From NCBI GenBank assembly GCA_907165135.1, contig OU015568.1:868001-932000 (forward strand): 64,000 nt of DNA, written 5' to 3'. Shown here one piece after another: positions 1 to 64,000 of the stretch (its first letter is position 1; each line of letters starts with the position of its first letter). Below the pieces are notes generated by a model that ran no database searches, had not been told where the DNA came from, and saw only the letters and a list, made by a program, of their open reading frames with translations. This DNA is from Oikopleura dioica (lineage: Eukaryota; Animalia; Chordata). The translations under genes were made by a program, and so were the position numbers.

Positions 1-382
1 AAAACTATTGATAAAGAAATTTTAGCACTGGTTCTTGACCATTTTCTGAATTTGAAAACGAATGAATATTCATTTGCGTTGAATATGACGACGATAATTT
101 GGATATTTTGGTCTATGTGCTCTGTTGGAATCATGATGGAAGGAGTCACGACTTTCATGGAAATCATGAGGGTCGCCCTTACTTCTTGGTATTTCTATGA
201 CTCTGAGACCTTTCCAGAGCGAAAACAGTAAGTTTTTCTCTTCAAAAATATCCCCAAAGCTTTTTTTAAGACTTCCAATCGACCTTTTCATCCCGTTTCT
301 TCTGAGCTCCGTCGCTGCTGTTTTTCTCAAACTTCAAAAATCCACTTCAAATTCCGCTGTTCAGAAAATAAAGCCCTCATAA
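1..382 (+). CDS. 3' end of a membrane protein resembling the alkylglycerol monooxygenase (AGMO) C-terminus; partial
   Basis: Frame 1 is open from 1 to 227 (..IFWSMCSVGIMMEGVTTFMEIMRVAL..). A GT-AG intron at 228-270 joins it to LPIDLFIPFLLSSVAAVF..KPS*. The hydrophobic pattern resembles AGMO 'SIGFLLDQRPKAAIMETLR' from memory. Confidence 0.4.
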
Positions 383-1004
383 ATTCTTGATTGCTTTTGA
401 CTCAATCACTTAGTTGAATTTCCACTTTTCTTGTATCCAGCTAAAAATGGTTACTTAGCAACGACTGCTGAGCCAAATTGTCCTCAAACAACAGTCAGAA
501 ATGACTTCCAGAAGATAGAATTGTGATTTCTGAAAAATAAAATTTGAGAGATAAGAAAGAAAAAGAGGAAGAAAAAGCTGACCAAATGGCTGAACAAACT
601 TTGCCAACAGGAAAAACTTTTACTTTATCAACAACATTAGGTATTTATTTATTGAAGTATCTTAAAAATTTCACGAAGATCCTGGACTTTTTGCATCATT
701 TTATTGCTAAAGAAAATTTATGCTTTCCAATTCACATGACAACTCCTTATAACGCCCCTTATCACCCTTAAATCTCAAAATCTAATCAACCAGGTCATCT
801 AAAATCGACCCATTTACATCAGAAAAATATCTTTCTTGAACTTTTTCAAAGGAACGAACTATAAAATACCTCTAAAATGCAAATTACGCATTTATCCAAA
901 ACAATAAACGATAATTGGCATATCTGGAGCTCCAATTTATTCTATCTGTATGAACTTTTCCACATCATGGATTTTTAGATCAGAACCCCTTTTATGGTCC
1001 TATT

Positions 1005-1245
1005 TTGCCGTCAACAAAGCCACTTCAGAAAGACTCATTGCCATTTACGAAGGATATTGTTTATGATCCCGTCATAGGTAAGTTCATTATTTATATAACA
1101 ATTCTACTCATTGTTTTCAAGGTTAAAAACCTCATCTTTAACTTCAGGTCGTCAAATCTTTGTCCAGCAAACTCCATGGGGACCGATTGCTACTGTACCC
1201 ACTGTATTGCCCGCCCAGGTCGTCAACGTTACAGGTCCCGGTTGA
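1005..1245 (+). CDS. Small unknown protein, last two exons (..VYDPVIG|RQIFVQQTPWGPIATVP..GPG*)
   Basis: A GTAAG donor at about 1078 and a TTCAG acceptor at about 1147 join in frame. The 5' end is unresolved. Confidence 0.3.
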
Positions 1246-1575
1246 CACAACTGTACTTATGAGCAGTTACTGTATTGAATCGAAAATTTGATAAAGCTGA
1301 GTTCTGAACTCAAGGCAAACATAAACTTGTCAACCGGGCGCAAAAGGTAAATATCAGGCATTTGCTAGTTAAACAGGAAAACAATGATAAGATGCGTACA
1401 ACGCCACTGTAAAAAAGCTGATCAATCACGTACCCACTTCCTCGGCGATTCTGCGAGATACCAAAGTTCTTGCGAGGAGACAGAAAGATGGACTCTATTA
1501 TCCTGCTACGGTGGCTGATTATCAAGAAGGAAAAGGGCTCAAAATGAACAAAGTGATAAGCAGAAACGCGCCCTA

Positions 1576-1657
1576 GGGCAGTACGGCGAGTTGGTTAGGT
1601 TGATAAAGCGTTAGGATTTGTACCCAGACGCTGAGGGATCGAGTCCCGAATTACCCA
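1576..1657 (+). pseudogene. tRNA-like element (degenerate, possible TTG anticodon, enlarged D region)
   Basis: Acceptor-like pairing GGGCAGT/ATTACCC, A-box-like AGTTGG, B-box GGATCGAGTCC and an oligo-T run directly after. The arms contain mismatches. Confidence 0.5.
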
Positions 1658-1965
1658 TTTTTTTGGTTTGGTTCGTTCTATTTTATGCGGGGTAGATAAG
1701 ACAATTGATAAGAAGCAATATAAAGAATGCTCCATGCATCTCGAAACAAATATATTCTAGTAAAATGATTTCTTTATCAATTGAACCAGAATGATTTGTA
1801 TCCTCCAGTGTTTTAAAATTTATTGATAAAATGAAACAGTGATTGCTTTAATCTACGAATTGCACAAATCCGAAACCGTTGGTTATGATTTTCTGAAAAC
1901 TGATAATAAATGTTAAACTGTTAAAAACTGAAATCTGAGATTTCAAATCTCACCCTCCAAAATAA

Positions 1966-2039
1966 TGGCCAGTACGGGGATCGAACCCGCGACATTCGCG
2001 TTATTAGCACGACGCTCTAACCAACTGAGCTAACCGGCC
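1966..2039 (-). tRNA. tRNA-Ile(AAT)
   Basis: Reverse complement GGCCGGTTAGCTCAGTTGGTTAGAGCGTCGTGCTAATAACGCGAATGTCGCGGGTTCGATCCCCGTACTGGCCA folds as a canonical cloverleaf. Confidence 0.97.
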
Positions 2040-2136
2040 TCTGCCCCGGGCGTGCGCCCTAGAATTCATCAATTGAGCCTTCCTAAGGCAACATTTTCAT
2101 CGTCGAGTTCGACAAAAGTACGTTCCCTCGCTCAGG

Positions 2137-3689
2137 ATGCAAGAAACAGCTTCTTTTGACATGATCGCCATGGGCGATGCAATGCGCCATTCAGTCGGAG
2201 AAGGTGATTTCTGCTTGGCTCCGATTGAAGAGGGTCCTTCTGCGTACGTCGTTGGGAAGATTCAGTACGCAGATGAAATTGATGAGAACAAATTCCGAGT
2301 GCAATTCTTCGATAACAGGATTCGGGATGTTCCGATGGAAGATGTTTGCTGGATTCCTGATGTGTTGTATGACAGAGTTGTTGCAGAACTACGGTCTCCT
2401 AATGTGAGCCTGTCGAATTGTCCCTTATCATGCTTATTGTTTTCTAGGCTCGGGTTCAAACAATCGCCCAAGGAATGAACACCGGCGTCGAGTCGCACGC
2501 CGTCTACCACCCACTCGACATTTTCCTCAACGGAACTCCAAAATACACCCTTCCTGGATCTGGAGTTGTTCTTTCACCGAATGTTATCAGTAGAGTTTGG
2601 AACCCGATGTCGTATCAGGGTGTCAGATACATTCCGACGTATCCGGTTCCTTGGCTTCCGAACTTTTGGCCCCAAGACGTGACTATGTGGCCACAGTGTC
2701 TTCTGCCTTTTAGGAGGACTTTTGCCGCGGTGAATACGAATGAGAGGTAATTTTCGAATTTTTTTGATACTCATTTTTTGATCGTTACTGAATCGCAAAA
2801 GATGATTTTTCATCTTTTCTTCCTAGTAGTTAAAATTACTGTGATTCATTCGGACATCGAGTTTTAAAAATCCGGATTTTAAAGGGTAAATTTTAATTCT
2901 GGTTTTTAGACTTCCTGGCCTAAACATGTCCGTAAACGAACTAGATCAAAAAGTCAATTCAACTCTTGAAGGGAGCAAAACTGTAATGGAAAAAACTTCG
3001 GGCAGCTATCTCGACCGGATCAACTCTTTCCTAGAGGAAACAGAAAATGATGTCCTCAAAGATATTTTGGCGGACAAAAACGAGGGCGAATACGAAGTCG
3101 ACGTGGATTTCAGCGCGCTCCCAAGCAAAGAAACATGCGATGTCGGCGAAAATACCGTATGTTTTCCCAAATAAACTGGTTCTCAGATTCCCTTTAGATC
3201 GTCTCGCTGAGGAACAGAATGTGCAAGAAACGCTGGAGAGCAAGAAAGCAGCCTGAGGAAAGAAAACCTTGGGTCAAATACTTCAGAACTCCGGATGAGG
3301 TACTTTCTTGCTCGAATTTTCGGCTATCAATGATTTCTTTTGAAGGAAATTCCGAGAAGCGTTTTCAACGACGGAACGTACAAAGAAAAAGAACGACCAT
3401 ATGGCTACTCTGATGATGATTACACACTTTGGCGACTTCGACAAAAAGTACAACACTCATAACTTCTTTTTCCTTTATGAAAAATTAAGCAAATAAGCAC
3501 CCTGGAAAACTTGCATAAACAAAAAGCCGATTTCATTGCGAAAGAAACTGCTATGGTCCAGAGTGGCGAACAGACCTTGCTGAATAAGATTGAAAAATCG
3601 AGACAAAGAGTAAGAAAAACTTGACGATTCCTATTACTTTAATACCATACTTTCAGGTCGACAAGGCAAAAGGCACTTATGTCGCCTAA
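2137..3689 (+). CDS. Tudor-like/DUF4537-type protein (C11orf16-like), multi-exon
   Basis: Exon 1 has a beta-barrel-like segment (DFCLAP..YVVGKI..FRVQFFDN..DVCWIP). Later exons include VWNPMSY..WPQ and RKPWVKYF, and the short introns are GT-AG. Confidence 0.5.
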
Positions 3690-3771
3690 AAATCGTTTCC
3701 CAGAAAATAAACCGTTGCTTGAATTACAGTTCTGTAAATAAATTGCTCAAAAATTCAAAGTTGTTTAAAAT

Positions 3772-5230
3772 TTATGCCTCTATATTTTCTTTATTTCTAT
3801 TATGTTCTTCAGCACATTGCAGAAAATAATCATATTTTTGGAATAAATAGATTCCCACTCTTGATCCTCCATGGTTGATCATTCGACAGTGGATGAACCG
3901 CCATAGTTTCAGGCCATCACTGCAGAGCTTGTCGATCGCGTATTTCATAGAGTTCTTGTCGCAGGAGAGGAAGACGCCCCATTTTCTTGTGACGCGGGAG
4001 AGTTCTTTCAGGCTTTTGAAGTACAGTTCTCTAAAAAAATATGAAGCTCAATGGAGGATGGCTTTTATATGCCTGTGGGTATCTGTTTATTATATCAACC
4101 GTGACAAATAGTGAATTACAAAAACTTCAAGTTCATGTTGATTCATTTAAAAATAGGTTAATTCTGAATCCACTTTTTCGAGGTCTTGCTTCATTTTAAA
4201 ATGGGGATGAAATAAACTCCGGCAGCATTAAAAAGGCGATGGAAATCACTGATGCAAAAAAGCTCGAACCAAAAATGTTCCGCCTGAATTCTCACCTCAT
4301 ATTCGTGCCAAGCATGACTTCCTTAATCCTCTTTCCAAAGGGCAAATCCGTCACAACCGAATCGATCGAATTATCCCTGAAAGGCAGATCTGTCGCGTCC
4401 ATCATTCCAAAATTCAAATTCAACCGCTTCAAATTCAGCTTTTCTATCAGCTTGTCCAAATGGTCCTTGTTCAGCTCACATTTTCGCACTGCCGGGGCGA
4501 ATAAATCGGTTCCGATGAAGAATGCTCGGTCTTGGCAGCTGACAGCTCCTTCGATTGAAAGAGAACCAGATCCGGCCATCGGATCGAGGACGATGTCGCC
4601 AAGGGAGATTTGCGCTTCTCTCAGCATTCCATGGCAAATTGTCGGCTGAATTTTGAATAAAGAAATCAATGAAGAAAACCACTAACCCGGAGTGTCGTGA
4701 TTCCAAAATGAACGACATTCCTTCTGTGCAAACTTTCGTTCGTCAGCAACAAGTAGACCTGGATACTTTTACCCATCATAAACAGCATCAAGTGGCAGTT
4801 GAATTCGGTCAAGTTGAATTGCCACTTTGCCTTGTCGAAAACATGCCCACCAAAAATATTCGCACAGAGGCAACTCGTGATGCATTGTTTCTTCCCAACA
4901 CGGTTTGCAGAGCATCGAAATCTTTAGACAAAGAATGAACGAAAAGGAAATCTTTCTCCGTCCTTACCTGATATCTTCATTCTTTAAATTATTCATGCCG
5001 ACCTCTCTTTCCAGCGAAAAAGTGGCAGAAGCAAAGTCCGGACTCGACTTTTCAACCATGAAATCGCCATTTTCATCGACTTCCTTGAAAATCGCCTTTT
5101 TCGCTGAAGATTTTGACGATTTCTTGTGCTTAGAGCTTCGTTGTCGAACGTAAGGCTGGTTCTGCATCCAGATTTTTTCCACATAACTCCAGTTTATCTT
5201 TTTCGCAAGCTCTCCCAAAGCAACTCGCAT
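3772..5230 (-). CDS. THUMPD3: THUMP domain + class I SAM methyltransferase (tRNA m2G methyltransferase)
   Basis: THUMP segment FRCSANRVG..HVFDKAKWQFNL, and methyltransferase motifs VLDPMAGSGS, DATDLPFRDNSIDSVVTDLPFGKR. The start codon is uncertain. Confidence 0.85.
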
Positions 5231-5283
5231 TTTTTCTATAAAAAAACGTTTCCGTAAGAAAAATTCCTTTCATAATATATTTT

Positions 5284-5430
5284 CCTGGGCTTGTCAACCT
5301 GTGCAGATACTTGAGTCAGGGTCCTGAATAAACTTTTATAAAAAGCCGCAAAAAGGCTCTCCAAAAAAAAAGAAGCCGCGAAGCGACTTGCTGAGAAATA
5401 ACGAGGCTTATTCAGGCTCATTCAGGTTCC
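5284..5430. mobile_element. Degenerate copy of a ~140 bp MITE family (other copies at 40068 and 43069)
   Basis: GGCTTGTCAACCTGTGCAGATACTTGAGTCAGGGTCCTGAA resembles the 43069 left arm, and the internal AAAAGCCGC is shared. Confidence 0.55.
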
Positions 5431-5441
5431 TTACTCACTTT

Positions 5442-5647
5442 TCATCTATCTTCTTTCTTCTCAATCTTTGGCTTGCGCTTCGAAGGTTTTCTTTCGTCTA
5501 AAAACGCTATTTTTTGTTTTAAAAATTTTGCTTACCTTTCTTAATCGTCTCTTCTAAGTCTTTATTAAATTCTAGCAACGTCTTCATTCTTCCAGTTCGT
5601 TTCAGATATTTCTTGACCCATTTCAACTTACACTTGACTCTGCCCAT
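5442..5647 (-). CDS. 55-aa basic microprotein with LisH-like motif
   Basis: Two exons joined by a GTAAG..TTTTAG intron: MGRVKCKLKWVKKYLKRTGRMKTLLEFNKDLEETIKK|DERKPSKRKPKIEKKEDR*. Confidence 0.45.
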
Positions 5648-5999
5648 TCTATATAAAACACAATCTTATCACGATGAAAAAATGATAAAACACGTAACGA
5701 CCCTTTCGAAAGTCATCCGACTAAGAGATCCGACGACATACTAGTCAAATTTTTGATGCTGAAAAAGTTTGACCTGCACTAAGAAAATGACAAAAAAACA
5801 TTAAACAAACTTTTGTATTTGTGTGGCAAATAATTTTTATTTGATGAATTGAGTAAGACAACAGTCAAAAGTGAATTTACAGTTTGATTTCAGGTTTTCT
5901 TAAAATCCCTTGAACTTATTCGGTGAACTTCTTTTCTATCATTTTCATGTGCCATCATGAGGAATTCTATTGAAATCGAGACGCTCAAAGGTCGATTCT

Positions 6000-8900
6000 T
6001 CAGCGTCTGCGGCCTCCGACGGAAAACATTTGGTCGGCGTTTGGAGGAGCCTAGAATGAAATCGTAAGTCGAGAAAGTGGGTGCTTCTTAGGAAGAAATG
6101 CTTCTGGGAAAGCTATTTGCCGGCTTATTTCAAAGCTAAGAATATAAATTGCGACAACTCAAAGCAATTGCGACATTTCAAATGCGTTACCGTTTACATA
6201 AATGCGTGTTTATTCTGAAAATATGAAGATAATAAACTTATAAAAAAGCGAATCAATTATCATGGACAAAATTAACGCATCCCTTTGAAAAGGCATTGCC
6301 ATAAATTCAAAAGCCGGTTCTATAAAAAAACCATTCATCCTGTCAAATTGACCGACTTGTCAATCATCGAGTCTATTTTTACCTTCGGATGTTGGTACTT
6401 CTTTGCTCTTTCGTGGTTCCTATTTTCTGAAGGAATTTTATTCAGCCCGATCGCCTCTGCCGTGTCTTCCTCGATCGCCAAGTTCTCCGCGAGCGAAAGA
6501 GTCAAGTTCTTCATCTCTTCTTGTTTCTTTGTCCTTTCTCGTTCTGCTGCTTCAAGTCCTTGAGCAAGTCGTGAGTCTTGGTCGACATGGAGAGCTTTGA
6601 CGTCGGTTTTGTTGCCCTTTCTTGTGACCAAGGCGAAGACGACTTTTCCGTCTTCTTTTGTGTCAGGGTCGATGGCCTTTTTCGCATTCATTGGGACATT
6701 CAGATCGGTGGCTTTTGCGGAACCCATTCCCTCGTCTGCTTTCATCATGTTTTCGAATTCCTTCACGAAATCGTCGTCTTCTTGGCATTCCTCGTATTTG
6801 TTCCCCTAGAATGAAAAGTAAAGCTTTCTTTCATTCCAATAAATCGTACCTTAGGGACTGTTATTTCATTTTCCGCTTCGGTCTGCGTGTCTGTATCGGT
6901 CACAGACTCGGAGAGCTGCTCGTCTTGTGAGTCTTCATCTCCTTCTGCTATCATTCCTAAGCCAGCATTTCCTTGATCATCATTCTTAAAAACTATGTCA
7001 GACATCTTGATTTACGTCGACTCACTAACCTGGTATCCCATTTGCTCTAGTTTCTCCATCGCTTCGGTTTCAATCTTCTCAATAGCCGCGCCTACCTCAT
7101 CGAGTGTCTGAGGAATTTTTAGCTTGGGTCTCAGCGACTCGACGCAATCTTGAATGATGTGGTCCATTCCCAGGGGGAACGCTTGGTTGTGGATCGCGTA
7201 CAGCTCTTTCTTGATAAGCCAGTAGCGGAGCAAGTACTTTTTTGATGATCAAAAAACTGAAAACAGCAACCAAATGCGGGTCTTTTTTCTGATCATTTCC
7301 TGAAGATAAATGTCCAATTTCTTCTTTGCCGAGCCTTTGTCAAAGAAACAACCACATGTTTCCAGCATTACTGTAGCTAGCCGAAGTCTGATGAGATTTT
7401 CTGGAGGGTCAAGTGGCGATACCATCGTCAGTGGATCGGGTGCTACGCCAAGGGTAATGAAGGAGTAAAGGGTTGTGAAGATGACATTTGAATCAACCAT
7501 TTTGTAGTTGTACAGCTCGCCCAAGTATTTCACCTAAAACTCTTTAATAGAGCGATTCTTTTGGCAGAACTTTTTGTTAACCTGAATCAACCTTCTTTGG
7601 TTAAATCTTGGATCGGGAAACTCCATCGTAGCCTTGATATCTTCAAGTATATTGTCAACGACTTCGATCGCTTCCTCCTCGTGATAGCTCGACAATCCAG
7701 CGAGAACACTCGCAGCACAGTGAACGACTGAGAATTTAATATTGTATCCTTTCGATAAGACGCCAACGATAAATTCACGCATCTCAGGGTCTTTCCAGTT
7801 CATTTTTCGGAACTGCTTCAGAACGAAATCAACGTTTCTTTTGGACAAATGATCGTACAGTAGTCGGCAGCAGTATTCCTCGATTGCTGGTCGTTTTACG
7901 ACTTCTCTCGTGCCTTCTACAGGCGGATTGCAGCAGTAGATCGCGTTGTCTAACTGCGCAAGAAGCCGCTGATCCAAGTTCTTCGAATTTTTCTTCCTTT
8001 TCAACTGCTCAAGAAGCAGTTTCGTCTTCTGATGTGAATCTGGTGATCGGAAAAGATATCTGCCAGCTGATTCTAGCAAGCCGCAGATCATTTCTATCGC
8101 GACAATTGAGAAATCAATGACGAGAATTTTCAGACAAGTAGTGGCTTCTGAACGAGAAATGAGACCGAACTTGGTAGCTTCGCCGATGTAGCGGGCGTTT
8201 TTGATTTTAACATCGAAGTGAACCTGGTCTTTCTTTCGAAGATGGTATCGGAAGTCCTGAGAATGTTCAGGAATTAGTTAACTAGAGCTATCCAGTCGGA
8301 TCCGATCTTCGTTTCGGGCGACTTTGTTGAACCTAGGTCGGACAACCGCTGCTCAGATAGAAATAATTCTTTTGAACTAAGAACTTTCTAAAAACGCAAC
8401 TAATAAATTCCAGCATGCTGGATGCATGAGAATCCGCTTTGATAAGCTTATCATGACGAATTTAAAACGCAAATAAGATTCTCATGATAGCAAGAACAAT
8501 TATCTCTTGTCTGTGAGAAGTCGAAAACAACCAGTCTTTTTCTATATAAACCGAAATTCTTTCTTATTTCGACCATTTTCGAAGAGATACAAAAGTAAAA
8601 AGATTAGAGATCGAAAAAAGATTGGTGTCCTTGGAATTGAGAAAAAGAATTAATTCGAATTCAGGACTCACTCTTTTTCTGATCTTTTCTATCACAACCG
8701 ACGTTTTAATGGAACATTTCCTTGAGCAGATAAGAGGCCAAATCATCCGGTACTTTTGGCGCACATTCGCCCAGCGATGCGGCAAGTCGGGTGAAGAAAG
8801 GGAGCAGATCGACTCTTCGGCGATCTACTTTCCAGATTTCTCGTGGAAGGCGCTTTCGATTAGCGGGGGTGTTGAGGTTTAGGAGGAATTCTTGAGCCGC

Positions 8901-10593
8901 CGAATCGACCAGTTCTCGGTTGTAGATTGTCATCAGGGATTTCATGTAAGCGTCGAATTCTTCTTTTGCTTTTTGGGCTATTTTTACCAGGATCATTCTG
9001 GGCAATTTTTGGTCGAACCAAAATAGAATTTTCAAGAGAATTTCGATGGTAATTTATTTTTATTTGCGTTCAATTTGGACGATATTTTTCGAAAAATTCT
9101 AAGGTAGCTTTTGGGTCGATTCAAAAATTGATTTGAGACCCGAAAAAAGGGCATAAAAAGCCCGACCTGAAAGTTCCTTCGGATCAATTTCTTCCTTATC
9201 ATCCTCCAAATGATCGTCATCTCCAAAATCATCATCGCCGTACAGTTCCGACAGGCCTGCTGCAATTTCCTCTTGAATGTCCTGATCTGCCTTTCGCTTT
9301 CCTTTATCCTTGACGCCCGTTTTCTTCGGAATATGTTTCCCTCCTCTTTCTTTCTCGGAGTCTTTCCAGGCGTTCATTGGGACGAGGCTTTTCAGGTCCG
9401 GCAAAGAAGTGTAGAAAAGTCGTTGATCTTCATCTTCCCAGCAGTCGTCCATTTCGCAGTTTTCAATTCCCCGCTCTGGGTGATAAATATCGATGCTCAT
9501 TTCTTTGTCCTCCGGGGAGTCTTCCGGCATATGAACAATCTCCAAGTCTAAGAGCTCTCCAAACGACTTGGCAAAGTCCGTCAGTTCTCTGACTTTTGAT
9601 TGCTGATCGAGAAGGGCGGAGCGACGTTCTTCGTGAATTTCACCGCGCTGCTGGTAAATATGACGGTTCGTTTTCTCCATTTTCTTGAGCTTGTCAAATT
9701 GCGATTTGAGGCAGACATTGAGCTTCTCGAAGTAGTCAGTGAAGAGGGCGATGAAATGGTTCATCTTCTTTGGTTCGAAAACGGAAAGGACTGAAAATGA
9801 GAATAAAAGGGGGATTTCGACAGTTGCATTTGCAGAAAAAGAGCCGCGCTTTGCATAAAAGTATCAGAAAGAAAGAAAAGGGCTTACCTGGAAGATCTTG
9901 GTTTTGCTTTTTGCAAAGTTCCCTGATATTTGGCGGCACAATTCCGGCCACATCTTCTCCAATCGACTTCAACAGCGAAAGCACAACATTGATATGTTCA
10001 AACTTCTCCTTGTCCGACTCAATCAGCGCTTTGATCTCATGATGGAGGATTCCCAACCCTTGTTTGTCCATAAAAACGCCGAGGACAGTCAACTCGCAAA
10101 TAATCTTTAAATCGTTTTTGTGCTTTGCTGGTTCGTCGGCGATTTTGGACAGAGTAAACTTTTTCTTGAACGAAGAAAACAGCGCTTCCATAAAATCCTC
10201 GTATCGTTGGTGAATTTTCTGGCAAAGGCTGACGACAGCATCGATATCGGCTGTTTTGAACTTCGCATCTGCAATCGCCGCCGCTGCTTCGGCGATGTAT
10301 CGCCCGAAATTCAATCCAGCGAATTCCTTCTCAAGCGCTTCTTTTTGATTTTCTTTGATCGCCCCCAATTTCTTCACGAAAGCCGAGTTCTTTTTCACCG
10401 TCGAATCAAGCTTGCCTTTTGGCTTGTTTTTGTCGAAATTGGGATCAGCATTTTCTTCACGAGCAGCTTTTCTGGCATTCAGCCGGTCGGAAATATCAGT
10501 GAGAAGATTTTCTAGCAGCTTTTCTTCGTCAATTTTGTCTTTTGGCGCCTCTTCGCTGTCTTGGACCTCGGGAGAAGGATCATTTTCGGTCAT
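6000..10593 (-). CDS. UPF2: Regulator of nonsense transcripts 2 (MIF4G x3)
   Basis: Conserved motifs KLDSTVKKNSAFVKKL, NTPANRKRL, DFRYHLRKKDQ, KYLGELYNYKMVDS and C-terminal APPNADQMFSVGGRRR*. It includes two GA-AG introns. Confidence 0.97.
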
Positions 10594-10971
10594 CAATCTC
10601 AAATTTACCTTTATTGATCTACTAAGAATCTACTAGCCGCTAGCGGCTTCGTGAACAAAAGAAAGAAGCCGCGGGAAATCAAAATTCTGATTGAAAGGAT
10701 TACTTTTGCGAAGCGGCAAGCTGCAGAAAATCTTGATTTGCATCCCTTTTTTTGAAGAAAGAAAAAAAATGAGTTTCAAAGAAAGGTGATTTATTAATTT
10801 AAAAAAAATCTGGTTTTATCTTTGATGTGTTCGAATGTGTGAGAAGATAAAGGCAGTATAAAAGGTGATGCGAGTGAGGAAAATGTGCAAGTTTGAAATT
10901 ATTGTTTGGTCTCTTCTGGATTTCTAGCCAGCCATATGGTGAGCTTGTGTTTGTAAAGAAGCTTCTTATAC

Positions 10972-12274
10972 TCAAGCTCCTTGGGATCCTCGTTGTTGTT
11001 GAGGATCTCTTTGAATTCCTCGACGACGCCAGTTATGGAGGTCTGAAACGATTTGATGACTAAAAGAAATGGAGAAATAAGGACTTACAATGTTGGAAAA
11101 GTCGTGGAAACGATCCCAATCTTGGTTCTTCAGCTCTTCTTTTGGAATTGAAAGAATCCACTTCCACTTTTGCTCCGCGCTCATCACCCTTATTTTTTGT
11201 TGGAATAGTGATTCAAATCGAAATGATATTGAAACTTACGTGAAATCAAGGGGAATTTCATCGTGAGAATCGAGGCTTGTATTGTTGACGGTCTTGTGCG
11301 GGTCTTCATTCGAAATTGTGCTTTCATTCTGAGCCGGATGAAAGGCAGCTTTGATATTGGTCTTCGACAGTGTCGATTGAGCTACTGGAAGATTTCCCGG
11401 CGGCTTTTCTGTCGATTCAGTTGGACCGATGATTCCCTAAAAATCAGCATGAGTATTTTTTAACGAAAGACAAAAGACCTCGTCTTGCAAGTTTTGAATA
11501 TCTAGTTTCGAAATCTTGACCCTCAAGTTGTTCTCCAAACACTGTTTCTTCAAGTCCTTCTCCTTCTTTTTCTTCTTCGCCAGTTCGATCGAATCAACTG
11601 ATTGCTCGAGCAAGCTCATGATTTTTTCCGCTCGACCGTTTCCAATTGATCGTCGTGATTTTGCACCTTGGGGAGACAGCTTCGAGGTGTTTTCAACGGA
11701 TCCTGTTGTTTTGTTGAAAGCTCGGCTGCTTCCGGTGAATTTGATGACTGGAGAAGAGGCGACTTCTTCAGAGTCGGGATCGAAGGGATCATTGCTTGAT
11801 TTCGGTCCAGTCTCGCCTTTGAAGAGATCTTTTGCCAGACTTCGTCGAGAAGATCGATTCTTTCGCAGCGGCGTTTCGCCTAGGTCTCGAATCGGAGAGT
11901 CTTTCTTCTTGCTCTTTGGACTGTCTCTTTTCGCCGGAGAAAGATGAGACGCTCGTTCGAAGGTCAGTCGGTGGCCCTTCTTGCTTCGTGGCGTTTTTTC
12001 GTCGACGGGAGTTTTCTTCAGTTTCTTTGGCGTTTTGGGACTGCCGAGGTTTTGGGGAGAAGTTTTTTCTGGAATCTCCTCTGGCTTCTGAAAAAAATTT
12101 AGATAGACAAATGATATTTGATGGACGCAAAAACCATTTCTATTAATTTACCTTGTTCGCATCTTTAAGAATATTTCGCGTGAGCTTTGAGCTCTTCAGA
12201 CTTAGCCCATGTTTCCCAAGAACAGCATTAGTTTTCTTGTATCTCTCCACGATCGTGTTATCCCCGTCTTCCAT
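10972..12274 (-). CDS. Unknown Lys/Ser-rich, largely disordered protein (multi-exon)
   Basis: Long open exons on the minus strand (MEDGDNTIVERYKK.., KTPKKLKKTP.., SAEQKWKWILSIPKEEL) separated by short GT-AG introns. Confidence 0.55.
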
Positions 12275-12785
12275 TTTCGCCTCTTTTTCACTCTTCTATG
12301 AAAATGAGAACTCTTTGAGAAATTCAGCGCGCTGGGCGATTTTCGCTTGGGAAAGCGCTCCGCTTCTCTTGGAGGAGCGCGCGTCGTGGAAGAAAATTCG
12401 CGCTGCTGGAAGAATTCGATTTTTATTTTTGAACGTTTCGGGCTAGAATTATTTTTGAATGATTAGTTTGATCATAACAAATTTATTTATCTTAAAAAAT
12501 ATGTGAATAAAAATTTGAAAAAAAATATTTTGAAGAAAAAAGTTTTCAAATAAGAAAAAAAATTCTGTCGTAGACTGTTCTTACTGTAACTAAACAACAG
12601 TAAACGAAGATATTGGGTAGTTCCTTAGTTTTTCGTTGCTTGACGAAAAGATCAACGAATGCAGATTTAAATTGACGAGCTTATCCGAGGTGCCATTTCG
12701 GAGACCTTTGCCAATTGAAAATGCCCGCGCCGATCCATTTCAAAATGTACCGGTGCATCAAACCAGCATTCCACACGCAAGAGAA

Positions 12786-14788
12786 ATGTATATCAACAGA
12801 GATTGCAGAAAACTATTTCGTGGATTATTCAATTATTTGATTGTTTTATTGGCGATTTTGAAAGCCGTTGAAATCGTCAAAACCCTTGATTACCTCGACA
12901 ACAAGAAAATATCTTTCCATCAATCAAGACAAAAACAGAACAATTCAAACAAAACAAAACAGCAAAAACACCATTCCGACCCCGTAGAAAACAAGCAAAA
13001 TGATCATTTTCTTCTTCAAGTATCAAATCATTCCTGCCCAAAAGCTGCTCCCAACGATGAAATTTTCAGTAATCCCCCAAATGGGCGAGTTTTAGTTGCA
13101 GTTTTTCCTTATGGCCCGAACAATCAAATTAGGGGCTTTCGAGAGACCATTTTTCTTGCGAAAATGCTCAACAGGTAATTCTCTTTTTTTAGTAACTTTT
13201 CAATCTCAATGTTCAAATTCAAGATCGATAGTTGCTCCACCATTTTTCAAGCACGATCGGACTGACAAATCTGTCTCTTCAAGTTCCAATTTGATCGATC
13301 CATGGGTACTGGTTCAAAATTTTAATTCGACATTCAGTTTCATTAACAAAAGCCAACATTTTTGAATCAGTAAGAGGATCGACTTGACCTTTCGCAAATT
13401 TCTTCCATTGTCCCTTTGGTTGACCCGAGGAAACTGAAGAATTTCTGCGGGGAAAGCTTTGATGTCATTTTGCAAACCAAAAGGAGAAATAATCCTATGA
13501 GCAGAATCGAAGATGTTTACAATTACTCTTCAATGAATTTTCACTCCTTCAAACAAACGAAACGTCAACCATCATTAAACTCAACAACTCTTCCAGCTTC
13601 TGGTAAAACAAAAAGTGCTGCTTAGATTCCATTTTTCAGGTGCGATAAAGCTGGGGACAAATGTAACTCGCGTCCGAGAGCTCTGGACTTCTGATGAAAA
13701 ATGCGCGTTTATGCTCTTCCCATATCACGTGATCAATTTTAAAGGGATCGTGAACAACAGCAAAAAGTATGCATTCGTCGATCTCCAGCGAGAAATCGTC
13801 CGCGCAACCCGCCGACCGAAGTACATTCAAGAAGTCGTGGAGAAATTCTTCGACAGTGAAATCAAGGAGGAATACGGAGCGCTGCACTGGCGGTATGATC
13901 CGAAAGATTGGTTTCTTCATTGCGACAGAGAGAAGAATGAAGGGCCGATTTGCTCTGGAGTAAGAAATGCGAGGAATAATCCAGAAAGATTTGGTGAAAT
14001 GTTGCTGGAGGATTTGCAAACAAAGAGTATTAAAGTTTTGTACATTGCGGCGCCGGTAGATGACCATGAATTGATATCAAAAATCATACTAAAATAGGTG
14101 GTGGTCTAAACTTTGAAGTTCTTACGTGCGATAAGAACTTCGTGTGGCCTAAACTTTGATCGTTCCCATGTGCGATTCTTTGAGAAAGTGGCATAAACTT
14201 TGATTCTTCATATGTGTGAAAGTGGTCTAAACTTTGAATTTCCCCTGAGGCGCTCTGACTAGTTTTATGTGTGTCATCACCTTGAATGAAAAACGTAAAC
14301 CTTATTGGTCTGCATAAAGCGTAGTGGCCTTAGCGGGCGGTGCTCTAGTCACCGATGGCAGAACCGCCTCCGGGGAAATTCAAAGTTTAGGCCACTTTCT
14401 CAAAGAATCACACATGGGAACGATCAAAGTTCAGGCCACACGAAGTTCTTATCGCACATAAGAACTTCAAAGTTTAGACCACCACCTATTTTACCAATCA
14501 AGGTAAGCTTATCTGGAAGCAACACCTTACTGTTAATTTAAGAAGCACATAAAAGTCTTCACAGGAAAAGACCTAGAAAAATTCATCAAGCAGAACTACT
14601 CCTCTTGTCCGAAAATCATGAAAAACTTCCACGATGCTTTCTCACTTCTTGAGCAAGAAATGTGCTTCAAAAGCCGAAGATTCTATCCGTCAACTGGAAG
14701 CAGCTGGAGTCTTAATGTCGTGATGGAAAGAATAGTTTTCGATAAAAGGGAAAACGAAGATAATTATAATCTAATGAAAAATATATAA
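12786..14788 (+). CDS. GDP-fucose protein O-fucosyltransferase-like (O-FucT/POFUT2-like) type II protein; this allele is interrupted by a MITE
   Basis: N-terminal TM segment, then YGPNNQIRGFRE, ALHWRY, VLYIAAP and LEQEMCFKS..STGSSWS motifs. There is an in-frame TAG at 14095-14097 inside the MITE end. Confidence 0.75.
14092..14491. mobile_element. 400 bp MITE with ~110 bp TIRs built of GTGGYCTAAACTTTGA subrepeats, TA target duplication
   Basis: The left arm AAATAGGTGGTGGTCTAAACTTTGAAGTTCTTA.. is the reverse complement of the right arm ending ..AGACCACCACCTATTT. TA flanks both sides (14090-91, 14492-93). Confidence 0.9.
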
Positions 14789-14903
14789 GCTTTAAAATAT
14801 ATGCTATAATATATAGCATTTAATAAATACAAGCATTTTATTAAAGCAAATATATACAGTCAGATTATTCAAACGGGTCTTAAAGCGATTGCTTATAAAT
14901 TTA

Positions 14904-15250
14904 TTATGCAGAAACAGGCTGGTATTCCTTCTTTTCTTTCTTCTTGTTGTTGTGATGCACCTTGCAACAGCCACCGATTATCAAAATAAGGAAGACCAAC
15001 ATAATTAGCGCGGAATTCAAGAATCTGTGAATTGAAGCACCTTCTTCGCCGAAAATAGTAGAATTCATAAATTCAGGATTGAGTGCGTGCGCAATTTTAA
15101 ATTGTATTCTTGTTTACAGTGATCCATCAGGTTGCAGATTCGAGGAGGAAGAGCACCTTTGCTGCATCCCTTTATATTTATTAGAGATTTTTGTCTTCCA
15201 AATCTTGTTACCTGAAGAATTTCGCTGCAGGCACTCTTAGACAATTGCAT
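14904..15250 (-). CDS. 3' exons of a small single-pass membrane protein, unknown
   Basis: Last exon FLNSALIMLVFLILIIGGCCKVHHNNKKKEKKEYQPVSA*. Upstream exons are unresolved. Confidence 0.3.
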
Positions 15251-15699
15251 TCTCTTTTTGTTTCTCTTTTTGAATGAATGGAAAAGCTGAGCTTGATTTA
15301 TTGCAGATTCTGAGTTGATAATCAGCAGGGCTGTTATTCGATGTCCTTGTCTTAGGTCGAGGCGTGAAGCCGTTCGTGGACTCTAATCCACAAACTATAC
15401 AATTGCGGTCGCCAAGAACTTTGAGTTTGATTAAGTACTTTAATGGCCAGCGACTTTTCGGCGAATAAATACGGTCATAAAATTTTTAATTGCTAGAAAT
15501 CGCAGAGAAATACCTTGCCAGAGAAATATAAAATTTTGTCATGATCTGGACGATCTTTTCTTTTTCGCTTACATTTTTTTTCAAAAATTATGTATTTGGC
15601 AGTAAATAATAAGAATTACACTTGTACAGATAGAAGATATTTACTCGTCATTTTGTCTATTGCATCAGAGCCCCTGATTGTTTCAGGATTTTCAGGTTC

Positions 15700-18830
<3,131 letters not shown>

Positions 18831-20237
18831 CAGCAGATTCTTCGCTTTCTCTTTTCGTCAGGAATTTGATTCTTCAAGATCTCTGCAGTTTTCGTCTGGT
18901 TTTGTTGATGTTAGGACTGGATCGATGCGCCGGGATTATGTAATTGGACTTATTGGACTTGTGGAGCGACTGTGTGATTTGGTGACATAGAAAGTTACTT
19001 TCTGAACAAATAATAACTGTAATTATGTAACATTATGATATTTTAATTAATGATCACGCAGAGGAAGCACCGGTTCAAATTGCAAGGGATTTTTATGTTC
19101 TCATTTTGTACAGATAAAATTATTTCTTCTTTATGATTTCCAAGCTCATTTCTCTTTCTTATTCCAACCGGAAAAAATCGCAATTCAAAGTCGAAAAGAC
19201 ATAAAAAAATCGAGTCCAACCGGGGTCAAAAATCAGCAACTGGCTTGTTTACTCTTTGCTCCTTTCGAAAGAATCCTCATTCGATTTCAAAAAAAATCGA
19301 ACGAAATTTTCGGCAAGTAGACTCTGTCAATACTACCCGCCGTGGTATTTACACAATGAGGTGTGTTTCTTCGTAAAAAATCATATCGGAAGGAGAGCTA
19401 GGAAGAACGAGCTTAGTTTCTCTTTTTTCGAGGACACGTGTCTTGAAAACGGTGGTGAAAGATGGGATCAATATCGAGTTTGAAGAATTGCGCGGGATGA
19501 ACTTATTTTCATTGGCGCAGGCGGTTTCAAGCTCGTACGATAATTTTAATAAGAAATGTTGAATCAGCAACTTTGTCATCCTTGATCGAAAAATTAATTC
19601 TTAACCAAAACAAGGCGAATATATTTAATGTTACATTTACCTTGATATTAAATTCGATTATTTATGATCACGAATTTTTATTTTAAAAATCTGAAGGCCT
19701 CTTCCAAGGGCAAGGATAAGCTTATCACTTTAGCTCAGAGTGTGATTTAGACATAGGTGTGAGCAGACTTCAAGCAGACACAATCATAGAGAAAATTTTG
19801 CTTAGATTTTGTTTGAACAAGAGAATGTCTCAAAAACGAGAATTCATAACTCAACCAAGAAGAGCAGGCTACAAAATTCCCGATTTGAAAGGAAATGGAA
19901 AAATCAAGTAACAACAAGAATAAGTTCTTTCGCTAATTTGATGATTGTTATCCATACTCAGGGCTTATTTCTAAGATTTATAATGTGAATTATATAATTT
20001 ATCTTTATGACATATAATATGCAAAAATATAAATGGCTGGAGCGCTTATCGTAAGCCTTGGGACTGATAACATCCCAGATGCAATTGCGTCATCGAGAAT
20101 TCAATTGTCTGGGAGCTTTAGGTCACCATCGAAATCAATCTGAAAAAGAAGAAGAAGCTAGTCATGACCGAAAAAAGTAAGGATAATAGTACTTCAAATC
20201 CAAAATAAAAATTCCGTGAAGTACTGATTCAAAAAAA

Positions 20238-21408
20238 ATGGAGAAAAAACCGCTTGAAGAACTTTTCTTCCCTGATATTACTCCCTTGAAAAGAAGCATA
20301 ATTTCAAATGCGAGAAAAGCTACTTCTTCAGTCATAAGAAAATGCGATGATTTTGCCATTTCCGGAAGAAGAAATTTCACTCCGAAAAACATTCTGGTTC
20401 TTGCTTTTCTGGCGATGCTTCCTCTTTCGATCCCACATTTGCGAAACCTGAAAATGAAGATTGGCAGAATAGCTTCTTCACCTCCCGCCCTCTCAATTCC
20501 CGACTTTCCCGACTTTCCGAAAATCTCCTTTCCAGAGCTTCCAGCGGTCAACTTTCACTCTAAAACGAGCCGCCACGAAGTCAAGAAGTGCGGAGAATCA
20601 GAAGACATCATAAACCTGCGTAAAGAACTAATAGAGCTTCGAGAAGAGCTTGATGATCTCCGAAAAAATCCTCTCAACGCGGAAAAAGTCAAGGAGGAAC
20701 TTCAAGAAATTGTTTATTCAACTCTTGAAGACAAGGTTTGCCCCGACAAAAGTTTTTTTTTCAACTCGTATTTTTAAGACGGGCATGGCTGATTACGCGC
20801 TAGAATCAGCAGGTGCAGAAGTTCTCGAAAAATGGACGACTCCGGGAATCCCGACTGGAAACGCTTTGATGAAGATTTGGAACATGCCGATTTTCTACCA
20901 GACAATGTCTCCTAGACTTGCTCTTCAACCGAATGTGCATCCGGGGAATTGCTTCGCGTTTGCGGGAGATACAGGCTTTCTGACGGTCAAGCTCGCTCGG
21001 CCGATTTACCCAACCAATTTTACCATCGAGCACATTCCAAAGGTACTTTCTTCGTGAAATTTTTACGCCTTACTATTTCAGGCACTGTCATTTGGCGACA
21101 TAAGCTCTGCTCCGAGAAACCTGACTCTGGAAGTATTCAACCCTATTTCCGGAAAAGGCAGCATCGTCGGCACCTCAACATTCAACATCGACGGTTTTCC
21201 CGTTCAGACCTTCAGGACTTCCATTACTGATGCTCTTTCTAAACCAACTCAGGTCAAAGGTCTTTCCTTTTGAAAAGCATTGTCAACCTGGACACAAAGG
21301 AAGACCTTATTTAAGTTCATACGACTAAGAATCAATTCAAACTGGGGAAATCCCAATTTTACTTGTCTCTACCGACTCCGTGTTCATGGATCTCAACATG
21401 ATTTTTAA
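20238..21408 (+). CDS. SUN-domain nuclear envelope protein
   Basis: TM and coiled coil followed by a SUN domain: [51 protein letters not shown]. Confidence 0.92.
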
Positions 21409-22016
21409 CCTATTTTAGTTAAATTTAACCCATTCAAATCAGATAACAAATATTCAGCTTTCTTATGCATATTTTCATGATACGAAAAGCGAGATTTGCC
21501 AATCTTTCTGAATGAAAAAAAAATAAAAATTGATATTTCGGCGTCTTGAAGAAATACTTTCTTCAAGAAAATATCATTCTGATATTGTCAAATTTTCCTC
21601 CTGACATCTGAAGATGTCAAAAACGTCACCTTCATATTGAACTAATCTTCTAATAATCTTTCTTTTTATTTTACTAACTCCACTAACAACATTTCTCAAA
21701 GTGTTTCAAAGCTGCCGAAAATGTCAAATGAATGAAGTCAATAAAATTCCTATCGTTAAAAATCGGCGTCAATTTGGCTATTTTTATCTTAGCGTTGAAC
21801 AATTGCGCGCTATCTCTTGAGCTCTTCGATTAGTTTTATCTTTTCAAATCTGGAGGACTTCTGTCATAACAAAATTTAAACTCCGCCGCTATCGCCTTTA
21901 AACCGAGAAAAAGAGAAGGCTTCGCAAAGGAACTTTGCCCGCGGCACCTATCGCTTAGCTGGTACGACCTCTCAGCAGAAGCCACATTCTAGGGCCGATA
22001 TTATGAAAAAGCAAGG

Positions 22017-23355
22017 ATGGAGAGAATTTATTTGAAAGGGCTTTTCGTTTGCTTCGTTCAATTTGTTTTGTTTGGGGCTTTGTACTGGCATTTTACAGAA
22101 AGAATAGAAGAGTCTTTCAGCTTCGAGTATTATTCAAAGGTAAGAATCAATGCTGTTATAATTGCCTTGAAAATTTTTTTCTAGAGATCAAACAAAGAAG
22201 AGAGTAAAACTGAGAAATTTCTTGAGAAAGAAGATGAATTATGGATAGGAAAGGCTCAAAAATCCCATTTCTAGTTCTTGTACTTTTTAAAAGCCGGTTC
22301 ATAATTATTTTTATGATCGATTTTATTGCGTTTCGGAAGAAATTAGGATCTATCAAATAAAATAATTGGAAAATAGCCTTTTGAAAGAACCTACACCATA
22401 CAACAGCAAAAAATGGGGAAAAACTCAATCCCACGAAAATTTCAATTACAACGAAGCATATTTCTCCAACTCCGCTCCGCCAAATTTCATCGGAGCTGGC
22501 GCGAAAAAATGTGGCACCGGCGCCTTTAAATTCTTTATGGGTCACCATCAGCATTTCAAACAAGCGAGAGGGGGAGAAGCACACTTCATTTATGACGATT
22601 CGAAATGGGCTCTCGGCTGGCCCTACTACCAAAAATATTTCAAGGGCTACGGCCCAAACGATGGAAATGTAATTTTCGAAGGAACGCCGAGATACATGGT
22701 CGAAAACCTGGTCCCAGAAAGGGTAAAAGCGATGAATCCTTTGATGAAAATCGTGTTTGTCTTCTGCGATCCAATCAAGCGCCTCAAATCTGACTTCATG
22801 CACGTTCCTTTGACAAAAGAGCCGCACAATCGAATCATTGGTGCGTATTCAAAAGTCGGGGACATCATCGACTCTGCTCTTCCAGACATCAAATCGAAGC
22901 TCAAACTCCACGGGGAAGACTACATCACTGACATTTATCGCCACGACATCGCACACAGCCTTTTCACCAATAGCATCTACGTTCATCACCTCAAACATTG
23001 GCTAGAATACTTCCCGAAAAACCAAATCCTGATTCTCGAAGGCGAAGAAATCCTAAAATCGCCGCAAAAAATGGCTAAAAAGACGCAAAAATTTCTCAAT
23101 CTCGAGGAAGAAATCAAGGACGAGCACTTTTTCATCAACAAAACTTCTGGTTACTACTGTATCAAAAACCCAGCCACTCTCGAGCCCCACTGTATGTCTA
23201 CAAAAGCAAAAGGGCGGTCATCGAAGGTTGATCCAGAAGTTCTAGAGCTATCAGAAGAGCAAGAAAAGGAGCTGAATGAGTTTTTTCTGCCTTTTAATCT
23301 GCAACTCTGTGAGATTATTGGACCCAGTTTGAGCTTTTTAAAGCACATTTGCTAG
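22017..23355 (+). CDS. Heparan sulfate 3-O-sulfotransferase-like sulfotransferase
   Basis: TM exon at 22017-22140, 5'-PSB motif GAKKCGT, EGTPRY, 3'-PB motif CDPIKRLKSDF, and GYYC..CM..KGR. Confidence 0.85.
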
Positions 23356-23459
23356 AATTTCTTCAATTGAAAATAGAAAAAATGGATGAAATTAATAAAT
23401 AATAAATAAATATCGTATATTTTCGAGAAAAAACGGAATATACAGTCAGGCTGACTGAG

Positions 23460-24469
23460 TCAGCTTCGGAAATATTCTTCAATATCAAAAACGTCGAATC
23501 CTGCTTCTAATAGAACTTCATGAACATCTCGTATCGTCTTATCCCCGATTTCGATCATTTCTTTCGTGTAGTATTCAAATGACGGCGGGACTTTTTCTCG
23601 CTTGAAAGAAACTGCTGCTTTTTGAAGCTAAAAGTTTCATAAAAAGATAATCGATTTTGCGAAAACTTACTTCGCTGAGACATTTAATTCTCATCTCTCT
23701 GTCGTCAGGAGTCCAGCCTATTCCGTCATCTAAGAAATTCAGAACTTTTTCCATCTCATAAGTGGCGTTTTCCTTGAGTCGCTCAAAGCTGTAAACGTGC
23801 AGAGGAAGATTTCTAGAGCGGGCGATTTCAGTCACATTTCGCGCCAAGTTGCCCCAGCCTTGAAGCCATCTTGGCGCATTCTAGATCCATTTTTAGTCAG
23901 ACACATTGATTATTTCTTACCTCGAACCAAGGCTTGGATTTGAAGATATCTTCTTCGACGACACTTGTATGCCCATGCCCTCTTCTTCTTTTGAATTCCG
24001 CGATTATCGCGTCATATGGATTTCTGACGACAAAAATAAGCGCTTTAGCTCTGTCCATCACTTCTTCATTTGACGGAAAATGAGATTTGACAATCATCGT
24101 CATTCCACTGAGAGGATTCGTCCCTTCGCCCTTGAATCCTCCTCTTGCGAGGGAACCATCGGAGTAGATGCTTCCTGTGTAGATTCCTGTCGCGTCTTCG
24201 AGTAAAATACGCGTCCAGGTATTGCCGCTTCCGGGGTAGGACAAAAGTGGGACGATTTCGAATTCTCCTTTCTTCCCCAGTCGTACTTTTCTCTCACTGC
24301 ATTCTTGCTCTAGAATTTCTTTCTCGATCCCCGTCTCCTGTGGCTGATATTTCCCCTCTTCCAGCTGATTTATCATAAGTTCTTCTTCATAATCACGAAA
24401 AGTAGCAAGAGCCAAGAGTAAAATAGGAACAACGATAAGGATTTTTATTTTCGATGTAATTTCTGTCAT
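23460..24469 (-). CDS. WSCD1/2-like sulfotransferase domain protein
   Basis: Signal anchor, then [32 protein letters not shown] and [13 protein letters not shown]. Confidence 0.85.
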
Positions 24470-24626
24470 TTTACAAGCATTTCTTTGAATCGAAAAAAAA
24501 GGATTATGGCAAGGGATTCAATCTATTCAAGAGAAGCTAAACAGCCCGCGGCAAGAGTAGAACATGCGAAATGTCAATTTTGAAAATGAAACAATTTCAA
24601 ACCAGGCAAAACAAGTTTAATTTATG

Positions 24627-24821
24627 TTAGATGCAGTAGGTCGAGTACAGTGAATTAAACATCATTCGATAGCTCTTTCTTATTCTCCAATCGTTCAACG
24701 CAACATTGAATATTCTGCATTTTACTCTCAGGTCAATATTGCCAATTTCTGTTCTCATTCTTATTCCTCTTGCCTCAAGAAAGAAGCAGCTGAAGAGTAA
24801 AAAGATGCAAAAAAGATTCAT
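24627..24821 (-). CDS. Candidate 64-aa secreted peptide precursor
   Basis: Single-exon ORF with a signal-peptide-like N-terminus (MNLFCIFLLFSCFFLEARG) and two Cys in the mature part. Confidence 0.4.
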   Translation of the reverse strand: MNLFCIFLLFSCFFLEARGIRMRTEIGNIDLRVKCRIFNVALNDWRIRKSYRMMFNSLYSTYCI

Positions 24822-25224
24822 GTGCGGTTTTTGTTTCAGAAAAAATGCTCTCTTCTTATTAGAGTGGGACCCTCTGGGCCAGAGGCTCTGGCGTCAATCC
24901 CAGTCTGGGTTTTTGACGTCAATATATTAGGCTTATACCTTGAGTAACTTTTGAATGAGATGATCCTGTCAATGCACAAGTGTGTATCTGCTACTAGCTG
25001 TGCATCATACTTAAATTATTATCGCTTTAAAAGAACCACTACGAAAATGAATAATTATAATATATTTAATAGTTGATCGTTCAACAGAAAGAAAAAACTG
25101 ATAGGCAAAACTCTCTATGGTAAGTGTGAAAGAAGCAGACATAAGAATCGCAGGGCAGTCAGCGGTATTAGAATTAAATTAAAAATAACAAATAATTAGA
25201 GTAATTTTCATTCTCAGTTTCATC

Positions 25225-28089
25225 TCAGCCACTTATTGTTGTGTTGGCCCAATCAGGATAGACGCCAAGGTTGTAAGTTGGATAAGCTATAAAATGGAAT
25301 TTTCGGGAATCAAGGAAGAGAACGCTTACCTATGATAGGTAGGAAAATCGCCGAGATTGTGACACAAATGATGTTCATCAAGAATCCGGCCCGGACCATG
25401 TCAAACGATCGCAAGGCACCGTAACTGAAGGCGATTGCATTTGGCGGCGTCGCGATAGGCAAAAGGAAGGCGAAGGAACATGCCATGGTGGCTGGAATGC
25501 AGAGCACGAGGGGATTGAGGTGGATCGCTTGCGCCAGACTCATCAAAATCGGAAGAAAAACCGAGGCGGTTGATGTATTTGAAGTAAAACCGGTGACGAA
25601 GGAGATCAACAGTGCGATGGAAAAGGGAAGGATCGAAAACGGCCATTCAGAAACTAACTCTTTTATTCCTTCCCCGAGAATCTGTGACAATCCTGAGCGC
25701 TGGCAAGCATCAGCAAGGGCAAAGCCGGCTCCAAGGAGGATGATGACGTCCCAAGCAAGAGTTCGTTGAACTTCTTTCCATTTTAAAATTGGCTCTGCAG
25801 CTTTTGGCATTCCTTCTTCATCTTTTTCACAGGGCTTTCCGAGGAGCCAGCGGAAGAAATTCGGCTGTGAAGGGAAGATAAAAAGACTGAAAAACCAGTA
25901 GATAGAAGGAGAAAGTAGGGAAGGCATACCTGAAACAGGTCAAAAGAGCTGGAGTAGAGTCCCTTACGTATCCACCATCAAAACCCGCTTCCCATCCAGG
26001 CATAAACTTGGGACTTCTCGTAAACCAAAGCACAGCCAGAGCGACAAAATGAATCAATACAACGATTTCGGTGTACTTCATCTTTCCAAGATTCTCATAT
26101 CGATCGTGAATGTCCTTTACGACTTGTTCATCCTGCGATGTCACTTCGCGCCGTTTGATGTCATTCCACACTTTTTTGATTCCAACGAAGAGGGTCAAAA
26201 GCCAAATCCAGCAGAAAATATTGCAAATGATCGAAACGGGAAGAGCGTAGACCATCCAAGTGAGAAAATTGATTTCTTCTCCAGCGGAAGGGTGGTTGAA
26301 GACGGTGGAGATTTGGGTTTGGAGGATGAGATTGACGGGTGTGCCGATGAGTGTGCCGATTCCGCCGATGTTGGCGGAGTAGGCGACTGCGAGAAGCATG
26401 GCTTTCATGAGCTAGAATTTGAATTTTAGATTCTGTCTTTTTGCGATTGATAAAATGAGGTAAAAAATTGAATTGGTGATTTTTGGTAACCGTCATTGAA
26501 AACGAAAAAAAAACTCTAATTTTTCCCGAACGCATTTGGTTTATGGTTTCTTACCAGATCTGGAGATTCCTTCGATTTTCTTTTCTTCTGTTTTCTCGTT
26601 CGTGAGACTCGTTTTTCCACCAAAAGATTCTGGTTCGAAGTATCCAACGTCATGGCAGACTCGTTTTGAATCTAAATAACAGTTACTTACAGTCAAAAAA
26701 TGAAAAATTCACTGCAAAGCGAAGCAAAAATGTACAGTTGCCACCGTAAGTCACCAATGAAATCACCAGCCACTGTAATTGACTGTAAACTTACGATTTG
26801 GTCGACTCTACTTGACGGCCTCTTGTCTTCGTTTTTGATTACCTGGTAAGAGTCAGTTAGGGGTGTCTGGGCGTCACTGAAGCCATCCACGTCCTAAAAC
26901 GCAGCTTGTTAGTTGAGTTAATAGCTTCACAAACTAATTACGAAAAAAATCTCTCTAGTTGATTTGATTAAGAGAAACGCACGAAAAGAACATCTCACAC
27001 GTCAGTTTTCATTTCAACGCACATTTCCGTTTTCGAATCCAGCCACCGGGTCGACAACGATTCGGGGCACTTGGGTTCCAGATTGACGATTATTCTAAAA
27101 GGAAGAAATACAGCTCATAAACAGGCATCAATCAAACCTTTTGTCGCTCTTGCGATTGCTGAACAGATGTCATCGAAGTCATGGGAGAAGCTAATGCTGA
27201 TGGATTCCGCGAGTATCGCATTTTCTTTTGAATCATGGATCAGCTACTAGTTTAAATTTAAGCTTCAAACCTGGATAAAACCGCCAAATTTAGAAAGATG
27301 GATCGACAAGGTCGACTTTTGTGGCCCAGTTTCGTAGGCAGCGGGGTCGAGAGTTACATTAAAGCCTATTCAAGCTCTAGAATTAAGAGATGAACTCCCA
27401 TCGTAAAAACCATTTTCGGAGTCCCGTGAGAAAAGACTCTTTTCTAGAACAATCCTTGATCCGCCTCAATCTCCGAGCTTTCTTCTTTCACTTCCGAGGA
27501 ATCTTCTTTGTCCCCAACGATTGTTTTGACTGTAGCGACGGCGATGGGCAACATCATTGCGGTTGTGGCGGTGTTTGAAATCCACATGCTCAAGAAAGCC
27601 GTGACAAACATGATTGATCCCATAATTGTGTGAAGTTTTGCGCCAGCGACTTTCAATAAGGTTGAAAAAAAGTCGCTCGAATACGGAAAACTTACAGAGC
27701 CCGTTTATCAGTAAAGGAAAAAGCGTGTGTCGTATGTCACACGTGACTTAGCTTAGCAGTTGATTACCCAGTCTTAGATAACGAGCGCTTAAATCACCCT
27801 TTCCCTTTCATTACACGCAGGGCGATTCGCAAGTGCAAATTGCACTTTTCAATTGCAATCGCGACGATCAAGCCTCCAAAGAACAGAAAGTTCGTGTCTA
27901 AAAATGGCTAAGACGCGCTGGAGGGTTAATTTTCTCACCCTTGAAATAATGGACCGCAACTTCTTTTGCTGGCAAAAGTCCGAAGAGAGGAAATAGAAAC
28001 ATAGGCATCAAGGAAGTTACGGCCAAAGGAGTGACTTCGAATGTCCAGTAGATTGACATGAGAATCAGGCAGAAGAGACATTTGTATGG
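25225..28089 (-). CDS. SLC13A: SLC13 family Na+/sulfate or dicarboxylate cotransporter (first exon not located)
   Basis: Motifs [58 protein letters not shown] and C-terminal YPDWA. Confidence 0.93.
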
Positions 28090-30018
28090 CTAGGGCAAAA
28101 GTTTAAACAGTGGCCTGGGAAAAAGGTCAATAAAGCTCTTTTTTAATTGCGCGTGTTTCTATTTGCGGTCAAATGATGTTTCCCCCTGGGAATGGTCAAC
28201 TGATGCGAAAGTGAGTGAATACGCAAAAACAAGCGTCAATTAAGCCTCATAAGAAGAATCACGTGCTTCGAATTGAATCGAATTATTGGGAGAATCTGGA
28301 GTGTTCCTCTTCCCTTCCAATTATTCTTCAATGCTTGTTTGAACACAAACTTGAGATTCGAAAAATGGGTCTAGGCGAGGGTACTCTAAAGGAAAAACGG
28401 CAACGCCCAGGTCCTAGGAAGGGGGAGCACAGGGCCTCGGGCCCAGGGTAAACGCATAGAAACGGGTTGTTGGAAACCACAAAGCATGTTTTCTGGACCT
28501 GTCTGGGCTTTTAGAGCTTGATTTTTGAAAAGGGGGCCTGAATATCGAATGCCTGGACACGAGACAGAATTTTGGGAAAAATGCGTTGATGGGTTAAGAA
28601 ATTAACTCTTCCAATTTTACCTTCTGAATCGCCTCTGTATACGGGAACCCATTTTCAGACAGCTGATAAGAGCCATTTTCGAATTTGATCGCTTTCGATA
28701 GACAACTAAGACCGTGCTGAAGCCCTGAGAACTATTTTTATCGAATTGATGATGTCAATCATCTTCATTTTCTCAAATTAATAAAGAACGAAGCTGAGCA
28801 CTTTCCTTTTGCAGTCAGTCTTGCATTCTTCGGTTACGAGTTTATCCTCGATGTTCAGAAGGGGAAAGATGAGTAAAGGCGTCAAGATTAAAATAATCTT
28901 CAAAAAGGTTTAGACATATTTTTCATCTTATGAGAATCGAAAAATTTGGCATACTTTCAAAATAGATTTAATTCCTGGGAAAGAAAACGTATTTTCCAAA
29001 GAACGGAAGTACTCATTTTTTTCATTGCAACAATAAAATTGACGCTTGGAAGGGAAATTTTTCCTGAATGAAACTACTGTAACATTTCTTGTTCTATGGA
29101 TTGTAGGAGGATTTCTCTAGCAGACATCGTGAGTTCAATGGCTGCTCAAGAAACTCATGAATTATTATCAAACCTGAGCGACTTTTGAATCCTTTTTTTT
29201 AATATTTCAATCAAGAACGCTATAAAAGTTATTAGCCCGGCTGATTTTCGACCCCCCTGCTGCCACGATTACATAACGCTCTTATGTCTAAACCTTCGCT
29301 GAGCCTGATAATTAACGCATATCTTCTTCAGCTTCCATAGTGCGCTTGCCATTCAGCAGCTTCTTTCTTCTCTCCTTTCAAACTAACGCCTCTAACTTCC
29401 GTCTTTTCTCGTAAATGTGTTTTTTCTAGAAAAAAAAAATCTCAAAAACTTCTTTGTTGGAAGATTATTAAAATTGAATCTTCTTTGTTAAAAATCGAAA
29501 AAAAGAGAGGAGAAAGCTTGACTCGCGGGCGCTAGCGCGGCGATTGGCCAGATCAGCTCCTTAGGCGATGAATACCTTCCCGATTTGAGCATTCATTCTT
29601 TTGCTCTCAGAAAATTCCTGCGTCGTTTTGCGTCTTTCGGAACATGTGAGGAAGATGCGATTCATGCTGTGTAAACATAAATGATGCAGTTCTCAGAAGA
29701 ATATTGAAGCTTTAGTTTCGATCACGTGAGGTGTTGGCAAATGAATAGGAGTCGAGGAATGTTTTGTTGGAGAAATTCATTCAATGTCACTGTCGATTTT
29801 TTAACAAAAGAGGGAAGCTAAACATTTGATCTTTGAGCGAAAATTTTTTGAACAAACTCGTGACCTATTTATATCTCCTCAATCATCCTAGAAGCGCCTT
29901 GAATAAATCCTGTTACGGATTAACGATAATAAAAAAAAACACGATGCAAGAATTAAACTTTATTCGAGCCGGTTATTAATGATTTTTGAAATGTGTATTT
30001 TCAAGCTAGTAAAGTTTT

Positions 30019-31108
30019 TCAGAGGCAAAAGTCCGCTGGTACTGCCATAAGCACAGGGATGGCATTACTATTATAAGAGCCCTTACTGCTCCAACCAATT
30101 ATTCCAGTGCCGTCAACTTTATCGCCATCAAGATCAATGCGGTGAATAGGAAAAGTCGGCATTGAGTAATCACCTGTGAAAAGAAACACGGATTCGTTTA
30201 TGAGAATCGCTGATGCTCCTCTGGTTGCCTGAAAATATTTTAGCTAAAAATCAGTTTTAAGTTCTAGCTACGTATTGAAGGCTTCCAATTATACTCCACT
30301 GGTCATCTTTCAAAAGCCATATCTCACTCAGTGTTTTGACCGACCATCCTCCAATAGATAGCAGTGATCCGCTCGGCAATCCTATCAATGAACTCCATCT
30401 TATCGGACTAAATGAACATATTTTTATAGATTGGACGAAAGAGGGTTTACATAGGAATATCGGTCAAAGATAGCCAGCCAAATTTCGAGTTGTATGTTTC
30501 TACTTTCCCAAATCCACTGGCTTCACTTCCACTCACTGTTGTTGGCTGGCCTCGATACAGTCCAAGCCCACCATAAGCATGATTATATTGAGTTTGATGG
30601 GTAAGTACAGATCCTTTTGTGTCAAAAATCTCGCATTTCCTGGAATCATTTTCAGGAAAACAAATGAGCGCTCTCCGTCCATCATCGATTGCCAATGCTG
30701 CCGATTGATATGTCATTGGATTGTTAAGACGTGTCGGAAGCTCTATGAATACGCAGCGATAAAGTACCGCAATCTACAAAGCCGATTTTTATATGATCTG
30801 CTTGAACAAAAAGCTTACTTTATAATTGTCTGACTCTCCACCAAAAATGAATAGTTGATCTTGAATAAGGGCAAAAGAAGAAAATCTGGTATAATCTTCG
30901 GATGGAGCAGTTATTGAGGTACTTCTTGTTGTTGATCCATCTTTGTTAATAATAAAAGAATCGGTGGTCATATAAGGAAGAGATAATATATGGACATCAT
31001 CCTAAATTTGTAATGATAGAAACTAGGTAGCTCATGGTATGAAAGTACCGATGGGTTCACGATAGTTGTCGTTGTTAAAGTAGAAGTCGTTGTTATAGTT
31101 GTGGTCGT

Positions 31109-31144
<36 letters not shown>

Positions 31145-33173
31145 AGTTGTAGTTGTCGTAGTTGTTGTTGTAGTTGTGGTCGTTGTTGTTGTTGCTGTTG
31201 TTGTTGTAGTTGTGGTCGCTGTTGTAGTTGTTGATTTGGGACACCAACCACAAGATGCTCTGCAATAAATATGCATCATCTGGGGGTCTTTGAAACACTC
31301 GGCACTTAAAGCCCTACTTGCGCAGGTCTTTAATTTATCAGCACAAGAAGTTATTATTGTCGTTGTTGATTCTGTTGATGAAGTTGTCGTTGTTGATGTC
31401 GTTGTTGTTGTAGTTGTTGTGGTTGATATTGAGTTTTCGCAATCGGATCCGAAATAACCGTCCTCACAAGAGCAAAGATAGGAGTCATCTATGATCGAGC
31501 AAACACCCCCATTCAAGCAAGGATTACTAGAGCATTGGGTTCTCTCGCAAGTTGGGGTAAAAGCATAATGGCCCGACCTTCATCCGCAAGAGGGCGCGCG
31601 GAAAAGAGGTGGAAGAACGGAAAAGAGGTTGAAGAGCGCCTTGAGTATGGCGCCGGAGGAGAGTGCGCAGGGGAGCGCAGATGGAGAACCTCCATGAATT
31701 ACTCAGCGGGTGGGCAAGTAAGGAAGGGAGCGCGAAGCCGCCTAATCCTAGCGTGAAGTGTGTCAATCTCTGTTCAAACACCGCTATCATTTCTGACTCC
31801 GTAGTACCCGCTGTAGGAGCAAAATTTCGTTAGACTGATTTTTCGCGCACATTTTTATGAAATTATAAATAAACTAGAAAAACTTTTCAAAGGTAAAATT
31901 TTGCGCTGAATCTAAATATAACGTCGAAAACCCTAAATTTTGATCCAGGACTTGGAGCGTAGCTTTCTCGTTTTGCTCCTGCCCGATGGTGAAAATGGTA
32001 GGTTTATGTTTGGATCCCGCATCTTCAGGCTAGGCTCGTCATCCTGTATATCCAGCTTGTTTTCCGTTGGGTTTTCGCGCGGTTTACTGTTTACTGGAAA
32101 CAGTACTGTACACAGTTTGAATTTCAGACAGTTTTCAGTACAGTAGTAAAAAAACAGGAAACAGTAGGGCTGCACAGTATTTCTGACAGTACAGAATGAC
32201 GAGCCTAGTCCTCAAGAATACGATCAATTTTGTATTTTAATTCCGTAAAATCTATGTTCTTTGCGCGAAAAGCTTTCTTCTGATATATATATGTCTCATA
32301 GAAAGAAGGCCATCACTCCTACTCGCCTCTAGAATTAATACTAACATGGGTAGAACAAAAGTATCCCGTCCGCCCCTGCTGCGCTCACTCCCAGGTGGAA
32401 GGCTCGATTATCGTATTTAGGGCTTATCGCCAACTCATCAGTTCTCCCTGGACTCGCAAAGTTCGGAGGATTCTGAGTCCTCCGCGCACCTGGCGCCCTC
32501 ATGCGGGAGTAGGTCGGGCCATTCTGCTCGACATCCCGCAAGTTGGCCCGGAAAATCCCTCAGCACAATCACAAGTATACGTTGATCCCGAGATCGAGCA
32601 GATTCCGTCGTTCTGACAAGGATCGGAAGTGCAAGGGGTGTTTTCACATAGTGTCCCAGAAAAGCCATCATAACAGGAGCATTCGAATCCTTCCCCATCA
32701 TATTGATCAGCATCGATGGCATCAACATAACACACTCCATTTCCGCATGGATTTCCAAAACACGGCTGACTCTCACAATTGATTCCGATAAAACTTGGGA
32801 GGCAGCGGCACGAATAACTACCACCATCGATCGAGCAAATTCCGCCATTGAAACAAGGGTTAACTGTGCAAGGCGTTATTCCGCATGTTTGCCCCATAAA
32901 ACCTTCCTGACAAACACAGGTGAAGCCGTCGATTTCAGCAAAACAGTTTCCGCCATTTAGACAGGGATTTTCTCTACATGGATCTACGCTTGTTGACCTT
33001 GATTCCTTGATCGACACCAAAACAGCCGGTACTATGACAGCGACTGCACCAATTAGGGCGACGAGAATTTGAACAATAGTTGAAGTTTGCATAAAAGGGC
33101 TACTTCGGGTTGACGACCTCTCTTTTTCGTCACGGTTTTTAACATTTTTTGACTTTTCTGAATCTTCACTCAT
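30019..33173 (-). CDS. Type II membrane mosaic protein: TM, 5 EGF repeats, Thr stalk, ShKT, Thr stalk, C-terminal kelch-like beta-propeller
   Basis: EGF consensus C..NPC.NGG.C, ShKT CADKLKTC..C..MHIYCRASCGWC, and propeller IFGG..HAYGGLGLYRG..AVPADFCL*. A 981 bp insert lies between EGF4 and EGF5. Confidence 0.85.
31080..31430 (-). repeat. Coding (ACN)n trinucleotide tracts encoding poly-Thr mucin-like linkers
   Basis: GTT/GTA/GTC runs on the plus strand at about 31085-31230 and 31380-31425. Confidence 0.9.
31556..32536. mobile_element. 981 bp non-autonomous DNA transposon, Mutator-like (9-10 bp TSD, GG..CC ends, ~42 bp imperfect TIR)
   Basis: Direct repeat CGCAAGTTGG at 31546-55 and 32537-46. 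The TIR cores AATGGCCCGACCT..CCGCA.GAGGGCGC are inverted at both ends, and no transposase ORF is present. Confidence 0.85.
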
Positions 33174-33384
33174 TTAAAAAATAAAAGAATTGAGCTTGCC
33201 GTCTTGACAGGGTACAGAAGGAAATGACTCAGAGTATCGTGGGGTATTAATTCATTAAAAATAATATAAAAGTATGAATTTTGCCACTCGAGATGTTTTT
33301 ATAGTTTTGTGCATGATCTCACTGTTTTTTTTGGGAAAATTTTGGATTAGACTTAACCTTACGACAAACCGGAATTTCACCCGC

Positions 33385-33625
33385 CGACGACAAATGTGCC
33401 ATATATGTACTTGGACTTTATCGCCATCTTTCGACCAATAGAATGCCCGAAGCCAAACCTTAACCCAAACCAAAACACAAATCGAAACCCAAACTCGAAG
33501 ATGAACCTAGCCTCGATCTCAGACTAGTTACCAAAAACGAATGAAATAGAAGAAACTGAAGTGATAGAAGAGAGAAAAATGGGCGTTTAGAATTTTTTGT
33601 GCCAAATATGGCACATTTGTCGTCG
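33385..33625. mobile_element. MITE-like element with perfect 20 bp TIR and internal AACC-rich tract
   Basis: CGACGACAAATGTGCCATAT (33385-404) is the reverse complement of ATATGGCACATTTGTCGTCG (33606-625). Confidence 0.7.
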
Positions 33626-33879
33626 TAACGTTAACAGATTTTGCGATTAATAAAAGATGAGGACGAGAAAATGAAGCAAGAAGACTATTATAGACTTTGG
33701 AAAAAACGACATTTCATGATATAAATTATTTCTTATAAATTATTTCCTTATTTCTGATTAGTTTTTTTGACATCGCGTATTACAGTAGATAAACTTAGTC
33801 AACTGCAGATTTATTGTGTATAATTTCAGATGCATTGTATGTTGGTTTTTTTTTTGAGATTGAATGATACAATTTTTAT

Positions 33880-34237
33880 TTAAAAATATGTTTTATAATT
33901 CGATATTCCACTTCCAGACATAAATGTGCGAAGTTCGTAGTCTACGAATTTGGAGAAAATTTTGAAAACATCCAGGAAAGATAGTCTTTCTTTTCCCATC
34001 AATTCATCCTTGTCAAATTTGCCTTGAAATGCTTCTGACAATTCTTCGTGAAATCCCTCTTAATATTTCATGTATGGATTGGTAGCGTCTCTTCAATGAT
34101 GACTTACGTTCAGAGATAAGCTTCTTTATATCTTCTTTCGACACCGTTTCGTTTTCATCTCCGTGCTTTTCGAAAATTTCTAGAAGTGCCTTGATAAAGA
34201 CGGTAAGCGCTGGGAAATCTCCTTCTTTTGATGCCAT
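33880..34237 (-). CDS. S100-like two-EF-hand protein, ~100 aa
   Basis: Exons 34237-34108 and 34058-33880: ..KALLEIFEKHGDENETVSKEDIKKLISE|QGFHEELSEAFQGKFDKDELMGKERLSFLDVFKIF... Confidence 0.6.
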
Positions 34238-34538
34238 GTTTGCGAAGAAATCGGCTTATCTCGACTCGATAAATTAATTTATAAAATCGAGAGGCAGAGA
34301 TCAATTAAATAGAAAAATTGCTTCCGGTTTAATCCAAGTACTAGACCGAGGACGTGATGCCAAAAATTTACTGAGAGTACAGTCTTTCCAGTCTATTTTA
34401 AAATTCAAAACAACTTCACCTTACTTCAAGCTTCAATAATTGCATATTATTGTAAATTAGCGGAGTTGGACGAATCGAACACTTGATTGTTATTTTATTG
34501 AAAAAGCCTAGTTTGAAGTTGAAAGTTAAAACAGGTTT

Positions 34539-36622
34539 TCACGGTTTCTCAGGCATACATTTTACATGGCTTCGGAAATACCATAACTCAGCTAGCCAGT
34601 TTGTGTATTCTTTCGGCGATCCATATTTGCCTCCCGTTCGGCCAAATCTATATTCGTTCCATTCTTCTTTCGGGGTGCAGTTATTCACATGAGTGATCAT
34701 CGGTTTCTTGCACCAGGCGATTCGCAATTGACCTCTTGCGTCGAAAAAGTATTCTTTGTGGCCTTTGTTGTCGAATTCAGGGTCTAAGGGGTCAAAATAT
34801 GAGACAAAGCGGAACTTGAATGTTTACCAAAGCGAATTTTTCCAGCTGTTACAGTTCGACCAAGAAAGAAATTATCCATGATGTCGACAATTCTACATTC
34901 ATCCTCGAAGCCTTCCTAAGCTCAAAAACATACTCTCCAGAAAAAAATATTTGAAGTATAAAATCGAAAAGATTTTTCGTCAAAGTCTGTATTTTGAGCA
35001 TTTCCTGGTAGTTCAAGATGCTGATAGATCCCCCTGTGAAAGCAAAAGCCGGTCGGGGAGGGTCTGATATTCATGAAATCACTCTTCGCCCAGGGACTCC
35101 GTTCATGTTTGTTGAGCGATCCGCCGATAAGATCATAGCCTGTTGTTTCTGCTACGTTAACCATGTAGCGCAAGTCGGTCTGATTCGTGAATTGAAAATC
35201 GTCATCGCACCAGAGGAAGAATTGAGTCCTTAAAAATGGCTCTATTTTTCAAAAATCATAAAAATAAATAAAAAAAAACAAACTTTGATTTTTCAATTGA
35301 AAAATTTTTGGATATTGAACAAGAACAATCATAAGTTCATGACCCATGAATCATGGGCCATGATCCATGGGAATTTATCTATAGCTTATTTTAACACTAG
35401 AATTTACCTCACCTGACTTAGCGCAAGAGCCCTCCCAGCAAACCAGCCTTCCTTCTCCGGCATTCTGTATTGCTTGATCTTTATAATCTCACTCTCCATC
35501 TTCCGAAAGTCCTCATCATTGTTGTCGTCCGCGATGATGACAGTTATATTCGGGTAAAAAAGTTCGACGCTTTTCAAAAATCTTCGAAGGCAAGGGTAGC
35601 GAAGATAGGTTTTGGTCAGGACAGTTACTCGATCTTCGACGGCATCAGAGGTTCGATGATTGAGAACGGGTAGTTTGCTCCAATGAATTGTAATGGGAAA
35701 TTCGATGGTGAAGTTTAAATCGCCCTCTACGGTAAATTTGACGATGTCAACTAGTTTTCTTTGTTGATTTCAAAGATGCGATTCTCGAAAATTTTGATCA
35801 ATAGCATAAAAACTCATGGAAACCAATTCCTAGCGTCGTATTTTGTCGGATGATACCATGCTCCAGCAAGACCAGCATTCATCTCTTCCACCGTCAAGTT
35901 TCTTACATCCAAATTTCTTGGCAATTTCGACAACTTGACTTCTCCAAATTTTGCCTCAAACTTTCCCGAGATTCGTATTTCTGGGTCATTTTGGGAGATT
36001 ATTTTAATCTCCAATTTTGCCGACTCATTTGGTTCGACTTGATATCCACTGGAAACATATTCGACTGGAATTTTGGGTTTGCAAGTTGTTGGAGGAGGTT
36101 TGTTTAGTTCGTAGTAAAAGTCTCTTTGAAGGTTCATTCTATTTTCTGGTCAAAAATCGGTATTCTTAATGTAAAAATGGAACCTTAACTTTTCCAAAAC
36201 TTAATATCTGTCTCATGCTTGCTCTTGAATTCGTCTCTTGTCATAGCTATTAAATCAAACTTTCCACCAAAATTGCAGTCGCAGCTTCTGTTATCATAAA
36301 GATTCTCGTAATCGCTCGGCAATTCCCGATCCCAAGCTGTCAAACTCCCGATTCCAACCGATTTATATTCAAGTTTTCGATATATTTCTTCATATTGGAC
36401 GATTTCTCTTTTCGGCGAAGATTGAATTGTTTCTCCCAAAGTAGGGCTTCCAGCTGAAATTGCGGGAACAACATCATTTGGATATTCAATATCTCTTGAA
36501 ACAGAAATTGTTCCGTAAAAATATCCAAGCGCAAGAGTTATCAACGGCAAAAATTCTCTGAAGGTCCAGCCCTGAATCGATCTTTTTATTATCGATATGT
36601 TTTCTTGCGCATTGTTGGGCAT
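34539..36622 (-). CDS. B4GALNT: Beta-1,4-N-acetylgalactosaminyltransferase (B4GALNT1/2-like, GT12)
   Basis: Motifs VTVLTKTYLRY, VIIADD, GWFAGRALALSQV, DNFFLGRT and GQLRIAWC. Confidence 0.9.
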
Positions 36623-36974
36623 TTTCGAACGAAAGCCGGGTTTTTGTCCAGCGAAGAGTCTAATAGTGAAGTGCGGAAGGTCAATGAATGCATGAAATTT
36701 CTGGCGAGATTGCTGATTTGCCACTATGTTCTTGACCTTCAGATTATTACAATTTTCAATTAGGATCTGATCAAGTTCTGCACTCGACTTCTTTTTTTTT
36801 TAATTCGAAAATGAACTGTTAAATTTTTTTCAGCTTGAAAAAGGAATTTTATGTTCTGTTTGAATACAAAATACTCGAATTTGGAATCATAAACGAGTTA
36901 AATATTAAGATGACCTTGAAAACCGGCACATAGAGCAGCAGTGCATGTTCCATTTTCAATCACATGAAAAAAAA

Positions 36975-38525
36975 ATGATTCTTCTCCAGTTGTTACTTTT
37001 TTCTCAAATTTACTCCAGAGCTCATGAAGTTCATCCTCGGCTTATTTTGGAAGAGAAAAGAAATGAAAATCATGCTTTCTTCAATATCTCTGGGTTCGAG
37101 AAACGTTGCGCGTGAGTCGTTATTTTTATTATTTTGATTCTTATCATTTTAAAAGCGATGCAGAGCTGCAATCAAAATGCGAGGGTCAATGCCGAGTAGA
37201 ATTCAATCGGTGCCGTCTTCTTTGTGAGACCGAATATTGCCTGTCGATTTGCGACCGGGAGTATCAAAGTATGGTTCACCGAAATTATTTTTCAAAAAAT
37301 TGTTAGTTTGCCTCGACAACTGTCCTTGTGGAAAAAATTGCCCGCAGGGATGTGCTGAATGTTTAAATCCAATTTGTCCTCCGGTATCTTTTCCTTGAAA
37401 AATCAATTTCATTCTTCTTTGAAGCAAACAACGACTGCACCAAAAATAATGTCAACAACAACATCGAAAGCGGAAACCACTGCAGGCTCGACCTGGAGAT
37501 GGTCTTTCGTTGCTTGTTTTGTCAGATAGACAAAGCGAAAGACTTTCGTATATTTTGACACCAGAAGGATCCATCGTGGAAAATGTTGCGATCGATACTC
37601 CTTCAGAAAGATATCTTGAAAATGTTGGGTTCGGAACATTGAATGGAGAGCATTATATTTTTGGCAGATTGATGAATCTTAGAAAAGTTCATTCACAGAA
37701 TTTCTGAATAATTATTGATAATTTTTTTCCAAAAAGGTAGCAAAATTAGAAGGCTGCACATTTGCCGAGCAATCTCAGCGGCTTTTATTCGACTTTGATC
37801 ATAATTACGGGGCTTCGACGACAATCAAAAATGGCGAAAAGAGTGATTAATTGTTGAGATTTAATGTTTTCATTTTATTTTTATAGTATTACTTTGTTTT
37901 GGTGGGCCTTACGAGAAAACTTATCAATTTTTCGACGGAGACAATTCTAAAGAAACATTCACAACAACGAATATTCACCAGTAAAAATAATTTAAATTAT
38001 TGACAAGTAAAAACTTCATCAGTCACGCATGTCTTGCGATTTACAAGAATTATCCTTTCGTAGTCGAAGGCCTTGGTGGCGCAACAGAAATTATGAAAGA
38101 AAATGGATGGGAAGCTTCAATTGCGCTCAGTATAAATAATCTTCGATCCAATGTTTGCTTTTCTGTCGATGATGGTGTTATTGCTCTTATGGGCTTTGAT
38201 AATAATGGCAATGTTAACTCTGATGTTCACTTGCTGAAAGACGACCAATGGAAAATTGTTGGACAAACAATCACGGTTCGTGAGGCACAAAAAAACATTC
38301 CATAATAATTTCTAGTACCAAAACGCAGCGTCTGTTTTTAATGCAATTGATCGGTTTTATATCATCAGTGGGGCGACAGTGGGTTCCTCAAAGTTTCTAG
38401 GCGTGCAAAAATTCAACTGGAATGGAGATTCAGTGACAGACTCAGAAATCATCCATACTCATCAGGAAACCTTCTTCAGACCAGCTCTTTTTGTCGTCCA
38501 AACAAGTTCTTTCTGTGTACTATGA
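36975..38525 (+). CDS. Secreted Cys-rich (C..C..C, CPC) + kelch-like beta-propeller protein, copy 1
   Basis: Signal peptide, CEGQCRVEFNRC..CPCGKNCPQGC, YIFG..KVAKLEGC and a terminal PALFVV..FC. The frame around 37430-37490 needs either an intron or a frameshift. Confidence 0.7.
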
Positions 38526-38851
38526 CTAATTATTCGACTTTTACAATCTAATTAATATAAGTTTATTCTTTCTTATTTTGTTTGAGAAAAAAATAAGAAA
38601 AAGACAAATCATGACAAGTATATACTATTGCACCGATAGTTATCATCTTTTGCTAGATCCCGTGCTGCATTGTCTATGCGACTATCATTTGTTCGTATTT
38701 TTGAAATTAAAAGTAATGCTCATAAATAACGAATCCGAATAACAGCTTTCGTTATTTGTGAAAATCTTTTTTCGAGGAAATCCTTGAAATTTATTGCATT
38801 TGAAAAGAAAAGAAGAAAAAGTCATATCATGACAGATATCTAAACAGAAAT

Positions 38852-39550
38852 TTACTGGAGGAAGACGTTTCCGGCGTTGAGCTGGAATCGAGCAATCTCG
38901 AGCATGGAGCAAGTGTTGAAGTCTCCATCAGTCTGGGCGTTGGCGTAAGCAGCCTGGAGAGCGGCGTAGGTTTGTCCGTCAACGGACCAGCCCCAGTTGC
39001 CGAAGGCTTGGATAGCCTGGTTCTTCCATTCGGTGAGCTCAGCACCGGCGAGTTGTCCGTCGCCGTTGTTGTCATAAGCATCGATGACGACTCGGGCATT
39101 GGTGGCGGCGAAAGCGCCAATGGCCAGCTTGTACTCGTCAAAGTCCAAAGCGCCATTGGAATCAGTGTCGACGACGTCCCAGTATTTAGAGGCGAAGTTG
39201 TAGACGAAGTTCTGGGAGCTCTGGCTCATTCCGACGTATTCGGCGATCTCAGCCGCGCAGACGGTGAGTTCCTGAGCGGAGACGATGCCGTCGTTGCCGC
39301 CGCAGTACTGGAAGGAGGGGGTGTAGGCAGCGTCGCCAACGGAGTTGACGGCATCGCGGAAGGCAGCAGGGTTGTTGCTCGCGAAGTCGTAGACGTTGAG
39401 GGCCTCGTTCCACCTGAAAAAGATCATCAATATCTTGAATTCGGAAAATCTCGAGTTCTAGAGCTTCAGAGAGCTTGAAACTTACCAGGTGTTGACAGCC
39501 CAGTTGAGAGGAGAAGCGGTAGCAGCAGCGACGAGTCCAAAAAGCTTCAT
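38852..39550 (-). CDS. Secreted multi-EF-hand Ca-binding protein
   Basis: Signal MKLFGLVAAATA, EF loops DTDSNGALDFDE and DNNGDGQLAGAE, and strongly C-ending codons. Confidence 0.85.
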
Positions 39551-40067
39551 TTTTTTCAAATTTTTATTTCGATTTTTTGGAAGATTAAAAGTTCTTCTGA
39601 TTTTTTCTACCGTAGTCCCTCGATTAAATGCTGCGCTGAAGACACATAAGCAAACAAGCAACAAACAAGGGTCGGCCGTCCGATCAGACGAAATCAACAA
39701 GAACTCTGAGAAGAAGTAAATAAGAAAGAGCTGATTTTGATGAAATAGAACAACTTCACAGAAAATTATTCTCGGAGACACCGGGAGAAAAATAGAACCA
39801 TCAAAAATATGCATCGTGTTGTTTTGACCTTTGAGAGTTTCTGATTTTGAAATCGCTGTTTTTTCCTGAATCGACGTTTTCGACTGTGATCTTAATTTAT
39901 TTTCATGATTTAAGAATTGCAGAACTCATGGTTTGTTTTAAAAACAATCGGTTCGTAATTCCAAGAGTTATCCGGAAATAAATCGATCACTTCCGAAGCA
40001 ATTATATTCGTTCCATTCCAAGATAGCTTCTCAATAAACCCGCCTTCTGATTTAAAATCGAAGACCC

Positions 40068-40130
40068 GAATCAGGGTCTTCGAAGCTAATCAGACCCTGA
40101 TTCAGGTTTGCTACACAGGTTGCCGAGCCA
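40068..40130. mobile_element. Partial inverted copy of the 43069 MITE family
   Basis: CTACACAGGTTGCCGAGCC is the reverse complement of the 43069 left arm core. It has an internal GAATCAGGGTC/GACCCTGATTC hairpin. Confidence 0.6.
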
Positions 40131-41799
40131 AGGAAGTCCGATGGCGCCGCTGTAGTTGCTTCAAATGCCATGGTCTACCCCAATTTGTCGCCTCTAGTTA
40201 TCGAAAGTCGCAAATTTCTCTTCTTGAAAGATGAAAAATCAGTGATTTTAAATCACGAAAAAGAAAATCCTGAGCATTTTAAATTTTGTCTTCTCCGACA
40301 AAAAAAGAATCACTCAAACGCTTTGGTACACAAGACCGAGAATCAGTTACTATTCGCAATTTGCGAATTTCGCAAATAACTTATTTGAAATAAGGGGTTT
40401 CATATGATAACTCGCATACAAGCAGAGAGCCTTGTTCAAAGTAGTGAAGTAGCTACTCATTTTCACTGTGATCAAACAATTAAAAAATGACGAAAAAACT
40501 CCTCGAATCAAATTCAATCGATCTTCATACAGTAGTATTTTGTATATTCCTTCGGCGGGTGAGCGGAAGCTCTTCGATCATAATTAAGGGCATCCGAAGA
40601 GAGGTAACAAGATATAAATCCCGGAAGTTCTCACCATCTTGCGCTCTCCCGCTGCGATTTTTCCGGACAGTTTACTTCGAATCCTGAAAAATAACAAAAA
40701 AGCAAAACCGCAAATTTGTAAAAATTGTTAGCTGGATTCACTCGTCACCTGAAAATGTCAAGTGTAGTGACACCTGCATCGCACGGGCGCGGTCTTTTTT
40801 GAAGAGCTTCCTTTTGCACTTGTCGTTTTTGACCGAGGATGATTTATTGCTCGAGCAAGGCGTCAATAAAACAACCTGTTGAGGCCATTTCTTATTCATT
40901 CGAAAAGGTTGAGCCAGGATTCTATATCAAAATAAATACAGAAGTGGATACACACTTGATCGATCCAACTGTTTTTTGAGACATTTATTGGCTTTGATTT
41001 ATTATTAATAAATAGGCGTTTTTTTCTTGAAATAAATTTTTAATGAAAAAGATAGTAAAATTATCTTTTATCAAGTAAAAATTGCAGAAAAAAACCGTGG
41101 GAAAGCGACAATTTATCAGAATTGACGTCGTGATTCCCCCCTCAGATTGATAGTCACTGATAATCATCAGTATCAGTTTTTGAAGATGATCTTCGTCTTC
41201 GAGACCCTCCGAGCTGAGGATCGAAAATGTAACGAAACAGAAAGCGACGATTCTTTTGGCCTGGGCAGTTTGTTAGTGGAATCAAGGCTTGGAGCCCATC
41301 TGTTTGATTCTGTGTAAATACAGTTTCTTCTGAATTATTCACTGTAAAGATTTCTAGACAAATTCTCACTCGGAAAAAACCTGTCAAGAAATCTTTACGG
41401 CGAGAAGAACAGTATTCAACAGAGCCTACAGTTGAAATGGCCTGACCAACTTTTTGATTCGTTTATTAGCCACGTGATAAATGACCTAAAATGAACAAAT
41501 TGAGGCTTTCAGTATATCAGAGTCAAGGAACCTTTTTACTAGAAATAGCCAAACAAGTTGTTATTCCCTAATTTTTGGTAGAAAGATTTTTTAAAATCTG
41601 AAAGCCTAAATTTATTCATTTTCGATCGTTTATCACGTGGCTAATAAATGAAATAAATATTCAGCAATTTTCAAAAAGAAAATAATTGCAACAGAAAAAA
41701 CTGTCTCGTGACCGTGAAAATGGAAAAACACTGGCACACGAGTCTGAGAGAGGTCCGCTGAGTCAGCTCTGCTTGTTTTCGAGAATTCATTCAAAAGTC

Positions 41800-41880
41800 C
41801 GCGCTGGTTCTGCGCGGCGCCTCGCCCCGCCGGCCAATCAGCGGGGCGCATTTTGAAAGTGGCGCTCTCCCGCCAAATGC
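41800..41880 (+). promoter_or_regulatory. GC-rich promoter with CCAAT, CHR-like TTTGAA and E2F site upstream of the CKI gene
   Basis: CCAAT at 41834-38, GGCGC-ATT-TTGAA at 41845-57, and TCCCGCCAAA (reverse complement TTTGGCGGGA) at 41868-77. Confidence 0.55.
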
Positions 41881-42070
41881 CTCCTTCACAATCCTCGCGT
41901 GTCAGAACGCTTCGCGCTCAAAGCACAAAAACACGACGCTTTTCTTTTTTTCAAATCAAACCACTTTTTCAAAAAGACGTAGTAAAATCAACTTTTCCAA
42001 AAAAATCTAGAAAAAAAACTTTTTTCGAGACGAAAGAAGAAATCTTCCTGAAGCAGAAAAAAAGAGAACG

Positions 42071-44832
42071 ATGATGAAGGCAAAGAGATGCCTCTTTGGA
42101 CCCAGCGACCCGGAATTGACACACCGACAGTACAATGAAAGCTTGAAACAACATCTACAGGTACGTAATCGGATTTACAGTGATTTTTGTGGATCTTTTG
42201 TTGATAATGTCAAATTTTGAGGGCAATAGGTTTGATGCTAGAAATTAGGATAAATATTTGCAATCAAGGTTTAAGAAGTCATCTTACTGTAAAAAGACAG
42301 TAAGAACATCTCATAAAAGCTTATTTCGCTATTTTGCAGTGTATTTTGTGACCAAAAACAGCCCCAAAACAAGCTTTTGTGTCAGTTTTTCTATTGTTTT
42401 CACTCTTCTTTCTCATATTTTTCCAAAACAGAAGAATATTACTGTATGAAACTGAGTAATTCGCTGACAAAATTACCTTACAGATACGCTGCTATTATAA
42501 AACTACAGCTAAAGTGCGGAAACTCAAGTATTTCAACCGCTTTTGATTAGTTTTTCAATTAATTACGAACGAAAAATCATTAAAAATGAAATTCTGTAGT
42601 AATAAAACTCCAGAACTTTGTCCAATTTTGACCGATCAAGGAGATGAAGGGCTCAAAATTGAGACAAAAGCATCTTCTTATCGATTCATTTATCGAGCGG
42701 GTTGGGATAATCCATCAATTAACCCAAAAAAGAAACGCGAAACAGACTGTTTATATCCACTTTGGGGCGCCAATCTTCTTCCAAGGAGATTGCAATTAAA
42801 AGCGGCCTTAGCGGGCTTTTCAAGGAGATTTTGTCAGTTTTAGACTTTCTCCAAAACTGAGAGCCACCTGTTTTTATGAGCTTCAAAGGATCATTACTAA
42901 TTCCGTCATTTTTTTCTGAAATCGTGAACGAGGCCGTGAATCAGTCGTAAAATTCGCGCGGTTTTACGATTGATTCACGGGCTAAGCTCAAATATTCTGT
43001 ATTCCTCTGATCGCTAAAAAAGGATCAAAGGAATACAGTATGAATGAGACAGTTCTGCCTACAGCTGGGCTCGGCAACCTGTGTAGAATCCTGAGTCAGG
43101 GTTCTGAAAGAGTGCTTATGAAAAGCCGCTTAGCTCAGTCAGGATAAGATTTTTGCTCTTTCTGCACTCTGACTCAGGGTTTCCACGCAGGTTCTCGAGC
43201 TCAGTGGAATGCCCCACTCCGGTATCTTTGTGACTGTAAGAGCCGAACTTTTCCCTCTTCGTCCCAAAGAATGAGAATTATTTGATTCGTAGTACGGCCA
43301 ATTTCCCACTAGTTACAGTGACTCTGCCTCAAAACCAGCTACTACGAGCAAACGGCGCCATACTACTACTCAAACAGTTCCATTTACCCGGCATTGAGTT
43401 TTTGAGTGTCACCGTTTTGCGCGCAAATTTGCCCTTTTCTTACAATTTCTATTTGCTTTTCCAACTTTTCGAAAAGTTAGAAAAATGTTTTTTTTTGAAA
43501 TCAAGCCAAATTGGCTTTGAAATTATTTCAATGCTTTTCCAATTTTTTTCCGGAGAACATGTTACGCAGCTAATCTAAATAAACAACGGAAAGATTTTGA
43601 ATTCTTTTCTCGGATTAATAGCGCTATCACGTGTCTTTTTATCCCGATTTTTATTGTAAATAAGGTGGATTAAAGTTGATAAAGAGCTGTTTGTAGGAGC
43701 TTTTGAACGCTTAAACTGGTCTTATGATAAAAAAGTAGATATAGGGAAAATATGATGATGCGTAAAAGGTGTCATTATCCACGCTTGATAACATTTTTTT
43801 ACGAAATGATAAAAGCTTGCCAGAATTTTATGGCTCAAGATCCAGAAATTCTTGGACCCCTGCCAGAACTCGGTCGGGAATTCAAGCAAGCCTGAACTTT
43901 TTAATCTCAATTTATGACATCAACAAAGCGCTGTCCCATCAAAAAACTCTTCAACAGTTCTTTCTATAAAATAATCGCTATTTTCAGAACGCCGAAAAAG
44001 ACTGGAATTTCAACTTCGCAGATGAAAATCCGATCCTTTCCTCCGAAGCCCGCTACAAATGGGAAGTCGTTCGGTAAGTCCAAAATCAGCACAATGACGT
44101 AACGAATTCTCAATTCAAAAAGAAAACTGAAAAAAGACCGCTCCCGCTCTTTTGGGAGCTCATCCCTTTTCGCGCACAGTTTGAATTTGACGCGCTCAAT
44201 TTGAATTCGCACAGTTGAACTCAAGGCATTTTGAAGTCTGAAAATATTTTGAAGCCACTCCTCTTTCTTATTATTGTTTTTCAGATCAAGCTCAGTGCCA
44301 CCTGTCTACCGAAGCAAACGGTTATTTGATCCCAAGGCGCCAAAGCAAGCAGCTGAAGTTGAACAGAAAACACCAAAAACCTCCCGACGCTCGAGCAAAT
44401 CTGCCACTCGCAGCGCGAAAAACTCGCAACTCGCCAAGAAGTCAACTCAAACCACAATGACAGGTAAACATAATAACAATTTCCCGATGAAAAAATATCG
44501 GTTTTTTGGATGTTGAAAAACAAAAAAGCAACTTTCTTCTATGTTTTCAAAGCTCGTTTATAAGATCCGATCTTTTTGTCAATTCTATCTCTTCAAAAGC
44601 GCTTCAACTAATCGTTGCTCTAGAAATGTTCACCGTGAAGCGTCAACGATCCAGCATGCCGAAGAAAGTCTCCATGGATCTTCCCGGCAGCACTTCCCCC
44701 GAACGCGTCTTTGGCGTGTTGACCCGATCCACCTCCCGTGTTCACACTAGGTAATAGTTTCTCCGACCCTTCTCTTGCTAATCAACTCCTTTCAGATCCA
44801 CTGCGAAGCGTCACCTCCCATTTGGTCACTGA
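42071..44832 (+). CDS. CKI: Cip/Kip family cyclin-dependent kinase inhibitor (p21/p27/Dacapo-like), 5 exons
   Basis: CDI domain KRCLFGP..|NAEKDWNFNF..YKWE, with the same LFG-to-W spacing (25 aa) as p27. C-terminal QTTMTEMFTVKR PIP motif. Confidence 0.88.
42934..42980. repeat. 19 bp-stem hairpin in CKI intron 1
   Basis: CCGTGAATCAGTCGTAAAA / TTTTACGATTGATTCACGG with one G:T pair and a 9 nt loop TTCGCGCGG. Confidence 0.8.
43069..43206. mobile_element. ~140 bp MITE with ~35 bp degenerate TIRs in CKI intron 1
   Basis: CTGGGCTCGGCAACCTGTGTAGAATCCTGAGTCAG versus the reverse complement of CTGACTCAGGGTTTCCACGCAGGTTCTCGAGCTCAG. Confidence 0.7.
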
Positions 44833-45669
44833 AAAAGACGATTGTCGGACTTTATTTGGCTACCTCGTTCAACAAGCTCAATAAGACCTCTCCTACTATC
44901 TAAAGCGTATTCGCCCGTTTTCTATTTTTATTTTCAATTCTAGCTTTTCCCGCCTTTTTTCTTGTTCGGCCGCCCTTTTGTTTTCTCAGTTTCCCAACTT
45001 TCTCCACTTTTTTTATTTTTTGTCGAGTCTCTCACATTCCATTTCACAAACTAAATCATCGTCGAAGCTTTTCCTTCTTTATCCCTTTTCGCTGTCTCTT
45101 GAATCGCCCGCTTCTTCAGGCTTCGAGAAGGGATGTAAAAGTGCATCTTAAAAACTTCAGATGAAAGCGATACAGAAAATGTTCATTATAAAATCACTTC
45201 AAAAAGGACCGAGAGGGAGCTTATCTACCTGTTCTTTCTTCTTTTTGAACTGTTTTTATAATGACAACTGTCTGTAACAATCTCTCAGTCAAATTTGAAG
45301 CTCATTTTCGACCTTCTCATTTCGCCAAGAGACCCATCAGAAGCTTATTTCACTAGAAATCGACCTGGACGATCGAGGGGTCGATTTTCTACCGAAATAA
45401 ATCAGTCTTTTCTACGTCAACTCACAGCTTTTTTTCCGGGCGGCCTGACTTTTTTGCGCTCTAGAAAAGCGTTTTCAACGCTTCTTATCAATTTTTCCCA
45501 CCAACTTTTGTAAAGGCTTGCTTTAAATTTTTCCCTCTCTTTCAAATTTTTTAAGGTTACTAATCCCGCCGTCTCTTTATTTTCAATTTTTGCCGGACTT
45601 ATTATCGTATACTCCCTTTTCTCTCGAATTTAAAAACAAAACAATAGAAAAACCGTTCTCTGTTTCCAG

Positions 45670-46005
45670 CTACTGCAAGTTATCAAGTTCATCCCACTTC
45701 AAGACTTCAACCTCTGTTTCAGCAAGGTTCAGTTTTCAAACAAAGTATATATAATAAATCAAAAATCACACATATCAAGATATATTGTCAGGAATATACT
45801 TCACTGTTGCCTTAATTCTGTTTGTAACATTAATGAAGATGATTTGACGCATATGATATGCGGCATATTCTATACAGTCAGGTCTTGCAATTGCGAGAAC
45901 TGCAATTGCGCGGTTTTTGGCGATAATCTCGAAATTTAATGCATTTTCGTAAAGTGCTTCTTTTGATAGTAAAATGCCAAATGAGAACAATAATTGAATA
46001 TGCAA
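45670..46005 (-). CDS. 3' part of an unknown small protein
   Basis: ORF ..AYHMRQIIFINVTNRIKATVKYIP followed by a last exon ..ETEVEVLKWDELDNLQ*. Confidence 0.3.
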
Positions 46006-46223
46006 ACAATTTTTTACTTTTCTAGAGACAAAAAAATAAAAATAACGTAAGATTTCAGCATACGTTTATATATTACGCAGAAAAGAGGCGAAAAGGTCAA
46101 TAAGATTGTCCCATTTTCAAAAAAATTGACGGCTTGCAATTACGTGGTTTTAGGCGAAAATCCCGAAAAATAAAAACGCGCAATTGCAGGACCTGACTGT
46201 ATATAAGCCGCATATAAAATGAA

Positions 46224-48502
46224 TCAGACAATGCAGAATGAACTACTTGGTATAGAAAAAAGAGCAGGTCGAGCGAAATCATCAAGATGAGTATGAACTA
46301 TCTCGGTGGCTGTAACGGTTTCTCCATTCCAGTTGATATTTTGAACTACTTTTCCCATTTCTCCACTGAAAACGTAAAATCGATCAACCAAATTAAGCGC
46401 AGAAGCAATATTCTGGTGCTGAACCGATGTCATTATCTAATTTATATGCGGTATCCTTACTGTCGAGACTTGTCCAACATTTCTCCACTGATCATCTTTT
46501 AGGAAGAAAACATTAAAGTTCCCCCCATCCCCGGTGTTCGTCCAGCCAGAGATAACAATCACTCCTTCATCAACATCAAAACAAACATGAGATTTGATAT
46601 TCAGGCTCACAGAGTCTTGCCACCCATTTTCTTTTAAGATTTCGACAGAATCGGTACTGAGTCCGGCAACAACGAGAGGACACTCGCCATAATTTGCCAG
46701 ACACGTATATCTTTAAGATAAAGAGCAATAAGATCGAGTTTCTATTGTTACCGATGGCTATAGTTTGTTGAGAAGGTTTCTTCTGCTTTCACGCCGTCGA
46801 AAAATTGACAAGATGTATGACCACTACTACCGAAGCAAAGCAGAACTGAACGTTTTGTGGATTTTATTTTCTGTTGAAATAAAAAAAATGATTTGGATGA
46901 CCCTCTTAAATCGGGTTTTTGTAAGGTCATCTATCGGATTTTTGTAGGGTATTTTTGTCGGGTTTCTCTTTGGATCAACTCATCAGTTTCTTTATAGACA
47001 GCCCCCAAAGTTCTGTACCCGACGAAAACCCGACAAAAACCCGATCCGAAAATTCCGACTTCAAGAAGACCCGAGGAAAATCCGATCGGGGGCATTTGAA
47101 ATCCCCGGATTTCGGGGGCATTTGTTGATCATAGTATGTTGGCTTATTAGTGTTCCTAGAAATTTAATACATCATGAAAACTTGTTCGGAGCAATCTTTG
47201 ACCAATAAAAATATATAATTTTAGCATATTTTCGACTTTTTGTCATTTTTCATCGAAAACTTAAATTGTCAAGCGCGACTTTGAGGGTGTTAGAGTCGAG
47301 GTAGACCCCCAAAACTTTAAGCCTCAAAATCGTTTTTGACCTGTAGATTCTACTTTATACATAAACTTTATACATAAGTATATATTGATAAAGGTTGACA
47401 ATTAAAAATAATAAAGATTGTTAATCAAAGATAAACCTTTGTTTATTTTGTCCATCGTGAGTGTCGCCCCTTCGTACAGATTAAAATCTTGAACCAATTG
47501 AATTTGTTGCTCGACAAAACTACAACCAACAAGTTTTGCAACCTTTAAATAATATTTGAAAAAAATTTATACGATACCGAGTCCTACTTTTCGTGGAGCG
47601 CCTGAACCTCCAAAAATATAATGTTCCCCATTCAAAGTTCCAAAACCAACGCGTTCAAGATATCCTTGCGCTGGAGTGTTGATGACAACATTTTCTACAA
47701 TCGTTTCTTCTGCTGTAAAAATATAGGAAAGTCTGTTGCTTCCTTTGTCGGACAAGACGAGAACTGGAAGACTATTTCCAAGAGAGTTACCACACTATAG
47801 TATTAACTCTGTTAGAAAATTTTTTTCGCTAAAGAGTGAAAGTTTTCTTGCCAAAGCTTACTCAGCTCGGTAATTTTGCAATTCTGATCTCACCGAGTAT
47901 GATGGACAAGGACATCCATTAGAGCAATTTGACATGCATGGACAATTTTCTTTCGCCACGAGAAATTCTTCAAAGCATTTTGAGTAGCAATCATTATCAG
48001 TTGGGCTGCACATAAGTTGACATTTCACCTATTTTGTCACTGAATTTTCCACTCGTAGCAAAAATGAACCTGATCATCGATAGCTTCCTTAATGCATTTC
48101 AATGTATCTGCATCTTCTTCTGGATTCCTGCAAACACAATAGGGACTTTCACATCCTTCGCATCCATCCAAACAGTTCAGATTGCAGGGACAATCTTCCG
48201 CACAATCTAACCGATCGCTTTCGATAATAAATTCTTAATAACCTACAGACAAAATTTTCCAAGCAAAGAGTCTCACAAACATGATCAGCACAGGCATTTC
48301 GACAATCCAAATAGCTCATTCTGCAAGTAGCCTCGCATTCCTCGCCAACATCCTGATCTGGGCATGTTCTCTGGTTGAAACCGATCGCTTGTTCTTTTTC
48401 TGTGTTTCAGATTTTTTCTCCTAAAAGCTTGAAAGGCTAAAAATTTCGAAACTTTCCAGGTATGAACCCCTCAGCGACGAGAAATAAAAGCGGAAGTATC
48501 AT
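46224..48502 (-). CDS. Secreted Cys-rich + kelch-like beta-propeller protein, copy 2 (inverted paralogue of 36975-38525)
   Basis: Exons closely similar to copy 1 (VENVVINTPAQGYLERVGFGTLNGEHYIFGG; LKDDQWRNVGQ; PALFSIPSSSFCIV*), with extra N-terminal Cys-rich repeats. Confidence 0.8.
46908..47086. mobile_element. Foldback-type element made of TCGGGTTTTT / AAAACCCGA subrepeats, in an intron
   Basis: About three TCGG(G/A)TTTT units on the left and about five AAAA(C/T)CCGA units on the right, in inverted orientation. Confidence 0.6.
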
Positions 48503-48704
48503 TCTCGGTCTGATCTAACCGAAATGAAAAGCTTTCAAGTTCTTGATTCTCTTGAAAACACGTGTTTTCTTCTCACAGTTTTTTTCGTAATGAAGCCGGT
48601 TCTCCTAAAATTTGATGACACTTGCACAATTCTCAGCAAAAAGGTAAAAGAATCTATTGAAATTAAAAATTTGTTGAATTCTATTTGAAGAAATGAATAA
48701 ATAA

Positions 48705-51079
48705 TCAGTGAGCAGGAACTTCGACAAGATTTTTCTTTATCTTCTCAATGTATTCTGGATATTTGGCATCTTGTTTGCAGCCGCGGTGAACGTCAAAACG
48801 CCAGAATCGCATTACGCTCTGGTACCATCTGTTGATCTTTGCCGCTCTCTTCGCTCTGATCAGTCGACAGATTCGGCAGTAATCGTATTCATCACGTGCT
48901 AGGGAGAATTTCAATGAAGAAAAAAAGCTCGAGAAAGCTTACAAAGAGTGAAATGAGATTCATGAAGAGGTTTGATTCTTTCTGGCCGAAGGGATCGCCA
49001 GTCATGGTATTCCATGTAAGCATTGTCGTTTTTGTCCAAATAATCGAGGTAGAAAACTGAATTTTTGTTATGAAAATCTGAGATTTTTGATGAAAAAGAA
49101 GATTTTGACAAAAATTGCGACAGAAAACTCAAGTTTTTTGACAATTTTTTCTCTGAAATCTGATTGGCCTATTGGCTGAATGCGGGTATCTGATTGGTTA
49201 AAAATTTGAACAAAATTTTAGGTCAAAAATGTCGCAATTTTTCTACTTTCGTGGTTTTAATGAGAAGCTAAGAGGTTCATTTCTCATTATGAGAAAACCT
49301 CTTTTTGGAAAAAATCATGTAAAAAACCGGCAGGTAAGTAGGATTACTCAACCGCAGGGAAAGGACTAATCCATTGAGCTACTCGCTTAGGGACCTAAGT
49401 CTGCGGCTTCCTCGAATTGCTCCGCGTGGATGAAAGAATTCGGGGGCGCGATTTGCTTCACATCATCGTAGTGCGGTCCAAACACGACTTTTCCCAGGTT
49501 GTTCGAAATTCGCTTTATTCAATCAAAAATCATGGTACCGCTTAATTAATCTGAACCTTTTTCCTGGAACAGCGAGAGCGCCGAGAGCATTTCGCCAGAA
49601 TTTCTCAGAGATGTAGTCTGTACAATGGTAGGCATTTTCGAAGGAGAGGTAGAATTTCATGTGCTGAATTACTGTATCTTCGCTGTCAGAGTTGTATTTT
49701 AGGGACTTGGCCATGTTGCCGAAGGATCGTTTTGTTTGATTCTCGAAGCAGGCGCCTTCTCCATGAAGTTTCAGTCCTGCTTCTTTCAAAAAGGGTCGAC
49801 AAGAAAAGGTCGAATAAATCAAAATCTGATTGGCTAACCGGCTGAATTCGGACATCTTATTGGTCAAAGATCCAACCAAAATTCTGCCCAAAAATTGACT
49901 TATCAATTGTCTTGTCGACCCTTTACTATCAGTTTCTGCCCGTAGGTCCATCTCAACCTTGCCCCGGGCGTGTGATCACAGTTTGAAATCAACCAACCAG
50001 TGTGAAAGTCTTTCAGCCCCTCTTTTTCATGGTTCTTTAGCTTCAATATTTTCTCCATCATCTGCTCATTGCTCAAAAGTTCCTTCCCACTAACTTCATC
50101 AAAATACATCCTCATCGTTTTCTGAATGCTTCCATAGCCCCTGACAATATCCGAATCCCGCTTGTACGAATATGTAATGTTGAAAGAAGAGTCGAATTCC
50201 TGAGTGAAAGATTGAAGATTTTGCTGCGAGTCGATATTTTTTATTCCACTTTCATAATTGACGAAAACCCAGTATTGCGAGCTGTTTCGGGTCTCTTTTT
50301 TCGATACTCAACTCTCAAGTGCTTTTCGCGCAATTTCGCTATTTCGGGAATTTTTTAAAGTTTTTAGTTTTGTATCGTTTCCTAAAGAAGGCGGCTTGAG
50401 TTGTTCATCTTGAGAGCGGCCTCTTTTTGCCGGGTCCTTTTTTCGTAAGCGCTCGTCTTCTGCCTTTTGAAAGGAGAGAAGTGGTCCGTTGTTGATTATT
50501 ACCGCATCGGCTTATTATAATGTGATAAATGAAATAAGAGCAAATCTTACCAGTTTCGTACATATCCCTATCATTCGTAATAAAACACTCTCCACAAAGC
50601 TCACGCCCATAATTTTGAAACGGCTTGCTTGGAATCCTCGTCAGCTGGTTCGGGATCAGTCGATTTTCATACCAACCAAGAATCACTACTTTTTCTTCGC
50701 GATTTCCTTGAGGGCGCATTTTCGTTCCCCAAATTTTCCCCATCCACTTTTTTCGTTCGCTTGGGGAGAGACGTTGGATGAGTTTTTCGTGCATTTGTTC
50801 TCCGGTCATTGTTTTTTGTGAAAGATGAAGTTTATAGGGTTTTTCTTGTTTCTCATTTTTCTCTTGCCTAAGATCTTCCTCAGCATTTCGATCTTCTTCT
50901 CTGATTTCATCGATCTTTTCGAGCTCTTTTTCGTAAATTCTTTTTTCTTCGAAAACTTCTCTCTTTTTGTTGATAAGTTCTTTCCACGACGAAATATCTT
51001 TCTGTGCGAAAAATGAAACTGGAATCAGCAAGGATAATAAAAAGAAATATTTGAGTTTTGTAAACTCTCTTCTTATCAT
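48705..51079 (-). CDS. FUT: Alpha-1,3/4-fucosyltransferase (GT10)
   Basis: Type II TM, QYWVFVNYES, FNITYSYKRDSDI, WLISNC, KFYLSFENAYHCTDYISEKFWRNAL, VPVVFG, YLDKNDNAYMEYHDWR and CRIC. Confidence 0.92.
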
Positions 51080-51750
51080 TTTTTTTCAAAAACGGTAATT
51101 TAGAAAAGCACTTCTTTTGAAGATTTGAAGATTCTTGTTTCTCTTTAGCGCTTTCGCTTTTGCGGGAGCGGCGCGCAAGGGTTCAAAATCGGCTGCAGTT
51201 AGAAAAAACATTGAGCAGCTTAAAAGTCACGCTTGTGAAACACGCTCTCCGCAAATGTCCGTGTTAATCAAAAAATCATAGTACTAGAATTGAATTTACG
51301 CGAGCTCGGGCGAAATGATCTGCAAAAATATACATTAAACTGGTATCCGCTTCTTTTTCATTCGAATAATATAAATCAAAATTTTAAGTACTATAGAATC
51401 TTTAATCTACCAGAAAATTTTTCTTGAAGATTATTTTCTAAATTTATTTATCATTCAAAAAAAAAAATATCGAGTTTTAAGATGTGATCGAAAATTTATG
51501 CTTGCTAAAAATATTTAGCTTGTTTTGGTTGAATATTATTCTGATTTCAAATAATATACGCATCTTGATGTGTCACAAGCATTCTCGATCTGTGATGGAT
51601 TCAAGCTAGTAAGGAATTACTCAAGTTTGATTCCAGCGATTTTGATCATTACTCAAGATGGTATTTATTCTTCACATGTGTTACTGAAAAAGACTACTCA
51701 TAACTCGACCCTATATAAACGCATTTTCAACAATAATTGTCAAGTTCAAA

Positions 51751-53129
51751 ATGTTACTTTTAATCCTTTTATTTTCAATTTCTTCGGCTCTTTGGCCCCC
51801 AAAACAAACGCCTCGAATAATTCGAGCAACAAGCGTGTACTACAACAACCAAACTCAATGGAAAGACAAATACGCCAACTGGAATGATCCAGAAACAATT
51901 GCCCTTGAAGAAGTATTCAGAAACGAAATAGAGGCGAAGATCGGCGGCGAAGGAGTAACCATTGATATACTCTGGTTTCAATCGTCGAACTACGAATTCA
52001 ATTCTGGAACCTCAACAGCTGCTGTTTTCTCAAGATTCGAAACGACTGATGAAAACTTTCATACCTACAGTTCTAGCTTCTCGGAGCTTCTCGAAGGTAC
52101 TTCCTTACCAATTAACTTCCACTGATTTTTTAAGCCCATCCGAATAGCTTTGCGGAATGGAAGACGATGATAGAGCCCCTCCACAACAAGATGAATTTAT
52201 TAATCGGAATCATTTTTCGCCACCCAACAGAGTGCGATCTCACCGACGATATGACTTCAATTCTTTGCAAAAATCTTTGGAAGAAGGATCAAAACTTGCC
52301 TGGAAACAAAGACGGATGCTCGGTGTGGAATACCGATTGGGACAAAACTTCAGATCAACAATATTATTTCAAAGCCGAGGTTCTTGATATGTTTCAGTAA
52401 GATACCTCATTTTGTCAATCACGTGATTTATCAAATTTTAGTTTGGATAGGTTTGGGTATATTGGACGATACCCACCTTCCTCGGAACCGGATGCTGACA
52501 ACGAATTTCCGGTCAACTATTTTTCTTATTTTTGGCTAAAAGAACTGATGAAAAATAGTAACTTCACGTGCATAAAGGAGGGTAATTACCCGGATCTTGC
52601 TTATATCGATGGTGAGAACTTCAAAACCACAATTTTCTTATATCTTTTTAGTGCACTACTACGGAGATTCGGACGATCCATTGACTAATAATGAGATAAA
52701 GTACTGTTCTTTCGGGGCGGTAGGTTTTCTTCTTGCGATTAGTAGCGTGTTTCTCCGATTTTTGTGAGTTCTAGGATTTCGTAAATGACTCGTTCATATA
52801 ATCTCCTCTTTTAGCCTCGCAAGAAGATATGCAATATTTTCATTCATCCTCGTCAACCTCATTATGGCAGCTTTTGTGGTGTATTCTTTCTTTCTTTGGT
52901 TCGACTTTGACAACGAGTTCAAAACATTTTACATGATGCCAACTTGTTTGTCAATTTCTGTCGCGTACATAATCTATTCGACTCTTGCTTGTTGCTGTTC
53001 CAGGTAAAAAAAATTGCAAAGGATTCTTTAAAATTTTGATTTAGGAAGAAATATTGGAGCGAAAAAGTAAAGCCGGAAGATGACGAAGATGAAGGGCAAA
53101 AAGAATCAGAAGGCATTGAAGCCCTTTGA
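51751..53129 (+). CDS. Signal peptide + SEA-like domain + C-terminal 3-TM protein, copy 1
   Basis: SALWPP..W...Y.NW..P.T..LEE..IE.KIGG.G..IDILWF pattern, and a C-terminal WFDFDNEFKTFYMMPT segment. Confidence 0.65.
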
Positions 53130-53382
53130 CGCCGCTTTACTGTCAATAACTTTTCTTCAAAATTTCTCTTATAAGACTTTATGTCATTTTGATCTGTTTG
53201 GAGAACAATAAATAATTAATCATTCGAAATGAGTAGTATCTCATTATTATTTCTTTGACAAATTCTGTGACTAGTTCATCTTCTGGAAGCATTATTTATT
53301 TTTCACGGATTGATCCCAAAACAACTTACTCATTAACGCCTGAAACTTGCATTCCATTTTTACTTCCCATAAATCGACCAAA

Positions 53383-54779
53383 ATGATTTTCTTTTCCCTC
53401 CTTTTTTCCTTTTCTTCTGCTTTATGGCCCCCAGAGAGTTGGCAAGAACCACGTGTAATCAGAATAACTAGCTGGTACTTCAACAACTCAGTAGAATGGT
53501 CAGAGGACTATCGAAACTGGTCTCTTCCCCAAACGCTTGAGCTTGAAGAAGAGTTGACAGCTCAAATAGAGTGGAAAATTGGCGGACCAGGGATCGACAT
53601 TGACATTCTTTGGTTCGACGAAGGGTTGACAGAGAATTCGATGGTTGGAACAGCTGCTTATTTCTCGCGATTCGAGCTAACCGAAGAAAATTTTCATAAA
53701 TATGAGGAAGATTTGATGGCTCAAATGGAAGGTTCTTCCGATAAAACTACTTGCTTGTTAATTATTTTCTTTAGAAAATCCCGAAAGCTTCCCAGAGCAC
53801 GAAGACTCCAATGAAATCGAAACAGAAATCGCAACTTTACTGAATCCAATGTGGTTTGAAGGCGAAATCTACTTTATTGGAAATATAAGTTGCGATATCA
53901 TTGATCTTCAAATTGATGTGAACAAGATTTTATGTCAATATCTCTGGTAAAAAGCCCTTTTGATCAATTTTGACTCGTTTTTCAAGGTCCGAGAAAAATG
54001 AAGGTTGTTCAACATCAAATTTCGAACGAAGCGATGATTACCCAGAAAACCATTTTTTCTTTCAAGGCGAAGTCAAAGATCTTTTTCAGTATATGGTTTC
54101 GTAAAAAACTTTTTCACAAAAATTTCAGTCGCAAGCAATCGAGAATCGCGGTTCCTAATTTTGATGAATCATTTGTTGGTGGAGTTTACCCGTTCGACCT
54201 CGCTTCTTACTTTTGGAACCGACAAGAGTTCATGAATTTAACATTTAATTGCATTACGACTGAGAATTACCCGGTTCTTTACAAACTTGAAGGTCGATAT
54301 TCGTTTCAATGACGATTAAAATCGCATTATTTCAGCCGATTATGATACAGTCACGATGTACGAGTATATATATTTCTTGATTGGAGCCGGAGTTTTTCTG
54401 ATTGCCATTTCTTGGGCTTCTTTTGGCTGCTGGTTTATCATTTCGACAGTGTAACCGTAATCAGATCATTTTAGCTTCTCGCAAAGATGCGTTCGAATTT
54501 CCTCCTTGATTCCAATTCTCCTCATAGCCGCTTTGGCGACTCTGTCATTCCTTCTCTGGTTCAACTTCGACAACGAATTCCAAACCTTCTACATGTTTCC
54601 GACTAGCATCACACTCGCCGTCTTATTGCTTATTTATGCGCCTTGTGCTTGCTGCTGTCTCAGGTAAAAACATCTATACTCGTCAATTCATCAATATTTT
54701 ATCAAGTGGAAAACGAAGAAAAATCGTCATAAAAACGGCAAAATCGGAAAAAGAAAAAGTCGGCCTGTCAAAACTCTAA
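53383..54779 (+). CDS. Signal peptide + SEA-like domain + C-terminal 3-TM protein, copy 2 (tandem duplicate)
   Basis: Same motifs as copy 1 (SALWPP, KIGGPGIDIDILWF, WFNFDNEFQTFYMFPT). Confidence 0.65.
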
Positions 54780-56546
54780 AAGAAAATCGATTTTTCTTCT
54801 TGTTTCTGTGAATCATGTGACTTTGATTATGACCAGGAAATATATATTAGCGATTTATAAAAACGAAAGTTTATTTGCTTATTTTCTTCTTCCACTTTTT
54901 CATGGCTAAACCGACAGGGGCAAAAGACCGGACTTGTTTTTGAAGAACATCGGAAGATGATGAGTTTCTACTGAGTCTCTCGGTCACTCTAGAAGACTAT
55001 TTCAATTGGAGAAAAAAATTGTATGTTACCTTTGTTTGAAACGGCATTGATCATCCGAAGCTATAGTTGCTGTGTGATTTGATCGTATTCTGAAATTTGC
55101 GCATTATGACCCAGATTTTGGCATAAAAGAAAGCTATCTCCAAGAAAAAAAACATTATTCTGACACGAGTCTTCGCTTCCAACTTGGCTTACTGTCAGAA
55201 AATGAGCACTTAGTTGACGCAAAATTGAAAGCTATTAGAGCGGTAGTCATGGCCGGGACAGAACTTAACTGAATGTCTACTCGGGAATAATAAAAATCTT
55301 ACAGACAACCAGTCTTAGTCAATTATTAAAAAGCAACAAAAGTATGTCAAACCCTTAATAAAAGCTCTTCACAAGCACGAACCCTAACTCAAAATCGTTT
55401 TTTGACCCGTAGAATCCATTTCTGTGGTCAAAATTATAAAATTCCGAAATTCGATTTTTCGGAATAAGCTGACGGAGGGGAGTCTTTAAAGTCTTGCACT
55501 AGCCAAAAAATTTCAGACAAAAATGATTGTTAAAATCAAAGTATTGACACAAATACTGACCTGTAGGTCTGATAATTCCATTTCGGCTTGCAATCTTTAC
55601 AAAAACAAAAGTCATGGCATTTCTTCCCTCCCATTTTATAGCTCCTTTGACTTCGCGTTTCTCATCTTGTCGATCCCTTCTCTTTTCTTTTTTATCTTCT
55701 TCGGCAAAAAATCAAATCAGTCTTGAGTCAGTTTTCTTATTTCGCCCGTCAAATTGGCTCCTGTCAATCTCGCGATGAAAAAATACGTCGATTCTATTCT
55801 TCGATTCTTGACGTCTCGGATTATATATCTTTTTCTTTTTTTAATATCGCTCTCGACGGGGATGAAAATTATCAATCCTTTATTCCGCGCTAGCTCCTGC
55901 GAGACAGGATAATATTGACAGGGCTAAAAGCGCCGCAGATTTCGAACCGCTGGCGATCGGCAGAGGATCAGAATAACAAAAAAGCAGGCCGAAGGATATA
56001 TTCAGTTATGCATAGCGCGTTACAGTAGTCTGTCACGTGGTTTGTTTGAGCCCGGAGAACAATGCATTATGGATTGTAGTGCGGACCGCACTGTGCGGTT
56101 CATTTTTGAACAGAGAACCCAAATAATAAATGTAAGAAAAAACGAACTTTTTTAAATTGGTTCGATCTCAGATTGACTAAACCGGGCTGGAAAGATAACA
56201 ACAAAAAATAAAGCGAACGCCCAGATGTTCTACTCAGGATATGTCTCCCGCCGAGCGAGTTGCTTTTCTAGCGCCCTCTTTTGGATACTTCCCGATGTAA
56301 AAGACGACGAAAATTTTTGAAATATCATTCTGAATCCTAAAATGAGACATATTTTTCTGGTTCATCATAATACCGCGTTTCAAGAGAAAAAATAAGTTAC
56401 TTCGAAAATTTTACTTCTAAAATGATTCAACTGCATATTGTACAGCGAAGTCTGGATGCATGTTAGTGATACTGTTATGAGAAAATAAACAACAAACATT
56501 TTCAAAAAAATAGGCTTTTCGCTTTTTTGTGAACTAATAGTTTTAT

Positions 56547-59500
56547 TTACAAATTTTCAATTTTCGACGCTTCTTCTTCCGATTCATCTTCTATTAGTGG
56601 CGGCGGAGGACTTTTCGGTCCATCCGTTCCATTTCTATCCTCCGGCATATCTTCCAAATCAATGGTCTCATGATTTCCAGAGTCGAGTAAGATCGACTCT
56701 TCATTCATATCTGGCAATTTTGAGATTCTCTTGTCCGCCTCGTAGATCGACAGATTTTTACGAATAACAACACTGTCTTTGTTCGGTAACTTCGGAGTTA
56801 GGGGGTCTTCTGGGTCTTGCTCGTCTTTCAAAAATGATGAAAAAGTGGATTTCCGGGAAGATATTTATTTTTTAAAATCAGACTCAAGGCATTGCAGCGC
56901 ATGTTTGGCTCAGAAAAAAATAAGAAAAACCTAAGATTGTGATTTATTGGACTTGGAGGACTTGTTCGACTTGTTTGACTTTGCTGACTTGGCGGAGGCG
57001 GCGCTAGAAGAGCTCGACGAACTTGAAGAGCTGGAAGAACTGGAGGTGGAGGACTTTCGCGAAGATTTCTTGGAGGGTTCTTTTGGCTCATCGATTAAGG
57101 GTATGTCGTCGGTAATGATGACTTCATCGGGTTTCTGTCAGAGGTTCAAGCACATTGGCTCAGAGACAATAGCGGAAAGAAACTTGCTATGGACCTATTC
57201 CTTTGGCTCCTGAGATTTTGTCATGTCTAGCTCGCTCCTTGCCGGTTTTTCAGGCGCTGATGGTGGCGGAACTTCAGATTCCATTTTCACAGCGGCAAAG
57301 GCATCCAAAGTTTGCTCTTCCGAGTCAACAGGGTCATAGTCTGTACAAAGTTCATCGACAAGTCCAATAAAAAACAATCATGAAAAATCATTAACGAGTA
57401 ACTACGGCCAAAAATTCTTCCATAGAAATGGTTTTCTATGGATTGCTCAAAAGCATGCTGAGCCGCTCGCTACTCTTGTTCATTTGAGAGCGCTGGCGAA
57501 TTACGACTGATTTTGGGGAGGCTGATTTTGGGGAATGGACTATTGGGGTTAGTTTTGAGGTTTCATCATTTCCTGAGGAGGAGTTTTTAGAGCGGCAGCA
57601 AAGACACCAGAAGAGCGAAATTATTCCTGCGAGAAAACCAATCACGAGAGCGGATAGCTTTAAGAATTATTAACCCGGGCGTGCTTTTTTACCAATTATT
57701 TGTCAAAAAGAGTTGCTTACTAAAACTATCGTTGTCGCGTCCCACCCCTTGACCTCCTCGTACAACTCGTCATAAGACCCTATTTCGCGGAATTGCCAAA
57801 AAATTTTCATACTTTTATATTTTGATAACGTGTTTTCGCGTTGTCGCTCAGTAAAGGAGAGAGAGGGCAGTCAGTTTTTAGACAGTGTCTATAAGCGAGG
57901 ATTGCGAGGAGTCGGTGACCTTTGGTCCTGATTGGTTGGGACTCGACCGGTTGAGCCAGACGAGCAGGGCGCCTCCGATGGCGGCAAAGAGGAAGAAAAG
58001 GAGATACCATGGGCCAGAGCTTCCTTCATCAAGAAGAGGTTCGGAAGTGGGCGATTCGGGCTTGGGGCACTTTTTGTAGTCACTCTCTTCGCAATCCGTG
58101 GGCACCATGTCGTACTCTTCAATCCGGGGCAACCAGACAAATTCGACTTAGATTTTTTAATTTACCGCGAAAAAGTTTTAAATTGGCAACTCCGTTCCTA
58201 TGCATTTGTCGTTTTCGTAAGTGTTCTCCAGTGGAACTCCTCCGCCAACAAGGACGATTCGGCAGGTAGCTCGCCTAATTATTGATTTCATTTGTGAAAG
58301 GATAAAAGACTCTACTTGTAGAAAGTCTCCATGGGACAGTTGACAGTGTCAGTAACTTCGATGCTCTGGACATCTGAGCACTCATCATCAGCGACATTTT
58401 TATCGCCGAAGACATCAGACTGGCAAGTGACCTCTCGGCCAATCACGTGCATATCCAACTTGCTTGTCTTCTTTTTGAGGGAAAATCCGGAGCCAGTGGG
58501 TTCCACGGCCTTGATGAATTCGGGGCCAGATCGCTGAGTTCCCTGTGAAACAAGGCTAGAAAATTGTTAATAAAAAGAATGAAGGTGTCGCTAACCAGGA
58601 TGCAGAGGCACCTCTGTAGTCTTCTGAAATCACAACTGGAAGTTTGAGACTGAAGGTTTCAGTTGGTTCAGCAGGGACGAGCTCTTCCGTACCATCGGCC
58701 TTGACAATTTTCCATTGAAGGAAAAGGGGAGGGAAAGTGGCCTTAGCAGCAGCGCAGGTAGCGATTTCTTCTTCGGCGCCGGCGCCGACAAAGCCGCATG
58801 TTGGTGACTAGAAAATATGAGAAGATTTTAACAGTTGTCTCTTACATTGTAAGTGGCGGTGATTTCAGGGAGCTCTTCCGGAGGATTGACGGCGAAGGTT
58901 TGTGGGTTGCTGTATCCGATGAGGGTTCCGCCTTCGAAGAACTTGCACCAAACTCCTGTTGATTTGTGCCACGACTCGACCTGAAAAAATATTGTCAGCT
59001 CTTGTTTACCGAGTCAATTTCAAAATTTACACCCCGAGTTCATTCAAGTCCGTGGTCAACTCAGTTATGTTTATTTACCTTGACTGTCTTGCTGATAGTA
59101 TCACCATCAGTGAGATCATTGACAGGGGCTCGGAATGTATTGTGCTCGTCAGACTCGGTTCTGGCTTCGATGGAGACTTCCATTTCTGATCGATCACCGT
59201 CGGGAATCGGGCCGCAGGAGATTTCAACTTCCCAGCCTTCGAGGACGGCTTTGGTGTTGGAAATGACGTCGTCCTTGTTTTTCGGTCGCATGAGCCTAGA
59301 ACGATGATAGTAGTTGCAGATAGAAAATAACTTACTTCGCGGTAGAGTAGTCAGTAGAAAAGGTGATATATTCGACGCTTCTATGAGCAGCAAACCAGTC
59401 ATCGTTCGGCATATCAATCGCGATTCCTTAAAAAAAATCCAGTAAAAATTATGGCTTTAGCTGATAAGAAAACTCGAAGAAGCATAAATCTTCGTTGATG

Positions 59501-60908
59501 AAATCATAAACGACTCATCGTGCGCCAAACACACATCAAACATGGGGTGCGCGCGGTTTCGGACGGCGCAAATATAAAAATGTGAGGCTCTTGAGCGCGA
59601 AATTTAAACAGGTCGCTTTTCCGCACAAATTTGCTTACCAGTCCATGGGTATTGCCAACCTACAGATAACATAAAAAAGTCCCTTATCGTTGAAAAATAG
59701 TTTTTCGGAATTCCAAAATTGACGACATAAAAAGGCCTTTTTTCGCAAACTTACCGGGTCCCTGAAAGCCAATCTTCTCCAGTTCCTCATCAGTAGCTTG
59801 CCTGTACGCTAAGTCATCAGAAACCTTGATTCCGTTATCACCAAGGACGCCATTGGATGTTTGCTGAGCAGCAATCATCGTGTTGACATCCAAATATCCG
59901 GCCTGAAGCTCGCCAAGATAGAAATTCGCCCGGTGCGCAAAGTCATCGCCCTGAAAAAAAAAGATATGTTATTCCTTAACTTAGCAAATATTGAACAAGG
60001 AGGGGTTAAAACAATACTTGAATCTTTGAGGATTCAAGCTGGTGCCTCACCGCAATAATAAAACAAATAAGCGGTGTGAATGATGGTTATTCTTACGATA
60101 ACTGTTGAAGGAAGTGAATCAGGGTCCTAATAAGCTCACCATCAAATAAATTACCAATAAACTTACGGAATAAGAAGTGACTGAAGCAGCGAAAGGATCG
60201 CTAAAGGTAACGACGTAGAAGTATCGGGAGTCCGACTCGTCGACATCGATGGAGACAGAAACGGAGGTGTCGGAAGGAAATTCGAAGTTGACCTTGTCGG
60301 AAAATTCAGAATCGAAGGGCTCGAATGCCTGCTCGGCCGGCCTGACATTTGCTTATTCCGCGTTCGAAATTTTAATGAGGCCCACTTTGCTTAGTAAGTT
60401 TTGACCGATAGACACAGTTCTAGCCGCAATAAAAATCATTAAAATGATGATGATGACCAGAAATCTGTTCAAAAAAGGGACTCATGCGTTGTAAAATTCA
60501 AGACAAACGCGCCTGAGGGCATGTCCCACATGGTCTAGGGGTTAGGATTTCGGATTTTCACTCCGACGGCCCGGGTTCGATTCCCGGTGTGGGAGGACCT
60601 TTTTTCTCAACGCGGTTCCTATGATATTGAAGGGAGAGTTAAAAGTGCCATCCTCGGACCAGACGAGGACGAGATTCTCTTGCTTCTTATCAAAAGAAGA
60701 AGTCGTGAATTGGATGGTTCCAGCGCCGCTGAAGCTTGAGGTCTTGGCGCCTGGGGTGTAGGTATCTGGGATTTTGTTGATGATTTGTCTTATAAAAGGG
60801 GTCAAAAATGAGAGAAAAATATTTGTATTGATTTTTTGATTTTCGCCCATTCCTAAAGTTTTCAGCTCTTTGCGCAATCGCCGCTGCAAAAAGCGCGAAA
60901 AGTTTCAT
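56547..60908 (-). CDS. Type I membrane protein with beta-sandwich/Ig-like ectodomain and long Pro/Ser/acidic tail; two alternative TM exons
   Basis: Signal MKLFALFAAAIA, beta-rich Cys/Trp exons (TCAAAKATFPPLFLQWKIV), and TM segments at about 57950-58020 and 57600-57657. Confidence 0.65.
60524..60595 (+). tRNA. tRNA-Glu(TTC)
   Basis: TCCCACATGGTCTAGGGGTTAGGATTTCGGATTTTCACTCCGACGGCCCGGGTTCGATTCCCGGTGTGGGAG folds as a cloverleaf, with an oligo-T run 5 nt downstream. Confidence 0.96.
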
Positions 60909-61324
60909 CTTTTTTTCTCTAGTTTCCGGCTTCCTCTACTCTTTTTCTATTTACAGATTCGTCGAAAAAATGGCAAAAGGGGCACACTGGTACTGTAAAA
61001 AGAGCAGTAGTGCTTTGTGTGCAGCCGGCAGCGCAAATTTTACCTAGCCAGTGTCGTGCTCGAGCAAATTTGGTAACCGCCGGAATCGGGTAATATTTAA
61101 CCTGGGCACGGAGAGAGCGAGAGTGGAATTGGCGGCGCGGGAACAATATTTGCCTTGCAAGCAAATGCAATCCACGCAAAGCTTTCTTCTTCTGCCGCTC
61201 ATTTTTCGCCCGGCAAGATTTTTTTTATCCCTTCACAAATGACAACTCCAACTCAAACAAAAAACCCTTGAAAGGATTGAATATTGCACTTTATTAAATA
61301 CTGTGTTATGAATATTTTCTATTA

Positions 61325-62790
61325 CTATAAGTTCCAAGACAGCTTCAGATCAAAAGTATTTTCGAGATCTTCTGAGCTCTTCTTATAAAACTCCCGGAGC
61401 ATTTTTTCTGTCTCCTCGGACATGGCAGTTTGACCAGCGGATAACTTTGTTCGCCCTTTACTATCGGGCATACAGTCTAATGATTCGGTGTGGTTGAAGA
61501 TTCTAGTGCAGTAGTATCCATCTTCTCGTTTTTCAAAGAGGTCTTCAGTAAAATAGGGTTCAAGATTGAGCTTTTTCTCGAGGTCTTGGAAGACTTTCCA
61601 GGGCTCAGTTTTCAACTAAAATGAAGGGTTTTAATCAAATCTCTGCAAAAAATCACCTTTCCGCCATCAAGAACGATTCCATTCTTGCTATCAATCAACG
61701 CATCGTCTCCCAAAAAGAACCTCTTTGGCGGCCCGAAGTGACCAGTAACGAACATTTCATTCACTTCCGGAGTCTTTTCAAACACTGATCTGTCCTTCAC
61801 TTTTGGCAAGTATTTGGCGACCATCTGGTCAAACGTCAGTTTTTGGAAAGGAAAAGCGCTAGAATCTGGTCCAAGGAATTTTCTGTTGATTGCATTTTCT
61901 TTCTCTGTCCAGACGGAGGTCACGTGCTTGAAATCAGAGAGAAGACGGTGGACTGGATCGCAGACGATGAAAATGTTCTTGACTTTGCTCTTCCAATCGG
62001 TGACGTAATCGGCTTCGATGAAATCAGGGTTTTCTTCGATGAAAGTGATAATTTTGTTGATTCCTGAATTTGCTGTTTTCGCCATGAAGAAGAAATCTTT
62101 GTTGGCAGCTCTGAGCTCTCTGATCTTTCGCGGGTTGTCGTAGTAAGGACCTTTGCTCTTCCACATGATCCACAGATGGCTGAGGTAGTTTTCCATATCT
62201 TTTTCTTGGTCACCTGTTGATCGGAAAGGGGCCTCCATGAATCCTGAAAAGAAAAATAAAACCGTTTTATGCCCTCCTTACTTACCTCTTATTATTTGAG
62301 GATGATGGCCAAAAAATCTTATGAGCGTTTTCGTCCCGCATTTTTTCGCGCCGCTGACAAAAATGGTCGGTAGCTGCTGCATAAGTTCGGTCAAGAGAGA
62401 ATTCGAATTCAGGTCTTTTTCTTTGAGCATTTGATACTTTTCATTTCTTTTCTCCATGACTTCATTTATGACTTCTTGTTTTTCTGCTTTTCTTTCAACT
62501 TTTTCTGTTCTTTGATCGGGCACTTTTTCTTCTGTGGAAAAACTGTAGGTTTTATCAGTACCTTCTTCTTTTTGCTGCCATAATTTTTCGACAACATTGT
62601 TGATTATTTCTTGTCCTTCGGTCTTGTCTTCGTTGTCTTCTTCTGTAGCAAATTTACTATAAACTTCATCACTTTGAGCTTCTATCCTCGTGTACCAGCC
62701 ATAAAACGCAAATAAGAATATAACAAAAAGGAAAAATAAAAGTCTTCTTAATAACTTCATCACTTTAATTTTCCTCTGTTCAGTTTTCAT
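61325..62790 (-). CDS. Heparan sulfate 3-O-sulfotransferase-like sulfotransferase, second copy
   Basis: Type II TM, GAKKCGTKTL, CDPVHRLLSDF and GYYC..CMPDSKGR. Confidence 0.85.
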
Positions 62791-63317
62791 TTTCACTATT
62801 TTTTCGGCGCAATCAATTTCTCGTGACATCATTTTATCTTCAATTTATCTTCTTTATCGTCGCAATTATAAGACAAAAACCTTGTTCGCCGTTTTGTCCC
62901 GTTTAAAAAAGGGAAATCTATTTATGCAATAATAAAGGGTCGATTCTCGGGCTGCTGCATTAACGCCGAGATTTTGAATGTCTGGATGGCGAGTTTCTTT
63001 TCTTTAGAGAAAGAAGCAGCTCCGCGTTGATTTATGTTCTCTTTTTTTACAAGTTTTGTATTCGAAAATTTATGAGTGCCATAAACGTAAATATCGGTTC
63101 GCTGCCAGCTAACGTGGTGGATCAGAGATGTTTCTTTTTCGCTCCAAAAAGTGAACTTGTGGTTTAAAATATTTATTGTATGATAAAATGGAAGATTAAG
63201 GGCATCTCAACAATAGCATTTTTTAACGACGTTTTATAAAGGAAAATTTTTAATAAGAAATTTACTTTGAAGTATTTTTTTCTTTAAAAGGGTCGATTTT
63301 TATTGAATTTTCGGGGA

Positions 63318-63433
63318 ACCCTCATTCTCCCAGAACCGTCATCTGCCCAGACCCTCATTCTCCCAGGACCTTCACCTGCCCAGCCTGGGAGAATGAAGGT
63401 TCTGGGCAGATGAAGGTCTGGGAGAATGAAGCT
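63318..63433. mobile_element. Palindromic foldback element: 4 direct + 3 inverted 16-17 bp units
   Basis: Alternating ACCCTCATTCTCCCAG / ACC(G/T)TCA(T/C)CTGCCCAG units, followed by their reverse complements. Confidence 0.75.
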
Positions 63434-64000
63434 TTCAATTGCGTGGGCGAATTGCGCTGAGCGTTGAATGACTGAGACAGGCCGCGTAGATTTTCGAGTC
63501 GAAAATATTTTTCAAGGTCAGAAACAACCGTTTTTACTTCGGATTATGACTTCGTCAAAATTTCATAAAATGCTACAAATTTGAAGTTTTTGGCTGTAAA
63601 TCTACGACAACAAATATGGGGAAAATTTATGGGCACTGGTCTTGGTTCTTATTCAAGTGTTGGTTCGTGTTTCGGTCAGTGTCCGATAATTTGAGCTCAA
63701 GCTAAACCTCAAGGAAACAAAGCTTGAGAACTCAAGTTTATAATTTGAATTTTGAGAACTCAAAAATCTCGAAACCCATATTTTTTTCGACAATCAAATT
63801 TTCTATACTAATAAATTGGACCCTTAGGAATCGATCGCCTGAGCAAGTCCAGCAGAATTCCTTCGGAAAACTGCGCCTCGCAGTCTTGAGTCTAGAAGAC
63901 CTGCTCGACAATTCATAATTCTCGTGAATTCATATTGAAAAGAACATTAGAATTATCATTTTATTCAGCTTTATTTTTAATTGACATGATTAAAAATTTT

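What the first reader, a model, noticed from the sequence alone, without database searches (positions are those of the whole stretch)
7237..50381. A class of non-canonical introns closed by a terminal stem in a fixed register
Joining conserved protein motifs requires or strongly favours non-GT donors at 11 junctions. Each of these introns, plus one weak-GT intron, pairs its 5' and 3' ends (shown as lead-STEM / STEM-tail). 7237-7299 GAA-ATGATCA / TGATCAT-CAAAAAAG; 8257-8720 GA-AATGTTC / GAACATT-CTCAG; 16638-16698 G-CAAGGGTC / GACCCTTG-AAAAG; 17417-17508 GAAA-GAGTC / GACTC-ATGAAAG; 18152-18213 GAA-TGGG / CCCA-AAACCAG; 21253-21315 GTCA-AAGGTCTT / AAGACCTT-ATTTAAG; 27366-27454 GATT-GTTCTAGAA / TTCTAGAGC-TTGAATAG; 27650-27804 GGA-AAGGGTGA / TCAACCTT-ATTGAAAG; 34912-35004 GAAAT-GCTCAAAA / TTTTGAGC-TTAGGAAG; 35759-35829 GAA-TTGGTTTC / GAAATCAA-CAAAG; 49488-49563 GAAAA-AGGTT / AACCT-GGGAAAAG; 50295-50381 GAAA-CGATAC / GTATCG-AAAAAAG. 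The stem sequences are all different, but tail length minus lead length is always 2-5 nt, and acceptors are mostly A-rich with no pyrimidine tract. The GTAAG/GTGAG introns I inspected in ACSL have T-rich acceptors and no such stem. GA/GG/GC-AG introns are known in Oikopleura. The inference is that RNA structure substitutes for weak U1/U2AF signals and positions the splice sites. I am not aware of this geometry being described for these introns.
Basis: partly seen in the sequence, partly recalled or inferred. Interest (0 to 1): 0.9.

Follow-up and report, generated by a model that had tools for sequence, protein, structure and literature searches.

The report
Hairpin-closed non-GT introns in a larvacean
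In this larvacean (Oikopleura-type) stretch, introns that start with GA, GC or GG instead of GT have ends that pair into a short stem at a set distance from both cut sites, which ordinary introns lack and which may explain how they are spliced.

Summary
Observation confirmed. All 12 quoted stems are in the sequence.

- **Enrichment in the window:** 11 of 12 non-GT introns carry a helix of at least 4 bp in the stated register, against 6 of 30 GT-AG introns (Fisher p = 3e-5). Swapping ends between introns destroys the signal (permutation p <= 5e-5). Complementarity peaks at tail minus lead = 3-4 only in the non-GT class.
- **Class features:** these introns have A-rich acceptors with no pyrimidine tract, and often a GT inside the 5' arm.
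- **Junctions:** no RNA junction evidence was obtained; the listed runs come from another lineage. Eight junctions are supported by homology: intron-less orthologues in marine metagenome contigs (UPF2, ACSL), gap-free alignment to vertebrate SLC13 and a full-length ACSL, and Pfam profile continuity (GT10 fucosyltransferase). The SUN-gene junction fits only roughly, and four are unvalidated.
- **Replication:** three non-GT introns in a relative's UPF2 show the same geometry.
- **Conservation:** both SLC13 introns are orthologous in 6-9 lineages and keep a terminal helix. Formal covariation is not significant, with one compensatory pair.
- **Origin:** there is no general target-site duplication and no repeat family within the window.
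- **Interpretation:** partly supported. A cis helix that brings the weak splice sites together is the best reading, but it is unproven.
- **Precedent:** this scan reported the same pattern in at least 8 other windows of this genome. I found no paper describing it for Oikopleura. Close analogues exist in Fritillaria, euglenids, diplonemids and Amoebophrya.

The parts
7237..7299 (-). GA-AG intron, 63 nt, in UPF2. Stem ATGATCAGAAAA/TTTTTTGATCAT (12 bp, one G.U), lead 3, tail 8.
   Evidence: Sequence. Helix. The helix is in the MFE fold, z = -2.8. Junction validated: relatives L003 and L004 have a continuous ORF here and align gap-free to the spliced model. The GT-AG alternative would insert unrelated residues.
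8257..8720 (-). GA-AG intron, 464 nt, in UPF2. Stem AATGTTC/GAACATT (7 bp), lead 2, tail 5. Near-duplicated flank CTCA(A)GGA.
   Evidence: Relatives read LLKDFKYHL without interruption at this site. They carry their own GC-AG intron 17 nt downstream.
16638..16698 (-). GC-AG intron, 61 nt, in ACSL. Stem CAAGGGTC/GACCCTTG (8 bp), lead 1, tail 5.
   Evidence: In the MFE fold, z = -3.1. The junction rebuilds the GYGLTE motif. The HSPs of full-length ACSL P0175 abut at residue 464. The GT alternative at +6 would insert two residues.
17417..17508 (-). GA-AG intron, 92 nt, in ACSL. Stem GAGTC/GACTC (5 bp), lead 4, tail 7.
   Evidence: In the MFE fold. Junction validated by the continuous 250-aa ORF P0140 on L022: [18 protein letters not shown] against the spliced [18 protein letters not shown].
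18152..18213 (-). GA-AG intron, 62 nt, in ACSL. Weak stem TGGG/CCCA (4 bp), lead 3, tail 7.
   Evidence: The MFE fold closes with this helix. Junction validated by continuous ORFs in L019, L021 and L022.
21253..21315 (+). Weak GT-AG intron (GTCAAA), 63 nt, in the SUN-domain gene. Stem AAGGTCTTTC/GGAAGACCTT (10 bp, one G.U), lead 4, tail 7. A-rich acceptor.
   Evidence: In the MFE fold, z = -2.1. Pfam Sad1_UNC profile positions of the two exons abut to within 1-2 residues.
27366..27454 (-). GA-AG intron, 89 nt, in SLC13. Stem GTTCTAGAA/TTCTAGAGC (9 bp, one G.U), lead 4, tail 8.
   Evidence: No GT-AG alternative within 45 nt. An orthologous GA-AG intron is present complete in 7 further lineages, and its 5' end is also seen on the truncated L012 contig. 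A terminal helix is kept, and pair 22-90 is A-U in the window and C-G in five others.
27650..27804 (-). GG-AG intron, 155 nt, in SLC13. Stem AAGGGTGA/TCAACCTT (8 positions with one mismatch), lead 3, tail 8. The interior holds a conserved TCACGTG block.
   Evidence: The junction is gap-free against vertebrate SLC13A2. The orthologous intron in 5 other lineages begins GG in L012 and GA in the other four. Its 5' arm is invariant and its 3' arm varies, including a G.U version in L017.
34912..35004 (-). GA-AG intron, 93 nt, in a GT2-family glycosyltransferase gene. Stem GCTCAAAA/TTTTGAGC (8 bp), lead 5, tail 8.
   Evidence: In the MFE fold. No GT-AG alternative within 45 nt. The junction is not independently validated.
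35759..35829 (-). GA-AG intron, 71 nt, in the same glycosyltransferase gene. Stem TTGGTTTC/GAAATCAA (8 bp, one G.U), lead 3, tail 5.
   Evidence: In the MFE fold. The GT alternatives would delete 14-22 residues. The junction is not independently validated.
49488..49563 (-). GA-AG intron, 76 nt, in the GT10 fucosyltransferase gene. Weak stem AGGTT/AACCT (5 bp), lead 5, tail 8.
   Evidence: The helix is not in the MFE fold. Junction validated by Pfam Glyco_transf_10 continuity: the upstream exon ends at profile position 87 and the downstream exon resumes at 90 after the split codon and one residue.
50295..50381 (-). GA-AG intron, 87 nt, in the fucosyltransferase gene. Stem CGATAC/GTATCG (6 bp), lead 4, tail 7.
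   Evidence: In the MFE fold, z = -2.05. No GT-AG alternative within 45 nt. The upstream small exon carries the ADAV motif. The junction is not independently validated.
58147..58197 (-). Apparent GA-AG intron, 51 nt, without an in-register stem.
   Evidence: Best helix 3.5, and none in the MFE fold. Junction unvalidated.
25865..25967 (-). GT-AG intron (GTAAGG), 103 nt, in SLC13, with an in-register 6-bp helix AAGGGA/TCCCTT (lead 2, tail 5) and a normal pyrimidine-rich acceptor. It shows that the stem is not strictly limited to non-GT donors.
   Evidence: The intron is absent from the long continuous ORFs of L008, L009 and L011.

Best explanation
These are real introns of the known Oikopleura G[A/C/G]-AG class. 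They form a distinct structural subclass with five shared features:
- the upstream exon ends in AG;
- the intron starts G-A-A-A-like;
- the acceptor is purine-rich with no pyrimidine tract;
- the two ends are closed by a short helix (4-12 bp) whose sequence is specific to each intron;
- the helix begins 1-5 nt inside the 5' splice site and ends 5-8 nt before the 3' splice site.

The most likely working (inferred, not shown) is as follows. The helix forms in the nascent transcript and ties the weak donor to the weak acceptor. This does in cis what U1, U2AF and the cross-intron bridging proteins do for ordinary introns. It would also act as a ruler that places the AG next to the 5' G for spliceosomal catalysis. 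The helix would have to be opened later so that the branch site can be used.

The invariant +1 G and terminal AG argue that the spliceosome, not another enzyme, does the cutting.

How the helices arise is open. Many of these introns are lineage-specific, so insertion of short palindrome-ended DNA is plausible. Only two of the twelve carry anything like a target-site duplication.
For: **Pattern and class specificity.** See: 11/12 against 6/30 in register; offset peak at 3-4; duplex energy -10.2 against -4.7 kcal/mol; A-rich acceptors. The helix is in the MFE fold of 9 of 11 short introns.

**Junctions supported by homology for 8 introns.**
- 7237 and 8257.
- 17417 and 18152.
- 16638.
- 27650.
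- 49488.
- 27366: orthologous junction conserved across lineages.
- 21253: approximate only.

**Independent replication.** The UPF2 gene of a relative (L004) has three non-GT introns, GA, GC and GA, at positions the window lacks. Each has a terminal helix at offset 2-5. Its GT intron has none.

**Persistence.** Both SLC13 introns are orthologous in 6-9 lineages with exon third-position identity of about 0.5.
- A terminal helix can be drawn in all of them.
- 77.6% of cells are paired, against 38-50% for slid registers.
- There is one compensatory pair and several G-C to G.U changes.
- Keeping strong duplexes in both the window and L008 despite 18 differences in the arms has p = 0.005-0.02 under a neutral simulation.

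**Other points.** The ends of the neighbouring GT intron show no such duplex in the relatives. The invariant G...AG fits what is known of 5'ss G and 3'ss G pairing in the spliceosome core (my own knowledge). The leading laboratory still calls recognition of non-GT sites unclear.
Against: - No RNA evidence was obtained for junctions, structure or splicing dependence.
- Covariation is not significant, with only about 3 effectively independent lineages.
- In L013 and L018 the downstream helix (-5.2 and -6.9 kcal/mol) is no better than neutral expectation. The upstream helix is not distinguishable from neutral.
- The 5' arm of the upstream intron is invariant, so sequence rather than pairing may be what is conserved.
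- One GA intron lacks the stem and two stems are only 4-5 bp.
- A helix that covers the likely branch region would have to be unwound.
- A few GT introns also pair at their ends.
- My GT control set was partly chosen by consensus appearance.
Confidence: 0.55

Rival explanations
1. The stems are relics of terminal inverted repeats left by the DNA elements that created these introns (MITE or introner-like insertions, as proposed for Fritillaria borealis). The permissive larvacean spliceosome removes the introns regardless, and the helix has no present function.
For: - Non-canonical introns of F. borealis carry TIRs and TSDs.
- Most non-GT introns compared are lineage-specific: 7237, 8257, 17417 and 18152 are absent from relatives, and L004a-c are absent from the window.
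- The two longest introns have near-duplicated flanks, CTCA(A)GGA and TGAAAG.
- A window/L012-lineage-specific GT intron (25865-25967) also has the helix.
- Covariation is not significant.
Against: - There is no direct repeat beyond AG in 10 of 12 introns.
- No second copy of any of these introns exists in the 64 kb window or the fetched loci.
- Introns of 61-93 nt are very short for transposons.
- The SLC13 introns are old, being shared by all lineages, yet still closed, with wobble and compensatory changes.
- The narrow asymmetric register (tail longer than lead by 2-5 nt) is not what a TIR plus TSD predicts unless the cut is always at the same TSD position.
Confidence: 0.22
2. The helix exists to hide a canonical-looking GT that lies 4-9 nt inside the intron, or to manage U1 binding there. 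Cutting then happens at the upstream G rather than at the cryptic donor, which would shift the frame or insert residues.
For: - A GT starts at +4..+9 in 8 of 12 non-GT introns, against 4/22 GT introns and a background of 0.24 (p = 0.002-0.008).
- It often sits in AAG|GT or AGG|GT context.
- All three L004 introns and both SLC13 introns have it.
- Chimeric ends show a small complementarity bump at the same offsets, which means the arms share an AGG(G)T / ACC(C)T flavour.
Against: - Four stems contain no GT: 7237, 18152, 34912 and 50295.
- The idea does not explain the fixed distance to the acceptor or the purine-rich tails.
- It is a post hoc observation on a small sample.
Confidence: 0.1
3. 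These introns are removed by a non-spliceosomal, structure-guided pathway like the one suspected for euglenid nonconventional introns.
For: The geometry is close to that of euglenids, where +4..+6 pairs with -8..-6. U1 and U2AF signals are weak.
Against: The +1 G and terminal AG are invariant and the exon ends in AG, as in spliceosomal introns. Published work attributes larvacean non-canonical splicing to the U2 spliceosome.
Confidence: 0.05
4. The pattern is an artefact of how the first reader chose junctions and stems.
For: Junctions were inferred without RNA data, and five are not firmly validated. Leads and tails were read off by eye.
Against: An unbiased helix search finds the same helices. 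Eight junctions are supported by homology. Swapped-end and GT controls fail. The pattern replicates in another lineage and, per this scan's own notes, in at least 8 other windows.
Confidence: 0.03

Closest known systems
Oikopleura dioica G*-AG non-canonical introns (Denoeud et al. 2010; about 11-12% of introns, see PMC8008620; GA-AG excess in PMC7072748)
   Same: Same donor types (GA, GC, GG with AG acceptor), same kind of genome (tiny introns), and exon-terminal AG.
   Different: The papers I could read explain them by a permissive spliceosome, a U1 variant, or m6A on U1. None mentions a terminal helix, the purine-rich acceptor as a class trait, or a fixed register. Denoeud 2010 and Henriet 2019 were not readable here.
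Fritillaria borealis non-canonical introns (Henriet et al. 2019, as summarised in PMC11282704)
   Same: Sister larvacean. Abundant non-GT introns at species-specific positions, with terminal inverted repeats, removed by the U2 spliceosome.
   Different: Their termini are AG/AC and AG/AT with a YAY or TAC target-site duplication, and they derive from MITE families. Here the termini are G[ACG]-AG, there is no general TSD, each stem is unique, and no repeat family was detectable.
Euglenid nonconventional introns
   Same: A helix brings the intron ends together with nearly the same geometry: +4..+6 pairs with -8..-6, that is lead 3 and tail 5. Three introns here have a tail of exactly 5.
   Different: Euglenid borders are variable and lack G...AG. 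The removal mechanism is unknown, they are excised as circles, and the organisms are protists.
Noncanonical introns of hemistasiid diplonemids and Amoebophrya introner elements
   Same: Non-GT-AG introns whose 5' and 3' ends base-pair and bring the exon ends close.
   Different: Pairing there involves the terminal nucleotides themselves or 8-20-nt repeats with 3-5-nt direct repeats and recognisable families. The organisms are protists. No fixed asymmetric register is reported.

Membership tests
U2-type spliceosomal intron, Oikopleura G*-AG class | Intron begins with G followed by A, C or G, and ends with AG. | tested here: met
11 of the 12 claimed introns are GA (9), GC (1) or GG (1) with an AG acceptor.
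U2-type spliceosomal intron, Oikopleura G*-AG class | Removal restores an open, homologous reading frame at exactly these junctions. | tested here: met
   Eight junctions are supported by intron-less orthologues, vertebrate or full-length homologues, Pfam continuity or conserved orthologous junctions. 21253 is approximate only. Four rest on frame only.
U2-type spliceosomal intron, Oikopleura G*-AG class | Spliced junction seen in RNA, with lariat formation. | tested here: inconclusive
   In read laying on 16000-21999, only 13 reads at 90-95% likeness were laid and no joints were found. The runs are from another lineage.
Transposon-derived intron (MITE or introner) | Terminal inverted repeats. 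| tested here: met
Transposon-derived intron (MITE or introner) | Target-site duplication flanking the repeats. | tested here: not met
   Only AG is shared in 10 of 12 introns. 27650 has TGAAAG, and 8257 has CTCA(A)GGA with an indel.
Transposon-derived intron (MITE or introner) | Many similar copies in the genome. | tested here: inconclusive
   No second copy exists in the 64 kb window or the fetched loci. The whole genome was not searchable with these tools.
Euglenid-type nonconventional intron | Variable, non-G...AG borders. | tested here: not met
   G at +1 and a terminal AG are invariant.
Euglenid-type nonconventional intron | A helix near +4..+6 / -8..-6 joining the ends. | tested here: met
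   Lead 1-5, tail 5-8.
Euglenid-type nonconventional intron | Spliceosome-independent removal, with circular excision products. | not testable with these tools
   This needs RNase R or circular RNA sequencing.

The most novel reading that the evidence does not exclude
About a tenth of the introns of a chordate would be defined by shape rather than by the usual GT and pyrimidine-tract signals. A short intron-specific helix at a fixed asymmetric distance from both cut sites would act as the recognition element and ruler for the major spliceosome. That would be a structure-based splicing code, convergent with euglenid and diplonemid nonconventional introns, and a route by which newly inserted palindrome-ended DNA becomes a harmless intron.
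Probability: 0.4. Interest if true: 0.85.

Novelty: new variant of a known kind. Interest (0 to 1): 0.72.

Why it matters
How Oikopleura's single, conserved-looking spliceosome handles about 11% non-GT introns is an open question. A 2026 paper from the main laboratory in the field still calls recognition of such sites unclear.

A cis helix in a fixed register is a concrete hypothesis that can be tested at once. Break the stem and then restore it in minigenes injected into embryos, or shift the register and see whether the cut sites move.

It would also have three wider consequences:
- It would link animal introns to the puzzling hairpin-closed introns of euglenids, diplonemids and dinoflagellate parasites.
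- It would bear on how new introns are born.
- It would improve gene prediction in larvacean genomes, where junctions at non-GT sites are hard to call.

Tried and rejected
- **RNA-seq.** The only raw-read RNA runs carry the species label but belong to another lineage. Thirteen reads were laid at 90-95% likeness and no joints were found.
- **Home-made exon-chaining gene finder.** It preferred long spurious GT introns. I used it only to pick obvious short GT-AG introns as controls, and later added 8 introns placed by homology.
- **Sulfotransferase synteny route to other lineages.** Only short contigs were returned.
- **Metagenome scan with an ACSL exon.** Only 33-34% identical hits came back, which were useless.
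- **Target-site duplication test.** Negative apart from two introns.
- **BLAST of the introns against the window and all loci.** No repeat family was found.
- **Rfam on the window and on the SLC13 intron.** Only two tRNAs elsewhere.
- **Formal covariation on alignment A1.** Not significant. Alignment A2 was too poorly aligned at the 3' arm to use.
- **Contiguous-helix neutral simulation.** The metric was too strict for helices with mismatches, so I replaced it with duplex energy.
- **Branch-point motif inside the 3' arms.** Inspected by eye; no consistent YTRAY.
- **Nested or stepwise splicing through the internal GT.** It does not give the validated mRNA.
- **Papers.** Denoeud 2010 and Henriet 2019 could not be opened.

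Full report
**What is there.** The window is a compact, gene-dense larvacean sequence. Earlier notes of this scan call the genome Oikopleura dioica, Okinawa type. Pfam places the claimed introns in the following genes:
- UPF2 (6.3-10.6 kb, minus strand)
- a long-chain acyl-CoA synthetase, ACSL (15.8-18.6 kb, minus)
- a SUN-domain gene (20.2-21.4 kb, plus)
- an SLC13 transporter (25.3-28.1 kb, minus)
- a GT2-family glycosyltransferase (34.6-36.8 kb, minus)
- a GT10 fucosyltransferase (49.4-51.1 kb, minus)

Eleven introns are on the minus strand.

**Is it more than chance?** I searched each intron for its best contiguous helix between the first 18 and last 22 nt, at any lead 0-8 and any tail 0-12.
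- Mean score is 6.77 for the 13 listed introns, including the declared exception. It is 4.05 for 22 confident GT-AG introns (p = 2.6e-4) and 4.07 when 5' and 3' ends of different listed introns are combined (permutation p <= 5e-5).

I then added 8 GT-AG introns placed purely by homology in ACSL and SLC13. With these, 12 non-GT introns compare with 30 GT introns as follows:
- In-register helix of at least 4 bp: 11/12 against 6/30 (p = 2.9e-5).
- In-register helix of at least 5 bp: 9/12 against 3/30 (p = 8e-5).
- Terminal duplex energy: -10.2 against -4.7 kcal/mol (p = 5e-5).

The best helix lies at offset 2-5 in 10/12 non-GT introns, against 6/30 GT introns.

ViennaRNA puts the terminal helix in the minimum-energy fold of 9 of the 11 short introns folded. 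Among 14 GT introns only 25865-25967 closes in the same register. The acceptor difference is also real: the A fraction at -14..-3 is 0.43 against 0.22, and A rather than pyrimidine is usual at -3.

**Are the junctions right?** RNA evidence could not be had. The raw-read RNA runs listed for this species label gave 13 reads at 90-95% likeness and no joints, so they belong to another lineage. I therefore used comparative evidence. Exon queries retrieved marine metagenome contigs (TARA, ENA, JGI) from related larvaceans.

| Intron | Gene | Support |
|---|---|---|
| 7237-7299 | UPF2 | Relatives have an uninterrupted ORF that aligns gap-free to the spliced window model |
| 8257-8720 | UPF2 | Same as above |
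| 18152-18213 | ACSL | Continuous ORFs on L019, L021 and L022 |
| 17417-17508 | ACSL | Continuous 250-aa ORF on L022 |
| 16638-16698 | ACSL | Rebuilds GYGLTE; a full-length ACSL aligns across it without a missing residue |
| 27650-27804 | SLC13 | Gap-free against vertebrate SLC13A2 |
| 27366-27454 | SLC13 | Orthologous junction conserved across lineages |
| 49488-49563 | Fucosyltransferase | Pfam profile positions 87 and 90 flank the split codon |
| 21253-21315 | SUN | Fits the Sad1_UNC profile to within 1-2 residues |
| 34912, 35759, 50295, 58147 | various | Reading frame only |

For 27366, 34912 and 50295 no frame-preserving GT-AG alternative exists within 45 nt. Elsewhere the GT alternatives insert or delete residues in conserved stretches. 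'Requires or strongly favours non-GT donors' is therefore fair.

**Replication outside the window.** The relatives' UPF2 (L004) has three non-GT introns at positions where the window has none, plus one ordinary GT intron without a stem.
- GA-AG at 2503-2599: GGGGT/ACCCT including one G.U, offset 2.
- GC-AG at 3388-3520: a two-part imperfect inverted repeat.
- GA-AG at 4007-4137: TGAAAATT/AATTTTCA, lead 6, tail 9.

Intron positions differ strongly between the window lineage and these relatives in UPF2 and ACSL. Many of these introns are therefore young, or were lost in the other lineage.

**Do old introns keep the helix?** The two SLC13 introns are orthologous in the window and in 5-8 further lineages (the upstream intron complete in 6 lineages in all, the downstream intron complete in 8 and cut short in L012). 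Exon third-position identity between the window and the distant lineages is about 0.5, and the intron interiors are largely unalignable.

- *Downstream intron.* Every lineage has a terminal helix of varying strength, from -5.2 to -15.8 kcal/mol, and it is in the MFE fold in six of the eight lineages folded.
- On the MAFFT alignment, 77.6% of cells of a 14-pair helix are paired, against 38-50% for slid registers.
- One pair changes on both sides: A-U in the window, C-G in five lineages, and C.U in L013. One pair alternates G-C with G.U.
- The covariation measures do not exceed shuffles.
- A neutral-substitution simulation gives p = 0.005-0.02 for keeping the strong duplexes of the window and L008. 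The weak duplexes of L013 and L018 are what drift would give.
- *Upstream intron.* The 5' arm AAGGGTGA is invariant. The 3' arm varies: TCAACCTT, TCAACCCTT, TCACCCT, TCACCCG, TCATCCT with a G.U, and TGACCCT. A helix of 5-8 pairs remains in all six lineages, but this is not statistically separable from neutral.
- The neighbouring GT intron has no comparable duplex in the relatives.

I read this as suggestive evidence, not proof, that pairing is maintained.

**Origin.**
- A transposon origin as in Fritillaria predicts target-site duplications and families. Only 27650 (TGAAAG) and 8257 (CTCA(A)GGA) have anything beyond the shared AG.
- No intron has a second copy in the window or in the fetched loci.
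- The chimeric-end control shows a small bump at the same offsets. Several 5' arms share AGG(G)T, and a GT starts at +4..+9 in 8 of 12 non-GT introns, against 4/22 GT introns and a background of 0.24.
- The arms are therefore not fully arbitrary. A cryptic canonical-looking donor is often buried in the stem. This could mean a common requirement, such as U1 docking or masking, or a common origin.

**Mechanism.**
- *Shown:* the class, its geometry, its persistence in two old introns, and its recurrence in another lineage.
- *Inferred:* the helix forms co-transcriptionally and brings the weak donor and the tract-less acceptor together. It would substitute for cross-intron bridging and place the AG near the +1 G. 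It must later be opened, because in the shortest introns the likely branch region lies in or next to the 3' arm.
- *Rivals:* the invariant G...AG and the published assignment of larvacean non-canonical splicing to the U2 spliceosome argue against a euglenid-like non-spliceosomal route. A purely relic TIR remains possible, at about 0.2.

**Comparison with the literature.**
- The G*-AG class is known: 11-12% of introns and a GA-AG excess.
- The explanations offered are a permissive spliceosome, a U1 variant, RNA editing or template switching, and m6A on U1.
- Six full-text searches found no description of terminal helices in Oikopleura introns. Two key papers, Denoeud 2010 and Henriet 2019, were not readable, so prior mention cannot be excluded.
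- Close analogues are the F. borealis TIR/TSD introns, euglenid nonconventional introns (+4..+6 with -8..-6), hemistasiid diplonemid introns and Amoebophrya introners.
- I therefore class this as a new variant of a known kind.

**Relation to earlier notes of this scan.** The same pattern was reported in at least 8 other windows of this genome. I used those notes only as a lead to look at related lineages. My own comparative result is weaker than some of those notes state.

Noticed in passing
window 27650-27804 (minus), interior about 27722-27735: The SLC13 GG-AG intron has a conserved interior block in all six lineages: an invariant TCACGTG (E-box-like CACGTG within AGTCACGTGTGAC), plus GCTCGTTA..GTAATCA upstream. 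The rest of the intron is unalignable. There was no Rfam match.
   Followed up: partly
5' arms of the non-GT introns, for example 49488-49563, 27650-27804, 16638-16698 and 17417-17508: A GT starts at intron position +4..+9 in 8 of 12 non-GT introns, against 4/22 GT introns and a background of 0.24. It is often in AAG|GT or AGG|GT context, so a canonical-looking donor is buried in the stem.
   Followed up: partly
window 25865-25967 (minus): A GT-AG intron with a normal pyrimidine-rich acceptor carries a 6-bp helix AAGGGA/TCCCTT in the same register (lead 2, tail 5). It is absent from the relatives L008, L009 and L011.
   Followed up: partly
window 26672-26794 (minus): A GT-AG intron has an 11-bp inverted repeat TTTACAGTCAA/TTGACTGTAAG in a different register (lead 5, tail about 14). 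The 3' arm holds a second GTAAGT.
   Followed up: no
UPF2 (window 6.3-10.6 kb against L001-L007) and ACSL (window 15.8-18.6 kb against L019, L021, L022): Intron positions turn over strongly between the window lineage and the metagenome relatives. In the stretches that could be compared, every window intron, GT and non-GT alike, is missing in the relatives, and the relatives have their own. One of these is a GC-AG intron only 17 nt from the window's 8257-8720 site.
   Followed up: partly
window 1966-2039 (minus) and 60524-60595 (plus): Two tRNA genes, with Rfam scores of 64.9 and 61.6 bits.
   Followed up: no
L022 1-1390: The ACSL relative on this TARA contig is markedly more GC-rich. It has one 250-codon exon where the window has five exons, so it is probably a different larvacean species.
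   Followed up: no
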